Below, piece after piece: positions 1-64,000 of a DNA stretch of 64,000 nucleotides. Every line of letters begins with the position of its first letter. Within the stretch, counting starts at the first letter, position 1. Below the pieces are notes generated by a model. It worked only from the letters and a program-made list of their open reading frames with translations. It made no database searches and was not told where the DNA came from. This DNA comes from Blastocatellia bacterium. GTDB taxonomy: Bacteria; Acidobacteriota; Blastocatellia; UBA7656. The stretch is from assembly GCA_963765495.1 (NCBI GenBank), contig CAVXWP010000001.1, forward strand, positions 928,001 through 992,000. The letters run 5' to 3'. The translations under genes and the position numbers were made by a program.

Positions 1-4
1 TGCC

Positions 5-2356
5 TTGTCGTTTGCCTCTACCGCGCTTGCGCAGACGGACGGGGGCAGCGCGCTGAAAGAGTCGGCAAAGGAATCGAAGACCGCTCGGGAAGGCTCGAAG
101 CCGCAAGATGTCAATCTGGATGCGAGCGCCGCGCCCCGGCGGATCGTCACCGATTCGACCTTGCCCGTCGATATTCCTCGCGTAGAGCATCCGCCTGATC
201 TTGAAGACTTCCTCGGCATGAAGCCGAGCGGCGAGATTCAGGAGCGTATGGCAAAGGTTGAAGGCTTCACACAACAGATACCGAAAGACGGAGAACCCGC
301 AAGCCAGCGCACCGATGTCTATCTCTGCTACGATGACAAGAACCTGTATGTGGTTTTTGTCGCTTTTGATTCCAGCCCCGATCAGATACGCGCTCGAATG
401 ACCCGGCGCGAAGATGCCTTTGCCGATGATTTTGTGGAGATGACAATTGACACTTTCCACGATCACAGACGCGGTTATGTTTTCTGGTCGAACCCGCTCG
501 GCGTGCAGGCCGAAGGGTTATGGACCGAGGATACGGGCAATCCTGATTTTTCTTACGATACGCTGTGGTACACGCGGGGCAAGCGCACCGATCAGGGGTA
601 TGTGGTCTGGATGGCGATCCCTTTCAAGAGCCTGCGTTTTTCATCAAACTCCGAGCAGACGTGGGGCATAGTCCTTCTGCGCCAGATTCCCAGAGTAAAC
701 GAATGGTCATACTGGCCCAGAGTTTCCAGCCGCGTGCAGGGTCGGTTGAGTCAGGCGGCCAACGTCACGGGGTTTAACAAAATCTCGCCCGGGCGCAATA
801 TTCAATTTATTCCTTACGCGGCTTTCAACTCCTATCGGGCGCTCGACACACGCGATCCAAACCTCCCGCGCTTTATTCACGACCCGGCGAATTTCGACGC
901 GGGGCTGGATGCGAAGTTTGTGCTAAAAGACAAACTGGTTGTAGACGTGGCCGTAAATCCCGATTTTTCTCAGGTCGAATCCGACGAGCCGCAGGTGACA
1001 GTAAATCAGCGATTCGAAGTCTTCTTCCCCGAAAAAAGGCCGTTTTTCCTTGAGAATTCCGACTTTTTTCAAACCCCGATGAATCTGGTCTTCACACGTC
1101 GCATTGCCGATCCGCAACTCGGCGTGCGGCTTACGGGGAAGGTCGGGCCTTACTCAATCGGAGCCTTGTTGATAGACGATCAGTCGCCGGGTCGGAGAGT
1201 GCCCGACACCGATCCTCTGGCCAACAAGCGCGCGGGCTTTGGCATTGTCAGACTGAGTCGCGACATATTCAAGCAATCGAACATCGGAGTGATCTACACC
1301 GACCGGGAGTTTCAGGACAGCCATAACCGCGTAGGCGGGGTGGACGGGCGATTGAAGTTGAGCGACAACTGGGTAGCGCGGTTTCAGGGTGTGACCAGTT
1401 CTACGAATTTTCTGGACGGCAGCCATCTGGCTGGCCCCGCCTACTACGCCGATTTGAGCAAGACCGGGAGGCAGTTGAATTACTTTGGCTCGTACACGGA
1501 TTTCAGCCCTGGCTTTTTCACTCAGACCGGGTTTGTGCCTCGGACCGACATCCGTAACACCTCGCATACCCTGAGCTATCGTTTCCGCCCGGAAGGTAAA
1601 TATCTGATCTCGTGGGGGCCGAATATTCATTACGACCGGACGTGGGACCACAGCGGCACGCGGCTCGACTGGACTCAGTCAAACAATATGAGATGGGAGT
1701 TTACGGGTCAGACATACGCCGGATTCTTTTTCGTTACGAACCGCGAACGGTTGCGGCCCGAAGATTATTCTATCTTGAAAGAGGATCGGGATTTTGCGAG
1801 TGAGGTCAAGGGGATATTTTTCGACACGAGCTATTTCAAACAGGTCAGTTTCGGCGGAGAATACACCCGATGGGCCGGGATAAACTTTGTCCCCCCGGAG
1901 GGGCGCGAGCCGTTTCTTGGCGACCGCAGTTCGGGAAATGTCTATTTGACGGTGCGCCCGACAACATCTTTGCTCATAGCCAACACCTATATCTTTTCGC
2001 GACTGCTCGACCGTGAGACCGGCGCAAATATCTTCAACAACCACATACTGCGTTCGAAGTGGAATTATCAATTCAACCGCGAGCTTGCCCTCAGATTCAT
2101 AGCGCAGTACAACACGGTGCTTGCAAACCCGGACCTGACCGCGCTTGAGACTACAAAGAATTTCAATGTCGATTTTCTAGTCTCTTACCAGTTGAATGCG
2201 TGGACCGCCTTGTTTGTAGGCTATAACAGCAACCGGCAAAACCTCGACATAGTGAATCTGCCGGGCGGCGGGGCGGAACTCATTCGCCCGCGCGACCGCC
2301 TGATAAACGACGGCCGTCAGTTTTTTGTGAAATTCTCTTATCTGTTTCGGTTCTGA
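5..2356 (+). CDS. DUF5916-type protein with N-terminal carbohydrate-binding family 9-like (DOMON) domain and C-terminal beta-barrel; probably 5'-truncated by the window
   Basis: Motifs NPDFSQVESD and FFPEKRPFFLE; ends in KFSYLFRF with terminal Phe; signal-peptide remnant ALAQ at window start. Confidence 0.75.
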   Translation: MSFASTALAQTDGGSALKESAKESKTAREGSKPQDVNLDASAAPRRIVTDSTLPVDIPRVEHPPDLEDFLGMKPSGEIQERMAKVEGFTQQIPKDGEPASQRTDVYLCYDDKNLYVVFVAFDSSPDQIRARMTRREDAFADDFVEMTIDTFHDHRRGYVFWSNPLGVQAEGLWTEDTGNPDFSYDTLWYTRGKRTDQGYVVWMAIPFKSLRFSSNSEQTWGIVLLRQIPRVNEWSYWPRVSSRVQGRLSQAANVTGFNKISPGRNIQFIPYAAFNSYRALDTRDPNLPRFIHDPANFDAGLDAKFVLKDKLVVDVAVNPDFSQVESDEPQVTVNQRFEVFFPEKRPFFLENSDFFQTPMNLVFTRRIADPQLGVRLTGKVGPYSIGALLIDDQSPGRRVPDTDPLANKRAGFGIVRLSRDIFKQSNIGVIYTDREFQDSHNRVGGVDGRLKLSDNWVARFQGVTSSTNFLDGSHLAGPAYYADLSKTGRQLNYFGSYTDFSPGFFTQTGFVPRTDIRNTSHTLSYRFRPEGKYLISWGPNIHYDRTWDHSGTRLDWTQSNNMRWEFTGQTYAGFFFVTNRERLRPEDYSILKEDRDFASEVKGIFFDTSYFKQVSFGGEYTRWAGINFVPPEGREPFLGDRSSGNVYLTVRPTTSLLIANTYIFSRLLDRETGANIFNNHILRSKWNYQFNRELALRFIAQYNTVLANPDLTALETTKNFNVDFLVSYQLNAWTALFVGYNSNRQNLDIVNLPGGGAELIRPRDRLINDGRQFFVKFSYLFRF

Positions 2357-2387
2357 TGTGAATTGCGCCGCTCAAAAAATGGAAATT

Positions 2388-2437
2388 GAAATAGACCGGG
2401 ACGGACGCGGATCGGGCGGATTTTCGCGGATCGGATT
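2388..2437. repeat. Family B (CGGAT nonamer-type) element, left arm only
   Basis: gaaatagaccgggacggacgcggatcgggcggattttcgcggatc is near-identical to the left arms at 27369, 31300 and 45751. Confidence 0.75.
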
Positions 2438-2438
2438 C

Positions 2439-2798
2439 TTAATTTGTCGGTAGTTGACTTGAGGAATAAAGCTGGTCGGTTTTTGCCGCCATTATGAAAT
2501 CGTTGCGGTGAAGACCTTTTATCTTATGAGTCCACCAGGTGACGGTTACCTTGCCCCACTCGGTCAGGATGGCCGGATGATGGCCTTCCATTTCTGCGGC
2601 TTCGCCTACGCGATTTGTGAATTGAAGGGCCTCGGCGAAATTCTGGAATTTGAAGACTCGCTCAAGCTGTTTGATTTCGTTTCGCTCGACTATCTGCCAG
2701 TCGGCCACTTGCGGGTGCAACTCTTCGATCTCTTCTTCGGTGACTCTGGGCGCGTCCCTGCGACAGGCGACGCATTTCATCTGTGACAATTCTTCCAT
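2439..2798 (-). CDS. phhB: Pterin-4-alpha-carbinolamine (4a-hydroxytetrahydrobiopterin) dehydratase
   Basis: [21 protein letters not shown] and [14 protein letters not shown] signatures. Confidence 0.92.
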
Positions 2799-2799
2799 C

Positions 2800-3309
2800 T
2801 CAGATTCTATTCGCGGTCCGACCGGAGGTTCCGGCCATCTCTGCGTTCGAGTCGGTTATCTGTACCAGCCCGTTTATTTGATTGATCATCTCTTCTTCGT
2901 TGAGCAGCAGGTCTTTCAGCGTAGTCTGGCTCAAGACCTGATCTACGGCTATCTGCACGGCTCGCCATAGCGAGCGGATAGAGCAATCCGTCGAGTGAGT
3001 GCACGATTTTTCGCTGCCCGAATAGCGGGTGCAGAACCCGCTTTCAAACAGAGGCCCGCCCAGCACGCTCAACGTCTCGCTCACGGTAATCTGATCGGCC
3101 GGGCGAGCAAGCGTATAGCCACCGGCCTGACCGCGCGTGCTCGTTACGAGATCGCCCTGTCTGAGAATGCGCATGATCTTGGCCACATATTCCGGGGTCA
3201 GCCCTTCGGCGCGGCTGATCTCCGGGATGGTCATGCTTGCGTCTTCTCCGAGCCTCGCAATTTGCAACAGGCAACGGAGTCCATATTCATCCTGAGCACC
3301 GAGTTTCAT
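2800..3309 (-). CDS. Rrf2-family transcriptional regulator, probably Fe-S binding (IscR-like)
   Basis: EYGLRCL...[14 protein letters not shown] winged HTH; three C-terminal Cys (FC..SC..DC); GGAGGT RBS. Confidence 0.88.
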
Positions 3310-3328
3310 ATTCCTGACCTCCGGCTAC

Positions 3329-3431
3329 GCGATTCGTAACTCGTGATTCGTGATTCGTGACCGTCAGGCAGATAGCCTGTTAAAGATAGTTTTCAAGTCT
3401 GGTAAATCACGAATCACGAGTTACGAATCAC
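3329..3431. repeat. Family A palindromic element (GTGATTC heptamer arms plus conserved core), copy 1
   Basis: 25-bp perfect inverted arms gattcgtaactcgtgattcgtgatt / aatcacgaatcacgagttacgaatc around core CAGGCAG-N7-GTTAAAGA-N5-TTCAAG. Confidence 0.85.
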
Positions 3432-3435
3432 TCAA

Positions 3436-3738
3436 CTACATCATGCCAAGCTGGAGCCTGGCCGCTTCAGTCATCTTGTCCGTGCACCAGGGGGGATCCC
3501 ATACCAGTTCGACGCTTACGTCGCTGACTCCGGGTATGGCCTGTATTCTTGACTCCACTTCGGTGGGCAACGATCCGGCTACCGGACAGTTGGGCGCAGT
3601 GAGAGTCATCTTTATATCTACCTTGCCCGCAGGTTCTACGTTGATGTCGTAGATCAATCCCAGATCATAAATATTGACTGGAATCTCCGGGTCAAAGACC
3701 GTCGAAAGCGCTTCAATGACCTGTGCTTCTAAAACCAT
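3436..3738 (-). CDS. sufT: DUF59 Fe-S cluster maturation protein (SufT-like)
   Basis: DPEIPVNIYDLGLIY, MTLTAPNCP, VWDPPW; SUF context. Confidence 0.88.
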   Translation of the reverse strand: MVLEAQVIEALSTVFDPEIPVNIYDLGLIYDINVEPAGKVDIKMTLTAPNCPVAGSLPTEVESRIQAIPGVSDVSVELVWDPPWCTDKMTEAARLQLGMM

Positions 3739-3746
3739 CTCGCTCC

Positions 3747-4199
3747 TTATTCCGTCGATACGACTTCATCGTTCCCCTTGAGCGTGGAAAGCAATGTGTG
3801 CCACGCTAAGGTAGCGCACTTGACGCGCGTCGGATATTCGCTGACGCCTGAAAAGACGGCCAGCTTGCCGAGCTTGGCAGTCTCTGCAACTACCATCGGG
3901 TCTCCGGTCACTAGATCATGAAATCGCTCGAAGATCGCTTCGACTTCCTCGCGCGATTTGCCTTTGAGGCTTTCAGTCATCAGCGAAGCCGAAGCCGTCG
4001 AGATAGCGCATCCCGCTCCCTTGAAACTTATATCGGCGACTTTGCCATCTTCCATCTTCATGTAGATAGTCACCCTGTCGCCGCAAAGCGGATTATATCC
4101 TTCGGCCTTGCGCGTGGCATCTTCCATCACGTGAAAATTGCGTGGCTTCCTTGTGTGGTCAAGAATGACCTCCTGATAAAGGTCTTGCACGTCAGACAT
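3747..4199 (-). CDS. sufU: SufU / NifU-like sulfur-acceptor scaffold
   Basis: LYQEVILDH, NPLCGD, GCAISTAS, RVKCATL. Confidence 0.92.
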   Translation of the reverse strand: MSDVQDLYQEVILDHTRKPRNFHVMEDATRKAEGYNPLCGDRVTIYMKMEDGKVADISFKGAGCAISTASASLMTESLKGKSREEVEAIFERFHDLVTGDPMVVAETAKLGKLAVFSGVSEYPTRVKCATLAWHTLLSTLKGNDEVVSTE

Positions 4200-5470
4200 T
4201 AATCGAAGACCTCCTTGACCTTCTTTATCCCGGCTACGAGCGCGTCTATCTCTTCGGCTGTGTTGTAAAGCGCAAGCGATGCGCGCGTGGTCGCGGGCAC
4301 ATTGAAACGGTCCATAACGGGTTGCGCGCAGTGGTGGCCCGTGCGCACGGCAATCCCTTCGCGGTCGAGTATCGTGCCTACGTCGTGCGGATGCACGCCT
4401 TCGATGACGAATGAAAGCACGCTGGCTTTCTCTTTTGCCGTGCCGATTAAGCGCACTCCCGGAATGTCGGAGAGCGCAGTCGTGCCATAGGCAAGCAACT
4501 CGTGCTCGTAAGCGGCTATGTTATCCATCCCGATATCGTTCAAATAATCAATCGCGGCTCCAAGCCCGATGGCTCCCGCGATGTTTGGCGTGCCTGCTTC
4601 GAACTTGAACGGGATGGTGTTGTATTCGGTCTTTTCAAACGTGACCGATCTGATCATATCGCCGCCGCCCTGATAAGGACGCATGGTTTCAAGCAGTTCG
4701 GCCTTACCGTAAAGCACGCCCTCGCCGGTCGGCCCAAACATCTTGTGGCTTGAGAATGTATAGAAATCGGCGTCCAGTTCCCGCACGTCCACTTTTGTGT
4801 GCGGCACCGCCTGCGCGCCGTCGATGAGCACGCGAATGCCGCGCGCGTGCGCCATTTCGATTATTCGCTTGACGGGGTTGATCGTGCCGAGCGCGTTGGA
4901 AATATGAGCAAGCGATACAAGTCTGGTCCTGTCGTTTAAGAGACGCTCGAACTCGTCGAGCATAAGCTCGCCATCATCGTTGATGGGAGCCACGCGCAAA
5001 CGCGCGCCCGTCTCTTCGGTCAGCAGTTGCCAGGGCACTATGTTGGAGTGATGCTCCATCGCGGTGATCAGGATTTCATCGCCCGCCTGGATCAGGGGGC
5101 GGCAATAACTGCTCGCCACAAGGTTGATGCCTTCGGTCGTGCCGCGCACATAGACGATCTCTCTCGACTCTTTCGCGCCTATGAATCGCGCCGCCTTTAT
5201 GCGCGCATCTTCATACGCTCTGGTAGCCCGCTCGCTCAATTGATGCACGCCGCGATGAATATTCGAGTTGTCGGTCGTGTAGTAATTGACAAGCGCATCA
5301 ATAACCGATTGCGGTTTCTGGCTCGATGCCGCGTTGTCCAGATAGATCAGGTCGTGCCCGTAAATCTTCTGTTTCAGGATTGGAAAGTCTTCCCTGATCT
5401 TCCAAACATCGAACGAGAGTTGCGATGCTTCATCGGCTTGAGAAATAAGAACGTTTCCGGTTGCAGTCAT
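4199..5470 (-). CDS. sufS: Cysteine desulfurase (SufS type)
   Basis: YLDNAASSQKP, SSHKMFGPTG (PLP Lys), RTGHHCA catalytic Cys. Confidence 0.96.
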   Translation of the reverse strand: MTATGNVLISQADEASQLSFDVWKIREDFPILKQKIYGHDLIYLDNAASSQKPQSVIDALVNYYTTDNSNIHRGVHQLSERATRAYEDARIKAARFIGAKESREIVYVRGTTEGINLVASSYCRPLIQAGDEILITAMEHHSNIVPWQLLTEETGARLRVAPINDDGELMLDEFERLLNDRTRLVSLAHISNALGTINPVKRIIEMAHARGIRVLIDGAQAVPHTKVDVRELDADFYTFSSHKMFGPTGEGVLYGKAELLETMRPYQGGGDMIRSVTFEKTEYNTIPFKFEAGTPNIAGAIGLGAAIDYLNDIGMDNIAAYEHELLAYGTTALSDIPGVRLIGTAKEKASVLSFVIEGVHPHDVGTILDREGIAVRTGHHCAQPVMDRFNVPATTRASLALYNTAEEIDALVAGIKKVKEVFD

Positions 5471-6810
5471 AGGTTCTCCTTGAAATCAAGTCGCGTGGAC
5501 AAGGCTGCTTCTATCCGCGCGCGGACCTGCTCAGACTTCATGCGCCCGAGTATGTCGTGTGCAAATGCGGCGGTCAGCATGGTGTAGGCCATCTGCTCGC
5601 CGATGCCGCGCGAGCGCAGATAAAAAATGGCCTCGCGGTCCATTTGACCTATCGTAGCCCCGTGCGTGCATTTAACGTCGTCGGCGTAAATTTCAAGCTG
5701 CGGCTTTGTGTTTATCACTGCCTCATCCGACAGCAAAAGGTTCTTGTTGGTCTGGCTGGAATCGGTCTTCTGCGCGTCCTTGCGGACGATGACCGCGCCG
5801 TTAAAGACGGCCGTAGATTTTCCGTCAAGTATGCCTTTGTAAAGCTCGCGGCTCGTGCAGTGAGCCATCGCGTGATCTACGATTGTGTGGTTGTCTATGT
5901 GCTGGCGACCCGCCGTCACATAAAGCCCGTTGAGCGAGCAATCGGCTCCTTCGCCGTCAAGCGTTGTGTTCAGGTCGTTGCGGACCAGCGCGCCGCCAAG
6001 CGATATGGAATGTGAACGCAGGGTGCTTGTGCGCGCCTGATGTACCTGAATGGTGGCGATGTGAAAAGCCTGATCGCTTTCCTGCTGCATCTTGTAATGC
6101 TCGATCACGGCGTTTTCGCCCGCTATTATTTCAGTCACCGCGTTTGTGAAATAGAGGTTGTCCGCAACCGAGATGTAATCCTCTATGATCGTCGCCTGGC
6201 TTTCACGATTCGCCAGGATCAGGGTGCGCGGGTGAGAAATCGTCGCCTGCTCGCTCGGGGTCGAAACATACAGGATGTGAATCGGCTTTTCGACGATCAA
6301 GCCTCTGGGAATTTCGATAAAAGCGCCGTCTTCGATAAAAGCCGTGTTTAGCGCGACAAAAGCCTGCTCGTCATATCTTGCGTAACGCGACAGGTGCGCT
6401 CTCACGGCAGGGTTTTCATCTCTGATGGCTGCGTGAAGGCTTGTGACAATTAACCTATCTGCCGCCGCATCTTCGGGCGTTAAAAGCGAAGAAAGTTTCT
6501 CGCTGTAACGCCCGTTGACAAAGACCAGCCGGATTGAGTCAAGGTCTGCAAGCGGCGAGCGCTTGAGGTCTTCCGCCGTCACGTTATCCGAAGCCGCACT
6601 GCTCGGATGAAAGTCGGTTCTCGCAATCGCCGCCACGCTTGTGTACTTCCACTCTTCCATTCGAGTGGTTGGGAACCCGAGTTCGGCGAATCTTCGGATC
6701 GCGTCCTTGCGGATCGGGTGAAGCCACGACTCAGTGGTGTCGGCGGCTCTTTCCAGCGCCTCAAATCTCGACAGGTAAGCGTTTTGTGTCTCTTTTGCTC
6801 CGGTAATCAA
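5467..6810 (-). CDS. sufD: Fe-S cluster assembly protein SufD
   Basis: EEWKYT, KPQLEIYADDVKCTHGAT, FYLRSRGI; start placed at TTG 6810, overlapping the sufC stop, with GGAGAAGGAG upstream. Confidence 0.93.
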   Translation of the reverse strand: MITGAKETQNAYLSRFEALERAADTTESWLHPIRKDAIRRFAELGFPTTRMEEWKYTSVAAIARTDFHPSSAASDNVTAEDLKRSPLADLDSIRLVFVNGRYSEKLSSLLTPEDAAADRLIVTSLHAAIRDENPAVRAHLSRYARYDEQAFVALNTAFIEDGAFIEIPRGLIVEKPIHILYVSTPSEQATISHPRTLILANRESQATIIEDYISVADNLYFTNAVTEIIAGENAVIEHYKMQQESDQAFHIATIQVHQARTSTLRSHSISLGGALVRNDLNTTLDGEGADCSLNGLYVTAGRQHIDNHTIVDHAMAHCTSRELYKGILDGKSTAVFNGAVIVRKDAQKTDSSQTNKNLLLSDEAVINTKPQLEIYADDVKCTHGATIGQMDREAIFYLRSRGIGEQMAYTMLTAAFAHDILGRMKSEQVRARIEAALSTRLDFKENL

Positions 6811-7589
6811 GCCGATGCTCCTTCTCCGGTTGTGGCCGGCGTATCCGGCAACTCGTCCGCCCATGCATAGCCCGTCTCTTCGAGTTCGTGAGCCAGTTCC
6901 TTGCCGCCCGATTTGACGATGCGGCCGTCGGCTAAAACGTGAACGAAATCAGGGACGATGTAATTCAACAATCGCTGATAGTGCGTGACCACTACCGTGG
7001 CTCGCTCCGGGTTGCGCAGCGCATTGACCCCGTTGGCCACGATTCTCAACGCGTCGATATCGAGGCCGGAATCGGTCTCATCGAGGATGGCGAGCTTTGG
7101 TTCGAGCACGACCATTTGAAATATTTCGTTGCGCTTTTTCTCGCCGCCTGAAAACCCCTCGTTTACGGGGCGTTTCATCAGCGAGTCATCCATATCGAGT
7201 ATCTTCATCCGCTCTCGGACCATCGTCAGAAAATCCATGGCGTCGAGTTCATCAAGCCCCTGATGTTTGCGAACGGCGTTTAAGGCCGACCGCAGGAAAT
7301 ACATATTATTGACGCCGGGAATCTCTACCGGATACTGAAAAGCGAGAAAGATGCCCGAGCGGGCGCGGTCTTCGGGCGACAACTCCAGAAGGTCTTTGCC
7401 TTCGTAAAGCACCTGGCCTTCGGTGATGTCATAATCATCGCGCCCGGCAAGCACTCCCGCCAGCGTGCTTTTGCCCGATCCGTTCGGCCCCATAATGGCG
7501 TGAACTTCGCCCGCGTTTACCTTCAGGTTTATGCCCCGAAGAATTTCGTTTCCATCCACACTTGCATGAAGATTCTTTATTTCCAGCAT
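6807..7589 (-). CDS. sufC: Fe-S cluster assembly ATPase SufC
   Basis: GPNGSGKST, FSGGEKKRNE, LDETDSGLDIDAL. Confidence 0.97.
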   Translation of the reverse strand: MLEIKNLHASVDGNEILRGINLKVNAGEVHAIMGPNGSGKSTLAGVLAGRDDYDITEGQVLYEGKDLLELSPEDRARSGIFLAFQYPVEIPGVNNMYFLRSALNAVRKHQGLDELDAMDFLTMVRERMKILDMDDSLMKRPVNEGFSGGEKKRNEIFQMVVLEPKLAILDETDSGLDIDALRIVANGVNALRNPERATVVVTHYQRLLNYIVPDFVHVLADGRIVKSGGKELAHELEETGYAWADELPDTPATTGEGASA

Positions 7590-7620
7590 TCGTTTTCCTT
7601 TTTAATCTCTACGGGTTTAA

Positions 7621-9072
7621 TTAGCCAACGCTACCTTCGAGGCTCACGCCTAACAGTTTCTGGGCTTCGACGGCGAATTCCATAGGGAGTTCGCGGAAGA
7701 CCTGTTTGCAGAAACCGTTGACTATCATCGAGACGGCGTCTTCGGTAGAGATGCCGCGCTGACGGCAATAAAATATCTGGTCCTCGCCTATCTTTGAGGT
7801 AGAGGCTTCGTGCTCAACCTGCGCGGTCGCGTTCTTCACTTCGAGATAAGGGAAGGTGTGCGCTCCGCACTTGTCGCCCATCAGAAGCGAATCGCATTGC
7901 GAGTAGTTGCGCGCGCCCTCTGCGCCCTTGAGTATCTTGACCATGCCGCGATAGCTGTTCTGCCCGTGACCCGCCGATATTCCCTTAGAGATGATCGTGC
8001 TGCGGGTATTCTTGCCTATGTGAATCATCTTGGTTCCGGTGTCGGCCTGCTGGTAATTGTTCGTCAGCGCCACGGAGTAAAACTCGCCTACCGAGTTATC
8101 GCCTTGCAGAATGCAACTCGGGTATTTCCACGTAATGGCCGAGCCGGTCTCGACCTGTGTCCATGAAATCTTGGAATTCACGCCCTGGCATTTGCCGCGC
8201 TTGGTAACGAAATTATAAATGCCGCCGCGTCCTTCTTTGTCTCCCGGGTACCAGTTCTGCACGGTCGAATACTTGATCTGGGCGTTGTCTAAAGCCACAA
8301 GCTCGACGACCGCCGCGTGCAACTGATTCTCGTCTCGCATCGGCGCGGTGCAGCCTTCAAGATAGCTGACATAGCTGCCTTCGTCGGCGATTATCAGAGT
8401 GCGCTCAAACTGGCCCGTGTTCATCGCGTTGATGCGGAAATAAGTAGACAACTCCATGGGGCAGCGCACGCCTTTCGGGATGTAGCAGAACGAGCCGTCG
8501 CTAAAGACCGCCGAGTTCAGCGTGGCGTAAAAATTGTCCGTGTAAGGCACGACCGAACCCAGATATTTCTCTACCAGATCGGGGTGCTCCTGAACCGCCT
8601 CCGAAAATGAGCAGAAGATTATGCCTAATTCTGCAAGCTTGCCCTTAAAGGTAGTGGCTACCGAGACGCTGTCGAAGACGGCATCCACGGCCACGCCCGC
8701 AAGCATTTCGCGCTCCTTGAGCGGGATGCCCAGCTTTTCGTAAGTCTCAAGCAATTCGGGATCGACTTCTTCGAGGCTCTTTGGCCCGCTGCCTTTGGAT
8801 TTCGGAGCCGAATAGTAAACGATTGATTGATAATCAATCGGCGGATAATGCACGTTGGGCCACTTTGGTTCTTCCATCGTCAGCCAGTGGCGATATGCTT
8901 TGAGCCTCCACTCAAGCATGAACTCGGGTTCATTCTTCTTGGCGGAGATCAGCCTGATAATGTCTTCGTTCAGGCCGGGGGGAGCGGAATCGGTTTCGAT
9001 ATCGGTGACGAAACCGTATTTGTATTCCTGGTTTACCAGGGATTCTATCGTGTTCTCTTTCGTGCTCATCAT
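7621..9072 (-). CDS. sufB: Fe-S cluster assembly protein SufB
   Basis: [32 protein letters not shown]. Confidence 0.97.
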
Positions 9073-9104
9073 CTCTCCTGTACAGTCAGCACTTCCTCTT
9101 CTGC

Positions 9105-9132
9105 CGAAATCTCAAATTTCAAATTTGAGATC
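9105..9132. repeat. Family E short (A/T)TCTCAAA/TTTCAAA heptamer relic
   Basis: gaaatctcaaatttcaaatttgagatc; similar runs at 22380, 42365, 53355 and 58257. Confidence 0.5.
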
Positions 9133-9133
9133 C

Positions 9134-9679
9134 TCATTTTGTGTATCGGACGTAGTTGATGCCTTTCTCAAGCATCTCTCTGTCCCACCGGAACCCTGAT
9201 CTGTGATATACCGCCAGCTCAAAACTCTGCGTCAACTCCAGGCAATCCGTCGGACACGCCTCTGAACATAAATTGCAAAACATGCACCTCGACGTATCAA
9301 AGGTAAAAGTTGTCAGCACCTTCTTTTTGTTTACCTTCTCTTTGTCCCTAACCTCGCGGCGGATAGAGCCTACCTCTATGCAGTCAACCGGGCAGGCCAG
9401 CGCGCACAGGTCGCAGGCTATGCAGAGCGTGCCGCCGGTTTCGGGGTCGAGGTTTAAGCGGGGAGCGCCGCGAAAGCGTTCAGAGACGCGGGCAGGCTCG
9501 AGCGGGTACTGCTCGGTATAGATGGCCTGATTTGGATTGCCGCCGTCGCGAGCTTCGTAGAGGGCGCGGGCGTTGTATTTGAAAGTGACCGCGAGCCCCT
9601 TGAACAGGTCCAGTAACAGAAGCCGACGGATTATCTCGCCAAAGGTTCGCTTCTTTTTTTCTACTATTGCTTTTGCCAT
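9134..9679 (-). CDS. nuoI: NADH-quinone oxidoreductase subunit I-like 2x[4Fe-4S] protein
   Basis: TEQYP..RFRG, CIACDLCALACP, RCMFCNLCSEACPTDCL. Confidence 0.85.
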   Translation of the reverse strand: MAKAIVEKKKRTFGEIIRRLLLLDLFKGLAVTFKYNARALYEARDGGNPNQAIYTEQYPLEPARVSERFRGAPRLNLDPETGGTLCIACDLCALACPVDCIEVGSIRREVRDKEKVNKKKVLTTFTFDTSRCMFCNLCSEACPTDCLELTQSFELAVYHRSGFRWDREMLEKGINYVRYTK

Positions 9680-9808
9680 ATTTCAGTTATTAACCTGCGC
9701 CTGTTTATCAAACCTTATAAGTTCAATCCCCGGAACCAGCCCCCAAACCGCTTAAATCATAACAAATCTATACAAAAAAGTCCAGATTCAGGGTCTGCCC
9801 GTGCGCAT

Positions 9809-9836
9809 TTGACAAAAGGTAGATGATCCATAGAAT
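9809..9836 (+). promoter_or_regulatory. Sigma70-type promoter for the M49-like peptidase
   Basis: TTGACA-N16-TAGAAT about 60 nt upstream of ATG 9897. Confidence 0.65.
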
Positions 9837-9896
9837 GGAAGCATCCGCCAAAACGAAAAGACAACTCTATACTATATTGAAAAGGACGGCAACCCG

Positions 9897-11606
9897 ATGA
9901 AATCATGGACGATAATATGTATGCTGGTGATGATGCTGGGGCTTGCGCCGCGCGGCTTCGGTGATCAGAAAGCTGGTAAACAAGAGAAGGCTAAAAAGGC
10001 TATGAGTAATTCGCTTGCGGCAAAGATCGCCCGGTTTGCGCCTACGGAGATAACCTCCGACACCTCGCAACTATCGAAAAACGACCGCAAGGCTTTGATG
10101 AAGATAATCGAAGCGGCCGATTATATGGACCATATTTATCTGCGGCAGGTCTGGAGCGGCAACGTTGAGTTGAGGCAGAAGCTAAAGGCGGATAAGACCC
10201 CCTCAGGCCACGAGCGATTGCATTACTTCAAGATAAACGTAGGTCCGTGGTCGCGGCTGGACAACAACGAGCCGTTTATCGAAGGCGTCCCAGCTGAAAA
10301 GCCCCCTCAGGCGGGGTTTTACCCTGATGACATGACCAAGGACGAGTACAACAACTGGGTAAAGGGATTGCCCGAATCCGAGCGGGAAAAAGCCACGGGA
10401 TTTTTCTACGTGATTCGCCGCGATGATAAGGGCAAACTCAAAGCCGTGCCTTACAGCCAGGAATACCGCGAGTTTCTCGAGCCTGCGGCCAAACTGCTGC
10501 GCGAGGCCGCAGAGCTTACCACAAATCAGACATTGAAAAACTTTCTCGTGAAGCGGGCCGACTCCTTTATGTCGGACGATTATTATGCGTCAGATGTCGC
10601 GTGGATGGAACTCGATTCTCCGATAGATGTGACCATAGGGCCGTACGAGACTTATGAGGATGAGCTGTTCAGTTACAAGGCAGCCTTCGAGGCTTATGTC
10701 ACCCTGCGCGACGAGGCCGAATCGGCGAAGCTGGCTAAATTCAGCGGCTATTTGCAGGAGCTTGAAAACAATCTGCCGATGGAAGCGAAGTATCGCAACC
10801 CGAAACTTGGGGCCGCCGCGCCCATTCGCGTTGTGGATGAGGTTTACTCATCGGGCGAAGGAAACAGCGGCGTGCAGACGGCTGCCTTCAATCTGCCTAA
10901 TGACGAGCGGGTTGTAAAAGAGAAAGGCTCCAAGCGCATAATGCTGAAGAACGTCCAGGAGGCGAAGTTTAACAAGACGCTTGTGCCTATCTCAAAGGTA
11001 GTGCTCGACCCGTCGCAGCAAGGCGATCTTTCTTTTGATTCGTTCTTTACTCACATACTCGCGCACGAATTGATGCACGGACTGGGGCCGCACAACATCA
11101 AGGTAGGCGCAAGCGAGACCACTGTGCGGATGCAGCTCAAAGAGCTTTACTCGGCCATCGAGGAAGCCAAAGCGGACATAACCGGGCTGTGGGCATTGCA
11201 ATATCTGATAGACAAGGGAGTGCTTGATAAGAAGATGGAGCAGTCGCTTTACACCACATATCTTGCGAGCGCTTTTCGATCCGTGAGGTTTGGCACCAGC
11301 GAAGCGCACGGCAAGGGTGTAGCTTTGCAGTTTAATTATCTGATGGACGAAGGGGCCATCAAATACGATGACGCGAAGGGAACCTTCAGCATCGTCTCTG
11401 CTCGCGTCAAGGACGCCGTTCGCAAACTGACTCACGACATACTCACGCTTCAAGCCGAAGGCTCTTACGATAAGGCAAAGACGATGCTTGACAAGTACGG
11501 CATCATTCGCCCCCAGATGCAGAAGGCGCTCGACAGTCTGAGCGGCGTGCCCGTAGACATTGAGCCGAAATTCCCTCTGGCGCAGCAGGCTTCAATCACA
11601 AAGTAG
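9897..11606 (+). CDS. Secreted zinc peptidase, family M49 (DPP III-like, HExxH type)
   Basis: IGPYETYEDEL, AFNLPND, LAHELMHGLG, EEAKAD; N-terminal signal peptide. Confidence 0.85.
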   Translation: MKSWTIICMLVMMLGLAPRGFGDQKAGKQEKAKKAMSNSLAAKIARFAPTEITSDTSQLSKNDRKALMKIIEAADYMDHIYLRQVWSGNVELRQKLKADKTPSGHERLHYFKINVGPWSRLDNNEPFIEGVPAEKPPQAGFYPDDMTKDEYNNWVKGLPESEREKATGFFYVIRRDDKGKLKAVPYSQEYREFLEPAAKLLREAAELTTNQTLKNFLVKRADSFMSDDYYASDVAWMELDSPIDVTIGPYETYEDELFSYKAAFEAYVTLRDEAESAKLAKFSGYLQELENNLPMEAKYRNPKLGAAAPIRVVDEVYSSGEGNSGVQTAAFNLPNDERVVKEKGSKRIMLKNVQEAKFNKTLVPISKVVLDPSQQGDLSFDSFFTHILAHELMHGLGPHNIKVGASETTVRMQLKELYSAIEEAKADITGLWALQYLIDKGVLDKKMEQSLYTTYLASAFRSVRFGTSEAHGKGVALQFNYLMDEGAIKYDDAKGTFSIVSARVKDAVRKLTHDILTLQAEGSYDKAKTMLDKYGIIRPQMQKALDSLSGVPVDIEPKFPLAQQASITK

Positions 11607-11610
11607 CCCG

Positions 11611-11721
11611 GTGATGAGTTCACGTGATGCGTAAAGAGTGATTTGTGATCGGTCTGGCTGCAAAGTGTCTAAAACTTGCTGCCTACCTGAAAGTCACGAA
11701 TCACGAATCACTCTTTACGCA
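11611..11721. repeat. Family A element, copy 2 (core on minus strand)
   Basis: Arms tgcgtaaagagtgatttgtgat / atcacgaatcactctttacgca; reverse-complemented core CAGGTAG-N7-GTTTTAGA-N5-TGCAGC. Confidence 0.8.
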
Positions 11722-11799
11722 CATTGCTTTCCCGTTCGAGTTGGTTTAGTCTTTACCCATCTCAGCCCCGTCAGCAGGCAAATCCCGGAAGGTACGATC

Positions 11800-11940
11800 A
11801 TGATTCTACAGGTAATTGTAATTGTGCTGGCTTGCATTGCTGCGTCGCTTCTGGCAATAACTATAGCCGGAGTCTCGCTTGCCGTTTTTGGACGACTGCT
11901 CAAACGAACCAGCGAGGAAAACGATAAACAGAGAACCTGA
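11800..11940 (+). CDS. Small (46 aa) single-pass membrane protein, hypothetical
   Basis: GGAAGG RBS, hydrophobic helix then charged tail; directly upstream of the DinB-family gene. Confidence 0.5.
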   Translation: MILQVIVIVLACIAASLLAITIAGVSLAVFGRLLKRTSEENDKQRT

Positions 11941-11968
11941 CCCTACAGGCCAGGGATGAGGGACGACG

Positions 11969-12481
11969 ATGCAACAGACGCCCGACATCAATCGAGTCGC
12001 ACTGGAAGCTCTGCGCAATCGCATCACAAAAATTCTTCCCGCGCAGATAAGACCCTGCATAGCGGAGTTGTCCGAAGAACAACTCTGGTGGAGGCCAAAC
12101 GAAAAGGCCAACTCCGTAGGCAATCTGGTACTGCATGTCTCGGGTTCGCTCAGACATTATCTGTCTCGCGGCATAGGCGGGATGGCCTATGACCGCAATC
12201 GCCCCGCCGAGTTTGCCGAACGCGGCCCTCTGCCAAAAGAGGAGTTGCTCTCCATTTTTGATGAGACGATAAGGCAGGCTGAGGCGACACTCGACTCTTT
12301 CGACACATCGCATTTTACCGAAGAGACCGAAGATCCTCGATACGTCAAAACCAATTTCGACCTGATTCTGAATATAGCAATCCACCTGTCAACGCACACA
12401 GGTCAGATAGTTTACGTGACGAAGATGCTCAAGGAAGGCGCGCTTGATGAGCTTTGGACGCGCTCTCACCGCTCGGCATAG
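11969..12481 (+). CDS. DinB/DUF1572-family protein
   Basis: WWRPNEKANSVGNLVLH, R.R..EF, H...H.GQI metal-binding pattern. Confidence 0.82.
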   Translation: MQQTPDINRVALEALRNRITKILPAQIRPCIAELSEEQLWWRPNEKANSVGNLVLHVSGSLRHYLSRGIGGMAYDRNRPAEFAERGPLPKEELLSIFDETIRQAEATLDSFDTSHFTEETEDPRYVKTNFDLILNIAIHLSTHTGQIVYVTKMLKEGALDELWTRSHRSA

Positions 12482-12616
12482 CATTATATTTGAACATTTC
12501 TGCATTATATAGTAAGCGTTTTGCGTCTATACAGCTTGAAGGAGATCACTGCATGTGTCCCCAGGTCATGCAGCAGCAAAGCTCCTGATACATACATCCG
12601 AGGAGGAAAGTCCCAA

Positions 12617-12982
12617 ATGAAACGATTAACCTTTTCAATATTCGTGTGTCTGCTGCTGGCCTGCGGAGCGGTAGCGGCGCAGGATAAAGAGAAAGCTCCA
12701 AAGAAACCCAAAGCCGAAAAAGCCGCACCTGTCGATTGCTCTACGGTTGACGATGCGATGATCACAAATAACGTAAAAGCGAAGCTCGCCAACACGCCCT
12801 CTCTTAAAGGGATGACCATCAACGCAGACACAAAAGCCGGGGTTGTAACGCTCACAGGGCAGGTAAAGACCGGGCGCAATAAAGGTCTTGCCACTTTACA
12901 GGCTAAACGAGTCGCCTGCGTGACAAAGGTGAATAATCAGCTTACGGTAGAACAGACAAAGGAAAAGACGGGCGGGCAATGA
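12617..12982 (+). CDS. BON-domain periplasmic protein
   Basis: GAGGAGG RBS; signal peptide; DDAMIT..VKAKL..GVVTLTG..V..V.NQL. Confidence 0.85.
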   Translation: MKRLTFSIFVCLLLACGAVAAQDKEKAPKKPKAEKAAPVDCSTVDDAMITNNVKAKLANTPSLKGMTINADTKAGVVTLTGQVKTGRNKGLATLQAKRVACVTKVNNQLTVEQTKEKTGGQ

Positions 12983-12998
12983 GGCAGGGCTAATCCGA

Positions 12999-13124
12999 AT
13001 CTGATGCGTGGGATGTGATACGTGATACGTGATGCATAATTGGCCCGGCTTGCAAATAGGCTTAAATCTGCGGCCTGCCTGAAAGTTACGGATCGCTCTT
13101 CACGGATCACGCATCAGATCACGC
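12999..13124. repeat. Family A element, copy 3 (core on minus strand), between convergent genes
   Basis: Arms atctgatgcgtg / cacgcatcagat plus GTGATAC repeats; reverse-complemented core CAGGCAG-N7-ATTTAAGC-N5-TGCAAG. Confidence 0.78.
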
Positions 13125-15015
13125 TCACTCAAGGAGTTTGCCTTTTTCGTCGGGCATTAAAATCTGTCGGTGGACCCAGAGCGGGGCCATGCCGTTTGAG
13201 AGCAGCCGGTCGTGGAACGAGGAGAGCGAAAACTCCTCTTTGCGGTAGCGTCTGTAATCTTCGCGCAGTTTCAGCAGGGCAAGCCGTCCGATAGCGCCCG
13301 CTATGGCCATTGGCTTTATTGCGCACCGCTCGGCTTCGGCGCGTGCTGCCGCATCGGATATGTATGCGTTCTGTTTGAGAAAGATGATTGCCTGATCGAG
13401 CGTCAGCCCTTCGACATGCTCTCGTACGCCGACGATGAGGCGGCTCAGACTTAGCAGCGTGTCGGCAAGCATCGCAAGTCTCATCTTCGGGTCATCGCTT
13501 GCGAAGCCCTCTTCGATCATCATCTGTTCGGCATATTCGGCCCAGCCCTCGACGAAACACGCGTTCCAAAATACATATGACTTGCGTACCAGAGAAGGGT
13601 TCTTCCCTAAGGTTGCAAGCTGCGTGAAACGGCCCGGGTATAGATCGCGAACAGGTGCCGTTCGAGACTGAGAATAATTCGTGCCGGGCAAGGCCGATTG
13701 CTTTGAGCCCGTCTCTCTCACCAGATAGCGCGCGGGCAGGGGCCGAGACTCAAAAGGGCCGGCCATCCACAGACTCGTGGCGGAGTCTGACACGGAATCA
13801 GGGGCCTCGGCTACGACCGGGTCGGGGATTGCGGGCAGGCTCACAACCTGCTTTTCATTGATGAAATTTTTTAGCGTATCAAGCTGCTTTTGTACTTCAT
13901 CAACAAGAGTGCCCGGTTTCAGATGCTCGGTTTCAAGCGTGGCCAGGACCGATTGGGCATCGCGTTTAGGGTCAATCAAAGCGGCGGTCTTGCGGAACGC
14001 TTCCTGTGTTTTGAGCAACTCGCGGGAAGCTATCCTGAGCAGCGCATCCGAAGGCACGTCTACGCCCGCTTCGTATTTGAGTTTTGCTTCAAGGCTTTCT
14101 CTGCCGATTGCAAAGCCTGATTTTGAATCGGGAGCGAGTTGCTCAAGATGCTTGATGTATTTCGCTATCGCGGTGGCCGCAAGAGAGGTTGACTTTTTGA
14201 ACTCGGCCTGGAGCTTTGCATCCTTGACGGTTGCGAAAGCCCTGGGCAATTCGGTTTGAACCAGTATCAAGGCGCTTTTAAAACTTTCGATGCCTTTCTT
14301 CAGAAAAGACCGGAGGAGGGGCCTGCACACCTGCGCGAGCGGCATCAATAAGGTGCGGAATCTGTTTCTGTTTGGCAATCACGTGACGGAGACGCGAATC
14401 GATCGGCGCGTACTCGAACATCTCTACGCGCAAAAGCCCGGCGATTATGGGGTAGCTGTAAATCGCCGGATCGCGGGTATAGCTTTTAACCTGTTCCAAC
14501 TCCACAAGCCGCGCCTTCATATTCGACGCGATGATCTGGTAATCGAAAAGCTCGGAAAAACTCAATTGAAGCGGGGGAATCTTTTCCAGCCGCGCTTGAA
14601 ACTTCCTGATGGCGGCTGCCTCATCGGCAAGCGCCGGGGCGCTGTAATCTTCGAGTCGGCTCTCCCAGGCGTGCATCCCGCTCATCGAGGCAAGCAGAGG
14701 GTGACGCGAATAGGTGTCTGCCAGATACTCATCTATGAATTTTGGGAAATCCGCGGCAGCCAACTCGCCCCTCTCCTGCGACTGCTGAAAGCAGTAGGCA
14801 GCAGGCAGTAAGCAGTAGGCAGCAAGCAGCAGGGAGAGGGCAAATGCAAAGGCGCGCAAGCCGAAAGTCTGAAGCCGGAGATTGCATATGAACAGGTGGT
14901 ACCCGCCTCCGGCACTACTGCCGCTTGCTGTCTTCTGTCTGTCGTTTATTTGATAACTGCCTACTGCATACTGCCTACTGCTTACTTTTTTTTGCCTGCT
15001 GCCTACTATTTTCAT
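13125..15015 (-). pseudogene. DUF885-family protein split by a 1-nt frameshift near 14304-14307
   Basis: ORF 14278..15123 has the N-terminal part (G.H.W..RLEDYS) and ORF 13125..14378 the C-terminal part (FVEGWAEYAEQMM, FHDRLL..G). Removing one T joins ...PPPVF-LKKGIESF. Confidence 0.75.
14791..15008. repeat. Family C element (GCAGTAG heptamer arms) inside the 5' end of the DUF885 gene
   Basis: gcagtaggcagcaggcagtaagcagtagg at 14791 and ataactgcctactgcatactgcctactgc near 14953. Confidence 0.75.
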
Positions 15016-15836
15016 CAGGTTTCCAATAATTCCTTGGCGCGATGAGTAGCCTTGACAACTGCTTTGATCAGGGTCACGCGCAGACCGCCTTCCTCCAGTT
15101 CGAGTATGCCGTCTATTGTGCATCCGGCCGGTGTTGTCACGGTGTCTTTGAGTTTAGCCGGATGCTCTTTCGTTTCCAGCACCATAGAACCTGCGCCGAC
15201 GACCGTTTGCGCGGCAAGCTCCGTAGCGACATCACGCGGAAGCCCGACCTTGACGCCCGCCTCGGCCAGCGCTTCGATTATGATGTAGATGTATGCAGGA
15301 CCGCTTGCCGACAGACCTGTTATCGCGTCCATGTGTTTTTCATCCGCGACCACCGTGCGGCCTACCGCATCGAAGATGAACTTGGCAAGCGCCAGGTGTT
15401 CATGCGAGGCGTTTGTCCCCGGCGAGATTCCCGTCATGCCTTTTTTTAGCTGACAGGGAGTATTTGGCATAGCCCGCACCACGGGAACCGGCAAGGGCAT
15501 GTATTTTTCTATAAAGGTTGTGCTGACGCTTGCGGCGACCGAGATCAATAGCTGCGACGGCCTGAGCAATCCGCTGATTTCCGACAGCACGTGAGGAACG
15601 GTCTGGGGCTTCAGACTCAGAATGATTATATCTGCCGATTCGGCGGCCATCGAATTTGAGAGCGTTCCCGTGACGCCGAACCGGTCTCGCAACTGATCGA
15701 GCCTCGCCTGATGGCCCGCCGTGACTATCACGTTACGCATCTCGATGACGCCCGCTTCGAGCAATCCGTTTATCAATGTCTCGCCCAGCTTACCTGCGCC
15801 AAGCACCGCGAGTTTTTTGTCCTTTAACATAGTCAT
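15015..15836 (-). CDS. proC: Pyrroline-5-carboxylate reductase
   Basis: GAGKLG, RAMPNTP, SASGPAY, VTTPAGCT; start placed at 15836 (GGAGAG RBS). Confidence 0.95.
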   Translation of the reverse strand: MTMLKDKKLAVLGAGKLGETLINGLLEAGVIEMRNVIVTAGHQARLDQLRDRFGVTGTLSNSMAAESADIIILSLKPQTVPHVLSEISGLLRPSQLLISVAASVSTTFIEKYMPLPVPVVRAMPNTPCQLKKGMTGISPGTNASHEHLALAKFIFDAVGRTVVADEKHMDAITGLSASGPAYIYIIIEALAEAGVKVGLPRDVATELAAQTVVGAGSMVLETKEHPAKLKDTVTTPAGCTIDGILELEEGGLRVTLIKAVVKATHRAKELLET

Positions 15837-15870
15837 CTCTCCAATTATGTCACAAGTCAGGCATCTTATC

Positions 15871-15957
15871 AGGGGCCGGGGGCCGGGGACCAGGGGCCGG
15901 GGATCAGTGGCCGGTGGTCGGTGGTCGGTGATCACTGGTCACTGGCCCCCGGCCCCC
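15871..15957. repeat. Family D element (GGGGCCG heptamer arms) between divergent proC and cysK
   Basis: aggggccgggggccggggaccaggggccgg ... ctggcccccggcccc, with internal GGTGGTC heptamers. Confidence 0.75.
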
Positions 15958-15999
15958 GCGCATGCTAGGCTAATGGTCGCCCGATGGAAGGAGCTATAG

Positions 16000-16950
16000 A
16001 TGTCGCGACGGCCGAAGATTTGTAACAACATACTCGAGACCATAGGCCATACGCCGCTTGTGCGGCTCAACCGCCTGCCGGGAGCCGAATCGGCCGAAGT
16101 GCTTGTGAAGATGGAATCGTTCAACCCCATGCGCAGCATCAAGGACCGCATCGCCTGTTCGATGATCGAAGCGGCCGAGCGCGAGGGGGAAATTACTCCG
16201 GGCAGGACCACGATCATCGAACCGACAAGCGGTAATACGGGGATCGGACTGGCTATGACCGCCGCCGCAAAGGGCTACCGCCTGGTGCTGACCATGCCCG
16301 ATTCGATGACCGTAGAGCGCACAAGGGTGTTGCGAGCGCTCGGGGCCGAGATCGTTCTCACCCCCGACGCCGAAGGGATGGAAGGGGCGATCAGAAAGGC
16401 CGAAGAACTCCTCGACAATTTGCCCGAAGGTTATATGCCTCAGCAGTTTCTGAACCCTTCCAACCCGGCCATCCACAGGTGCACGACGGCTCACGAGATC
16501 ATCGAAGACACCGATGCAAAGCTCGATGCGTTTGTTGCGGGGGTTGGGACGGGAGGAACTATCACGGGTGTGGGGGAAGTGCTAAAAGAGCGATTGAAGG
16601 ATGTCAGACTGATTGCAGTCGAGCCAAAAGATTCGGCAGTGCTGTCGGGTGGCCCGGCTGCCCCTCATCTGATTCAGGGAATAGGCGCGGGGTTCGTGCC
16701 GGGTGTGCTCAATACGGAGATCATAGACCGCATCATCCCGGTCGAATACGAAGACGCGAAGCGGATCGCTCGCCGACTCGCACGCGAAGAGGGCATTCTT
16801 TGCGGCATCTCTTCGGGCGCTATTTGCTGGGCGGCGCTGCTCGTAGGACGAGAAATGGGCATAGGCAAACGCGTGGTCGCGGTGCTGCCTGATCTTGGCG
16901 AGCGATACCTGTCTACGGATGTTTATGCCTTTGATGAAGAGGAGCTTTAG
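16000..16950 (+). CDS. cysK: Cysteine synthase A (O-acetylserine sulfhydrylase)
   Basis: [42 protein letters not shown]. Confidence 0.93.
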
Positions 16951-17038
16951 TGATGCGTGATGCGTGACCTCCGGGCAGGCCGCCTGTTAAAGACAACGTG
17001 CAAGCCTTGTAATTCACGCATCACGCATCACGTATCAC
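16950..17038. repeat. Family A element, copy 4
   Basis: gtgatgcgtgatgcgtga / tcacgcatcacgcatcac; core CGGGCAG-N7-GTTAAAGA-N5-TGCAAG. Confidence 0.85.
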
Positions 17039-17049
17039 TATTCATTCCA

Positions 17050-18576
17050 ATGCCGGAAACATCTGCTCGCGTCTGCGCCGTTATCATCGAAGAGACGACC
17101 GAGCGTGCTCGCCAGGCAATCGAGCGCGCAACGGGGCGGGCCGACCTCGTTGAGTTAAGGCTCGATTATCTGCGCGACTTCGATTTCACAGGCATTGATA
17201 ATCTTCGATTTCTGCTTGAAGGCAGACGACTTCCGGCGATAATAACCTGTCGAGCCGTAAGCGAAGGCGGACGTCAGGCTATAGGTGACGACCTGCGGCT
17301 GCGATTGCTGGTTGAGGGGGCGCGGCGCTGGGCCGATTATTGCGATGTTGAGGCCGAATATTACTCTCAGGCCGCAATACTTTCGCCCGATATTTCACGG
17401 TTGATAGTCTCTTATCACAACTTCGACAAAACGCCTTCGGATCTGGATCGCGTTTATGATCGAGTGTGCGGTCTTCCTGCGAGCATTCACAAGATAGTGA
17501 CTCGCGCCCTGAGCCCGTCGGATGCGCTTGCCGTCTTTGGTTTGCTTGATCGCGCTCGAAACGAGGGGCGCAATCTGATCGCTCTGGCGATGGGAGAGCA
17601 GGGCTTGATGACTCGCGTGCTTGGGCCGAGCCGGGGTTGCTACCTCACTTACTGCGCGCTTGCCGATGGGCGCGAAAGCGCGCCGGGTCAGATTACCTGT
17701 AAAGAATTGAGCGAGCTTTACCGCGTTCCCACCCTCTCAGATAAAACCTCGATCACGGGGATAATCGGTAGCCCTGTCGGGCATTCTGCATCGCCTGCCA
17801 TGCACAACGCCGCCTTTCGAGCCGAAGGGCTCGACTTTGTTTACCTGCCTTTTGAAGTGAGTGATGTGAGCGATTTTTTTGCTCGTTTCGTACGGCCCGC
17901 GACGCGCGAAATTGATTGGCGCTTACGCGGCCTGAGCGTAACCATCCCGCATAAACAGGCGGTCATGCCGCTGCTCGACAGTCTCGATGAAACGGCTCGC
18001 GGGGCAGGCGCGGTCAATACGGTAATCCTGGATGGCGAAAGGGTTTTGGGATACAACACGGATGTTCATGGGGCGATTGAGCCGCTTGAAAGAATCTGTG
18101 TCCTGACGGATGAAAGCTTTGCGGTAATAGGTGCGGGCGGTTCTGCGCGGGCGGTCGTGTACGGGCTTTGCGAGCGCGGCGCGCGCGTGAGGCTGTTTGC
18201 CCGCGACACGGAGCGGGCGCGACTTCTGGTCGAAAATTTCGGAGTGAGTTTACACCCCCTCGAATCGCTGGCCGCAAGTGATGCAAGCGTCCTTATCAAC
18301 ACCACTCCCGTGGGGATGCGCGGACACAGCGAAGGTGAGAGCGTCGTGCCACGTTCGGCGCTTGCCGGTCGAAAGATCGCCTATGATCTGGTTTACAATC
18401 CCCTTGAAACGCGATTCTTAAAAGAGGCGCGGGCCGAAGGCTGCCGGACCCTGAGCGGCATCGAAATGCTTATTGCTCAGGCTGCATTGCAATTCAGGTT
18501 ATGGACCGGGCGGCAAGCACCTCTCAGCCTTTTGCGAAAGGCTGCCTTTGACAGGCTCAAATTAGCGACTGGATGA
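17050..18576 (+). CDS. aroE: Bifunctional type I 3-dehydroquinate dehydratase / shikimate dehydrogenase (AroD-AroE fusion)
   Basis: VELRLD, SYHNF, APGQ (DHQase I); HSASPAMHN, SVTIPHK, NTD, GAGGSA, DLVYNP (SDH). Confidence 0.9.
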   Translation: MPETSARVCAVIIEETTERARQAIERATGRADLVELRLDYLRDFDFTGIDNLRFLLEGRRLPAIITCRAVSEGGRQAIGDDLRLRLLVEGARRWADYCDVEAEYYSQAAILSPDISRLIVSYHNFDKTPSDLDRVYDRVCGLPASIHKIVTRALSPSDALAVFGLLDRARNEGRNLIALAMGEQGLMTRVLGPSRGCYLTYCALADGRESAPGQITCKELSELYRVPTLSDKTSITGIIGSPVGHSASPAMHNAAFRAEGLDFVYLPFEVSDVSDFFARFVRPATREIDWRLRGLSVTIPHKQAVMPLLDSLDETARGAGAVNTVILDGERVLGYNTDVHGAIEPLERICVLTDESFAVIGAGGSARAVVYGLCERGARVRLFARDTERARLLVENFGVSLHPLESLAASDASVLINTTPVGMRGHSEGESVVPRSALAGRKIAYDLVYNPLETRFLKEARAEGCRTLSGIEMLIAQAALQFRLWTGRQAPLSLLRKAAFDRLKLATG

Positions 18577-18789
18577 AGTAATACAGCATTTTTTTGGCGC
18601 TCAATTTTCAGAAACTTCTTTGCGAACGCGGCCTCTTTTCGACGGAATACTTTGTGCGCCGGTTGATTCTCGGCTTTCATATTATTGCGCTTACGAGTGG
18701 AGCGTTATAGAATTGTCAACCTGAAAATATCGTCTTCTTGTCCGATCATCTGAAGACGCGACCCGCAACGTGCCCAGGAGGGAAACCTT

Positions 18790-20487
18790 ATGAAAGCACT
18801 TTTGCGCGCATTCTCGATGATAGTCCTGACCTGTCTTTTTCTGATTGGCGCGCTGAACTCTGTTTTTGCACAGGATTCAACAACCTCGACATGCTCTATA
18901 ACAGGGCGCGTCACCATTGACAAAGAAGCGGTGGCGGGTGTTGTCGTGGTTGCAAACGTCGAATTTTCCAGCAACTCGATCAGTATAGAGCGAAGGATCA
19001 ATGGTTCCTTATCCCGGAAGGCCACGACCGATGGAGAAGGCATCTATTGCATCACGGGGGTCAGGGCGGGCCAGTATAGAGTCTCGGCGGCTACGCCCAC
19101 CTTTGTATCCGCAAATGATGATGATCGTGGCAGAAGCGAAACGCTTGTGACTCTTGCGGAAGGCGAGACGGTCGAAGGAATTGATTTCTCGCTCAAACGC
19201 GGCGGCGTCATCACGGGTCACGTAACGGATTCCGATGGACAACCGGCCGTTTCTGAACCCGTTTTTTTGAAACTGGCCGATAAATCAGGAACCTTTCAAA
19301 AATATTATCCTGGATTACATACGTCCCTTACTGATGATCTCGGCATATACCGCATTTACGGATTGCCTCCCGGCCTCTATCTGGTAAGCGTAGGAGGCGA
19401 AAGTGCCACGCCATATTCTTCGCCTTTCCTGAAGGCATCCAATAGAACGAGAACCTTCTATCCGGGCGTAACCGATGAAGCGAAAGCCAAATCCGTCGAG
19501 GTCTCGTCGGGCGATGAAGCGACCGACATAGATATAAAGATAGGCGCACCGAGCAAGACCTATACACTGAGCGGGCGCGTCATAGACGCAGATACCGGGA
19601 AGCCGGTACCCAATACCAGCGTAATGTACATGGGTACGGAAAGAGAGAATCGGTTTGGGCCGAGCAGGGATGTGACGATTACCGATGCAAAAGGAGAGTT
19701 TCTATTCAGCAACCTTCTGCCAAAGACGTATATGATTTCTCGCGCTTCGAGTACTGATCAAGAAAGCGATCTTTACGGTGAGAGAGTGGAAGTTGAAATA
19801 AAGAACGAAGATATAACCGGCATAGAGATCAAGTTACATCACGGCGCGAGCATGAGCGGCACTGTAGTGATCGAAAATCTGGAAGATCAGAGTATCGCCG
19901 ACAGGTTGAAGGAGACGTATTTGCTGGCGGTTGTCAATGCCCGCGACAGACGATCCGCTTCGACAGGCAAGGCGGACATAGCGCCCGACGGCACCTTTTT
20001 GATCAAGGGATTGAGTCCAGGCCTGGCGAACCTCAGATTGTTAAATAGATACGGTTCAGATGAATTAAAGCTCATGCGGATCGAGCGTGAGGGCATCGAG
20101 GTGCGCGGAGGGATTGAGATAAAGGGGACGGAAGATGTTTCCGGCGTTCGAGTCATCCTCGGCTACGGCAGAGGCATCATTCAGGGGCAGATCGTTATTG
20201 AAGGCGCGCAAATGCCCGCAGATGCCGGAATGACGGTATTACTTAATCGTCCGGGCGCGCCGCCCCTGCCTGACAACTGGTGTAGAGTTGATGCAAACGG
20301 GCGGTTCATCGCCGAGGGGTTACCGCCGGGCGCTTACGAAGTGGAGGTAAGGGTATATGCGGGACCGTCGGGTGTGAATCCGTTTAAGGGCCTGCCCCCG
20401 GTCAAGCAGATCGTCACCGTTACCAACGAGGAACCTACACAGGTAAGGATCGTTCTCGATGCAAGCGCTAAAGAGACAGACAAGTAA
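18790..20487 (+). CDS. Secreted carboxypeptidase-regulatory-like (repeated beta-sandwich) protein
   Basis: Signal peptide; repeated I.GRV, TD..G.YRIYGL.PG.Y and TFYPG motifs. Confidence 0.75.
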   Translation: MKALLRAFSMIVLTCLFLIGALNSVFAQDSTTSTCSITGRVTIDKEAVAGVVVVANVEFSSNSISIERRINGSLSRKATTDGEGIYCITGVRAGQYRVSAATPTFVSANDDDRGRSETLVTLAEGETVEGIDFSLKRGGVITGHVTDSDGQPAVSEPVFLKLADKSGTFQKYYPGLHTSLTDDLGIYRIYGLPPGLYLVSVGGESATPYSSPFLKASNRTRTFYPGVTDEAKAKSVEVSSGDEATDIDIKIGAPSKTYTLSGRVIDADTGKPVPNTSVMYMGTERENRFGPSRDVTITDAKGEFLFSNLLPKTYMISRASSTDQESDLYGERVEVEIKNEDITGIEIKLHHGASMSGTVVIENLEDQSIADRLKETYLLAVVNARDRRSASTGKADIAPDGTFLIKGLSPGLANLRLLNRYGSDELKLMRIEREGIEVRGGIEIKGTEDVSGVRVILGYGRGIIQGQIVIEGAQMPADAGMTVLLNRPGAPPLPDNWCRVDANGRFIAEGLPPGAYEVEVRVYAGPSGVNPFKGLPPVKQIVTVTNEEPTQVRIVLDASAKETDK

Positions 20488-20544
20488 TTTCCTGTGCGAG
20501 AGCTATCGGGCAAATCGGCTTGAATAAAGAGTCTTGAATAAGGA

Positions 20545-22371
20545 GTGAGAATGAATCGCCTTTTGCACGCGTCCATGTTTCTGATTCTGATTTTAGTAAA
20601 TACATCGAGCGCGCAGACGTCCGCCGCATCTGCAAAGGCCGCGCAATCATCCGCCGGTCGCTCTATTACCGGGCGAGTAATCGGCGAAGGGGGACAGCCT
20701 TTTCGAGACGCGTCCGTTGTGGCGATGTTTGTGGGTGGGGCAACCAGAAGCGCGAGGGCGGCTTCGTTTAATCCCATAACTACGGGCGAGGACGGCAGGT
20801 TTGCGACGAGCGAACTTGAACCGGGCGTCTATGTGGTGTTGGCCTTCTCAAACGGCTACAACATGTCTGATAGAGATGCGCTTCCCTACAACAGACCCGG
20901 CGACAATGTAGCTATCTCAATGGTTAAAGGAGGCGTCATCACGGGGCGAGTAACCGATTTTTCGGGCGAGCCTGCCGTCGAAGCTCCGATTCGAGTCATT
21001 CGCGTCAAGGATGCGGGCAACCACCCGATTCGCCCCGGCGGTTCACCGTTTTCATCCGTATTCAGTATTGCTTCAGCTCCGCCCGGTGGGTGGCGAACAG
21101 ATGATCGAGGCATTTATCGAGTCTATGGATTGCAACCCGGCACATATCAGGTCGCAGCAGGTGAAGGAGAGCGGATGTCTTACCGGGGAAATCGCTATAC
21201 AGGCAACGCACCTACGTACTTTCCTTCGAGCACTCCTGACACCGCCGCAGAAGTATTGGTGCGCGAGGGAGCAGAGGTTACGGGCATAGACATACGCTAT
21301 CGCGAAGACCTCGGACACAGGATCAGCGGAAAAGTTACGGGCGCAATCGGCAGTGGCCCGGGAGCAGTCTCCCTTAAGCTTGATCGCGCACAGGGCGGTA
21401 TAAGGGAAGCATTCTCATACGCTTTACCGGGTACGGCCAATAACGGCTTTCTCATTGATAGTGTGGCGGACGGCGACTATTATCTGACGGCGGAATTCCT
21501 GGCAAATGAAGGTGCAGCTTCAAAACCCCGCCGCGTAAAGGTAAACGGCGCAGACGTTACGGGCATCGAGATTAGCCTTGTGCCGCTCGGCTCGATCTCA
21601 GGGCGTGTAAACATAGAACCGGCTCAGAGGGCCGATCTCAAGCTGGCGTGCAAGGGCAAGCTCGGCGGCATGGCTCAGGAAGTGGTACTTAATGTTCACA
21701 CCGATGGAGACTACAAAGCAGAAGTACCCTTTCGCTCGACGTCTTATAATTTTAAGACTACGACTCCCGATGACAAAGGTGAGTTTAAGATCCGCTTTCT
21801 CGAAGCGGAATCTTATCATCTGAAAATAGAACTGCCCGGCGAGAGCCTCTACGTTCGCGCCATCACTTTGCCCCCGCCCGGCGGGTCGGGGAAGCAGATT
21901 GATGCGGCGCGAAATGCTATAGCGGTCAAAGCCGGAGAGCGCGTTAGTGGAGTCGTCGTCACTTTAAGCGAAGGAGCAGCTACGCTCAGCGGGCGAGTTG
22001 TCACGGCCGAAAAAGAGAAAACCCTGATGGCCCGAATGCGCGTTCATCTCGTACCGGCTGAACCGGAGGCGGGTGACGATGTGCTCAGATTCGCCGAGGC
22101 AGAGCCGGAAAGCGACGGCTCATTCACAATCGAGCACATCGCGCCCGGACGGTACTGGCTCGTGGCGCGGGCTCTTACCGATGAAGAATTATCCGCGAGT
22201 CTCGTTCGCCCTCTGGTGTGGGACGCATCAAACCGCGCCGGACTCCGATTTGAAGGCGAAGCTACAAACACGCCTGTCGAATTGAAACCCTGCCGCGAGG
22301 TCAGGGACCAACTCCTGCGCTACACACCGCTCACCCCGGCAAGCAAAGCTGCTCGGAAGAAATCGAATTAG
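20545..22371 (+). CDS. Secreted carboxypeptidase-regulatory-like protein, tandem paralogue
   Basis: Same repeat architecture (GGVITGRV, TDDRGIYRVYGL.PG.Y, TYFP). Confidence 0.75.
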   Translation: MRMNRLLHASMFLILILVNTSSAQTSAASAKAAQSSAGRSITGRVIGEGGQPFRDASVVAMFVGGATRSARAASFNPITTGEDGRFATSELEPGVYVVLAFSNGYNMSDRDALPYNRPGDNVAISMVKGGVITGRVTDFSGEPAVEAPIRVIRVKDAGNHPIRPGGSPFSSVFSIASAPPGGWRTDDRGIYRVYGLQPGTYQVAAGEGERMSYRGNRYTGNAPTYFPSSTPDTAAEVLVREGAEVTGIDIRYREDLGHRISGKVTGAIGSGPGAVSLKLDRAQGGIREAFSYALPGTANNGFLIDSVADGDYYLTAEFLANEGAASKPRRVKVNGADVTGIEISLVPLGSISGRVNIEPAQRADLKLACKGKLGGMAQEVVLNVHTDGDYKAEVPFRSTSYNFKTTTPDDKGEFKIRFLEAESYHLKIELPGESLYVRAITLPPPGGSGKQIDAARNAIAVKAGERVSGVVVTLSEGAATLSGRVVTAEKEKTLMARMRVHLVPAEPEAGDDVLRFAEAEPESDGSFTIEHIAPGRYWLVARALTDEELSASLVRPLVWDASNRAGLRFEGEATNTPVELKPCREVRDQLLRYTPLTPASKAARKKSN

Positions 22372-22487
22372 CCGGTCCGAGATTTGGAATCTCAAATCTG
22401 CGATCTTATACGGCGCTCTCTGTGTCGCCTGTAGCTGAAACCGGCTATAATTTCATGGCAGATAAAGACTGAGAATCAGGGAAAACA

Positions 22488-23864
22488 ATGGCAAAATCCA
22501 AAGGCCCGAAAACTGTTTATGTATGCCGTCAGTGCGGCTCTCAACAGCCAAAATGGATGGGCAAATGCCCCGATTGCGGCGAGTGGAACGGACTGGTCGA
22601 AGAACGCTCCACGCCCTCACGACCCGAGACCGGGCGCGGCGGGTTGTTTCGCATGCGCGAGGTTGTCCCTCTTGCCTACCAGGACATAGAGAGCCAGGAC
22701 GATTCGCGTCAGCCCTCCGGCATAACCGAGTTCGACCGTGTGCTGGGCGGCGGCATCGTGCCCGGTTCGCTCGTCCTGATTGGCGGGGAGCCGGGTTGCG
22801 GAAAATCGACCCTTCTCACACAGGTTTCAAGCAAGCTCACCGAAACCTGGGGCAAAGTCCTTTATGTGTCGGGCGAGGAGAGCGAGCGCCAGATAAAGCT
22901 CAGAGGCGAGCGGCTGGGCATCAACCCGCAACACCTTTACCTGCTGCCCGAAACATGCCTGGAACGCATCTTTGAAGAGATAGACCGGCTCGACCCGCAG
23001 GCCATCGTAGTCGATTCCGTGCAGACGGTCTTTTCCATGAATCTGGAATCTGCGCCCGGCTCCGTTTCGCAGGTGCGCGAGGTGGCCGGGCAATTCCTGA
23101 TGCTCGCCAAGAACCGCGCCATCCCGGTATTTCTGATCGGGCACGTCACAAAGGAAGGAACGATTGCGGGGCCGAAGGCGCTCGAACACATAGTCGATAC
23201 GGTGCTCTATTTCGAAGGCGAGCGCCATCACAATCACCGCATCATCCGGGCGGTCAAAAACCGATTCGGCGCGGCAAACGAACTTGGGGTCTTCGAGATG
23301 ACCGGCCACGGCCTTGAGCCTGTTCCAAACCCGTCGGGCCTTTTCTTAAATGAGCGTCCGCTCGGGGTTTCAGGCTCGATTGTGACCGCCTCGATGGAAG
23401 GGACCCGGCCTCTGCTTGTCGAATTGCAGGCGCTCGTCACCGAAAATAAATACGGCACGGGACGGCGAATGACTCAGGGCGTAGACGCAAACCGCGTGGC
23501 GCTTTTGATGGCGATGCTCGAAAAACGGGTGGGCATGAACCTGCTGGGTGATGACGTATTTGTAAACGTAGCGGGTGGAATGACGATAGATGAACCGGCG
23601 GCTGACCTCGGCATAGTGGTCGCGATAGCTTCGAGTTATCGCAATCTGGCCGTAGACGAGCGCGCCGCCGTCTTTGGCGAAGTGGGGCTTGCGGGCGAAG
23701 TGCGCGCGACCTCGCAGGCATCGGTTCGGGTGAGAGAAGCCTATGCTATGGGCTTTCGTCGATGCATAATCCCGCAGGGAAACCTGGTCGGGCTTGAATA
23801 TGACGACGGAATAGAGGTGATCGGCATACGCAACGTCGCCGATGCTCTCGATGCAGTATTCTGA
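22488..23864 (+). CDS. radA: DNA repair protein RadA/Sms
   Basis: C4 zinc finger, GEPGCGKST, KNRFG motif, Lon-like C-terminus. Confidence 0.97.
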   Translation: MAKSKGPKTVYVCRQCGSQQPKWMGKCPDCGEWNGLVEERSTPSRPETGRGGLFRMREVVPLAYQDIESQDDSRQPSGITEFDRVLGGGIVPGSLVLIGGEPGCGKSTLLTQVSSKLTETWGKVLYVSGEESERQIKLRGERLGINPQHLYLLPETCLERIFEEIDRLDPQAIVVDSVQTVFSMNLESAPGSVSQVREVAGQFLMLAKNRAIPVFLIGHVTKEGTIAGPKALEHIVDTVLYFEGERHHNHRIIRAVKNRFGAANELGVFEMTGHGLEPVPNPSGLFLNERPLGVSGSIVTASMEGTRPLLVELQALVTENKYGTGRRMTQGVDANRVALLMAMLEKRVGMNLLGDDVFVNVAGGMTIDEPAADLGIVVAIASSYRNLAVDERAAVFGEVGLAGEVRATSQASVRVREAYAMGFRRCIIPQGNLVGLEYDDGIEVIGIRNVADALDAVF

Positions 23865-24300
23865 TTTTAGATTTTGGATTTTGGATTTTGGATTCTCACT
23901 TTAGGTAGCGCTATGACTGAACAGGAATTCAAAGACCGCACGAAAGCGTTAGCACTGAGAGTCGTAAGGCTGATAAATGCCTTACCAAGAAACCAAGCGG
24001 CAGAAGTCATTGGAAAGCAGTTGCTTCGTTCCGCCACATCGGTTGGGGCAAATTATCGTGCAGCTTGCCGAGGGAAATCTGCTGCTGATGTAATTAGCAA
24101 ACTCTGTATCGTTGAAGAAGAAGCAGATGAATCTCTATATTGGATGGAACTTCTGATTGAGGCAGAAATTATTCCCAGAACTAAACTTGTGAATTTAATG
24201 TCAGAGACCAATGAGATAATTGCTATGGTTGTTTCGTCAATTAAGACTCTTCGTTCGAATCAACTGCGAAATCTAAAATCTAAAATCTAAAATCCAAAAT
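23863..24300. mobile_element. Four-helix-bundle cassette bounded by inverted ATTTT(A/G)G heptamer arrays
   Basis: gattttagattttggattttggattttggatt (23863-23894) and aatctaaaatctaaaatctaaaatccaaaat (24270-24300) enclose an AT-rich ORF; mobility is inferred. Confidence 0.6.
23913..24290 (+). CDS. Four helix bundle protein (TIGR02436 / 23S rRNA IVP / Avd-like superfamily)
   Basis: KQLLRSATSVGANYRAACR.KS..D...KL.IVEEEADES.YW.ELL. Confidence 0.9.
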   Translation: MTEQEFKDRTKALALRVVRLINALPRNQAAEVIGKQLLRSATSVGANYRAACRGKSAADVISKLCIVEEEADESLYWMELLIEAEIIPRTKLVNLMSETNEIIAMVVSSIKTLRSNQLRNLKSKI

Positions 24301-24301
24301 A

Positions 24302-24436
24302 CCAAAGGGGATGACGCAGCCCCCGTTGCCTCATCCCCTTCGGCTATTGTTTTGCTTTGTCTGTCGCTTCTCTCAGTTTTGCGATGGCCGACGCAGCCCC
24401 CGTTGCCCCGACCACCGCGTAACTTTTAAGCTACGC
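24302..24436 (-). ncRNA. Candidate sigma54-dependent sRNA of about 135 nt with three stem-loops
   Basis: SL1 24436-24417, SL2 24416-24383, A-rich linker, SL3 24340-24305 followed by U-rich sequence. SL2 and SL3 share GGCAACGGGGGCUGCG. G-U pairs in SL1 and SL2 favour the minus strand. Confidence 0.65.
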
Positions 24437-24447
24437 ATATAGGTTTG

Positions 24448-24462
24448 GCAATGCGCGTGCCA
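24448..24462 (-). promoter_or_regulatory. Sigma54 (-24/-12) promoter
   Basis: Minus strand TGGCACGCGCATTGC matches TGGCACG-N4-TTGC exactly. Confidence 0.75.
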
Positions 24463-24546
24463 TACGGTCATGACCCGCGCGGGTAGCCGTAAATGCTGTA
24501 TTTGAAGAAAAACGCCCGCAAGCTATTTGCCTCCGGTAACAAAACT

Positions 24547-24565
24547 TGTCAGCCGAATGGTGACA
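24547..24565. promoter_or_regulatory. Possible upstream activator (enhancer-binding protein) site
   Basis: TGTCA-N9-TGACA inverted repeat about 110-130 nt upstream of the predicted sigma54 start. Confidence 0.4.
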
Positions 24566-24613
24566 TATCGCGTGAGGGGGCCGATTGGCGCACGATGCGC
24601 TATCGCACGGCGC

Positions 24614-24750
24614 GGGGCCGGGGGGCGGGGGCCGGTAGATTGTGGCTTGTACGAATCTGATGCCTGTTGCCGGGGTCATGATGGTGCAGTTCGATTTAGA
24701 CCGATAAGTAGCAGGGTAAACCGGCCCCTGACCCCCGGCCCCCGGCCCCT
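24614..24750. repeat. Family D element, copy 2
   Basis: ggggccggggggcgggggccggt ... accggcccctgacccccggcccccggcccct around a spacer of about 80 nt. Confidence 0.78.
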
Positions 24751-25081
24751 ACTTTTGGGTAGCAAATCTGTTCAATTCAGTTATAATGTGTGCCGGTTAG
24801 GGGCCTCTCTCTGACCTGACTGGCAGCCAAGGCGATTTTGCGGGCCGGAGCCAGGAATGTATTCGCTCATACTTACCTGAAAACCGCGCCCCTGTAAGCT
24901 CGAAACCGGTCATATCTTCATTCGGGATTCGGGCAGTATCTTTTTTTTATTTGAGCACGATGGCTGAAAGTCATATTTGCGGTCAGGTGACCGCAACCGA
25001 TCTTTAACAATTCAGCTTAACTATTCGCAGTGTCGTATTGCAGGAACGGCTAAAGCGATAGGTAAGACGTGCGGAGGTCAT

Positions 25082-26116
25082 ATGAGATTCGACGTTACTA
25101 TAATTCGTATCGTCTTCATCGCAGCGCTCGTGAGTGCAGGCTATTTGTTAAGGCCCATCTACGGCAATCCTAAGCTTTCATCCGTAGTAGGCATAATCGT
25201 TGCCGCCTCAATAATCTTCTTCGAAACCCGCATACGCAAGGCCACTCTTAAGACTCTTATCGGCGGCGCGGTCGGGTCAATACTTGGGATCACTGGCGCT
25301 ACTTTGATTGGTTGGATCATATCGGCACAGCAGGGAATACCGGAAGAATTCAAATCCTTTGTCACGCTCACTTTGATGTTGTTTATGGGGTATGTGGGAT
25401 TAATCGTAGGTGCAGTCAAGGGGGATTATATTGATCTGGCAGCATTGGGTGGAATACTGGTAGAGAAAGGCGCGACTAAATCACATCCTCTTATCCTCGA
25501 CACTTCGGTGATCATAGATGGACGTGTGGCCGACATTGCCGAGACGGGATTTCTGGCAGGCACTCTGGTTATTCCTCAGTTTGTATTGCGCGAGCTTCAG
25601 CAGATAGCCGACAGCGCAGATTCGATAAAACGTAATCGGGGCCGTCGCGGGCTCGATATCCTTCAGCGCCTTCAAAAGAAGAAGGGCAGCTACGAGATCG
25701 TCATCAGCGAGGCCGATTTCCCCGATGTGCGCGAGGTGGACCACAAACTCATAGAGCTTGCCCGCCAGCTTGAAGGCAAGATCGTAACAAACGATTTCAA
25801 TCTAAATAAAGTCGCTCAACTGCGTGGCGTATCCGTACTCAACATCAACGAACTGGCCAACGCTCTCAAACCCGTGGTTCTGCCCGGAGAGATCATGCGC
25901 GTCTTTGTGCTCAAAGAGGGGAAAGAGTACAACCAGGGCGTCGCCTATCTTGATGACGGCACAATGGTAGTCGTAGACAACGCTCGCCGCATGATAGGCA
26001 AGAACGTGGACGTTTCGGTGACATCCGTATTGCAGACGACGGCCGGAAAGATGATCTTTGGCCGCTTCAGTGAGGACGGGCGCGCAGCCGCCCCGCGTCA
26101 TTCGGCCTCGCAGTGA
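25082..26116 (+). CDS. Membrane-anchored PIN/TRAM-domain protein (YacL-like)
   Basis: N-terminal TM helices, LDTSVIIDGR, TNDFNLNKVA, YLDDGTMVVV, QTTAGKMIF; radA-yacL-ispD-ispF synteny. Confidence 0.9.
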   Translation: MRFDVTIIRIVFIAALVSAGYLLRPIYGNPKLSSVVGIIVAASIIFFETRIRKATLKTLIGGAVGSILGITGATLIGWIISAQQGIPEEFKSFVTLTLMLFMGYVGLIVGAVKGDYIDLAALGGILVEKGATKSHPLILDTSVIIDGRVADIAETGFLAGTLVIPQFVLRELQQIADSADSIKRNRGRRGLDILQRLQKKKGSYEIVISEADFPDVREVDHKLIELARQLEGKIVTNDFNLNKVAQLRGVSVLNINELANALKPVVLPGEIMRVFVLKEGKEYNQGVAYLDDGTMVVVDNARRMIGKNVDVSVTSVLQTTAGKMIFGRFSEDGRAAAPRHSASQ

Positions 26117-26814
26117 TTGAACGAAGACTCAACATAGCCATAATTCCCGCCGCCGGTATCGGCTCGCGCATGCAGGCAAACCGCGCCAAACAGATGATAG
26201 AGCTTGCAGGCGTGCCCCTGCTCGTCCATACGCTCCGCCGTTTCGAAGAGTGCGATTGTATAGATCAGGTCATACTGGTTCTGCAACCCAACCTGACAAG
26301 CGAAGTCCTCGCGCTTATCTCTCGCCATAACCTGACAAAGATAGTCCGGGTTGTGGCCGGGGGAGCCGAGCGCCAGGACTCGATTTATCGCGGCCTTCAG
26401 GTTATAAGAGAAGAGGTCGCAGACATAGTAGCCGTTCACGACGCGGTGCGCCCGTTTGTGCGTCCCGAAGAGATTCAGGCGGTAGTCGAGCGGGCGCGCT
26501 CGACGGGGGCGGCGCTTATGGCCGTGCCTGCCACCGACACGATCAAGCAGGTGAAATCGGGTCGCGTTCAGCGCACGCTCGACCGCCGCCGCATATATCT
26601 GGCGCAGACCCCGCAGGCATTTCGGTTTTCCGTAATCCGCCAGGCCTATGAGCGTGCCTACGCCGACGGCTTCATGGCTACCGACGACTCTCAACTTGTC
26701 GAGCGGACAGGCCAGCGAGTCTCGATAGTCGAAGGCTCTCCGATCAATATCAAGATCACGCGCCCGTTCGATTTGAAACTGGCCGAGGTCATTCATTCCG
26801 AATTCTTCGGTTAA
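26113..26814 (+). CDS. ispD: 2-C-methyl-D-erythritol 4-phosphate cytidylyltransferase
   Basis: PAAGIGSRM, GGAERQDS, VHDAVRP, AQTPQAF, NIKIT. Confidence 0.95.
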   Translation: MIERRLNIAIIPAAGIGSRMQANRAKQMIELAGVPLLVHTLRRFEECDCIDQVILVLQPNLTSEVLALISRHNLTKIVRVVAGGAERQDSIYRGLQVIREEVADIVAVHDAVRPFVRPEEIQAVVERARSTGAALMAVPATDTIKQVKSGRVQRTLDRRRIYLAQTPQAFRFSVIRQAYERAYADGFMATDDSQLVERTGQRVSIVEGSPINIKITRPFDLKLAEVIHSEFFG

Positions 26815-26819
26815 GGCTT

Positions 26820-27314
26820 ATGAGCGAACCCTATCGCATAGGCACGGGCTATGACATTCACCGGCTGGTTGCCGGGCGCAGGCTTGTGCTCGGAGGGCTT
26901 GAGATACCGTTTGAAAAAGGACTGCTCGGCCATTCTGATTCCGACGTGCTCACACACGCGCTTTGCGATGCGCTGCTTGGGGCGGCCGCACTCGGCGACA
27001 TCGGCACTCATTTCCCCGATAGCGACCCTCGATTCAAAGGCGCATCGAGCCTTGACCTGCTCGCCCGCGTAGTCGCGCTTATCGCCGAGCGCGGCCTTCG
27101 AGTGGCGAATGTAGACGCGCAAGTGCTGGCCGAACGTCCAAAGCTTGCGCCTTACATCCCGGCGATGCGAAAACTTCTGGCCGATATTCTGAAGGTTGAT
27201 ATAGACCGTGTGAGCATAAAGGCGAAAACCAACGAAGGGCTTGACTCCATCGGCCGGGGCGAAGCGATGGCCGCGCAGGCCGTGGCACTCTTGGCAGTAG
27301 GCAGTAGGCAGTAG
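26820..27314 (+). CDS. ispF: 2-C-methyl-D-erythritol 2,4-cyclodiphosphate synthase
   Basis: RIGTGYDIH, GHSDSDV, GDIGTHFP, KAKTNEGL. Confidence 0.95.
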   Translation: MSEPYRIGTGYDIHRLVAGRRLVLGGLEIPFEKGLLGHSDSDVLTHALCDALLGAAALGDIGTHFPDSDPRFKGASSLDLLARVVALIAERGLRVANVDAQVLAERPKLAPYIPAMRKLLADILKVDIDRVSIKAKTNEGLDSIGRGEAMAAQAVALLAVGSRQ

Positions 27315-27460
27315 GCAGTTGAGTAAGGCTAACTATCAGTCTAATTGCAACTATATAATCGGGCGAATAGAAATAGACCACGGATGACGCGGATCGGGCG
27401 GATTTACGCGGATCTGATCATGGCTTCATAATAACTGCCTACTGCTTACTGCCTACTGCC
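27294..27460. repeat. Composite element: family C arms enclosing a family B half element
   Basis: gcagtaggcagtaggcagtaggcagtt ... gaccacggatgacgcggatcgggcggat ... aactgcctactgcttactgcctactgc. Confidence 0.8.
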
Positions 27461-27462
27461 AC

Positions 27463-27491
27463 TTGTCACACACATAAGCCGCTAGTAAACT
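27463..27491 (+). promoter_or_regulatory. Possible sigma70 promoter of the Mo-hydroxylase operon
   Basis: TTGTCA-N17-TAAACT, then GAGGAGG RBS. Confidence 0.5.
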
Positions 27492-27515
27492 TACCCCAAC
27501 TCTGAGGAGGCTCCA

Positions 27516-29780
27516 ATGGCAGTTGGGCGAAACGTCTTGCGCAAAGAAGGACGCGACAAGATTACCGGCGCGGCCCTCTACATAGACGACATCGCGTTTG
27601 AAGGAATGCTCTACGGCAAGACCATTCGCGCGCAGGTAGCTCGCGGGCGCATAAAGAGCATTTCATTCGATCCGCAATTTGACTGGTCGCAAATAGTCGT
27701 CTGTGACTATCGCGACATCCCGGGAAAAAACTACGTCGCGCTTATAGAAGACGATCAGCCATTGCTTGCTGAAACCGAAATCCGTCACTATGACGAACCC
27801 GTCTTGCTTATCGCAGCCGAAAGCCGCTCGAAGGTGGAAGAAGCCGCCCGCCTTGTGCTGATCGAATACGAAGAACTTCCCACGGTTCTGACTATCGAAG
27901 ATTCGCTTCGGCGTGATGAACTGATCTATGGCACGGATAATATCTTCAAGCGATTTCTGATCGGGCGAGGCGATGTGAGCGAAGGGTTCGAGCGCGCCGA
28001 CCGCATCATTGAAGGCACATACCGCGTCCCGCATCAGGAACAGCTTTACATCGAACCACAGGGGATGATCGCCATACCGGGCGAAGGCGAGATGACCGTG
28101 ATGGGTTCGATGCAATGCCCTTACTACGTTCATAAAGCGATCAAACAACTCTTTAACCTGAGCGACGAACGAGCCGTCATAATTCAAACGACGACCGGCG
28201 GCGGCTTTGGCGGCAAAGAAGAGTACCCTTCGACGATAGCGGCTCACGCGGCCCTGCTCGCGCATAAGGCCCGACGGCCTGTAAAACTCATCTATGATCG
28301 CGCCGAAGATATTTCCGCCACAACGAAACGACACCCGGCCATCATCCGTCACAAGACGGGCGTGACTGGTGACGGGCGATTGCTTGCAAGCGAGATCGAC
28401 ATAGTGATGGACGGCGGCGCTTATGTTACGCTCACACCCGTAGTGCTTTCACGCGGCGCGATTCACGCGCTCGGCCCATACGCTTGCCCGAACGTGCGCA
28501 TCACCGCGCGAGCCGTTGCCACAAACACGCCGCCAAACGGGGCGTTTCGCGGATTCGGCGCTCCGCAGGTCGCCTTCGCCTATGAAATGCAGATGGAAAA
28601 AATCGCCGCCGCTCTCGGTATTGATCCGCTCGCCATCCGCCGCATAAACATGCTCGGCGAAGGCGACATAACGGCGACCGGGCAGAGGCTTACCTGGAGC
28701 GTAGGCTCCGAAGATGTTTTGAACGAGGCAATCGAACGGTCGGGATTCGTGGAAAAAAGAGAGACGCTTGCGGCTGCCTGTAACACACAGAAGCGGCGCG
28801 GCGTGGGGCTGTCTCTCTTTTTTCACGGCGCGGGATTTACCGGAAGCGGCGAAGCGAAGATGAAAGCGCAGGCCGGCGTCGAGATCACAGCCGAAGGGCG
28901 CGCCCGCGTTCTTTCGGGTTCGACCGAAATAGGGCAGGGAACTAGAACCATCTTTTGCCAGATCGTAGCCGAAGAGTTGGGAATCAGCTTTGAAGATGTC
29001 GAGATAGAAGACCCCGACACCTCTCGCGTGCCCGATAGCGGTCCCACGGTCGCCTCGCGAACCTGCATGGTTGTTGGCCGCGTAGTGCAACTGGCCGCCG
29101 CCGAAGCTAAAGAAAAACTGACCCGCTACGTACGCGAAAGATTTGGCGCGCCCGAAGCCGTGTTGACAAACGGCCATTTCACTGCGGAAGGTAAACCCCT
29201 TACGAGTCTCCGCGAGATGGCGGGCGAATACATTTCGCTGCACGGGCCGTTGCTCGCCTACGGGCGATACGCGAGCCCGCCGGGTATCGCGTGGGATGAC
29301 GACACCTATTCGGGAGACGCTTATCCGGTCTATTCTTGGGGAGCGGAGGTGGCCGAAATAGAAGTGGACATGGACACTTTTGAAGTCTCTGTTCTTAAAA
29401 TCACAACGGCTCAAGATATAGGCCGCGCCATCCATCCTTTGCTTGCGGCCGGGCAGATCGAAGGCGGAACATTGCAAGCGGTCGGCTACGGATTGCTTGA
29501 AGAACTTGTCTGGGATCGCGGGCGGATAGTCAATAATCGCCTGACCAACTACATCATCCCGACCTCGCTCGATGCGCCGGATATGGAGACGATCATCGTA
29601 GAGAATGCTTATCCGCACGGCCCGTTTGGCGCAAAGGGCGTGGGCGAACTGCCTATGGATGGAGCCGCGCCCGCAATCGCGGCGGCGGTCTTCAACGCCA
29701 CGGGCGCGATGGTAACCGACATCCCCATAACTCCCGAGCGATTGATGGTCGCTCTGGAAGCAGAGACAGTCGAATCATGA
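27516..29780 (+). CDS. Xanthine dehydrogenase-family molybdopterin-binding subunit
   Basis: GGGFGGK, AFRGFG, GQG, GQIEGG, AKGVGE. Confidence 0.92.
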   Translation: MAVGRNVLRKEGRDKITGAALYIDDIAFEGMLYGKTIRAQVARGRIKSISFDPQFDWSQIVVCDYRDIPGKNYVALIEDDQPLLAETEIRHYDEPVLLIAAESRSKVEEAARLVLIEYEELPTVLTIEDSLRRDELIYGTDNIFKRFLIGRGDVSEGFERADRIIEGTYRVPHQEQLYIEPQGMIAIPGEGEMTVMGSMQCPYYVHKAIKQLFNLSDERAVIIQTTTGGGFGGKEEYPSTIAAHAALLAHKARRPVKLIYDRAEDISATTKRHPAIIRHKTGVTGDGRLLASEIDIVMDGGAYVTLTPVVLSRGAIHALGPYACPNVRITARAVATNTPPNGAFRGFGAPQVAFAYEMQMEKIAAALGIDPLAIRRINMLGEGDITATGQRLTWSVGSEDVLNEAIERSGFVEKRETLAAACNTQKRRGVGLSLFFHGAGFTGSGEAKMKAQAGVEITAEGRARVLSGSTEIGQGTRTIFCQIVAEELGISFEDVEIEDPDTSRVPDSGPTVASRTCMVVGRVVQLAAAEAKEKLTRYVRERFGAPEAVLTNGHFTAEGKPLTSLREMAGEYISLHGPLLAYGRYASPPGIAWDDDTYSGDAYPVYSWGAEVAEIEVDMDTFEVSVLKITTAQDIGRAIHPLLAAGQIEGGTLQAVGYGLLEELVWDRGRIVNNRLTNYIIPTSLDAPDMETIIVENAYPHGPFGAKGVGELPMDGAAPAIAAAVFNATGAMVTDIPITPERLMVALEAETVES

Positions 29781-30235
29781 AAATAGAGTTTCACGTCAAC
29801 GACGCCGCGCGCGAAATCGAAGCGCCGCCGATGAGGCGATTGCTCGATGTGCTGCGCGAAGACCTGCGGCTGACAGGAACAAAGGAAGGCTGCGGCGAAG
29901 GCGAATGCGGGGCCTGCTCGGTATTGATTGACGGACGGGTGATCAACTCGTGTCTGGTTCCCGTGTGTCAGGTGCGTGGCGCTCGCATCCTAACCGTCGA
30001 AGGGCTTGCCCGCGACGGGCGGCTCGACCCTTTGCAACAGGCTTTTCTTGAATGGGGCGGCGCGCAATGCGGCATCTGCACGCCGGGGATGCTCATAGCC
30101 GCTCGCGCCCTGCTCGATTCGAACGCAAATCCTGATCGCGAAGAGATCAAAGAAGCGATAGCGGGCAACCTGTGTCGCTGTACGGGCTATGTGAAGATCA
30201 TTGATGCGATAGAACGGGCCGCCGGGTCTCGCTAG
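29777..30235 (+). CDS. Xanthine dehydrogenase-family 2x[2Fe-2S] subunit
   Basis: GCGEGECGAC, QCGICTPG, NLCRCTGY. Confidence 0.93.
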   Translation: MKIEFHVNDAAREIEAPPMRRLLDVLREDLRLTGTKEGCGEGECGACSVLIDGRVINSCLVPVCQVRGARILTVEGLARDGRLDPLQQAFLEWGGAQCGICTPGMLIAARALLDSNANPDREEIKEAIAGNLCRCTGYVKIIDAIERAAGSR

Positions 30236-30262
30236 ATCGGATTTCATTTGCGTATAAGATGC

Positions 30263-30379
30263 AATGTAGGGGCAGCCCGAATGAGTACATTTATTGTGGC
30301 TGCCCGGATCGCGCGTTAGCGCGATGACAGTCATCCCCTTTCAGGCGATTCGGGCAAGGACAAGCCTTGCCCCTACATT
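30263..30379. repeat. GTAG-family REP-like inverted pair
   Basis: aatgtaggggca ... gggcaaggacaagccttgcccctacatt. Confidence 0.65.
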
Positions 30380-30407
30380 CAATCGGAAATTTGTATAAAC
30401 AAGTGTT

Positions 30408-31265
30408 ATGACCGATTTCTCCACAGTCCATTCGCCCGCAACGCTCGCCGAGGTTTACTCGGTTCTTGCCGAGCGCGGCAGGTCGGTGAAGATCATCGCG
30501 GGCGGGACCGATTTGATGGTATTGATAAATGCCCGGCTGCTCGATGCGGCAGAGTTTTTAGACATCTGGCGGGTAGACGAATTGCGAGGGATCAGCGACG
30601 ACGGCGACGCGGTTCGCATGGGCGCGCTTTCGACTTACACCGAATTGATCCATTCGCCGCTCGTTCAAAAATATGTGCCTGTGATGGTTGATGCTTCTCG
30701 CACGATAGGCGCGATCCAGATTCAAAATCGCGGAACAATCGGCGGCAATATAGTCAACGCCTCGCCTGCCGGAGACAGCCTGCCGGTGCTTGGAGCCTGC
30801 GCGGCTGAGATCGAAATAGGCAGCCTGCGCGGCACAAGGCGCGTGAGTTTTAACCAGTTTTATACCGGCTACAGAGAGACCGTGCTTGAGCCTGACGAAA
30901 TTGTACTTTCCGCTAGGGTGCCGAAACTAAAAGAGGGCGAGCGCGATTTTTTCTGCAAGGTAGGTACGCGGCGCGCTCAGGCCATTTCTAAAGTAGTCAT
31001 GGCCGCGCGAGCCGCGATGTCGGGCGAACGGATCGAATCAATCGCAATCAGCGTCGGCAGCGTAGCGCCTACGGTTGTGCGCGCGCCTGAAACGGAAGAG
31101 TTATTGATGAGCGCGCCGCTCACGCCACAATTGATCGAGCAGGCCCGAGAGATGATTGCGCGAGAGGTTGCGCCGATCACTGATCTTCGTTCGACCGAGC
31201 ACTATCGGCGGACCGTCACCGGCAATGTGCTTGCGAAGTTTTTGCGCCAGTTGATTCTGAAATGA
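30408..31265 (+). CDS. Xanthine dehydrogenase-family FAD-binding subunit
   Basis: AGGTDL, QIQNRGTIGGN..NASPAGD, PITDLRST..YR. Confidence 0.92.
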   Translation: MTDFSTVHSPATLAEVYSVLAERGRSVKIIAGGTDLMVLINARLLDAAEFLDIWRVDELRGISDDGDAVRMGALSTYTELIHSPLVQKYVPVMVDASRTIGAIQIQNRGTIGGNIVNASPAGDSLPVLGACAAEIEIGSLRGTRRVSFNQFYTGYRETVLEPDEIVLSARVPKLKEGERDFFCKVGTRRAQAISKVVMAARAAMSGERIESIAISVGSVAPTVVRAPETEELLMSAPLTPQLIEQAREMIAREVAPITDLRSTEHYRRTVTGNVLAKFLRQLILK

Positions 31266-31299
31266 CTGATTGAGATGAATTTGAACGAAAGGCGAATAG

Positions 31300-31403
31300 A
31301 AATAGGCCACGGATGACGCGGATTAGACGGATCAACACGGATTAAATCATATCAGGTTCAGATCCGTGTAAATCCGTCGCATCCGCGTCATCCGTGGCCT
31401 ATT
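31300..31403. repeat. Family B element, full palindrome
   Basis: 23-bp perfect arms aataggccacggatgacgcggat / atccgcgtcatccgtggcctatt. Confidence 0.85.
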
Positions 31404-31436
31404 ACCGCTGGCCCTAAAATTAAGGAGACCTTTTTC

Positions 31437-33413
31437 ATGCATCGTCAAGTCCGCTTCGCGTTCTGGTCGCTCGCTGTTTGCCTTTTAACGATTGCCTGCG
31501 CCGCTGCTCAGGATAAAGCGAGCCTTGCTCATCCTCTTGACCCGCTCAGCAAGGAAGAGATCACCTCGGCGGTCGAAGTGTTGAAATCGGGCGGCAAGGT
31601 GAATGACGCGAGTCGCTTCGTTATGATCGCGCTGAACGAGCCGCCAAAAGAAGAAGTGATCAACTTCAAGCCGGGCGCCGCGATGCGACGCGAAGCTTCC
31701 GTCGTGGTCTATGAACGAGAGGCGAATAAGACTTTCGAGGGCGTGGTAGACCTGAAGAAGAAAACTGTTCTCGCGTGGCGAGAGGTCCCCGGTGTTCAGC
31801 CTTCGGCGTTGATCGAAGAATTCTTTTTCGTCCCCGGTCTTGTCCGATCTAACCCCGGGTGGCAGGAGGCCATGAAAAAACGCGGCATCACCGATTTTGA
31901 AAACGTGCAGTTGGATGCGTGGTCGGCAGGGAATTTCGGTTTCCCGGATGAAGAGGGCGTAAGAGTAGTCAGGGCTGTAGCGTATTACAGGGGCAAGTCC
32001 ACCAATCCTTATGCGCGGCCCATCGAAGGCGTAGTTGCCTATGTCAATATGAACACAAAGAAGGTCTTCAAGGTGGTTGACACGGGCGTCGTGCCGGTCT
32101 CGAAAGCGAACGGCGATTTTGACGAGGTGACAGTGGGCAAGCTCAGAGAAGCGCCCAGGGATTTGCAGATAGTTCAACCGCAGGGGGCGAGTTTCGAGGT
32201 ACGGGGCAACGAGGTTCGGTGGCAGAAATGGCGGTTCCGCTACACCCTGCACCCCCGCGAGGGGCTTGTGCTTTATACGGTGGGCTACGAGGACGAAGGC
32301 AAAGTGCGAAGCGTTCTCTATCGCGCTTCGCTTTCCGAGATGGTGGTGCCTTACGGCGATCCTGGCACGGGCTGGTTCTTCCGCAACGCATTCGACGAGG
32401 GCGAATTCGGAGTGGGGCGCGGGGCCCTGACGCTTGAACCGGGAACCGATTATTTGAGCAACGCTACGCTGTTTGACGCGGTCTTTGCGGGCGATACCGG
32501 AAGCGCATACAGTGTCCCTCGCGCGGTCGCGCTTTATGAAAGAGACGGCGGTATATTGTGGAAGCACGTTGACTACATTTCGCGCCGTAATGAATCGAGA
32601 AGGGCGCGGGAACTGGTGCTGTCTTATGTTGCCAACGTAGGCAACTACGAATACGGGTTTGACTGGGTCTTTCATCAGGACGGCACGCTTGAGATGGAAG
32701 TATTGCTGACCGGCATCATGGCGGCAAAGGGCGTGATGTCGGATTCAGGCTCACCCGAAGATCACGAAAGCGCGCACGGGCACCTCGTAGCCGATAACGT
32801 AATGGCGGTTCATCATCAGCATTTCTTCAATTTCAGACTCGATATGGATGTCGAAGGCCAGTCGAACAGTATAGTCGAGATGAACACTCAGGCGCTTCCG
32901 GCAGGGCGCGACAATCCCTACAACAACGCGTTCACTATGAAAGAAACGCCGCTTGCAAAAGAGAAAGACGCGCAACGAGTGCTCAGCCTTGAAGCCAGCC
33001 GCAAGTGGAAGATCATCAACCCTTCGATTAGAAATTCGCTTGGTCAGCCCGTCGGATACATGCTTGTTCCAGGCGAAAACTCTATACCTTTTGCGGCGGC
33101 AAGCGCGCAGGTGAGCAAACGCGCAGGCTTTATGAAATCTCATCTCTGGGTAACGCCTTACAATGCAACTGAAATGCACGCGGCGGGCGAATACGTCAAT
33201 CAAAGCAAGGGAGGCGACGGATTGCCCCGATGGACCAGCGCCAACCGCTCTATCGAGAACAGAGATATAGTCGTGTGGTACACGATGGGCATCACTCACA
33301 TTCCGCGCCCGGAAGAGTGGCCCGTCATGCCCGTGCATAAAGCCGGGTTCAAGCTGATGCCAAACGGTTTTTTTGCGCGCAACCCCGCGCTCGATGTGCC
33401 GAAACCGAAATAG
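31437..33413 (+). CDS. tynA: Copper/TPQ primary amine oxidase, exported
   Basis: HPLDPL, GNYEY (TPQ consensus), HHQHFF and THIPRPEEWPVMP copper ligands; signal peptide. Confidence 0.92.
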   Translation: MHRQVRFAFWSLAVCLLTIACAAAQDKASLAHPLDPLSKEEITSAVEVLKSGGKVNDASRFVMIALNEPPKEEVINFKPGAAMRREASVVVYEREANKTFEGVVDLKKKTVLAWREVPGVQPSALIEEFFFVPGLVRSNPGWQEAMKKRGITDFENVQLDAWSAGNFGFPDEEGVRVVRAVAYYRGKSTNPYARPIEGVVAYVNMNTKKVFKVVDTGVVPVSKANGDFDEVTVGKLREAPRDLQIVQPQGASFEVRGNEVRWQKWRFRYTLHPREGLVLYTVGYEDEGKVRSVLYRASLSEMVVPYGDPGTGWFFRNAFDEGEFGVGRGALTLEPGTDYLSNATLFDAVFAGDTGSAYSVPRAVALYERDGGILWKHVDYISRRNESRRARELVLSYVANVGNYEYGFDWVFHQDGTLEMEVLLTGIMAAKGVMSDSGSPEDHESAHGHLVADNVMAVHHQHFFNFRLDMDVEGQSNSIVEMNTQALPAGRDNPYNNAFTMKETPLAKEKDAQRVLSLEASRKWKIINPSIRNSLGQPVGYMLVPGENSIPFAAASAQVSKRAGFMKSHLWVTPYNATEMHAAGEYVNQSKGGDGLPRWTSANRSIENRDIVVWYTMGITHIPRPEEWPVMPVHKAGFKLMPNGFFARNPALDVPKPK

Positions 33414-33522
33414 AGCTTCTTTCGCGCCCGCTCATCTGTGATCTCAGATGCTCTATGCCTCAGAAAAGCCGGTCTGTTAAACTAACCGTGTCAGTAAAGG
33501 ATCGAACCGGCTTCACCTGAGT

Positions 33523-33837
33523 ATGAAAAAAAGATTCAAACATATAGCTCTCTGGCTGCTTGGCTGGACGTTTATTCTTCTGGGCATAATCGGATTGTTT
33601 CTGCCCCTCATGCAAGGCATTCTCTTTTTGCTCATCGGTCTGTCGCTGCTTTCGACCGTATCTCCGTGGGCGGAACGAATGCTATGGAAGATAAGAAAAC
33701 GGTTCCCAAGGATTGCCAAAACATTCGATCAGGCGAAAGAGAAGACAAAGAAGTGGCAGGACAGATTATCAGCCCGCTTCGATGACGCAAAAGAGAAAGT
33801 CAAAGACGCGAAATCGGATTTGACCGGACATTTATAA
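33523..33837 (+). CDS. Small membrane protein (PGPGW/DUF454-like)
   Basis: GW.FI.LGIIGLFLP..QG.LF pattern, basic tail. Confidence 0.6.
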   Translation: MKKRFKHIALWLLGWTFILLGIIGLFLPLMQGILFLLIGLSLLSTVSPWAERMLWKIRKRFPRIAKTFDQAKEKTKKWQDRLSARFDDAKEKVKDAKSDLTGHL

Positions 33838-33838
33838 A

Positions 33839-33931
33839 GTGATTCGTGATTCGTAATTCGTGACTATCAGGCAGGTCACAGGTTCAGGACGACTTGCAAA
33901 TCTGCTAAATCACACATCACGCATCACAATC
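33839..33931. repeat. Family A element, copy 5
   Basis: gtgattcgtgattcgtaattcgtga / tcacacatcacgcatcac; core CAGGCAG-N7-GTTCAGGA-N5-TGCAAA. Confidence 0.82.
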
Positions 33932-33944
33932 AATAGGAGAGACC

Positions 33945-35717
33945 GTGATTCGCAATACCGCTATTGTCCTCTTGATTCTTCTGACAGGATCAACCTCTCT
34001 GGCGCTGTTATTTGACGATAAGGACTACGCAAAAAAGATGCACGAACTATTTGAAGAAGACTGGCAGTGGGCATTGGAGCAATACCCAGAGACGGCTACG
34101 TTTCTGGGCGTAAATCGTTATAACGACCGGCTGACCGACCTTTCCTTCGAGGCTATCGAAGCTCGGAAACAGCACGAGCGCGAAATGCTTGAGCGAATAC
34201 AAAAGATTGATCGGTCCAGGCTGTCGGGGCAGGATTTGATCTCTTACGATCTTTTCCTGCTCGATAAAAAGATGAATGTAGAAGGCGAGCGCTTTCCTTC
34301 CGAGCTTATACCTATAAACCAGATGCAGGGCGTTCAATTGACCTTTCCTCAAATGGTAGAGGCGACCCCTTTTCACAATAGGAAAGATTATGAAGATTAC
34401 CTTTCGCGCCTTTCGGCTTTTCCCGCACAGGTAGATCAATTGATCGCGCTGATGAAACGCGGCATCGAGACTCGCTGGGTTCCGCCCGCCGTCCCGCTTC
34501 GTTCCGTTCCTGCGCAGATTGAAGGGCAGATAGTGAGCGATCCCGCGAAAAGCCCGCTTTATAGGCCTTTCAGCGAGTTTCCACAGGATGTAGCCTCATC
34601 CGATCGTGATCGAATATCGGAGGCCGGTCGCCAGCGGATAACCGAATCCGTCATGCCGGCGCTTAAAAAACTCCATGCCTTTATAAAGGATACCTACCTG
34701 CCAGCCTGCAACAAGGACATCAGCGCCAAAGCACTCCCCGAAGGCGAGGCTTATTATAATTACTCGATCCGGCGACTGACGACCACAAATCTTTCGGCAA
34801 GAGAGATTCACGAAATAGGCAAACGAGAGGTCGCGCGAATTCGCAAACAGATGGAAGGCATCATCAAACAGGTGGGTTTCAAGGGATCGTTTCAGGAGTT
34901 TCTGACTTTTCTTCGCACAGACCCGCGTTTTTATTTCACAAGGCCGGAAGAGCTTGTAACGGCTTATCGCGACATCGCCAAGCGGGCCGACGCGCGATTG
35001 CCCGAACTCTTTGCCGAACTTCCGCGAAACCCTTACGGCGTGGCCGAGATTCCCGATTACGAAGCGCCTGCGCAAACTACGGCCTACTATCAACCCGGCG
35101 CGGCCGACGGCTCGCGAGCGGGCTATTACATGGTGAATACTTATAAATTAGACACGCGCCCGAAATATGAGATGGAGGCGCTGTCTCTGCACGAATCCGT
35201 GCCGGGCCATCACCTGCAAATCTCGCGGGCGCAGGAACTCAAAGACCTGCCCGATTTCCGCCGTAACGGCGGCTATACGGCATATGTCGAAGGCTGGGGG
35301 CTTTATGCCGAAAGTCTTGGCCCGGACCTTGGGTTTTATACCGATCCTTATTCGAAATTCGGCCAGCTTACCTATGAGATGTGGCGGGCCTGCCGCCTTG
35401 TCGTAGACACGGGGATGCACCAGTTCGGATGGAGCCGGGGGCAAGCCATCGATTTTATGAAAGAGAACACCGCCAAGACGGAAAACGACATCATAGTAGA
35501 GATAGACCGCTATATAGTCTGGCCCGGCCAGGCGCTTGCCTACAAATTGGGCGAGCTGAAGATCAAGGAATTACGCGCCAGGGCGGAAGGCGAACTCGGG
35601 GACCGCTTCGATTTGCGAACATTTCACAATGCCGTGCTCGATGACGGGCCTCTGCCTCTCGACCTCCTCGAACAGAGGATAAACGCCTGGATCGCGGAGC
35701 AAAAAAGGAAGGAGTAG
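33945..35717 (+). CDS. DUF885-family secreted putative metallopeptidase
   Basis: HESVPGHHLQ, YVEGWGLYAE, RACRLVVDTG, EIDRY..WPGQALAY. Confidence 0.9.
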   Translation: MIRNTAIVLLILLTGSTSLALLFDDKDYAKKMHELFEEDWQWALEQYPETATFLGVNRYNDRLTDLSFEAIEARKQHEREMLERIQKIDRSRLSGQDLISYDLFLLDKKMNVEGERFPSELIPINQMQGVQLTFPQMVEATPFHNRKDYEDYLSRLSAFPAQVDQLIALMKRGIETRWVPPAVPLRSVPAQIEGQIVSDPAKSPLYRPFSEFPQDVASSDRDRISEAGRQRITESVMPALKKLHAFIKDTYLPACNKDISAKALPEGEAYYNYSIRRLTTTNLSAREIHEIGKREVARIRKQMEGIIKQVGFKGSFQEFLTFLRTDPRFYFTRPEELVTAYRDIAKRADARLPELFAELPRNPYGVAEIPDYEAPAQTTAYYQPGAADGSRAGYYMVNTYKLDTRPKYEMEALSLHESVPGHHLQISRAQELKDLPDFRRNGGYTAYVEGWGLYAESLGPDLGFYTDPYSKFGQLTYEMWRACRLVVDTGMHQFGWSRGQAIDFMKENTAKTENDIIVEIDRYIVWPGQALAYKLGELKIKELRARAEGELGDRFDLRTFHNAVLDDGPLPLDLLEQRINAWIAEQKRKE

Positions 35718-35718
35718 T

Positions 35719-37029
35719 ATGAGCGCGCTGCTAAGAAAACGCATCTTGCTTTATATGGTTCTGGCAGGGCTGATGATGCCCGGTCTGATCGCGTGCGCAG
35801 GCGTCAGCCAGTCAAACGACATGATCGGCAACGCCGCGCCTCCGAGTGATAAAAGAGACACTATGGAAGAGACACAAAAGAGACCCGCAACAGTGCAGGT
35901 TGATGCGCGTCTGGTTTCGGCCAATGCGAAATTCGGGCTCGATCTTTTCAAGACACTTGCCAAAACAAGCGCCGGGAAAAATGTCTTTATCTCTCCGTCA
36001 AGCGTCGGCCTTGCGCTGGCCATGACCTACAACGGTGCGGAAGGCGAAACCCGACAGGCGATGGCCCGAACGCTCGCGCTTCAGGGGATCAGCCTCGAAG
36101 AAGTGAATCAGGCTTACGCTCAGTTGAAATCGTCGCTTGCAAGCCCCGACCCGAAGGTGAAACTCGATGTCGCCAACTCGCTCTGGGCAAATAACAGCGT
36201 GATGTTCAAGCCGGATTTCATCAACCGAAATAAAGAATATTACGGAGCCGAAGTTGCTGAACTGGACTTTGGCGACCCCGGCGCTATATCGAGGATAAAC
36301 TCCTGGGTCAGTAAGAACACGGGCGGAAAGATAGAAAAGATCATCGACCACATCGAACCAGATGCCGTCATGTTTTTGATCAACGCGATCTATTTCAAGG
36401 GATCGTGGAGCGTCGAATTTGACAAGGACAACACGAAAGACGATTTCTTTACCGCAGGCACCGGCACCCGCAAAAAGATGCCCATGATGTCGCAGTCGGG
36501 CAAGTTCCGCTACTTCGAGGAGAAGAATTTTCAGGCTATCAGTCTGCCTTACGGCGAAGGCCGCGTGAGCATGTATATCTTCCTTCCCAGAGAGGGGTTG
36601 AGCCTGGCGGATTTCATCAAAAACCTGACCGCCGAACAATGGGATTCGTGGATGTCGGAGTTTCAGAAAACCAGAGGCGATATAGTTATGCCGCGCTACC
36701 GGCTGGAGTATGAAACGAGCCTCAACGACGCGCTCAAGGCCCTTGGCATGGGCATAGCATTTGCGCCGGATCGGGCGAATTTCTCAAATATGATCTCTCA
36801 GAAAGATGGAAACGCCTTTATAAATGAGGTCAAACACAAGACCTTTTTAGAGGTAAATGAAGAAGGCACGGAAGCCGCCGCCGCGACATCGGTCGGCATC
36901 TCGGTAACTTCCTTGCAGGTAGAATCGCCTCCATTCCGAATGGTGGTCGATCATCCGTTCTTCTGCGCGATCAGAGATAACGACACCGGGACCGTGTTGT
37001 TTATGGGAGCCGTAACAGACCCCCAATAA
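35719..37029 (+). CDS. Serpin (probable lipoprotein)
   Basis: NVFISP.S, NAIYFKG.W, hinge EEGTEAAAAT, DHPFF; LIAC lipobox-like motif. Confidence 0.93.
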   Translation: MSALLRKRILLYMVLAGLMMPGLIACAGVSQSNDMIGNAAPPSDKRDTMEETQKRPATVQVDARLVSANAKFGLDLFKTLAKTSAGKNVFISPSSVGLALAMTYNGAEGETRQAMARTLALQGISLEEVNQAYAQLKSSLASPDPKVKLDVANSLWANNSVMFKPDFINRNKEYYGAEVAELDFGDPGAISRINSWVSKNTGGKIEKIIDHIEPDAVMFLINAIYFKGSWSVEFDKDNTKDDFFTAGTGTRKKMPMMSQSGKFRYFEEKNFQAISLPYGEGRVSMYIFLPREGLSLADFIKNLTAEQWDSWMSEFQKTRGDIVMPRYRLEYETSLNDALKALGMGIAFAPDRANFSNMISQKDGNAFINEVKHKTFLEVNEEGTEAAAATSVGISVTSLQVESPPFRMVVDHPFFCAIRDNDTGTVLFMGAVTDPQ

Positions 37030-37053
37030 TAGAGTTCATGTTAAGCAATGTAC

Positions 37054-37138
37054 GCGCCCCGGATGGGCGCAAGGAAGATAGCCAGTGGCAAGCCGAAGCG
37101 CACCCTCTGGCTACCTTCCTCCGACCCCTCTGGGGTCG
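37054..37138. repeat. Multi-hairpin REP-like element
   Basis: gcgccc-cggat-gggcgc; aggaagatagccagtgg / cctctggctaccttcct; cgacccc-tct-ggggtcg. Confidence 0.55.
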
Positions 37139-37191
37139 AGGGAATCGCAACGACGCAAAGACCGCAAAAAATTAAAGAGGAGACACATCTG

Positions 37192-37932
37192 ATGCTTTTG
37201 GTTTTGCTTTTTCTCTCACTGCTCGCGCCGCCACATTCAGACTCGATCAAGACTGGCGAAGAACTAATTCAGGCCATGCGCAGTCGCTATGCCGGGAAGT
37301 GGTATAAGACCGCCACCTTTGTGCAAAAGACCACAAACTATCAGCCGGACGGCACAAGCAAGGCCGAGACATGGTACGAGGCGATGGCCCTGCCCGGCAG
37401 GCTGCGAATAGATTTCGACCCCATCAAGGACGGCAACGGCTTGCTCTTTGTCGACGATACGCTGAATGTCTTTAAGGACGGCAAACTCGATAAATCGCAA
37501 CCGCTCATACATCCGCTGATGGTGCTTGGTTTCGATGTGTACGCGCTTCCGGTCAAGGATACGCTCGACAAATTAAAGGAATTGAAGTTTGACCTCTCCA
37601 TCCTGCGCGAAGACACGTGGCAGGGCAGACCCGTCTATGTAGTCGGGGCAAAGGCGGGCGACACGCATTCGCCGCAGTTCTGGATAGACAAAGAGCATCT
37701 CTATTTCGTGCGAATGCTGAAGCCGGCAGGGAAGGACGGGTCGCTCACTCAGGAGGTGCAGTTTAACAAGTATCAGCGTCTGGGCGGAGGATGGATGTCC
37801 CCCGAAGTCGTCTTTTCGGTAAATGACCGGCGCGTGACTCTGGAAGAGTACTCCGACATCCACGGGGACGTGAAACTCAACGACGAGTTGTTTAAGCCGG
37901 AAACCTGGACCACAGAGCATCACTGGAGGTAG
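37192..37932 (+). CDS. Exported hypothetical protein, possibly LolA-like fold
   Basis: GAGGAG RBS; signal peptide; TWYEA...PGRLRIDF, FWIDKE. Confidence 0.6.
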   Translation: MLLVLLFLSLLAPPHSDSIKTGEELIQAMRSRYAGKWYKTATFVQKTTNYQPDGTSKAETWYEAMALPGRLRIDFDPIKDGNGLLFVDDTLNVFKDGKLDKSQPLIHPLMVLGFDVYALPVKDTLDKLKELKFDLSILREDTWQGRPVYVVGAKAGDTHSPQFWIDKEHLYFVRMLKPAGKDGSLTQEVQFNKYQRLGGGWMSPEVVFSVNDRRVTLEEYSDIHGDVKLNDELFKPETWTTEHHWR

Positions 37933-37976
37933 ATGTTTCGGCTGCCGGATATTTTTTAGAGAGTTTTAGTGAGCCA

Positions 37977-38846
37977 ATGATAAAGAGCACCTTTTGCCAC
38001 CTGCCCGGCATCAACATAGCGGCGGAGCGCAGTCTCTGGTCGTCGGGCGTTCATTCCTGGGATAGCCTGTTGCTTCCTCCCCGACATGTCAGGTTGCCTC
38101 GCGGGGTGGCAGGCTCTTTATCGACTCATATCGAACGCTCATTTGAATCGCTGGTAAACAATGATCCGAACTATTTCGCGGGGCTTCTTCCATCAAATCA
38201 GCACTGGCGGTTGTTTCCCGATTTTCGCCATTCAATCGCCTATCTCGACATCGAAACTACGGGGCTGGGGTACTCAGATAGCATCACTACCATAGCCATC
38301 TATGACGGCAAAACGGTTCGTCATTATGTGCGCGGGCGGAATCTGGATGACTTCCGGCGGGATATTAGAGAGCACAGCGTCGTTGTCACCTATAACGGTA
38401 AATGCTTCGACGCGCCTTTCATCGAGCGGTCTTTCGGAATCAGGATGAATCACGTTCACATCGACCTGAGATATATCCTTAAGGCGCTCGGGTACACGGG
38501 CGGATTGAAAGCCTGTGAACGCCATCTGGGACTCGATAGGGAAGGGCTCGAAGGCGTAGACGGAAACTTTGCCGTGCTGCTGTGGGATGATTATATAAGA
38601 AACCGCAATGAAAGGGCGCTTGAGACGTTGCTGGCCTACAATATTCAGGATGTTGTGAATCTTGAAGTGCTGCTCGTCATTGCCTATAACCTGAACCTCA
38701 AAGCGACACCGTTTCGCGACAGCCATCGCCTGGCGTCGCCATCGCCCCCCCTCATTCCATTCACACCCGACCGTGAAACTATAAACCGAATCAGGGCAAC
38801 AAACTTTACAACCTCCTGGTACGGTCGCGGCTACAGAAGGCGGTGA
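37977..38846 (+). CDS. RNase H-like (YprB-type) exonuclease domain protein
   Basis: YLDIETTGL, TYNGKCFD, HIDL, GGLK..E..LG, YN..DV. Confidence 0.82.
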   Translation: MIKSTFCHLPGINIAAERSLWSSGVHSWDSLLLPPRHVRLPRGVAGSLSTHIERSFESLVNNDPNYFAGLLPSNQHWRLFPDFRHSIAYLDIETTGLGYSDSITTIAIYDGKTVRHYVRGRNLDDFRRDIREHSVVVTYNGKCFDAPFIERSFGIRMNHVHIDLRYILKALGYTGGLKACERHLGLDREGLEGVDGNFAVLLWDDYIRNRNERALETLLAYNIQDVVNLEVLLVIAYNLNLKATPFRDSHRLASPSPPLIPFTPDRETINRIRATNFTTSWYGRGYRRR

Positions 38847-38869
38847 TGCGGTCGCTCGGCAAGCAAAGA

Positions 38870-39238
38870 TCACTTGCCCCGGAAGCTTTGCACCGCATTA
38901 TGCTGCGCGGCCAGCCGCTCGCCCAGACTCGTACATACGGCCTCGCATAGATCGAAAATAGAAGAATCGGCTACCCGGTAATAAACATTCAACCCTTCCT
39001 TGCGACGCGCCACCATCCCCGCATCCCCTAACAGACTCAGGTGCTTCGATACGTTCGCCTGCCCTGCCCCGGTCGCCTCGACCAGTTCCGACACGCTCAT
39101 CTCATCCGCGCCAAGCGCGTGCAGTATCTTCAGCCGCATGGGCTCGGCCAGTACGCGAAACCGCGCCGCTATCAATTCCAGCGCATGCTCGGTCAACTGC
39201 GCCCGCTCTCTTTTTATACTCTCTGAACTCGCTTTCAA
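38870..39238 (-). CDS. ArsR/SmtB-family transcriptional regulator
   Basis: F.VLAEPMRLKIL, Q.NVSKHL..L..AG.V..R.EG..VYY. Confidence 0.9.
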   Translation of the reverse strand: MKASSESIKRERAQLTEHALELIAARFRVLAEPMRLKILHALGADEMSVSELVEATGAGQANVSKHLSLLGDAGMVARRKEGLNVYYRVADSSIFDLCEAVCTSLGERLAAQHNAVQSFRGK

Positions 39239-39312
39239 TTCTACCTCCCTGTCCGTTCGCTTCTCCTATTCTAACCCGCTTCCTCTCCCTGAGTATATCT
39301 CTATATTCTTTC

Positions 39313-39341
39313 TTGACTATATCACTATATAGTAATATAGT
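39313..39341 (+). promoter_or_regulatory. Sigma70 promoter overlapped by a 26-bp palindromic operator (probable ArsR site)
   Basis: TTGACT-N17-TATAGT; near-perfect palindrome actatatcactatatagtaatatagt at 39316-39341. Confidence 0.7.
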
Positions 39342-39382
39342 AGACTCGTCAACAGAGTCAGCAAAGTGAGGAGGGAGAAGAG

Positions 39383-39601
39383 ATGACGGTTGAGAGGTAT
39401 TTAAGGTTGATAGCGGGGGGTATCGTTTTGGCGACGCTGTTACTCGGCCATTTTATCAGTTCTTACTGGTATCTGTTCACGGGGTTTGTAGCGCTGAACC
39501 TCATACAGTCGGCCTTCACCGACTGGTGTCCGATGATGACGTTTCTGCGATGGTTGGGCGCTAAGGACGAGGGCTCGCGCAGGGTTTCCGGGCGCGTCTG
39601 A
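39383..39601 (+). CDS. DUF2892 (YgaP-like) membrane protein
   Basis: VER.LRLIAG, FV.LNL.QSAFT.WCP. Confidence 0.85.
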   Translation: MTVERYLRLIAGGIVLATLLLGHFISSYWYLFTGFVALNLIQSAFTDWCPMMTFLRWLGAKDEGSRRVSGRV

Positions 39602-39623
39602 GTAAGGCAAAGGGGGAATCATC

Positions 39624-41117
39624 ATGTCAGGCATCACACAGGCGGTAAGCAGCGTATCAGGTCAAGATCCGGCTCGGAAAAAGATAAGGCTCGCGCTTTG
39701 CGCAGTCGGGCAGGGCATACGGACTTCTTTAAGAAATCTCATTATTTTAATCACGAGCGGCGGGCTCTTGTTTCAGGCGTTGCCTGCTCGCGCGCAAATG
39801 ACCGCTTCTGCACCGCCTGCCGCCGAGCCGGGTCAGAGCGCGGCGTTGACTTTGCCACTGGCTGTAGACATAGCCCTGCGGTCGAATCCTCTGGTGAGGG
39901 CTACGACTTCGGGGCGCGAGATGGCCGAGGCTCAGGCGAGCGAAGCCCGTGCCGGTCGCCTTCCATTCCTGCAATTCAACGAGACGTTTACACGGAGCAA
40001 CAATCCGGTCTTTGTCTTCGGGTCTCTGCTTGAGCAAGGCAGGTTCGGACCTGAAAATTTTGATCCCGGTCTCTTGAACAACCCCGACCCTCTGAACAAC
40101 TTTCGCTCGTCCATCACATTTCGCATGCCGGTATTCGATCAGCGGCAGAGCGAAACCAGAATCAATCAGGCCGAGATTGGCCGCAGTCTTGCCGACGCCG
40201 AGAAGCTTCTTATTGAGCAAAAGATCCGCTTTGAGGTTTTGCGAGCTTACTACGGCTTGATGGTCGCCCACGCGAAAAAGGATGTTGCCGATGAAGCGGT
40301 TAGATTGGCCGAGACCGATGTGAAACGCATAAACGACCTGTTCGATACAGGGATGGTAGTTGAGTCTGACCTGCTCGCGGTAGAGGTGCAGCTGGCCGAG
40401 TTTCGCCAGCAACAGATACAGGCCGAAGGCGATATCATCACGGCGCGGGCCACGCTAAACACCGCGCTTGGAATCTCGATTGACACTCCTCAAAAGATCG
40501 CGGGCGAACTGGTCGAAAAGACTTTTCAGACGGAGAGTCAGGAAGAACTGATCCGACTGGCTCTCAGGAACCGGCCTGAGTTTGCGCGTGCTCGACTCAG
40601 TGTAGAGGCGGCGCACGAGCGGGCTCGCGGCGCTCGCGGCGAGTTTCTTCCGCGAGTTGATGTGTTCGGTGGTTTCGGGGTGAGCAGCAAATCTCTTACA
40701 GGCGCGAGCAGCGATTACACATTCGGCACAAGCATTACCTTCAATATCCTCGATGCGGGTAGAAGCGCAAGGCTCAAGCAGGCGCAAGCCGCAGAGTCTA
40801 TGGCCGCTGCCGAAGAGGAGCATCTGGCCAACCAGATTCGACTGGAGGCCGTGCGCGCTTATCAGCAATACGTGTCGGCCCGCGAGCGGGTGAATGTAGC
40901 CGCCCGGGTAGTGGATCAGGCAAGGGAAGCGCTCAGGATTGTGCAGGACCGCTATCAGGCGGGCCTTACGACAATCACCGAAGTCCTGAGGGCCGAGACC
41001 ACTTTCGTGCGGGCGCGCACCATGCTGAGTGCCGCCCGCTACGATCACTATGTCGGATACGCTGCGGTATTGCTTGCGAGCGGAAGACTGACAGGTGTCG
41101 AGCCCTTTGTGTCATAG
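39624..41117 (+). CDS. TolC-family outer-membrane efflux protein
   Basis: Repeated coiled helices, LP.., RYQAGL..ITEVL.A; RND context. Confidence 0.88.
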
Positions 41118-41127
41118 GGAGGCAGAT

Positions 41128-42363
41128 ATGCGGACTATTTTTTCAAACATAAGAACAAGAGTGAAAGTGAAGGTGATATTGATCCCGGTCCTCACCGCTA
41201 TAATGGCGCTCAGTGTCGCGTGCGAGAGCAGGCAAGAGCCATCTGCCGACAAGGCTCCCGCAATCGCAGGCATCAAGGTTGAGCCGGTAACTCTGACTCC
41301 CGTAGACGATTATTACGAGGCGACAGGCACCATAAGATCAAAGACTTCAAGCGAGATTTCCAGCAGAGTGATGGGCAGCATCATTGCGCTGCACGTCCGC
41401 GAAGGCGACCGCGTGCGCCGGGGGCAGACTCTTATAGAGATTGACAACCGCGATGCCATGACTCAAATCAGCAAGGCCCGCGCGGGTCTCATCGAAGCTC
41501 AGGACGCGCTCGAAGAAATAGAGCGGTCTGCTCGCGCCGCCGAATCTGCCGTAGCGGCTGCCGAGGCGAATAAACGGCTTGCCGAGGCTACCTACAATCG
41601 CTACAAGACGCTCGCCGAACGCAGGTCTGTGAGCAGGCAGGAATTCGACGAGGCACAGGCAAAACACGAAGTAGCTCGGGCCGAACGAGAACGAGCCGAC
41701 CGCCTCCTTCAGATGGTCGCGGCCAGAAAGCAGCAGGCGCTTGCAAGGATAGATCAGGCCAGGGCAGACATCGCGGGCGCGCAACTTCTCGCAGGGTATG
41801 CGCGAATCACATCACCCATCAACGGGATAGTCACTGCTCGTCAGACAGACATAGGCCAGATTGCCGCGCCGGGCGCTCCGCTTCTCACCATCGAAGACGA
41901 CGCTTGCTACAGGCTCGAAGCTTCCGTAGAAGAATCGCAGATCAAGCTAACGAAGATCGGTGACCCGGTCTTTGTGAGCATCCAGGCGCTCGGAGATACG
42001 GAGCTTGCGGGCAGTGTCGCTGAGATCGTCCCGGCGGCGGATGTGGCCAGCCGGAGCTTTACTTTGAAAATAGACCTTCCCGTCGAGGGCGATAAATCGG
42101 GTCTGCGCTCGGGCATGTTTGGCAGGGCCAGATTCAGCCGGGGGCAGAAGCCATCCATAACCCTTCCGCTATCGGCTGTCAGCGTGCGCGGTCAACTCAC
42201 GAGCGTCTACGTGGTTGATGGCGGGGGCATCGCGCGTCTGCGTTTGATCAAAACCGGCAAGGCGTATGGCGACCGGGTGGAGGTGCTCTCGGGCTTGAAC
42301 GAAGGCGAACAGATAATCACAAGCGGAGCAGAGCAGGTGAGCGACGGCAGCCGGGCTCGATAG
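41128..42363 (+). CDS. RND efflux periplasmic adaptor (membrane fusion protein)
   Basis: VREGDRV..GQ.L, I.SPI.G.V, GMFGR, VEVLSGL..GE; lipobox VAC. Confidence 0.9.
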   Translation: MRTIFSNIRTRVKVKVILIPVLTAIMALSVACESRQEPSADKAPAIAGIKVEPVTLTPVDDYYEATGTIRSKTSSEISSRVMGSIIALHVREGDRVRRGQTLIEIDNRDAMTQISKARAGLIEAQDALEEIERSARAAESAVAAAEANKRLAEATYNRYKTLAERRSVSRQEFDEAQAKHEVARAERERADRLLQMVAARKQQALARIDQARADIAGAQLLAGYARITSPINGIVTARQTDIGQIAAPGAPLLTIEDDACYRLEASVEESQIKLTKIGDPVFVSIQALGDTELAGSVAEIVPAADVASRSFTLKIDLPVEGDKSGLRSGMFGRARFSRGQKPSITLPLSAVSVRGQLTSVYVVDGGGIARLRLIKTGKAYGDRVEVLSGLNEGEQIITSGAEQVSDGSRAR

Positions 42364-42399
42364 GTTGATTTGAAATCTGAAACCTGAAAACTCAAATCA

Positions 42400-45300
42400 A
42401 TGAGGATGAACGTCATGGAAGACAAATCGGGCATAGGGCATAGACAGGGGCTTGCGGGGAAACTGGCGCGGGCCTTTATTGATTCGAAGCTCACGCCGCT
42501 TGTTATTGTGGCAGCGATCCTGCTCGGATTGGGCGCGGTCGTTTTGCTCGCGCGCGAGGAAGAGCCGCAGATAATCGTTCCCATGATTGATGTCTTTGTT
42601 GAGATGCCCGGCGCTTCGGCTAAAGAGATCGAAGAGCGCGTGACTCGACCTATGGAAAAGCTTCTATGGGAAGTGCCCGGGGTCGAATATCTTTACTCGA
42701 CTTCATCACCCGGTTCATCGATGGTAGTGGTCCGGTTTTACGTAGGCCAGAAAGAAGAAGACGCCATAGTGCGGCTCAATCAGAAGATGTTTGCCAATTC
42801 TGACCTGATCCCATCGGGCGCGAGCGCTCCTTTGATCAAACCGCGTTCGATTGACGATGTACCGATACTGGCGCTCACACTCTCAAGCGACCGCTACGAT
42901 CATTTCACGCTCCGAAGGATTGCTTCTCAGATTCACGATCAGATAAAAGAGATCAAAGATGTTTCTGAGGTGCAAATAACAGGCGGGCAACAGAGGCAGA
43001 TTCGCGTGACGCTAGATGAAGCGCGCCTGGCCGCTTACAATCTGGCTCCCGCCGCGATCATACCTGTCATCGAACAATCGAACCGGCAAATGCAGTCGGG
43101 GAGTTTTGCTTCCGGCAATCGCGAATATCTGGTAGAGACTGGCGGCTTTCTGCACACGGTTGATGATGTAGGCAACGTGGTGGTTGGCGTTTTCGACAAC
43201 CGGCCCGTCTATCTTCGCGATGTCGCCGGCATGGAAGACGGGCCGGAAGAGCCTGCGGATTACGTGCTCTACGGCACAGGCCCTGCCGCTCGTCACGAGG
43301 CGAGTGTTTCTAGTTCGTCGCCTCTCCCGGCCGTCACCATATCGGTCGCAAAGCGCAAGGGAACCAACGCAATCGAGATAGCCGACAAGGTCCTGGAAAA
43401 AGTTGATGGGCTAAAAGGCGCGTTCATCCCCAGAGATGTCAACGTCGCCGTAACGCGTAACTACGGCGAAACCGCAAGCGAGAAATCAAACGAATTGCTT
43501 TTGCATATGCTGATAGCCATCGCTTCGGTGTCGCTGCTTGTATGGATCGTGCTGGGTTTCAGAGAGTCGGGCGTAGTGGCGACGGCTATTCCGGTGACTC
43601 TGGCGCTTACGCTTGCGGTCTTCTATTTTTACGGCTATACGTTGAATCGAATCACTCTGTTTGCCTTGATCTTTTCGATAGGCATCCTGGTTGATGATGC
43701 CATAGTCGTGGTCGAAAACATCACGCGGCACTACAGGCTGCCGAAAAATCACGGGCGCTCGATCAAAGAGATAGCCATAGAGGCTGTGGATGAAGTGGGC
43801 AACCCGACCATCCTGGCTACGTTCGCCGTGATTGCCGCCATCATTCCTATGGCTTTCGTAAGCGGGTTGATGGGGCCTTACATGCGGCCTATCCCGGTGG
43901 GCGCGTCGGCTGCGATGGTCTTCTCACTGCTTGTTGCCTTCATGGTCACGCCGTGGGCGAGCCTCCGCCTGCTCAAACGAGAAGGCGGCCCTCACGATTC
44001 GGCAGATGGTCGCGCGACACGCCTTTATCGCCGCCTGATGGGGAGCCTGATTCGCCAGCCGCGCAGTCGCGCTCTGTTTCTTTCGGGTGTCGTAGTGCTG
44101 CTTTTTGCCTCGATGTCGCTTGTGGCCTTCAAGCTGGTCAAGGTGAAGATGTTGCCCTTCGACAACAAGAGCGAATTCCAGGTAATCATTGACATGCCCG
44201 AAGGCTCGACGCTTGAACAGACAGCGGCGGTGACGCGCGAGATCGGCAATTACATCTCAACCGTGCCGGAAGTGACCGACTATCAGATGTATGTGGGAAC
44301 GGCCTCACCTTATAACTTCAACGGGCTGGTGCGCCATTACTTCCTCAGACGAGGCCCGAACCTCTCCGACATTCAGGTGAATCTGGCTCCCAAATCAATG
44401 CGCAACGCACAGAGCCACGACATCGCCAAACGAGTGCGACCGATGATTGACCGTATAGCCGCTCCTTACGGCGCTCGCGTCAAGGTGGCCGAAGTCCCGC
44501 CCGGGCCTCCGGTTCTTCAAACTCTCGTAGCCGAAATCTATGGCCCTGATTATCAGAGACAGATGGATGTGGCCCGCCAGATACGCGATATATTCGACCG
44601 GACGGATGGCGTGGTTGATGTGGATTCTTATGTCGAGGATGATCAGCTTAAATACAGCTTTGAGGTGGACAAAGAGAAGGCCGCGCTTGGCGGCGTTTCG
44701 GCCGAGCAAGTGGCCTCTACGCTTAGAATCGCGCTCACCGGAGTGAAAGCGGGTCTGCTGCATCAGCCTCAAGAGAAAGAAGACGTACCCATAAGCCTGA
44801 GGCTCGCGCGGGCAGAGCGGTCGAGTATAGAAGACCTTAAGCAGATAAAGGTCCAGGGGCAACGCGGCAATCTGATACCGCTCAGCGAGCTTGTGCGTGT
44901 TCGCGAGCAGACCTCCGACAAGAGCATTTATCATAAGAATCTTATGCCGGTGGTTTATGTTACGGGCGACGTGGCTGGCAGCGCGGAAAGCCCCGTCTAT
45001 GCGATCCTCAGGCTGAATGAGGCTATAGAGAAGTTAAAGCTGCCCGAAGGCTATGCGCTTGAGCGATACGTAGCAAACCAGCCTTTTACATCCCAAAAGC
45101 TCGCGATGAAGTGGGACGGCGAGTGGCACATTACTTATGAGGTGTTCCGCGACCTCGGGCTTGCATTCGCCACGGTGCTGGTCCTGATATACATACTGGT
45201 AGTCGGCTGGTTCCAGTCCTTCAAGACACCGCTTGCGATCATGGCGGCGATACCTTTTTCGCTTGTAGGGATACTGCCCGCGCACGGTTTGATGGGTGCC

Positions 45301-45678
45301 TTCTTCACAGCCACTTCTATGATCGGGTTTATCGCGGGCGCAGGTATAGTGGTGCGCAATTCGATCATACTCGTAGATTTTATAGAGCTGCGACTCAATC
45401 AAGGCATGCCTCTGGCAGAGGCGGTAATTGACGCAGGCGCTGTGCGCTTTCGCCCGATGATGCTGACGGCAGCCGCGGTGATCGCAGGCTCGGCTGTGAT
45501 ACTGTTCGACCCGATCTTTCAAGGGCTTGCAATTTCGCTTATGGCCGGTGAGATCGCTTCGCTCATGCTGTCACGCATGACGGTGCCTGTGCTCTACTAT
45601 CTGAGCGAGCGAAAAAGGCTGGAACTGCCCGCGACCCCGCCTGCGGTGACAAAAGAAAGTCAAGCGGTTGGCGGTTGA
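42400..45678 (+). CDS. RND efflux permease (AcrB/CusA superfamily)
   Basis: [40 protein letters not shown]. Confidence 0.93.
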
Positions 45679-45680
45679 TA

Positions 45681-45969
45681 ACAGTAAGCAGTAGGCAGTT
45701 GAGTAAAGACAATCATTGGTCAAAAGGCAACTGCATAATTGGAGAAGTAAGAATAGGCCGGGACGGGCGCGGATCGGGCGGATTTACACGGATTAGATCA
45801 TAAAGAGTCAGATCCGCGTATATCCGCCGCATCCGCGTCATCCGCGGTCTATTTCGAGTGTTCTAACCTGCGTGTTGAAAATCTTTATGATTCTACGAAT
45901 TCGACTGAAAAGATTCGGTATTACACGGATTGGCTCATGGTTTCAAAATAACTGCCTACTGCTTACTGT
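45681..45969. repeat. Composite element: family C arms enclosing a full family B palindrome
   Basis: cagtaagcagtaggcagtt ... aataggccgggacgggcgcggat / atccgcgtcatccgcggtctatt ... aactgcctactgcttactg. Confidence 0.8.
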
Positions 45970-47240
45970 TGTGAAGCAATTTGTGCCGTCTTTAGTTTAT
46001 CGAGTGCGCGCAATGTCTCTTGCCAGTCGTCTTTGTCCTTTCTGGTCGTAATGGGCGCGCTCGGGTTCCCGAAAAAGCTCAGTATGTTTTCGCGCAGTTC
46101 GGGCGTGAGGCCCTCGAATTCGTTGTCTGCGAGTTTTCTGACAAGCTCGGAATATGTATCGTCGGCCAGTTTGTATTCGCCCGCTCGCGTAGGTTCTCCC
46201 GTATCAAAATCCATATTCTTCAGATCGAGGCGGCCTTGCTTCACCGAGTCGAGCGCGGCGCGGTAACGTTCGAGCGTCAGGTTGAAGCTCTTCATAAACA
46301 TCTTTTCTGTTTCGGGTGTCGGCGGTTTGAAGGCGATGGCTTTGAACGGGCCTATCTTGGGCATTATGCGAAAGACGAAAGCCGTAGCCTTGGCAAAGAC
46401 GCCCGGCTTTTCGTATTCGTCGCCCCACTCTTTTTCGTAGCTTGCGCGAGAGAGGTTATAGAGGAATTTTTCGCGCGTGATGCCGGGATTCGATTTTACT
46501 ATCTCGTCTTTTTTCAACTCCCACGCTATGCGGGTCGCCTCTGGAATCAGCGTGCTCACAGCGCGGCGATACGATCCGATAGCGATGTCTACGCTTGTGA
46601 ATACCTCTTTCATCTCCAGGCCGTAGGTCTTTTTGAAGGCGCGTTCCAGCACCGGTTTTGAGACCTTAAACCCTATGAAATCGTGATAGGCTTCCGGGGC
46701 GTAACGTCCCTGGGCCACCTGCAATACGTCAAACCCAAATTCGACTTTGATGTGCGCCGACGGGTCGTTCTCGTAGGTCACTTCGCTGCCGTACTCACGC
46801 CGCAGCTTGGGATAGGCCACCGGAACCGCGCGGTTCACGGCTACCGGGTGGCCGCTGTTGTCAGCCATGTAGTGCGCGAGCGCGCCAAGCGCAAATGCGT
46901 ATTCGTTGAGGTCTTCGGATTCGTCCAGCAGGTTTTCCACGAAATCGCCGCTCCGCACATAATGCGCGAGATCGGTAAAGAACTTGCTCCCAAACGGATA
47001 ATATCCCATGTCTTGAATGATCGCCCCGCCGTAGGCATAGGCGTGCGCCTCGCGTAATTGCTCTTTGGTTGCGCTCGGGAAACGTTTCAGCAGGAGCGGC
47101 TCTAATGATTTCTCCCAGACGGTATCGATTATTGCCTGATGAGTCAGAACGGAATATCCGAACGATGTTTGAGATATGAGAAAAACGAGCGCGAGCGTTG
47201 TGAGCACCTGCGCAGCCTTGCGGACGGGAAAGCTTATCAT
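45963..47240 (-). CDS. Zinc-dependent phospholipase C/P1-nuclease-like family protein, exported
   Basis: Signal peptide then YSVLTH; QDMGYYP, HY.RSGDF, AHY.AD..GH, H..VEFGFD. Confidence 0.75.
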   Translation of the reverse strand: MISFPVRKAAQVLTTLALVFLISQTSFGYSVLTHQAIIDTVWEKSLEPLLLKRFPSATKEQLREAHAYAYGGAIIQDMGYYPFGSKFFTDLAHYVRSGDFVENLLDESEDLNEYAFALGALAHYMADNSGHPVAVNRAVPVAYPKLRREYGSEVTYENDPSAHIKVEFGFDVLQVAQGRYAPEAYHDFIGFKVSKPVLERAFKKTYGLEMKEVFTSVDIAIGSYRRAVSTLIPEATRIAWELKKDEIVKSNPGITREKFLYNLSRASYEKEWGDEYEKPGVFAKATAFVFRIMPKIGPFKAIAFKPPTPETEKMFMKSFNLTLERYRAALDSVKQGRLDLKNMDFDTGEPTRAGEYKLADDTYSELVRKLADNEFEGLTPELRENILSFFGNPSAPITTRKDKDDWQETLRALDKLKTAQIASQQ

Positions 47241-47474
47241 CGAAACCCCTCAATCAAATAGATGTACTGATAAAGATCGAGCGACCGGCATTCGCGTACA
47301 AAAAGCGAACGTAAAACCCTCTCTCTTCGGTCCGATTAGTCATATAAGCAATCTCGATGCCTTGCTGCAAAGTATCGAAATCAGGACAATCGCTCAGATG
47401 AAATAGTGGGTCTGATGAAGTGCGATTCGGCAAGGACTTTTGATTCGAGTCTATTTGTCTTTTACTTTGAAATC

Positions 47475-49145
47475 TCAACGGTAACGGTAAAGCTTGATCC
47501 GTTGGATGCCGAATCTGCCCGGCACCAACCGCAGATGTCGGCCTTGATGTGTTTGATCTCCGTTTAGCCAGCGGCCCGGAAGCCATTGACCATTTTCATA
47601 TTTACCTTCCTGGGCTGAAAGTATGCCCACAATTTGATCATCCGATGTATCAGCCTCAAAGGTGACTGTTATGCCGATACCGGCAAAGACGAATTCATCC
47701 GGGCCAGTCGCAATCACAAGTCCCCCGGAGATCACATTCGGCGGTTGTAGATTTTGTGCGCCAGGCGATGGTGTAGGACGCTCGTAGGTTATGTTTAATC
47801 TGTAGTCACCCAACCGCACCTGTTGCGGCAATCGTTGCTCAACACCCCCGGGCAGCAAGCCTGCCATCAACCCCTTTCCCTGATATTCGAGAATTAACGG
47901 GGCCAGTTGCTGTAACAGGTCATAACTATCTGTAAGTGACTTGCTCGTCACCTCATCCAAAGACTCGATACTGAATGGGCTAAAACCAATCGCGTCGTGC
48001 TGACCTATAGCATATAAGGCATTGACCGCGTCGGGTGGGCCGGGCATGGCTTCTGGAATAAACAACGGATTGCCTGATCTGTGATACTTCCGAGCCCATT
48101 CGGCAAAGTTCGGGAAGTAAATGTCTGGTGAGAAAAAATCAATCGTTGGAGCGCCGGCTCGCCAGATGTCCATGATGTGAGGCAGCGGCCCTGCGCTTGG
48201 GTATTGACCGGGCTGGTAGCCTGGGCGGATCAGCGCCGCGTTGACAAACATGGGCAGCGAGTACTGGGCTTTACCGAGTTCGGCAACTCGATTTACGTAC
48301 CTCGCAAAGTGCCAGGCCATGAAAATTTCATCTGTTTCCTGCCCCTTGCCAAAGACTTCCTCCCAGGTGCCCCGAGTCTTAAAACCGTTTGCAGCCCATA
48401 CGGCCCGGAATTCGGCAATAAGGTTATCCTTGCGTTGCTGCAAATAGTTTATCAACTCGACGGGTACCGGCTGATTGAAAAGCTTGTCCGCGATGGCGCT
48501 GCGGTCACGTGAATCCGGGATCATTCCGATCTCGTTTTCCACTTGCACCATGATGACCGTGTGATCGTTGCCGTCCACTTCGCGCAAATGGCGCATGAAG
48601 GCCGCGAATGCGTGTGAGTCGGCATCGAGATTTTCTTTGCTAAAGGGTGAAAGTATCTCGATGCCCTTCCCGGCTTTGTCTTGCGAGCGAGGGAAGCGCT
48701 GTTGATCCGTCTTTACCCAGGCCGGGGCATAGCACGACTGGCTGTTCTTCCAGGACGCAAACCACAACGGCACGAGACGTAGCTTCTGTTTACGAGCTTC
48801 CTGGATCAAGCCATCCACCAGAGTAAAGTCGAATCTTCCTTCGACGGGTTCTATAAGCTCCCAATAGACGGGGATAAGGACCGTATTGAGATTTAGCGAG
48901 GCAAGCCGCGGCCAGAGGGGACGCATGTATTCCAGGCTTGAGGACGTGGAGTTACCCAGTTCGCCCGCAAGAACGAGAAAGGGCTTATCGTCAACGACCA
49001 GTTGTGTAGCAGTTCCCTGCCGACGAAGGTATGGGGCTCGATATTGCTGCGCGCCACGAATGGGCATAGAGCATGTTAATAAGATGGCACCTGCGATAAC
49101 GAGAGTCACAACTCTCTGTTTGGGCGAGAGCCCGTAAATCTTCAT
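47475..49145 (-). CDS. GH35-like beta-galactosidase with DUF5597 domain
   Basis: GEL.NS, WELIEP.EG.FDF, WKNS.S.YAP.W, VQVENE, RWLNGD; start uncertain (49145 or 49211). Confidence 0.8.
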   Translation of the reverse strand: MKIYGLSPKQRVVTLVIAGAILLTCSMPIRGAQQYRAPYLRRQGTATQLVVDDKPFLVLAGELGNSTSSSLEYMRPLWPRLASLNLNTVLIPVYWELIEPVEGRFDFTLVDGLIQEARKQKLRLVPLWFASWKNSQSCYAPAWVKTDQQRFPRSQDKAGKGIEILSPFSKENLDADSHAFAAFMRHLREVDGNDHTVIMVQVENEIGMIPDSRDRSAIADKLFNQPVPVELINYLQQRKDNLIAEFRAVWAANGFKTRGTWEEVFGKGQETDEIFMAWHFARYVNRVAELGKAQYSLPMFVNAALIRPGYQPGQYPSAGPLPHIMDIWRAGAPTIDFFSPDIYFPNFAEWARKYHRSGNPLFIPEAMPGPPDAVNALYAIGQHDAIGFSPFSIESLDEVTSKSLTDSYDLLQQLAPLILEYQGKGLMAGLLPGGVEQRLPQQVRLGDYRLNITYERPTPSPGAQNLQPPNVISGGLVIATGPDEFVFAGIGITVTFEADTSDDQIVGILSAQEGKYENGQWLPGRWLNGDQTHQGRHLRLVPGRFGIQRIKLYRYR

Positions 49146-49325
49146 GGTTAAGTGAGTCCGGCGAACTATCTTTCGCGAGATCAATATTGCCCTATCAAAC
49201 ATTGACGGCATTTCTTACTCCGGGAGTGAGCTATTTCGGTTACGGTGATCACCGGTCGTCAGCACATCACGGCCCGGCGATGAGACCTTCGCAGTTGGAG
49301 TTCTCAACCTTTATGTCCGAACCTA

Positions 49326-51491
49326 TTACTGGTGCGAATTGGCGGGAATCTTTCTGGCGCTCGGGTCTCCGGTGGGGGGCGGCGCATTATCTTCTTTCGC
49401 GGGCGGCCCAAGCACCTCGGTGAAGATCGGTTTCAGGGCGTCCGCCCACACCTGATAACCTTTAAGGTCCAGATGCAGCTCGTCACGATTGGCCATGCCC
49501 TCAAACAACTTGCCGTCTTTGTCGGCCAGTTTATCATTAATGTTCAGATACCTGATCTTTTTTCCGTCGGCGAATCTCTCAATGTTCTGATTGATCTGGT
49601 TTATGATCGGCATCACGTCCATGTTGTCGTTGCGTGGCGTTATGCCCATTAGCACAATCGTGGCACGGGGCGCTTTCTGACGGCAGACGTCTAAAATGGC
49701 CTTGATCCCGATGGTGACCTCCGCAACTCTCGGGTCTTCGCTACCTACGGGAGACAGCTTGCCGATATTGTTAGTGCCAGCCATTATGACGATGATTTTC
49801 GGATTGACGTTATCGAGCTCTCCGTTCTCGAGCCGCCAGAGAATGTTTTGAGTCGTGTCGCCACCCCAGCCGAAGTCGGCCGCATTCCAGCCAAAGAAAT
49901 TCTGCCGCCAGTTCGCCAGAAGAGCTTTGTATTGCTCGTCACTGGAGCCCCAGCGTCTGGTGATCGAATCTCCTTCAAAATAGAGATCAATGCGCCCCTT
50001 CCGGGCTTTTTCGAGCAACTCGGCATGGGCGATCTGAGAGTTCTGATCGGTACGGGGCGCCGGCTGGTCGGCGGATGACGCGTCGGCCTGGCCACCTGGG
50101 GCTTTGATGAATTGACCGGCCCATTCGATAAACGCCGGCCAGTTTTCGGCGACGCTGTGACCGCCGTTGTGTTGCCTCCAGGCGAGTTCTCCACCGATCA
50201 ATTGACCGACCGGCGGCATCGGGTCCGTCAGATAGTTGCCGGGAGTGCCCAGACCTCTCTTGCCCAACAGCTTGTAGGCTGGCCCCGCCGCCACCGCTGC
50301 CATGAAACTGCCGTGTGCATCCACCCATTTGGCATCGCCCTTCTCGACCACTCCATAACTGATAAAGCAGGGCCGTGGGGCGCACAGGGCGATCAGTTCA
50401 TGTGAATCAACCGGCAGGTCGCCTGCGGTTTTGGGTCCAAAGACCGCTTCCGAAGCGCCGTACTTCATGAAATTGCCTGCCATCCAGTAGTATTCCCCGC
50501 CGGTCAGATTCTCCACCGTCTCACCAAAGATGTGGCGGTGGAGTTTCGCGCCGCCTTCACCGGAGGAGCCGATAAAGCCAATGGCAATTCTAGGTTCAAA
50601 AGCCTCGGTCACCAGAGCGGCTTTGCCATAGCGAGAAAGACCTTCGATCCCAACCTGTTTGGCGTCGACTGCTTTGTCGGTCTCAAAATAATCGAGCAAG
50701 CGGCTGACGCCCCACTGCCAGGCCCGCAATGCGCCCCAGTCTTCTGGCTTGCGCGGCTGTCCCTTGTTGGTGAGGCCGATGATTCCTGAAGTCAGCGTCG
50801 GCCCATCGGCCTGAATACTCGTTGGGCTGATGCTGCCATAGCCCCAGCCTTTGGCAATGAGCTCCTGTTGCCATGCCGGTGGAGACGGCCCTCTTCTGAA
50901 TCCCCAATCAAACTCCACCATCACGGGGACCGGGCCCGTGGCATCGGCTGGCGTAGTCACGCTCGCCTGGATCTCTACGCTAATCAGCGGGTAAGAGGAA
51001 TTATCCACATGCCCGACCAGCATCTTTGTGATCGCCGAGATGCCGCCGATGTTGCCGGTACTCGTATTGGTCACTTCCCAGTTCACCTTCGGAACGTTCT
51101 TTGGGATACGGCCATACACTTCCCGCTCAAAATCTTCCTGGATTTCGGCCCGCCGCGTCGCCCATTGTTTTGCCTTGGTCACCTTCGTGCCGTTCTTCAT
51201 GACCATCAACTCCGGCAAGGGGTATTTATTGGCCGTGGCCTCATCAAACGTGCTCTGATCGTTTGGGTTCGCGCCGGGGCGCAGGGCCTTGATGCCGAGT
51301 TGATCCATCATGTTTTGATGGTCTCCGTCCCCGGTGAATTTCACCTGCGGAGGAAACCTGCTCGTGTCGGACTGCGCGGCCATCGCCGCCAGATTAGCTG
51401 TCAGGATTAACGGCATAATAGAGACCATCGACAAGACGGCGGTGACGGATGCGGCCAACCATCGAACTCTACGATTGAAATGTATGGGCAT
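49326..51491 (-). CDS. CE15 glucuronoyl-esterase-like domain fused to a GDSL/SGNH esterase
   Basis: WGALRAW.WG.SR, GLSRYGK nucleophile motif, H.LIALCAPRP; C-terminal GDSIT, GTNN, DELH. Confidence 0.8.
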   Translation of the reverse strand: MPIHFNRRVRWLAASVTAVLSMVSIMPLILTANLAAMAAQSDTSRFPPQVKFTGDGDHQNMMDQLGIKALRPGANPNDQSTFDEATANKYPLPELMVMKNGTKVTKAKQWATRRAEIQEDFEREVYGRIPKNVPKVNWEVTNTSTGNIGGISAITKMLVGHVDNSSYPLISVEIQASVTTPADATGPVPVMVEFDWGFRRGPSPPAWQQELIAKGWGYGSISPTSIQADGPTLTSGIIGLTNKGQPRKPEDWGALRAWQWGVSRLLDYFETDKAVDAKQVGIEGLSRYGKAALVTEAFEPRIAIGFIGSSGEGGAKLHRHIFGETVENLTGGEYYWMAGNFMKYGASEAVFGPKTAGDLPVDSHELIALCAPRPCFISYGVVEKGDAKWVDAHGSFMAAVAAGPAYKLLGKRGLGTPGNYLTDPMPPVGQLIGGELAWRQHNGGHSVAENWPAFIEWAGQFIKAPGGQADASSADQPAPRTDQNSQIAHAELLEKARKGRIDLYFEGDSITRRWGSSDEQYKALLANWRQNFFGWNAADFGWGGDTTQNILWRLENGELDNVNPKIIVIMAGTNNIGKLSPVGSEDPRVAEVTIGIKAILDVCRQKAPRATIVLMGITPRNDNMDVMPIINQINQNIERFADGKKIRYLNINDKLADKDGKLFEGMANRDELHLDLKGYQVWADALKPIFTEVLGPPAKEDNAPPPTGDPSARKIPANSHQ

Positions 51492-51681
51492 GGGCTTAGC
51501 TCTCTTTGATAAATGGAGAGGTTATTTATACATTCGCTGATTTGACGGAGTCAATCGATTGGCCCGGTTTGTACCGGCGGGTCCGGCTGTTTAAGTCGGC
51601 CTTGCTCCGTTCAATTCCGACCTGCTGGTGTAGCGGCTGTTCCATCTATATACTGACAAAATCAGACTGGTTGAGCGGATT

Positions 51682-52419
51682 ATGCAGATTATTCCGGCGA
51701 TAGATTTGAAGAGCGGCAGGTGCGTGCGGCTGATCGAGGGGCGCAAGGAGAGCGCGAAAGTCTATGACCGCGACCCGCTTGAGGTCGCGCGGGGCTACGA
51801 GCGAGCGGGCGCGCAGCTTATTCATATCGTAGACCTGGATGGAGCCTTTCTCGGCGCGGCATCCGAGAACCGGAAGATCATAAACAAAATCAGCGAAGAA
51901 ATAGAGGTTCCAATCGAGGTCGGCGGCGGCGTGCGCTCGATTTTGGATATAGAGATTCTCATCGAGAAGATCGGCGCTCGCTATGTAGTAGTCGGCACGC
52001 TCGCCGTAGAAGAACCGCGCGTCGTGACCGAAGCCGTGGCTCGATACAAGGGCGCGATAATCGCGGGGATTGACGGGCGGGGCCGCGCCGTTGCGACTCG
52101 CGGATGGACCGAAGCGACCGCTATTGACGCGCTTGATCTTGCGCGGCAGGTTGCGCAGGCGGGCGTCGAACGAATCATCTACACCGACATCACGCGGGAC
52201 GGGCGGCTCGCGGGGCCAAATTTCGAGATGACTCGCCAGCTTGCCCTTGCTTCGGGCGTTCGCGTTACGGCATCGGGCGGGATTGCTTCGCTTGAAGATA
52301 TCGCTCGAATGCGCGAGCTTGAAATTGAAGGTGTCGATTCGGTAATCATCGGCAAGGCGCTTTACGAAGGCCGCTTCGGTTTGGAAGAGGCGATTAAAAC
52401 CGCCTCTTCCGAGAATTAA
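51682..52419 (+). CDS. hisA: ProFAR isomerase HisA
   Basis: [43 protein letters not shown]. Confidence 0.95.
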
Positions 52420-52420
52420 T

Positions 52421-53320
52421 ATGCTGGCTAAGAGAATCATCCCATGTCTTGACGTAGATCGCGGTCGCGTGGTCAAGGGTATTCGCTTTGTTGATCTGAT
52501 TGATGCCGGAGACCCCGTGGAGCAGGCACGTCGCTATGACCGCGAGGGCGCTGACGAGCTTGTCTTTCTCGACATCACCGCATCATCCGAGAGCCGCCAG
52601 ATCGTTCGCGACATGGTTCGGCGCGTGGCCGATTCCGTCTTTATCCCTTTCACGGTAGGCGGCGGCATCCGCACAATCGAAGACATCCGCTACCTGCTGG
52701 CATCGGGCGCAGATAAGGTTTCGCTAAACACGGCGGCGATCAATAACCCTTCGATAATCACCGAAGGCGCAAGAGCTTTTGGCTCTCAGGCCATGGTCGT
52801 GGCTATAGACGCCCGGCGCAGTCAGGGGCCAGCTTCGCAGGGGCCGGGGGCCGGGGGCCGGGGGTCGGTAACAAATGTAAGGATAGAATCTGAGGAAAAT
52901 AGTGAAGGATTAGAAGCGTCGCCCAGAACCGGCCCCCGGCCCCTGGCCCCCGGCCCCTGCGAAGTTTACACCCACGGCGGGCGGACACCTGCGGGGCTTG
53001 ATGCAATTGAGTGGGCGAAGAAGGCGGAACAACTCGGGGCCGGAGAGATACTTTTGACAAGCATGGACGCCGACGGCACGCGCGACGGCTACGATCTGGA
53101 GCTTACTCGGGCGATTTCAGAAGCGGTATCAATACCCGTGATTGCATCGGGCGGTGCCGGTACGCTTGAACATCTGCGCGAGGCGCTGGACGAAGGCAAG
53201 GCCTCGGCGGTGCTGGCGGCTTCGATATTTCATTTTGGCGAGTTTACTATCAGTCGGGCGAAAGAGTACCTGCAAAAGCGCGGACTGCCTGTCAGGCTGG
53301 TATCCGACCGCGAAACATAA
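52421..53320 (+). CDS. hisF: Imidazole glycerol phosphate synthase cyclase subunit, with an in-frame insertion of about 45 aa
   Basis: [38 protein letters not shown]. Confidence 0.96.
52833..52964. repeat. Family D element inserted in frame in hisF
   Basis: 37-bp inverted arms (52833-52869 / 52928-52964); the two mismatches are G-U compatible; purine-rich spacer. Confidence 0.9.
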
Positions 53321-53425
53321 TATGCCGGAAATAAATCTCTTTCACACGCGCTCATCTGATATTTCAAACTCAAATTTCAAATCTCAAATGGGTGCTGCCG
53401 CGTCCGTGCGTCTCGCTTCGCGTCT

Positions 53426-53974
53426 TTACTTTGCATCGGCGCGACTCAATCGTTTGTCGAGGGCCGACAGAAACTGTGCTATATGGCGGCGGTTCTCGCC
53501 AAAGTCGCCTTTGCCCTCGCGCGATTTCGAGCGAACATCCACGCGAGTCTGCTCTGGCTCGCCGCCGAGGCTTATGCTCACATCGTCTGTGAAGATCACG
53601 ACTTTCTTCTCTGCCTCGATTCTGCCTTCGGATGCATTCTGCGCGACAAGCTTCCAATCGGGCAGATTCTCGATAACGCTCGCCGCCGCTTCAAAGGCCT
53701 GCTCACGCGGGGCGTTGTAAAAGCGCGTCTTGAGTTCCGGGAACTCCGGCTCCACACTGGTTTCGGCCACGTTTGTAGAGAGCGCTGTCTGTATCCTGCG
53801 CCCAAACTGTGGAGTCAGGACGAATATGGCTGCCGCTCCGGCTGAGAGCAGAACCAGCAAGATAATTATCAATTGCGGCGTTCGCTTTACGCTCCTGCGC
53901 GCGATCATGATTACTATTGCCGTCGTGGCAAGAATTATGATCGCGCCGATTATTATGCTGAATATGATTTCCAT
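53426..53974 (-). CDS. DUF1499-like membrane-anchored protein
   Basis: Two N-terminal TM helices; FTDDV, RVDVRSKSR.GKGDFG.NRR.I. Confidence 0.72.
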   Translation of the reverse strand: MEIIFSIIIGAIIILATTAIVIMIARRSVKRTPQLIIILLVLLSAGAAAIFVLTPQFGRRIQTALSTNVAETSVEPEFPELKTRFYNAPREQAFEAAASVIENLPDWKLVAQNASEGRIEAEKKVVIFTDDVSISLGGEPEQTRVDVRSKSREGKGDFGENRRHIAQFLSALDKRLSRADAK

Positions 53975-54312
53975 TTGTCTCTCCGGGCAAGGCTGACTCC
54001 TGTGGCCGACCCTGTTTGAATCTCGTCCTTCTCTCAAAAGGTACCCTCGCCGTCATTGGCGTGCAAAGAATAATTGCCGGGCCGTCAAAAAAATTCTAAA
54101 CATTTTGCGATATTTTGCATTTCATCGTATCTTTATTCCGTCTCATTTTATTGAGTAAATCCATCGTCTCATCGAGACGTATTAGCAGGCCAGTTTTCAT
54201 GCGGAATCTGTTTCTGACGCGGATTGTCTGTAGCCTATGGCATTCAAACATCTTTAAGGTTTGCCCTTACTTCTTCGGGCAAGGCCGTTCTCAGGTTAGG
54301 AGGTTTGACGTT

Positions 54313-56631
54313 ATGCTGAATAGTGCTCTCAGAGTATTTGTGGTTCTGATTCTAAGCGGGCTCTTATGTTTATCGGGTGTCTCAGCCAATTCGGGCAAAT
54401 CCGGCCCCCGGCAAATCCGGCTTTCAGCAGAGTTGAAACAACTTACTCTGGAATCTCCCACTCGCGAGAAGCAGTCACGGGCGTGGCACTGGAAAAAAGT
54501 AAGCTCTAGAATACGCCAGACACTTGCCCGCATCGCCCAAAACGGCATTGCGCCTCAATCTCTATCTCAATTCGATATGTCTGTTTACGGCGATCAATAT
54601 TTGAAGATTGAAAAAGACGGTCGATTTCGGGTGACGATTCAGGTATCGCGAACCGGGGCTGCGGAGCGCAAAGAGCTTGAACGTCTCGGGTATAAGATCA
54701 CATTTGAAAGCGGCGAATATCTTTTTCTGGAAGGGTGGCTCCCGTATTCCGAGATCGAAGAGACAGCAAGACTCGATTTCGTCAAAGCAATACAGCCCAC
54801 GCTCGGCCCTGTCACAAACACCGGCAGCACCAACTCCGAAGGCGACGCCATTCTGCTTGCCAATCAGGCGCGGCAGACGTTTGGCGTCACGGGCAACGGC
54901 GTAAAAGTGGGCGTGATGTCCGACAGCATAGACGGGATCGATACTTCTAAGGCAAGCGGCGACCTGCCCGCGAATGTTCAGGTCTTAAAACCCGGCGAAG
55001 GCGAGGGCGAAGGCACGGCGATGCTTGAAATCGTAAATGATCTGGCTCCGGGCGCGGCGCTGGCTTTCTACGGCCCTTCGTCGAGCGGTGATATGATTAC
55101 GGGTATCAATCAGCTTGCGGCGGCAGGGAGCAAGGTGATCGTCGATGATCTCACTTTCCTTGACCAGCCGCACTTTGAAGAAGGCCCCATCGCCCTTACC
55201 GTGAACTCGGTCGCCGCGCAGGGGGTAGTCTATGTGACCTCGGCCGGAAACTACGCTTCGGGCACAAACACGGATCGCTCCCACTACGAGAGCAATTTCT
55301 CTGGAATCGGCTCATTGGGAGGTCCTACCACTAATGTCCACGATTTCGGAGGCGGAGTGCCGGCCCAGCAAATCACGGTCGAACCCCATACAACTGCCGG
55401 AATATTTCTGCAATGGGCAAACCAGTTCGGGCATGCGGCTGACGATTACGATCTTTATGTCGTTGACGCAGACGGCAATATCCTGGACCAGAGCGATGAC
55501 GTGCAGGATGGAGACGATATCCCTCGCGAAACGGCCGTCGTCAGAAATGACACGAATTTCCCGGTCAATTATTTCGTAATCATCGACCTGTTTAACGGCG
55601 CTCCGCGCACTTTAGAACTGTACTACAGTCATGTCAGCAGCGTGGAATTCGCCACGGCGGCGGGCAGCATCGCGGGGCACGCGAATGCGTCGGGCGCAAT
55701 CACAGTAGCGGCCATAGATGCAAATGATCCGGGAAACGATACGATAGAGGATTACAGCAGTCAGGGCCCCTGCACGCTCTTTTTCCCTTTCTTTGAAAAC
55801 CGCCAGAAACCCGATGTTACAGGCATTGACGGGGTGGCAGTCACGGGCGCGGCAGGCTTCCCGAACCGTTTCTTCGGCACCTCGGCCGCCGCTCCGCACA
55901 TCGCGGCGATAGCGGCGCTAATGATCCAATCCAACCCTTCGATAAGTTCATCCCAGGTCAAAAACGCGCTTAAAAGCACCGCGATTGATTTTGGTTCGCC
56001 TGGCCCGGACACCCTGTTCGGAGCCGGGCGGGTCAACGCTCTGGAAGCGGTTCGCGCCGTGCAAACGGGGAACGGAAATATTGCTCCTCATATCAACGCG
56101 CTCACGGCAAGGCTCACAGGCGATGTGCTGACCCTCACCGGCAATGCGACTGACCCTGACGGTGATATGACTCAGGTTCAGGTCTTTCTGCTCAACGGCG
56201 CGGGCCTGATCATAGCCGAAACCAACCCGTTTGCGGTTGGCTTCGGCTCAGCAACTATGAGCAATTTCACCGTTCAGGTAAATAATCTGAATACATTCCC
56301 TTTGGCCTTGAAAGCGATTCTGGTTGTGATTGACAGCCACGCCAATCGCAGCGACACCTTTACGGCGGATTTCTCTCAGGCAGATCAGGGAGGTCCGACT
56401 ATAAAGAATGTCACCTTCAACGGGGCGAAAATGAAGATCAAGGGCAGCGGGTTGAGCGGCCAGCTACAGATAGAGATCAACGGCGTGGTCGTGGCTCAGG
56501 GCAGCAACAGCGCCAACGGCAAGGTAAAGATCAAAGGCAGCGCAGCAAACCTGAATCTCAACTTCGGTCTTAATCGCGTACGGGTGATTAAAGGGGGGCT
56601 GGTGTCAAATATCTGGTTGCTGAACCGGTAA
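54313..56631 (+). CDS. Secreted S8 subtilase with Glu in place of the catalytic His
   Basis: GVKVGVMSDS, GEGTAMLEIVND, SAGN, FFGTSAAAPH; start placed at 54313 (GGAGG RBS). Confidence 0.8.
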   Translation: MLNSALRVFVVLILSGLLCLSGVSANSGKSGPRQIRLSAELKQLTLESPTREKQSRAWHWKKVSSRIRQTLARIAQNGIAPQSLSQFDMSVYGDQYLKIEKDGRFRVTIQVSRTGAAERKELERLGYKITFESGEYLFLEGWLPYSEIEETARLDFVKAIQPTLGPVTNTGSTNSEGDAILLANQARQTFGVTGNGVKVGVMSDSIDGIDTSKASGDLPANVQVLKPGEGEGEGTAMLEIVNDLAPGAALAFYGPSSSGDMITGINQLAAAGSKVIVDDLTFLDQPHFEEGPIALTVNSVAAQGVVYVTSAGNYASGTNTDRSHYESNFSGIGSLGGPTTNVHDFGGGVPAQQITVEPHTTAGIFLQWANQFGHAADDYDLYVVDADGNILDQSDDVQDGDDIPRETAVVRNDTNFPVNYFVIIDLFNGAPRTLELYYSHVSSVEFATAAGSIAGHANASGAITVAAIDANDPGNDTIEDYSSQGPCTLFFPFFENRQKPDVTGIDGVAVTGAAGFPNRFFGTSAAAPHIAAIAALMIQSNPSISSSQVKNALKSTAIDFGSPGPDTLFGAGRVNALEAVRAVQTGNGNIAPHINALTARLTGDVLTLTGNATDPDGDMTQVQVFLLNGAGLIIAETNPFAVGFGSATMSNFTVQVNNLNTFPLALKAILVVIDSHANRSDTFTADFSQADQGGPTIKNVTFNGAKMKIKGSGLSGQLQIEINGVVVAQGSNSANGKVKIKGSAANLNLNFGLNRVRVIKGGLVSNIWLLNR

Positions 56632-56638
56632 AAAAGAG

Positions 56639-56716
56639 TTTGACAGGATTAACAGGGTTTCAAAGAGTAAAAGAGAATCTTATTGATCCTCATCAAATCC
56701 GGTTAATCCTGTCAAA
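56639..56716. repeat. Palindromic element with ACAGGATT nonamer-type arms (terminator-like)
   Basis: tttgacaggattaacagg ... ccggttaatcctgtcaaa. Confidence 0.6.
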
Positions 56717-56800
56717 AAAATATCACCCCTCATCTCGTCATTCGCCTTTCGGGGAAATTACCTTTATATTTTTAGATCGAATGTAGACGGGCAAAAGCGA

Positions 56801-58204
56801 ATGGCAAAAGATCAGCAACGACAATCCTGGCAGGTGCCGGGCTATCTCGAAACCCACAACGGACGCCTCACGGTTGACGGGGTTGATTCGATAGAGCTTG
56901 CCGGACGGTACGGCACGCCACTTTACGTCTTTTCCGAGAAGCGAATCGCCGACAATACCCGCTCGCTTCGCCGCGAGGTCGAATCGGTCTATCCGCGCAT
57001 CAAGCTCTGTTATGCGGCAAAAGCGAATTCGAATATGGCGGTGCTTGCCATCGTGCATCAATCAGGCGGCGACATCGAAGTGAATTCGGGCGGCGAGTTG
57101 TTCAAGGCTATAAAGATAGGATTTCGACCCGATCAGATTGTCTTTAACGGCGTGTCAAAGACCGATGAAGAGATAGCCGCCGCCGCCCGGTACGGCATAC
57201 TTGCTATCAATGTGGATTCGCTTTTCGAGATAGATCAGGTGGCGCGGGTGGCTCGCAGCGTGGGTAAACGCGCTAATGTGGCGATTCGCATTGTGCCTGA
57301 GATAGTCACCCGCTCGCATATAGGGCTTCAAACCGGGTTGCTGTCGTCAAAGTTTGGCATCTCTCCTTCGCTCATCGAAGAGGCTTTCTCGCGGGCGCTT
57401 GCCGCCCCCGATTGCATAAACCTCGCGGGCGTTCACATCCACGTAGGCTCGCAGACGCCCGACCCGCAGCCCTTCGAACGGGCCTTTGCCGAGATGTGGC
57501 GCTTTCTGGTCGATATCTACAAAAGGACCGGCCACCGCCTGAGCCACATAAACATAGGCGGCGGTCTGCCGGTCGATTATTTGCCCCCGACTCCTATGGT
57601 AGACGAGATAGGCGAAACAGAACGCGACATGCTCTCGGCTCAACTGGACGCAAGCGAAGTCTTGCGCTCGGCGCTCAAACACGCGGCCGAAGAAGATGAA
57701 TCGGGTTTGCTCGACGGGTTGACCATAGTGATGGAGCCGGGCCGCCGGATAATCGGAGACACGGGTTTGCTCGTCACTCGCGTCTGCAATATTAAAGAGA
57801 GACCCGAAACGGGCGACACGTGGCTCTTAACCGATGCCGGGTATTCGCTGATGCTTTCGATCAACACATACAAATGGTATTACCATCTGATCTCGGCCAC
57901 GCGCGCAGGCAGCGAGCACCTGCGACCCTTCAAGGTAGCCGGTCCCCTTTGCGATTCGGGAGACGTTTATTTCGACATAGAACGTGGCACGAGGCTCCCC
58001 AATTATCGCCTTCTGCCCGAACAGACCGACGTAGGCGATGTGCTGGCTCTGTTAAACACAGGCGCATACGCGCTCGATCAGGCTTCGCAGTATAACGGGC
58101 GGCCCCGCCCGGCTGCGGTGATGATAAAAGAATCGGGCGAAGTGAGGGTCGCTCGCCGCCGCGAGACATACGAAGATTTGTACTCGTTCGACGAATGGGA
58201 ATGA
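56801..58204 (+). CDS. lysA: Diaminopimelate decarboxylase (PLP fold III)
   Basis: YGTPLYV, YAAKAN, SKFG, HIHVGSQ, IGGG, EPGR, GPLCDSGD, GAY, YNGRPRPA. Confidence 0.8.
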   Translation: MAKDQQRQSWQVPGYLETHNGRLTVDGVDSIELAGRYGTPLYVFSEKRIADNTRSLRREVESVYPRIKLCYAAKANSNMAVLAIVHQSGGDIEVNSGGELFKAIKIGFRPDQIVFNGVSKTDEEIAAAARYGILAINVDSLFEIDQVARVARSVGKRANVAIRIVPEIVTRSHIGLQTGLLSSKFGISPSLIEEAFSRALAAPDCINLAGVHIHVGSQTPDPQPFERAFAEMWRFLVDIYKRTGHRLSHINIGGGLPVDYLPPTPMVDEIGETERDMLSAQLDASEVLRSALKHAAEEDESGLLDGLTIVMEPGRRIIGDTGLLVTRVCNIKERPETGDTWLLTDAGYSLMLSINTYKWYYHLISATRAGSEHLRPFKVAGPLCDSGDVYFDIERGTRLPNYRLLPEQTDVGDVLALLNTGAYALDQASQYNGRPRPAAVMIKESGEVRVARRRETYEDLYSFDEWE

Positions 58205-58286
58205 GAAGCCTGAGAGTCTTGTCGATACGTCGAAAATTACCCTGGCTCGCCATCATCTGAGGTCTCAAATCTCAAACTCAAACCTT

Positions 58287-59492
58287 TCAGGCCGTGGGCT
58301 TGTCGGGCAGCGGTTGCGTGGCATGAAAATCTTCATACACGCGCAGGGTATAATCTTCTAGCAAGGACTCGACCCGTTGGGGGTCATAGCTTGCTACGAT
58401 AAGTCCTATGTGATGGTCTTTCTTTAAGCGCCAGACGATCTCCGGGTCATTGAATCGAGAGGTGTCGGGCTGCTGCTGACGGGCCAGCGAGATTAAAATG
58501 CCCGCATAGTCGTCCCGGTGTTCGGGCAGATGATAAGTGCGCTCGCCTCGACCTATTTCGATCTTAGCCCACTCGGCCCACATATTGATGCCGGTCGAGG
58601 CTTCGATGAGTTCCGCTATGTTTGCTCCGCCGACGCGAGAGGCCGTCTCAAGAAAATAGAGACGCCCGTCTTCGTGGCCCTTGATGAACTCCGTGTGTGT
58701 GACTCCGCGAACGAGCCCGAGCGCCGCGATCAATTCGCGGTTGGCCGTCTCAAGCACCTGCGCGTCTATCGATGCGCGAGAGATTTTCCGGCTTGTAAAG
58801 ATGCCGCCCCCGTGCGCCACCGCCATAGGCGGATGGCCGTATTTGTGCGGGACGGTGAAGACGACTTCGCGCTCGCTGACTATCGAATCGATGTGGAAGA
58901 TGTCACCCGGAATAAACCGTTCGAGAACATAAAAAGATTGGCGGTCGCCCAGTTCATCAAGTATCGGCCATAGCTGGTAAGAGCTTTCGATCTTCTTTAT
59001 GCCTATGGCCGAAGCCTCCGACCTCGGTTTGAGAACCCAGGGAGCAGGCACTCGTTCCATGTACTCGCGTACGCGGTCGTAGTTGAGGATGTGAACGAAT
59101 TCGGGCACGAGTATGCCGTGATCTTTCGCCTTCACGCGCATGGCGAGTTTGTCTCGAAAGTATCGAGCCGTCGTGTCGCCCATACCCGGAATGCGTAGAT
59201 GCTCTCTGAGTATCGCCGCCGTCTCTACGTCGTAATCATCGAGCGGCACGATTCGATCTATCGCGGTGGTGCGCGCCAGATAGCTTATGCCTTTTATAAT
59301 ATCGTCGCGGATCGAGATACTGGGCATGTAAAAGATTTCGTCTATAGATTCACGCGGCCACCGGGCTTCCTTTAGCGATTCCAGAGTCACAAGGATTACG
59401 CGACATCCCTGGCGTTTGCACTCTCTTAAAAATTCGTGGCCTTTCTCGTAGCTGGCCAGACAGAGAATAGTAATCGGTTGCTGATCGGACAC
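58287..59492 (-). CDS. ATP-grasp domain protein
   Basis: [34 protein letters not shown]. Confidence 0.82.
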
Positions 59493-59571
59493 CTCGCACG
59501 CTCCTTCAAAGAGGGAAATAGATTACGCTACGCGAGACGGGATTATACAGCATGAGTAGTTGGGACAGTAG

Positions 59572-59694
59572 CTGACGCGTTCACGCGATGCGTTCACGTG
59601 ATTCGTGATTCGTGATTCGTGATTCGTGACTTTCAGGCAGATCGTCTGTTGAAGATAAAATGTAAGACAGGTAGGTCACGGATCACGGATCACT
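59572..59694. repeat. Family A element, copy 6, overlapping the RND permease stop
   Basis: (gtgattc)x4 gtga / tcacggatcacggatcac; core CAGGCAG-N7-GTTGAAGA-N5-TGTAAG. Confidence 0.85.
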
Positions 59695-62600
59695 CTTTCG
59701 ATAGAACATCGTGTAAACGGTCGGCGTCACGATCAGCGAAAGCAGCAGCGCAACCGTCAATCCGCCTATCACTCCGATGGCGAGCGGTTGAAGTAGCTCC
59801 GCTCCCGACCCAAGTGCCAGGGCGAGTGGGAGCATGCCAAGTATAGTGGCAAGCGAGGTCATAAGAACGGGGCGGAACCGGCGGCGGCCTGAGCGGATGA
59901 GCGCCTCTCTGAGCGTGTCGCCCGAGGCGAGATGATCCTCTACCGCGTCGAGCATCAGGATGCCGTTTTTCGCAACAAGCCCCACGACCATTATCATCCC
60001 CATCAGTGAAACTACGTTCAGCGTAGTCCCGGTGATAAAGAGAGCCGCGAGCACTCCCCCGAGCGCGAGCACCGCGCCCGTAAGTATCGCCACCGGGTGA
60101 GCAAACGATTTGAATTCGATGAGCAGCGTGATGAAGACCAGCGCCACCGCAAGCGTGAGCGCCAAAAGCAATTCGGCGAAACTCGATTGTTGTTCGCGAT
60201 ACAGCCCGCCGTATTCGATTGTCATTCCGGGCGGGAGTTTTACATCGCTTGCCAGCTTTCGCTTGATCGCATCAATGGCCGAGCCAAGATCGCTGCCCGA
60301 CAGTTGCGCCGTCACACCGATTGTCTGCCGAAGCCCGTCGCGGGCAATTTCGGTCTGGCCCTTGTCATATTCAACGTCGGCCACCTGATCTAACCTGAAC
60401 AGAGCGCCCGTCGCCGTAGAGCGAATCTTCAGACCGCGCAATGTGTCGAGCGAACTGCGCTCGCTTGCGGGCAACACTACGCGAACGGAGATCAGGCGGT
60501 CCTGTTGCAGAATGGTCGAGGCTTCATCGCCCGTCATCGCGGTTGTGACGGTCGATGCTATATCGTTTGCCGTCACGCCAAATGTCGCGGCGCGTTGCGG
60601 GTCTATGCGAAAGGTCACCGCCGGGCCGCTCACCACTATGCCGTTAAAGACATCGACGATGCCCGGAATCTTTTCAATCGCATCGGCGACCTCGGCGGCT
60701 TTCTTTTGCAGCGCGGCGGTATCTTCGCTGAAGAGCTTTATCTCGATAGGCTCGGGCGAGCTTGTCAGGTCGCCTATCAAATCGCTCAGGATGCCCACGA
60801 ATTCCACGCGGGCGGCCGGTTCGGAAGATTCGATCTCTTCGCGCAGCTCGTCGGTCACCTCTTCGGTTGAATGCTTGCGATCCGGTTTTAGCTTAACAAG
60901 AAAATCGCCCGAATTAGGCTCGGTGATAAACAGCCCCAGTTCAAGCCCGGTCCTCCGCGAATAGCTCTCGACATCGGGCGAATCTTCGATCATCCTCTCG
61001 ATGTGTTGCAGGATGCGATTCGTCTCGGCAAGCGATGCGCCCGGCGGGGTAGTGTAATCAAGCACGAACGCGCCTTCATCAAAGGGCGGCAGAAACTCCG
61101 AGCCGAGACTGCGATAGAGAAGATAAGAGACGACCACAACCACAAGACAGATTGCAAGCGCGAGTGAGCGGCGGTTCAGAACGCGGCCCAGCAATGCTTC
61201 GTAACGACGCGTGATCGCGCCGAGTATACGGCCCTGTTCCTGTTCTTCAAATTCGTCCGCCGATAGTTCTCGCTCGCCTCTGTCGCTTTCATCGGCGGCC
61301 TCTTCACCCTGTTTCTTATCAGCGCGTTTTGCCCTGACGAAGAATTCGGCAAGCACGGGCGTGAGCGTAAGCGCCAGGACAAGCGATGTGAGAAGCGCCA
61401 CAGCCATCGTGAGCGCGAGCGAGCGAAAGAAGACGCCGGTAACTCCTGTGAGCAGGGTCAGGGGCAGGAAGACGACTACGGGTGTGATGGTCGAGCCGAT
61501 GATCGGCACTGTGATTTCAGAGACGGCCCCGTGTATGGCTTCGCGTTTCGACTGGCCCCGGCGCATGTGCGTATAGATGTTTTCGACCACCACGATGGCA
61601 TCATCAATGACGAGCCCGATGGCAGCGGCTACGCCGCCAAGAGTCATCAGGTCAAAGCTCAACCCGGCGAGCCACATCGCAAGGAACGCCGTAAGCACCG
61701 TGACAGGTATGACAAGTATCGCGACAAAGGTAGTGCCCCAGTTGCGAAGAAAGCCGTAGAGTATGGCTACGGACAAAAGCAAGCCGAGCAGTATGGCATC
61801 GCGGACCGATTTGATGGCCTCGCGCACAAGAATCGACTGATCGTAAAACGGCGCGATCTTCACATCCTTTGGAAGCTGCGCTCGCATGGCGGCAAATTCG
61901 GCCTTTACTTCATCAACGACCGCGACCGTGTTGGCATCGGGCTGGCGATTGACGTTGAGCAATACGGCGGGGTGGCCGTCGGCTGTGACTATGGTGTAAT
62001 TCGGGGCTATGCCTTCGCTCACGTCCGCAATATCGCTGAGCGTGACAGGCCCGTTATTCACATTCGCCACGACTATTGCTTTCAACTCGTCGGCTTTTTG
62101 AGCCTGCCCGCTTACGAGCGTAAGCTCAAGCTGGTGGTTTTCTTCTATGAGTCCGGGCGAAGCGAGAATGTTGGCATTGGTCACGGCTTCGACCACCTGT
62201 TGAAGAGACACGTTGCGCGCATCGAGGCGGGCAGGGTCTACGGTCACGTGGTACTCGCGGGTTTCGCCGCCCGCGATTGCCACGCCCGCCACGCCCGCGA
62301 GCCGGGCAAGACGCGGACGGATGGTGTAGGTGGCGAGGTCGCGCAGGGCGGCCGGGTTGCGGGTGTCGGATGTCAGGCTGTAGCCGGTCACGGGAAAGAC
62401 AGCGAAAGTCAGGCGGTCAACCTGGCGAATCTCGGACGTGGAGGGCAGGCTCGATGTGAGCTGCGAAAGCCGCGCCTGAACCAGTTGCAGAGATTGCAGA
62501 ATATCAACCGACCAGTCAAAGAAGAGATCGACCTGCGCCCCGCCTCGCGCCGTGTTCGAGCGTATTCTGACTATGCCGGGGATGCCGTTCATGGCCTCTT

Positions 62601-62802
62601 CTATCGGGCGAGTGACCGACACAAGCATCTGCGGCGCGGGCACTACGCCGTTGTCTATCAGGATAACTATTCTGGGGAAATCGGTCTGGGGGAAAATGGC
62701 TATGGGCAATTTGAAGGCGGCGTAAATCCCCGCGGCGCAGAGCAAGCCTACAAGGACCAGCACAGTGCGTGATTGAGTTGTTACCACCTGCGCAAGGCTC
62801 AA
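59683..62802 (-). CDS. RND efflux permease (CusA/CzcA-like)
   Basis: [41 protein letters not shown]. Confidence 0.92.
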   Translation of the reverse strand: MSLAQVVTTQSRTVLVLVGLLCAAGIYAAFKLPIAIFPQTDFPRIVILIDNGVVPAPQMLVSVTRPIEEAMNGIPGIVRIRSNTARGGAQVDLFFDWSVDILQSLQLVQARLSQLTSSLPSTSEIRQVDRLTFAVFPVTGYSLTSDTRNPAALRDLATYTIRPRLARLAGVAGVAIAGGETREYHVTVDPARLDARNVSLQQVVEAVTNANILASPGLIEENHQLELTLVSGQAQKADELKAIVVANVNNGPVTLSDIADVSEGIAPNYTIVTADGHPAVLLNVNRQPDANTVAVVDEVKAEFAAMRAQLPKDVKIAPFYDQSILVREAIKSVRDAILLGLLLSVAILYGFLRNWGTTFVAILVIPVTVLTAFLAMWLAGLSFDLMTLGGVAAAIGLVIDDAIVVVENIYTHMRRGQSKREAIHGAVSEITVPIIGSTITPVVVFLPLTLLTGVTGVFFRSLALTMAVALLTSLVLALTLTPVLAEFFVRAKRADKKQGEEAADESDRGERELSADEFEEQEQGRILGAITRRYEALLGRVLNRRSLALAICLVVVVVSYLLYRSLGSEFLPPFDEGAFVLDYTTPPGASLAETNRILQHIERMIEDSPDVESYSRRTGLELGLFITEPNSGDFLVKLKPDRKHSTEEVTDELREEIESSEPAARVEFVGILSDLIGDLTSSPEPIEIKLFSEDTAALQKKAAEVADAIEKIPGIVDVFNGIVVSGPAVTFRIDPQRAATFGVTANDIASTVTTAMTGDEASTILQQDRLISVRVVLPASERSSLDTLRGLKIRSTATGALFRLDQVADVEYDKGQTEIARDGLRQTIGVTAQLSGSDLGSAIDAIKRKLASDVKLPPGMTIEYGGLYREQQSSFAELLLALTLAVALVFITLLIEFKSFAHPVAILTGAVLALGGVLAALFITGTTLNVVSLMGMIMVVGLVAKNGILMLDAVEDHLASGDTLREALIRSGRRRFRPVLMTSLATILGMLPLALALGSGAELLQPLAIGVIGGLTVALLLSLIVTPTVYTMFYRKSDP

Positions 62803-64000
62803 GGCTTTGCTCCTCCGCCCTTCGCGCCCGGGTTTGATTTTGCGCCTGCCCCGGTTTTCGGTTCCGGCTTCGTTCCGGGATTTTTCATCGCGCCGTCTTT
62901 CACAGACGACCCCGGTTTTGACTGAGCGCCCGACTGCGTCTCTTGAGGCTGTGTCTCCTGATTTTGCCCCGGCCTCGCGCCATCGGTCGCGGGCGTTCCG
63001 GTCGAAGGCGTGCCGCCCGCAGGGGCTTCGCCCGTCGTGCCTTCATTCTCTTTTTCGTCCTCGCCTTCTTCGCTGATCTCTACCTTGCTGCCGTCGGGCA
63101 GGGCATAGTTGCCTTCGATCACGACCGTTTCGCCTTCCTTGAGACCGGATGTGATTTCGAATCGGTCGGGTGTGCGAATGCCTACGGTTACTTTGGTCTC
63201 GTGAGCTACGGATTCGTCGTCCACGACCATGACAGTGCCTTCGTCGGCGTTTGTGGCATCGAGTGTTACGGCTGAGGCGGGAACGACTAAAGCATCGGTT
63301 TCAGTGTTCGTTGTGACGATCACTTTCGCTGCGCCGTCATCGCGCAGCCGCCCGCCTTCGTTCTTCAGGCGAATCCAGATTTCGACCGTGCGATTTTGCG
63401 GATCGCTCGACCTGCTGACGAGTGATATTTGCCCGACAATCTCTTCTCCGGGCTGATCCTGCGGCAGGACTCTGGCCGGGGTGCCGTCTTTGAGTTGTGC
63501 CGTGACTGTGTCGGCAAACGGGGCTTTGACGATGACCTCGCTCATATCGGCTATGTTAAAAAGCTTTCCACCCGAAGAGGCATATTCGCCTTCGAACTGG
63601 AATTGCTCGGTGATAATTCCTGAAAACGGAGCGCGGATAGTTCCGTAACTCAACTGCGAGTTGAGCGAGGCGAGTCGCTCTTCGGCCTGCGATACGCGAG
63701 CGATGGCCGCGTCGCGGTTTGCAGGGTTTGTAGTAACTTTGTGCAGGTTGGCGGCGCTTTCGGCGAGGCGAAGCTCGTTCTCAGCCGTTGTGAGCGCGAG
63801 CTGCGAATCTTCGAGGTCTTTCTTTGAGATGCCGCCTTTTTCATAAAGCGTCAATCGTCGTTCGTAAAGCGCGCGGGCATTGTTGACCTTTGCCTGTGCG
63901 TCGCGCAGCGCCTTTTCATCCTGAGCATTGTTTTCAGGGATGGTCCCTCCGCTTAGCAGGCGAGCGTTATGACGGGCTTCCTGCAAGGCGGCTGCGGCCT
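62799..64000 (-). CDS. RND periplasmic adaptor, 5'-truncated by the window end; long low-complexity C-terminal tail
   Basis: IRAPFSGII, LVVPASAV, EITSGL..GE.VV; Gly/Pro/Lys/Glu-rich tail. Confidence 0.88.
   Translation of the reverse strand, partial: AAAALQEARHNARLLSGGTIPENNAQDEKALRDAQAKVNNARALYERRLTLYEKGGISKKDLEDSQLALTTAENELRLAESAANLHKVTTNPANRDAAIARVSQAEERLASLNSQLSYGTIRAPFSGIITEQFQFEGEYASSGGKLFNIADMSEVIVKAPFADTVTAQLKDGTPARVLPQDQPGEEIVGQISLVSRSSDPQNRTVEIWIRLKNEGGRLRDDGAAKVIVTTNTETDALVVPASAVTLDATNADEGTVMVVDDESVAHETKVTVGIRTPDRFEITSGLKEGETVVIEGNYALPDGSKVEISEEGEDEKENEGTTGEAPAGGTPSTGTPATDGARPGQNQETQPQETQSGAQSKPGSSVKDGAMKNPGTKPEPKTGAGAKSNPGAKGGGAKP

Follow-up and report, generated by a model that had tools for sequence, protein, structure and literature searches.

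The window analyzed here, a stretch of 64,000 nucleotides, contains six dispersed palindromes (family A), and the question is whether these are recognition sites maintained for a protein, as a previous reading of the sequence alone had proposed, or mobile repeats and, if so, of what kind. The elements are 89–127 nt long, with loops of 45–46 nt enclosed by inverted GTGATNC arrays (Table 1). When a position matrix derived from five loops, with the arms excluded, was run over both strands of the window, the left-out copy outranked every non-member position in all six trials (19.6–38.3 bits, compared with at most 16.0 bits for the next best position). The six copies are homologous, and the places and strands assigned to them by the sequence-only reading are confirmed, as is the variation of the arm unit among copies. 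The matrix scan revealed no seventh copy on either strand of the window, and no stray GTGATNC tandem arm was detected there. Pairwise identity within the 40-nt loop averages 0.62 (range 0.50–0.70), and the alignment of the six loops contains a single 1-nt gap, in A2.

Table 1 Heptamer-armed hairpins of the window and their genomic context
Element	Position	Strand	Loop and arms	Genomic context	Loop relative to mRNA
A1	3330..3433	+	loop 3361–3406; arm pairs 25/25, perfect	5' Fe–S assembly gene (stop 2 nt away), 3' rrf2; suf operon	antisense
A2	11611..11720	-	loop 11693–11649, one base shorter	4 nt past the stop of a peptidase M49 gene	antisense
A3	12999..13119	-	loop 13085–13040; most degenerate arms	between convergent BON-domain and DUF885 genes; 5 nt past a stop	
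A4	16948..17040	+	loop 16968–17013; GTGATGC arms	stop of a PALP-family (cysK-like) gene; aroD–aroE fusion starts 11 nt on	sense
A5	33839..33927	+	loop 33864–33909; decaying arms	1 nt past the stop of a PGPGW gene; DUF885 gene starts 17 nt on	sense
A6	59572..59698	+	loop 59630–59675	AcrB-family gene 59683–62802 (-) runs into the arm and ends at an arm-supplied TGA	antisense
Four-helix-bundle element	23863..24300	+	inverted GATTTTR heptamer arms; gene inside from ATG 23913 to 24290 (PF05635, TIGR02436)	begins at the radA stop	
hisF hairpin	52833..52964	+	GGGGCCG arms	in-frame insertion in hisF	
ispF hairpin	27292..27461	+	GCAGTAG arms	provides the ispF stop codon	
Nested hairpin	45678..45972	+	GCAGTAR arms; complete nonamer-armed hairpin 45752–45855 in loop		

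Each loop has drifted by about 20 % from the ancestor, and the arms have not decayed along with it: 89 of the 108 arm pairs are Watson–Crick (16–25 per copy) compared with 66.5 ± 5.0 under decay at the loop rate, a value reached in 0 of 20,000 simulations. All six copies fold into hairpins on the mRNA strand (z from −2.6 to −10.0), which for the convergent A3 was taken to be that of the DUF885 gene. The mirroring of variant units within a copy, previously described as frequent, is clear in A1, A2 and A4, partial in A3 and absent in A5 and A6; the longest exact arm-to-arm match yields a permutation P of 0.008, the local alignment score P = 0.14 and fixed-register identity P = 0.2. The excess pairing over decay, the mirrored variants and the HisF relatives described below support the proposal of selection for pairing or arm-to-arm copying. 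Across 11 elements, G–U pairs showed no preference for the mRNA strand (12 vs 8, with A5 and A6 opposite), a result that lends no support to selection at the RNA level.

Hairpins of the same architecture with other units occupy at least eight further sites of the window, each family with a loop of its own and one insertion nested in another hairpin. The four-helix-bundle element shares the architecture of family A, with a different unit and without DNA homology to the family A loop; comparison of this loop with four-helix-bundle elements showed no DNA similarity (z from −1.9 to 2.1 in 18 comparisons). The loop of the ispF hairpin is homologous to that of the nested hairpin and includes half of a nonamer-armed element; the latter, which we take to be linked to GxxExxY genes, produced only chance matches in a blastn search. 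The hisF hairpin belongs to another family of this architecture, and the gene that carries it encodes 299 amino acids compared with about 250 in empty-site relatives. The orthologous HisF loop site is empty in 11 of the 118 parsed relatives, and 25 of the 92 long inserts scored at least 14/18 as mirrored heptamer translations compared with 1 of 92 for the best of three shuffles; the HisF tree used is a neighbour-joining tree without support values. In three relatives (P0003, P0024 and P0063), a related loop is kept inside differing arm units. Among eight plasmid four-helix-bundle genes, chosen from 32 records for taxonomic spread, six have heptamer tracts on both sides; under a strict test, paired inverted heptamer units (at least two) were found at five of the eight, with three failing, compared with 1 of 400 control stretches.

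Several known systems share parts of this architecture. The ORF-bearing intervening sequences (IVSs) of 23S rRNA (S23p/PF05635/TIGR02436) possess terminal inverted repeats, a 20–30 bp stem and a loop passenger and, like family A, form the long stem from a variable number of tandem heptamer units; that of Coxiella combines heptamer repeats, a 28-bp terminal stem and an S23p ORF with cleavage by RNase III (PMC4990558). A PF05635 gene lies within such arms in the window itself (23863–24300). In contrast to the IVSs, family A lacks an ORF, its loop measures 45 nt, its unit differs, and it is found behind the stops of protein genes rather than in rRNA; no rRNA match was detected in the window, and all six copies lie between protein genes. 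Family A also resembles the GGGAATC repeats of Xanthomonas and the GGGGAYT repeats of Nostoc, which comprise about four heptamer units, in forming convergent heptamer arrays beside stop codons: Xanthomonas has 70–75 convergent pairs per genome near or overlapping stop codons, and these heptamers are transcribed on either strand, with no transposase link seen (Rehm et al. 2015, PMC4692102). A homologous loop shared between pairs, present in family A, is not among the features described in the passages considered of that study. Rehm et al. interpret the repeats as G-quadruplex formers (PMC4692102), whereas GTGATNC contains no run of three G. The GGGGCCG family of the window does have a G-tract. 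Cyanobacterial STRR heptamers form arrays comparable to the TAACTGA repeats. The latter consist of 2–6 heptamer units at gene boundaries in Beggiatoaceae, Cyanobacteria and Bacteroidetes and, in the forward orientation, carry stops in all three frames, which confines their insertion to gene ends (MacGregor 2015, PMC4679880). Unlike family A, nearly all of them are direct arrays 5' of start codons, with no inverted pairs around a shared loop.

We consider it probable that the family A elements are mobile hairpins, gene-less and non-autonomous, of a heptamer-armed class, with arms that are renewed while the loop decays; on our best reading, this class includes the 23S rRNA IVSs and the GGGAATC pairs of Xanthomonas. 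The homology of the loops suggests that a single ancestor was copied long ago to many sites in both orientations, with a passenger loop of about 45 nt then drifting between inverted arrays of the 7-nt unit GTGATNC. Slippage within the array would renew the arms, and their complementarity would be kept by arm-to-arm templated repair, by selection for a stem of 17–25 bp, or by both. Whichever way it is oriented, a co-transcribed element would fold into a long double-stranded stem, and transcribed stems most likely act as RNase III-type processing or stability sites. Gene-carrying members of the class would enclose a gene for an Avd-like four-helix-bundle protein, which appears to be the most promising candidate for a factor that spreads the elements or renews their arms. 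The Xanthomonas protein XCC0516 is presumably a four-helix bundle of solved structure. One heptamer tract overlaps the start of XCC0516 (PMC4692102 supplement). More tentatively, the class might be an unrecognised kind of mobile element that needs no transposase, with an autonomous form that has only the Avd-like four-helix-bundle protein and with templated synthesis writing mirror arms around any passenger, a scheme we consider possible rather than probable. Such repeat synthesis, templated by RNA or a single strand, would permit units to be swapped in place and would spread and maintain empty hairpins such as family A.

If true, this mechanism would bring together the 23S rRNA IVSs, the excess of heptamer repeats seen in bacterial genomes, the heptamer pairs of Xanthomonas and cyanobacteria, and the palindromes inserted in frame in HisF of Blastocatellia. 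Taken alone, family A is a repeat specific to its lineage, and its value is that of a clean case of a class handled piecemeal in the literature searched; the questions touched are the over-representation of 7-nt repeats in bacteria, the movement of rRNA intervening sequences and the role of orphan Avd-like four-helix-bundle proteins. Empty, nested, in-frame and gene-carrying hairpins occur together in the window, and the refilling of one site with different mirrored units among HisF relatives makes the mechanism accessible to comparative genomics and RNA-end mapping. In Acidobacteriota, heptamer hairpins change protein termini, insert loops into enzymes and may lead to cleavage or stabilisation of operon transcripts.

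The placement of all copies just after a stop codon, as previously stated, holds for A1, A2, A3 and A5 (1–5 nt), whereas A4 overlaps the stop codon and A6 contains one, 16 nt inside the arm. Three of the six copies are within operons, with the next start 11–20 nt away, and the loop is antisense to transcription in three copies, sense in two and convergent in one. The leading arm of family A has TGA in all three frames on either strand, and copies right after stop codons probably survived because of this property and because such sites would be the only ones in a tight operon where an insertion leaves intact the coding sequence upstream as well as the ribosome-binding site downstream. Stops in three frames are present in 5' arms of GTGATTC, GTGATGC and GCAGTAG units and absent from the 5' arm of GGGGCCG, and the GGGGCCG family is the one found in frame in hisF. 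A homolog of the aroD–aroE product (P0122, 508 aa) shows no extension into the A4 element. Avoidance of divergent gaps is not evident (0 of six copies vs 5 of 47 gaps, with about 0.5 copies expected by chance).

The suggestion that these palindromes are not simple terminators is well founded: a U-tract after the hairpin on the mRNA strand is absent in five of the six copies, three copies are inside operons, and no promoter- or terminator-like site was predicted on A1–A4 by a scan that accepts loops of 3–8 nt. Only in A4 is the stem followed by a T-rich run, and there the operon resumes 11 nt later. Among the alternatives, it appears unlikely that the loop acts as a conserved signal, in the form of structured RNA or single-stranded DNA, read on one strand only by an HUH-type or RNA-binding enzyme. 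RNAalifold predicted 11 inner pairs, with 85 % of the cells paired on the loop strand vs 64 % on the other, and pairing in this fixed structure exceeded that in decay simulations (P 0.003–0.018). However, the structure had been chosen on the same data, and a conserved inner fold was rejected because significance was lost when the fold was re-predicted for each simulated alignment (P = 0.27–0.39); column permutation gave P = 0.30, covariation was as high in 158–320 of 500 shuffles, and Rfam at gathering thresholds produced no matches in the window. The shape in question consists of an irregular stem continuation, a tandem purine mismatch and a small apical hairpin.

Somewhat less likely still, family A could derive from a DDE insertion sequence as an ordinary MITE, or be a RAYT-mobilised REP/REPIN, in which the heptamer-array ends are incidental. 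Family A does have the traits of a MITE: it is short (about 90–125 nt), non-coding, dispersed in both orientations behind stop codons, and bounded by terminal inverted repeats, in agreement with the MITE properties outlined by Delihas (2008, PMC2229807). The palindromes treated there (NEMIS/Correia, ERIC, YPAL and Rickettsia RPE) are 100–200 nt long and co-transcribed with upstream genes as long stem-loops, NEMIS serving as substrates of RNase III; forms that have stops in every frame are intergenic and open forms are in frame within genes, as in family A and the hisF element, respectively (PMC2229807). In contrast to these palindromes, the arms of family A are tandem heptamer arrays that turn over, the termini vary between copies, with TA termini not the rule, and no target-site duplication above chance was detected, the best direct repeat being 4 nt in one of the six copies, a length of at least 4 nt being reached at 665 of 1000 random positions in the same search. 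At A4, a TA duplication is indistinguishable from palindromic extension, and old copies may have lost the duplication signal. REP/REPIN elements are defined as 20–40 bp stem-loops bearing an unpaired tag (GTAG or CGTC) at one end (PMC3733652), whereas family A consists of 89–127 nt elements with heptamer arrays and neither tag at the ends. Furthermore, no transposase or RAYT gene is present among the 55 ORFs of the window, and in HisF relatives the arm units have been exchanged around a loop that persists, a turnover that ends bound by a transposase would probably not tolerate.

The sequence-only reading had envisaged conserved blocks at invariant spacing, separated by free positions and recognised by a protein, which the present data do not support. 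This motif exists only as a consensus: CGTGAC is intact in five of the six copies, CAGGCAG in four, and GTT(A)AAGA and TGCAAG in two each, with no copy containing all four. The spacers are not free but conserved as well (26 of 72 cells off consensus vs 38 expected if free, P = 5e-5). Three blocks, picked post hoc, deviate in 14 of 126 cells compared with the 26 of 72 in the spacers, and the six 46-nt loops differ by one indel vs 61 substitutions, so a weak constraint on the loop may exist. With only six loops, and hence little power, and under the star phylogeny assumed in the decay simulations, neither the heterogeneity of column rates (variance P = 0.13–0.25) nor the clustering of conserved columns (P = 0.10–0.31) exceeded uniform decay; within that power, conservation of the core is no greater than expected from neutral decay. 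Least probable of all is a site selected by the host for binding of a recombination, nucleoid or RNA-binding factor and displayed by the hairpin, in favor of which the scarcity of indels and the lower variability of the blocks can be cited, and against which stand the conserved spacers, the uniform decay, the lack of a complete motif in any copy, the mixed orientation and the database scan below. An array of methylation sites (GANTC or GATC) was rejected because both sites are interrupted by the variable base of the unit, and so was a dif/Xer or attC site, the likeness presumably being confined to 6 nt, with no dyad. The possibility of a coding remnant was likewise rejected: one loop frame is open in five of the six copies, but a 27-residue profile, which has little power, produced no match among 275 candidates, none at E 0.001 among 1.84 billion representatives and none in NCBIfam.

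A pattern comprising the left arm and the first block, exact in four of the six copies, was sought in 185,579 GTDB genomes and yielded 38 loci, none of which continues into the family A loop, and the element is therefore not a site common to sequenced relatives; the best loop score among the 49 loci (618 kb) examined was 9.3 bits. Blastn searches with A6, A1 and A4 in plasmids and with A4 in phages returned only short arm-like or chance matches, and the three hits inspected are plain tandem arrays without the family A loop. These scans detected no copy of family A outside the window, and neither an empty orthologous site nor a gene-carrying version of family A itself was found. Among the GTDB loci opened, only one (L033, from a Steroidobacter MAG) is a heptamer-armed hairpin, with a different loop.

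Family A, six hairpins in which arrays of the heptamer GTGATNC enclose a shared loop, is a real feature of the window, and the positions and strands proposed for all six by the sequence-only reading were confirmed (A1-A6 in the table). An alignment on the loop strand needs just one gap, of 1 nt, to accommodate all six loops, which are 45-46 nt long; the mean pairwise identity of their 40-nt core is 62%, with every pair at 50-70%, which matches the expectation for an old star-like family. A matrix built from five loops without their arms placed the sixth copy above all other window positions in 6/6 leave-one-out trials, and scanning with the loop matrix revealed no seventh copy in the window. 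The block motif described earlier holds as a consensus, but its blocks are exact only in 5, 4, 2 and 2 of the six copies. The loop is antisense to the mRNA in three copies and sense in two, and one copy lies between convergent genes. A GTDB r232 search with a pattern that exactly matches four of the six copies retrieved 38 loci, none with the family A loop; plasmid and phage searches returned only arm-like arrays or chance matches, and an open frame through the loop gave no protein match. As far as these collections go, family A is lineage-specific. A Steroidobacter MAG (JAICPY010000009.1, locus L033, 9970-10100) carries a hairpin whose arms are built of GTGANTC but whose loop has no relation to that of family A: the arm type is shared and the passenger differs.

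The constrained part of family A is its arms. These form 16-25 Watson-Crick pairs and, in a fixed 18-pair register, 89 of the 108 arm pairs are Watson-Crick compared to 66.5±5.0 for arms decaying like the loop (0/20000 simulations). The longest exact arm-to-arm match is significant by permutation (P=0.008); local score (P=0.14) and fixed-register identity (P=0.2) are not. Private variants are mirrored in A1, A2 and A4 but not in A5 and A6, so the within-copy symmetry originally reported is partial; together with the over-pairing relative to decay, it nevertheless supports the proposal that the arms are maintained. Because G-U pairs show no preference for the mRNA strand (12 vs 8 in 11 elements), DNA-level copying and RNA-level selection cannot be told apart.

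As previously noticed, all six copies are found at stop codons: each is no more than 5 nt away from one, overlaps it or contains it. With three GTGATNC units, every frame of the leading arm includes a TGA, whichever strand is read, and the AcrB gene at A6 terminates on an arm-supplied TGA. The position behind stops would thus require no targeting mechanism, given the three-frame TGA and the cost of disrupting the ribosome-binding site of the next gene; PMC4679880 argues likewise for TAACTGA repeats. Target duplications at the family A copies did not exceed chance.

For the loop itself, simulations in which the consensus decays uniformly, at the rate observed, reproduce both the among-column variance (P=0.13-0.25) and the clustering of columns (P=0.10-0.31). 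The spacers, taken to be free in the sequence-only reading, depart from consensus in 26 of 72 cells, against 38 expected if free (P=5e-5). Constraint on the loop is favored by the lower divergence of the blocks (14/126 vs 26/72 cells) and by the scarcity of indels (1 vs 61 substitutions), and with only six copies the data are compatible with weak constraint, which may exist. That family A is a structured single-strand signal is rather unlikely: RNAalifold predicts an inner fold in which 85% of loop-strand cells are paired, compared to 64% for the opposite strand, and its pairing seemed significant when the fold was held fixed (P=0.003-0.018), but significance disappeared when every simulated alignment received its own predicted fold (P=0.27-0.39), and covariation was no higher than in shuffles. 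It is improbable that family A is an ordinary MITE or REP, as defined in PMC2229807 and PMC3733652, respectively; it behaves as a hairpin of the MITE or IVS type would, yet for each named family it lacks at least one of the features tested. The originally suggested host protein-binding site is quite improbable because the spacers are conserved too, and column variance and clustering fall within uniform decay.

The family A architecture recurs in the window with other arm units.

Armed hairpins in the window (positions are window-relative)
Element	Position	Strand	Remark
GTGATNC-armed, A1	3330-3433	+
GTGATNC-armed, A2	11611-11720	-
GTGATNC-armed, A3	12999-13119	-
GTGATNC-armed, A4	16948-17040	+
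GTGATNC-armed, A5	33839-33927	+
GTGATNC-armed, A6	59572-59698	+
GCAGTAG-armed	14782-15018
GCAGTAG-armed	27292-27461
GCAGTAG-armed	45678-45972
GGGGCCG-armed	15862-15958
GGGGCCG-armed	24609-24750
GGGGCCG-armed	52833-52964
GATTTTR-armed (inverted heptamer arms)	23863-24300	+	from radA stop, encloses whole four-helix-bundle gene
Nonamer-armed (ACACGGATT-like)	31299-31403		complete and free
Nonamer-armed	45752-45855		nested in loop of heptamer element 45678-45972
Nonamer-armed, half copy	27362		within 27292-27461
Nonamer-armed, half copy	2380		within 2380-2439

Presumably, GxxExxY genes are flanked by arms similar to those of the nonamer-armed hairpin. One GGGGCCG hairpin lies in a divergent promoter gap and another upstream of a PIN/TRAM gene (15862-15958 and 24609-24750), so the stop-codon position is not universal among families. 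The GCAGTAG hairpin at 14782-15018 is directly 3' of the proC stop and extends across the start region of a DUF885 gene (13125-15123, minus strand), appearing to encode part of the signal-peptide-like N-terminus; this gene is split between two reading frames near 14280-14380, reflecting either a real frameshift or a sequencing error.

The third GGGGCCG element is stop-free and in frame within hisF (52421-53320). The right end of its palindrome runs 7 nt into the host coding sequence and is mirrored on the left, as if the left mirror had been copied from the host. We collected 120 HisF homologs and parsed 118; the named relatives are Blastocatellia or Acidobacteriota (~73-78% identity), which marks the genome as Blastocatellia-like. 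At this hot spot, Blastocatellia-like homologs carry a loop 8-96 residues long, occupied by mirrored translations, heptamer- or octamer-like, of many units; the loop is empty in 11 of the 118, and homolog P0081 has an empty site. Among 92 inserts of at least 20 residues, 25 score at least 14/18 as a heptamer array plus its reverse-complement translation (1/92 for best-of-three shuffles), and these high-scoring inserts employ many different heptamer units; in homologs P0003, P0024 and P0063 the arm peptides differ although the loop between them is related. Crude regex unit classes change 51 times on a neighbor-joining tree without support values, against a shuffled mean of 76. Judging from the proteins, unit classes are common to related sequences, yet turnover is frequent; the DNA-level history of arms and loop is that suggested by protein sequences alone. 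Homolog P0002 is a 499-aa HisA-HisF fusion.

The GATTTTR-armed element lies outside any rRNA gene, and its enclosed gene matches PF05635, TIGR02436, PDB 2RLD and Atlas clusters of PF05635; at the DNA level, the family A loop shows no similarity to four-helix-bundle elements. Of the 32 plasmid records with a relative, eight were examined: at least two paired inverted heptamer units are present at 5/8, compared to 1/400 control stretches, and at 6/8 heptamer tracts on both sides score above every control. In a Pseudanabaena plasmid (NZ_CP112878.1), the four-helix-bundle gene has repeat tracts on both sides and immediately precedes a cas1 gene of 2.1 kb; further four-helix-bundle genes are part of operons that are restriction-modification-like or encode efflux functions (L039-L041, L046). 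XCC0516 of Xanthomonas is, we assume, a solved four-helix-bundle protein. PMC4692102 describes 70-75 convergent pairs of Xanthomonas GGGAATC arrays near stop codons, interpreted as quadruplexes, one tract overlapping the XCC0516 start. The Coxiella 23S IVS, which RNase III cuts, encodes an S23p ORF and has GACAGAT heptamers in variable number and a terminal stem of 28 bp, its mobility being left unexplained (PMC4990558), and PF05635 is similar to the DGR protein Avd (PMC10053308). The literature searched, with few subscription journals covered, yielded no paper on family A or joining empty heptamer hairpins with four-helix-bundle genes.

In summary, the loops are homologous and drifting, the arms are over-paired and in part mirrored, copies occur in both orientations and at stops, and the window also has examples of one architecture that are empty, nested, in frame or gene-carrying. 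These observations underlie a mechanism that we consider, as a whole, reasonably probable. Family A would spread as a non-autonomous element, its arms would be renewed via slippage and arm-to-arm copying, the transcribed stem would be processed in the manner of RNase III, and the four-helix-bundle protein would be the factor. Only tentatively can the heptamer-armed hairpin class as a whole be regarded as an unrecognized, transposase-free mobile system.

Gene boundaries at 9107, 22381, 42371 and 53366 also have short hairpins and small heptamer tracts of the TCAAAT type, and the window includes a serpin gene (35719-37029) and a copper amine oxidase gene (31437-33413).

Follow-up and report, generated by a model that had tools for sequence, protein, structure and literature searches.

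Few bacteria are as abundant in soil as the Acidobacteria. Sigma-54 promoters, from which several groups of bacterial sRNAs are transcribed, need a signal-activated ATPase. Qrr1-5 of Vibrio are paralogous sRNAs with their own sigma-54 promoters, LuxO as activator and Hfq as partner. For GlmY and GlmZ, the activator site is an inverted repeat of the TGTC...GACA type. In Pseudomonas, NrsZ (activated by NtrC) carries repeated stem-loops, and of CrcZ and CrcY (CbrB) the former sequesters Hfq/Crc with its A-rich repeats. The Csr/Rsm RNAs expose A-N-GGA sites in hairpin loops that are bound by CsrA/RsmA, and 6C RNA (Actinobacteria) and RsaE/RoxS (Firmicutes) consist of twin hairpins whose C-rich loops pair with G-rich ribosome-binding sites. 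Multi-copy sigma-54 sRNAs that act by base pairing are described for Qrr (PMC10162802), and sigma-54 together with GlrR as well as RapZ binding for GlmY/GlmZ of the Enterobacteriaceae (PMC3045617, PMC4152352, PMC7073468). From Acidobacteria, Acido-1 (RF01686) and Acido-Lenti-1 (RF01687) are presented as candidate non-coding RNAs by Weinberg et al. (2010, PMC2864571).

Here we describe a locus on the minus strand of a 64-kb stretch of Blastocatellia DNA (the window) which, judged by its sequence and that of its relatives, is very probably the gene of a real, independently transcribed sigma-54-dependent sRNA. The initial annotation had taken it for a sigma-54-driven sRNA outside the known families whose loop motif is duplicated, and this core reading is supported by conservation, covariation and a negative Rfam search. 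With this locus, its genome contains six paralogues. The locus comprises the following parts:

24561..24565, minus strand: left half TGTCA of the palindrome TGTCA-N9-TGACA; GTCA-N8-11-TGAC is present in 25/27 type-A relatives
24537..24551, minus strand: candidate enhancer (UAS) core TGACAAGTTTTGTTA, an inverted repeat TGAC-N7-GT(C/T)A present in 26/27 type-A relatives
24471..24505, minus strand: conserved A/T-rich stretch, then the palindrome ACCCGCGCGGGT (24484-24473), between UAS and promoter (from the alignment)
24447..24462, minus strand: sigma-54 type -24/-12 promoter TGGCACGCGCATTGCC, with TGGCA-N6-TTGC in 27/27 relatives
24462-24448, minus strand: sigma-54 box TGGCACGCGCATTGC, TGGCAC-N5-TTGC
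24296..24436, minus strand: predicted type-A sRNA of about 141 nt, its ends placed by fixed-distance conservation and a covariance model match
24417..24436, minus strand: 5' segment GCGUAGCUUAAAAGUUACGC, which either folds into hairpin 1 or, via CGUAGCUU, pairs with the linker as the 5' strand of helix P1
24436-24417, minus strand: hairpin 1, GCGUAGCU-UAAA-AGUUACGC
24381..24418, minus strand: hairpin module 1 (SL2), with 12/14 pairs changed on both sides
24359..24377, minus strand: near-invariant linker ACUGAGAGAAGCGACAGAC, a candidate seed (from the alignment), whose AAGCGAC part is the 3' strand of P1
24345..24358, minus strand: A-rich single-stranded tract AAAGCAAAACAAUA directly 5' of the terminator hairpin, unpaired in the fold
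24301..24344, minus strand: hairpin module 2 (SL3), also the predicted terminator stem, with its loop ACGGGGGC at 24326-24319 and 14/15 pairs changed on both sides
24296..24300, minus strand: U-run AUUUU past the terminator stem; T-rich tails are kept in relatives

The exact -24/-12 match that the initial annotation had read on the minus strand is present at 24462-24448 and kept in all 27 type-A relatives. Taken alone, the box is not significant (53 of 100 shuffles match TGGCACG-N4-TTGCW with at most one mismatch); it stands above chance because of its presence in 27/27 type-A relatives, its fixed 11-nt spacing and its genome-wide link to the hairpin module. In each of these 27 relatives the 5' motif begins exactly 11 nt past TTGC, while the 11 nt themselves are variable. 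With its -24 GG and -12 GC elements at fixed spacing, the locus qualifies as a putative sigma-54-dependent gene, and no sigma-70-like promoter was found within 24150-25000.

Further upstream, the palindrome TGTCA-N9-TGACA, noted earlier as lying at enhancer distance, does exist (24565-24547). The site common to the paralogues, however, is TGAC-N7-GTCA (24551-24537), which overlaps its right half only and occurs at five of the six paralogous loci of the genome. In type-A relatives, TGAC-N7-GT(C/T)A lies 87-114 nt upstream of the box, mostly 87-89 nt (26/27), and its distances from the box are clustered across loci. The genome contains 122 sigma-54-like boxes; seven of them have the site within 220 nt, with about 1.7 expected by chance, and five of these seven are the sRNA loci. 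TGAC-N7-GT(C/T)A is presumed to be the binding site of a sigma-54 activator. Elements of the form ACCC-N4/5-GGGT, which resemble the ACCCGCGCGGGT palindrome, precede the C7 and C9 paralogues; a strict regular expression for this type of palindrome matches a minority of loci only. Our guess is that the stretch at 24471..24505 serves as a site for a bending protein or a second regulator.

Flanking the locus, radA and/or a PIN-TRAM gene are found in 18 of 27 loci. The sRNA runs against both and is therefore not the leader of either gene; a cis-leader reading of the window locus was likewise rejected, the next gene downstream being convergent. Hairpin-forming repeats are abundant in this genome, with arrays in the window at about 24605-24750.

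For the stretch 24436-24290 (147 nt), the predicted folding energy is -66.4 kcal/mol (z = -6.68), which none of 200 shuffles equalled. Across relatives, 97.8% of the cells are paired, compared to 33-63% for slid controls. Compensatory changes were seen in 27/35 pairs, values that none of 500 shuffles reached. Strong covariation was seen in the two G-loop hairpins, where 26/29 pairs have compensatory changes, so the covariation check proposed with the initial annotation came out in its favour. There are many G-U pairs and few non-standard ones, a pattern in keeping with the minus strand being the RNA. Helices with compensatory changes, together with a strand assigned by G-U pairs, characterize the predicted product as a structured small RNA. 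The 5' end is a different case: hairpin 1 can be drawn at 24436-24417 as first proposed, but it is weakly conserved (87.7% paired across relatives), whereas helix P1 is 98.8% paired and covaries between paralogue types. Judging from these compensatory changes between types, it is more likely that the 5' end pairs with the linker than that it forms hairpin 1.

From bottom to top, SL2 consists of a lower stem, a G·G mismatch, GCA/UGC and the loop ACGGGGGC (24403-24396). The window contains two exact copies of the 16-mer GGCAACGGGGGCTGCG and no more (24407-24392 and 24330-24315), each of them on the minus strand. This bears out the identical 16-nt tops reported for SL2 and SL3; none of 100 shuffles gave two or more matches. 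The A-rich linker and the SL3 stem with U-rich sequence after it were also read correctly, the U-run being at 24300-24296. A terminator search returned a terminator-like minus-strand site inside SL3, and SL3 with the U-run is predicted to be an intrinsic terminator. A-rich linkers are present in all paralogues; the tract AAAGCAAAACAAUA is a possible Hfq site.

The 19-mer of the linker was found in 68 DNA stretches of the genome collection, mostly titled Blastocatellia. It also occurs in the long type-E paralogue (C15:33106), which otherwise has a different scaffold and a different 5' end. The linker is common to types A and E and not to all paralogues; the A-N-GGGGG-C loop, on the other hand, is the sole RNA element shared by all six types. 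This loop belongs to a hairpin module made of a stem, a G·G mismatch and 3 bp. In the 7.3-Mb genome, 11 of 12 modules lie 58-255 nt behind a sigma-54 box, while each of six control loop motifs yielded 0-1 modules. A set of 174 modules was collected from 101 loci. Their loops have A at position 1 and C at position 8 without exception (174/174 each), position 2 varies, the fourth pair below the loop is purine-purine in 167/174, and 21 different 3-bp stems occur. The subset that was fetched independently of the loop gave A and C in 120/120 and G·G in 110/120. Two modules per RNA were found in 73/101 loci.

Every type keeps its synteny, is mostly present once per genome and shows no sign of mobility; the paralogues stand in unrelated contexts, yet keep promoter, module and terminator. 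For types C and D, genes in the same direction follow the terminators at a distance of 100 nt or more, so that read-through into them is possible. Apart from the sRNA loci, a single weak module was detected in the genome, and no module copies were found in mRNAs. A hairpin with a ACGGGGGG loop at the ribosome-binding site of the sigma-70 gene by the type-D paralogue was considered and set aside, as it is not conserved in the six relatives' loci checked; ACGGGGG recurs at the ribosome-binding site of this gene in one of the six (L135).

The genome encodes the factors that such a system would use. RpoN is represented by a Sigma54_DBD domain match (C12:139348-139821, E = 3.9e-60), Hfq by a match to PF17209 (C12:114058-114231, E = 3.5e-26), and about 30 strong Sigma54_activat matches mark activator genes. 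Of 97 loci, only 3 have an activator gene nearby, and in the window's genome no locus has one next to it. For CsrA, PF02599 gave no match at E ≤ 0.1 in this genome, which is 97.9% complete; as a control, the same search matched E. coli, B. subtilis and T. maritima.

With respect to distribution, BLAST found homologues in 24/24 sampled genomes of the same Blastocatellia family, and many matches begin at the box. The covariance model matched 24/24 sampled family genomes and the window's own genome, where the match (C1:952296-952436, corresponding to 24296-24436 of the window) scored 161.9 bits. Of 96 genomes from the other families of this class, two had matches, both borderline. The pattern box-N40-58-ANGGGGGC returned 132 matches in 52/53 family genomes and one match for the reversed control, and the RNA family is kept in 20/20 genera sampled. 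Thus BLAST, pattern search, covariance model and alignment agree that the arrangement of promoter and motifs is conserved across the bacterial family, as the initial annotation had required. Phylum-wide, outside the family, 23 pattern matches in 22/398 genomes are barely above the reversed control (13); this tally includes one unpublished genome (G185) with a single match, on which no conclusion depends. Eight extra-family places were fetched, and in just one (G231) does an apical AUGGGGGC loop come after a sigma-54 box, there without the mismatch; in G126 and G314 the G-run sits in a stem. Among the genomes searched, the RNA is hence confined to one family of the class Blastocatellia (Acidobacteriota).

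Novelty was also upheld: at gathering score, Rfam 15 matched nowhere in the window, and at E ≤ 10 the region 24200-24700 returned two unrelated weak matches, both outside the RNA. The search covered the models for Qrr, CsrB/Rsm, GlmY/GlmZ, CrcZ, 6C, Acido-1 and Acido-Lenti-1. A literature search found nothing on this sigma-54 G-loop RNA, and a full-text search no regulatory sRNA with a defined promoter described from Acidobacteria. In a soil run labelled metatranscriptomic and probably of DNA (X1), contigs of relatives with about 90% identity cover 24296-24425; they continue into the promoter and are therefore silent on expression.

How might such an RNA work? In the mechanism we propose, sigma-54 RNA polymerase would bind TGGCAC-N5-TTGC, and one dedicated enhancer-binding protein would activate the promoter from TGAC-N7-GT(C/T)A, about 85 nt upstream. 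The regulon of this activator would consist mainly of these sRNA genes, comparable to LuxO and the Qrr RNAs. The RNA would start at G24436 and end at the intrinsic terminator made by hairpin 2. Its twin hairpin modules would form the handle for an RNA-binding protein, probably dimeric, either a titrated regulator or a stability/adaptor factor, and the linker ACUGAGAGAAGCGACAGAC would act in trans as a seed for mRNAs, partly masked by pairing with the 5' end. Protein binding is suggested because the geometry of the module is fixed and its arrangement twin, and the seed role because the linker is invariant and single-stranded; the invariance of the linker may partly reflect helix P1. We consider it probable that the loops serve in protein recognition and not as seeds and, by a narrower balance, that the linker is a base-pairing seed. 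The picture that combines both elements is tentative and falls somewhat short of probable as a whole. A more specific version, possible though on the unlikely side, sees the A-N-GGGGG-C hairpin with its G·G mismatch as the recognition site of a new RNA-binding regulator, with the six sRNAs as its decoys or clients.

Two other explanations keep the sRNA and redistribute the roles of its parts, and we regard either one as unlikely. The RNA could be a pure protein sponge, its twin loops titrating a dimeric regulator and its linker needed for folding (P1) or stability only. The loop as the only RNA element in all six types and the two modules in most loci (73/101) are in line with this, the sequence of A, any base and a G-run recalls the A-N-GGA sites of CsrA, and the helix of linker and 5' end covaries between types. 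The linker also failed to stand out in target scans: its duplex energies at 5901 crude start regions stayed within the range of six shuffled linkers (one genome, a weak test), the two top targets were discarded for their many G-U pairs and probable position inside coding sequence, and an 11-mer linker-complement scan of the whole genome gave noise only. On the other hand, the genome yielded neither a CsrA gene nor a candidate protein, two sites per RNA are few, and weaker module-like sites are not enriched in mRNA leaders; hairpin loops of the form ANGGGGG are not enriched at crude translation starts (7, versus 9 inside coding sequence and 3 upstream). Moreover, the 19-mer linker is invariant beyond the needs of a helix of 6-8 bp and is kept in type E despite the different 5' end. 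Alternatively, an Hfq-assisted base-pairing sRNA could use the G-rich loops themselves as seeds for C-/pyrimidine-rich sites like GCCCCC. Hfq is present, every paralogue has A-rich tracts and a terminator U-tail, the predicted fold leaves the invariant 6-7 nt of the loop exposed, and there are precedents both in the multi-copy Qrr RNAs and, in mirror image, in the twin C-rich loops of 6C RNA or staphylococcal RsaE. Against loop seeds, crude start codons had no excess of GCCCCC nearby (20 at positions -30..-1 versus 15-34 in five same-composition controls; one genome, a weak test), and a seed has no need of a fixed 3-bp stem, a purine-purine mismatch (167/174) and a variable second loop base.

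Very unlikely, finally, is an element acting at the DNA level or in cis: a bidirectional terminator or insulator between radA and PIN-TRAM-ispDF, an antisense promoter into radA, a dispersed repeat or a small-protein gene. In favour of this, there are 6-10 nt between SL3 and the stop codon of the convergent gene upstream, so that the hairpin could act as a terminator for either strand, and the genome is rich in hairpin-forming repeats. However, a mere terminator requires no sigma-54 box at a fixed distance, frequent G-U pairs fit the minus strand alone as RNA, and paralogues in unrelated contexts retain promoter, module and terminator, each type being syntenic with no sign of mobility. As for a small protein, the embedded 15-codon ORF, which had been named as a possible explanation of the locus, has its ATG in 20/27 relatives but lacks it in the other 7, its stop position is variable, and the changes in SL3 follow base pairing and not codons. 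Our preferred reading is the sRNA with putative protein-binding loops and a candidate linker seed.

Five or six sRNA genes per genome, apparently co-regulated, offer an entry to post-transcriptional control in a poorly studied phylum. The hairpin module of about 30 nt is so well delimited that it could be used directly as bait for its partner, and members of the family can be annotated in metagenomes and metatranscriptomes from soil with the covariance model and the promoter-loop pattern. The inducing signal, the activator and the binder of the loop are testable now. If the module is indeed the recognition site of a new regulator, these RNAs would be part of a global post-transcriptional switch in Acidobacteria, similar to Csr/Rsm or RapZ-GlmY/Z and built of non-homologous parts, which would be wired to a single dedicated enhancer-binding protein.

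Compared with the known systems, the RNA shares single traits with several of them. Acido-1 and Acido-Lenti-1 are set apart by their Rfam models, neither of which matches in the window. With NrsZ and CrcZ/CrcY it has in common that sigma-54-dependent sRNAs are made of repeated modules, but its motifs are unrelated to theirs, Rfam gave no match, and those RNAs are encoded by single or few genes per genome. 6C and RsaE/RoxS are similar in their two hairpins with the same homopolymer-rich loop motif and in their taxon-wide conservation; they differ from the present RNA, which has G-rich loops, a sigma-54 promoter and no Rfam match. The likeness to CsrB and RsmX/RsmY/RsmZ consists in a repeated purine-rich loop motif, A-N-GGA there and A-N-GGGGG-C here. 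In contrast to these, the RNA described here carries GGGGG (GGA occurs in 0/174 loops), has one or two sites per molecule and a sigma-54 promoter, and comes from a genome in which no CsrA gene was found; again, Rfam gave no match.

GlmY/GlmZ likewise are homologous sRNAs with sigma-54 promoters and an inverted-repeat activator site. Their common hairpin is a protein handle and some members only carry a seed, which is the logic proposed here for module and linker. They differ in number (two, against six paralogues here), in the lack of an Rfam match and in the loop repeat, which has no counterpart there. Qrr resembles the present system in its several paralogues per genome of about 100-140 nt, each with a sigma-54 promoter, a common upstream site and an intrinsic terminator, in the presence of Hfq in the genome, and in an activator regulon that seems to consist mostly of sRNA genes. 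The Blastocatellia RNAs match Qrr neither in sequence nor in structure (Rfam), belong to another phylum and have no adjacent activator gene in this genome; their common element is a hairpin loop of fixed geometry and not a single-stranded seed.

A predicted minus-strand RNA of the window, running from 24436 to ~24296, belongs to an sRNA family that is real and previously undescribed. The initial annotation had proposed a sigma-54-dependent sRNA here, and all the features that it described were recovered. The -24/-12 box TGGCACGCGCATTGC lies on the minus strand at 24462-24448, and the predicted start, G24436, is found 12 nt past the C of its TTGC. Hairpin 1 (GCGUAGCU-UAAA-AGUUACGC) can be read on the same strand, followed in the order described by a second hairpin, an A-rich linker, a third hairpin and AUUUU at 24300-24296. 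The upstream palindrome TGTCA-N9-TGACA is present at 24565-24547, and two copies of the 16-mer GGCAACGGGGGCTGCG, no more, are found in the window (24407-24392 and 24330-24315), two matches being reached in 0/100 shuffles. The fold energy of the 147-nt RNA is -66.4 kcal/mol (z = -6.68). By itself the sigma-54 box is not significant, with a one-mismatch match in 53/100 shuffles, and its weight therefore comes from the comparison with other genomes. No sigma-70-type promoter was predicted over 24150-25000. Upstream site and promoter are separated by a conserved A/T-rich stretch with a palindrome ACCC-N4-GGGT (24471-24505, minus strand); similar elements also precede the paralogues on contigs C7 and C9.

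The locus is flanked by these genes:
22488-23864, plus strand: radA
23874-24290, plus strand: PF05635 gene (23S-rRNA-intervening-sequence protein family), separating radA from the sRNA
24977-26116, plus strand: PIN-TRAM gene, beyond the intergenic region
after the PIN-TRAM gene, plus strand: ispD, then ispF

As all of them are on the plus strand, the candidate RNA points against both neighbours; it is the leader of neither. At 18 of 27 loci radA and/or the PIN-TRAM gene are kept as neighbours, and the intervening-sequence protein gene occurs at the sRNA locus in the own genome only (1/27). This gene looks like a recent insertion, with heptamer repeats at its bounds. Directly past the sRNA terminator, about 3.5 tandem copies of GATTTTA (24268-24294) overlap the convergent gene's stop codon, a repeat with many short BLAST matches throughout related genomes. 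Upstream of the sRNA promoter (24605-24750) a hairpin-forming repeat of heptamer units has two arms; on the minus strand these are GGGGCCG-type units at ~24750-24711 and a C-rich arm at ~24634-24605. Junctions of the latter contain GCCCCCG, complementary to the sRNA loop core, which may be coincidence.

A BLAST search with 24580-24280 found the locus in 24/24 genomes of the same Blastocatellia family, covering 19 other genera, mostly at 73-87% identity. There were no homologues in five sister-family genomes or in the other families sampled, where the lone match was a heptamer repeat beyond the RNA. Many matches start exactly at the TGGCAC box and stop just past the terminator. Among 27 aligned sequences of type A (the window locus and its relatives) the box is invariant and present in all, the 8 nt after TTGCCAA vary, and conservation returns at GCGTAGCT, a 5' motif that begins exactly 11 nt after TTGC in 27/27. 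The promoter-motif arrangement pointed out in the initial annotation is thus kept in relatives. The annotated palindrome is retained in 25/27 sequences, and an inverted repeat TGAC-N7-GT(C/T)A in 26/27, usually 87-89 nt ahead of the box. Contigs with the 19-nt linker are mostly titled Blastocatellia (Acidobacteriota), and a few metagenome bins are labelled otherwise. In three genomes of one genus type A occurs as tandem duplicates ~500 nt apart:
G448:C303:16842/17350
G449:C339:9269/9725
G454:C10:462797/463331

RNAalifold and pair counting on this alignment revealed strong covariation, which had been suggested as a check. Altogether, 97.8% of cells are paired, compared to 33-63% with partners slid, and 27 of 35 pairs show compensatory changes, values reached by 0/500 shuffles. 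Double changes affect 12/14 pairs of hairpin 2 and 14/15 of hairpin 3. The abundance of G-U pairs, together with the scarcity of non-standard ones, is consistent only with an RNA of minus-strand sense. Hairpin 1 is weaker across relatives, being 87.7% paired and, by eye, broken in several of them. In the RNAalifold structure the 5' CGUAGCUU is paired instead with AAGCGAC-G of the linker (98.8% paired), forming a helix, P1, that closes hairpin 2. P1 is nearly without variation within type A and covaries between paralogue types, e.g. GUAGCUCC with GGAGCUAC and UGAGCUUC with GAAGCUCA. Because of this pairing and covariation, P1 appears no less likely than hairpin 1, and the two may alternate.

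Hairpins 2 and 3 each carry the same module, which for the search was taken as a loop A-N-GGGGG-C closed by 3 bp, below which one position is skipped before a lower stem of 4 bp or more. The own genome (7.3 Mb, 17 contigs) contains 12 modules, of which 11 sit 58-255 nt behind a TGGCA-N6-TTGC box, spread over six loci. With six control loop motifs the count was 0-1 each. A type-A covariance model independently recovered exactly these six loci, and 2-7 matches per genome in 24/24 sampled family genomes. Among 96 genomes of other families in the class it yielded only two borderline matches (E 0.006-0.009). The pattern box-N40-58-ANGGGGGC matched 132 times in 52/53 family genomes and 20/20 genera (control: 1 match). 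Elsewhere in the phylum, 23 matches in 22/398 genomes, a tally including G185 (flagged unpublished), compare with 13 for the control. The following types can be recognised, all beginning ~11 nt after TTGC with (G/A)CG(U)AGCU:
Type A: the window locus
Type B: only one hairpin, a long terminator
Types C and D: further twin forms
Type E: a ~330-nt form with the same linker as type A

The linker 25-mer is repeated in the same sense on contig 15, where it also follows a sigma-54 box. The type-E locus there (C15:33106-33440, plus strand, ~330 nt) has its own box, two modules whose loops read AUGGGGGC and AAGGGGGC, and the linker ACUGAGAGAAGCGACAGACAGAC, identical to that of the window RNA. The type-D paralogue lies ~550 nt upstream of a sigma-70 gene in the same direction, with a small ORF between them:
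C7:734999-737239 (L144): sigma-70 gene with regions 1.2, 2, 3 and 4

This arrangement recurs in 6/13 relatives' loci examined, and a link between a sigma-54 sRNA and the gene of a primary sigma factor is possible. In another acidobacterial family, L137 (G231:C37) has a sigma-54 box and then a hairpin with the apical loop AUGGGGGC, without the G·G mismatch; together with a second, weaker copy (L136) it may be a distant analogue.

Across 174 modules from 101 distinct loci, part of them fetched with a pattern fixing the first loop, the loop begins with A and ends with C in all 174. Its second base is free (C 113, U 35, A 25, G 1). Just below the 3-bp stem, two purines face each other in 167/174 (G·G 154, G·A 11, A·A 2), and the stem itself takes 21 different forms. 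Two modules occur in 73 RNAs and one in 28. In 66 RNAs fetched by the linker only, A and C are kept in 120/120 modules and G·G in 110/120. Such constancy of geometry, alongside a variable second base and stems free to covary, suggests hairpins recognised by a protein.

The own genome encodes sigma-54, ~30 enhancer-binding activators and Hfq. The site T(G/T/A)AC-N7-GT(C/T/A)A lies within 220 nt upstream of 7 of its 122 relaxed sigma-54-like boxes (~1.7 expected by chance). Since five of these seven are sRNA loci and the site stands at clustered distances across relatives, one putative activator seems to drive the sRNA set, which would make up most of its regulon. Activator genes were found within only 3/97 sRNA loci.

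Taken together, the element is conserved, structured, strand-specific and multi-copy; it is preceded by a sigma-54 promoter and an upstream site that paralogues share, and it ends in a terminator. The window RNA is very probably an expressed sigma-54-dependent sRNA, which would act in trans. Two functional elements are proposed. The loops would bind a protein, as argued by the module geometry, the twin arrangement and the absence of the module elsewhere in the genome. The linker would be a seed, because its 19-mer is near-invariant across the aligned type-A relatives, predicted to be single-stranded or only partly paired, and common to two different scaffolds, those of types A and E. The presence of Hfq, A-rich tracts and U-tails suits the protein handle as well as the seed. 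Several negative results speak against both: no candidate partner protein was found, and no CsrA gene is detectable in the own genome; GCCCCC near start codons and module-like loops in leaders were not enriched, and linker target scans were no better than shuffles. These negative tests weigh little, as the gene calls were crude and came from a single genome.

No Rfam family matches, not even the two motifs that Weinberg et al. (2010) described from Acidobacteria, and in a full-text literature search no publication on a sigma-54 sRNA of this phylum came up. The searched passages of a 2026 preprint on non-coding sequence space mention neither Acidobacteria nor sigma-54. New is the unusually well-defined hairpin motif that these sRNAs carry, of relevance to RNA biologists and soil microbiologists. 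The family itself belongs to a known kind, the activator-controlled, multi-copy sigma-54 sRNAs; another activator-to-sRNA case is shown in a Desulfovibrio study (Rajeev et al., 2011; PMC3333781).

In regulation the window sRNA resembles Qrr and GlmY/GlmZ, and in its repeated loop motifs the Csr/Rsm sponges and 6C RNA; it belongs to none of these. The parallel to LuxO and Qrr would be a single activator with an sRNA set as most of its regulon.
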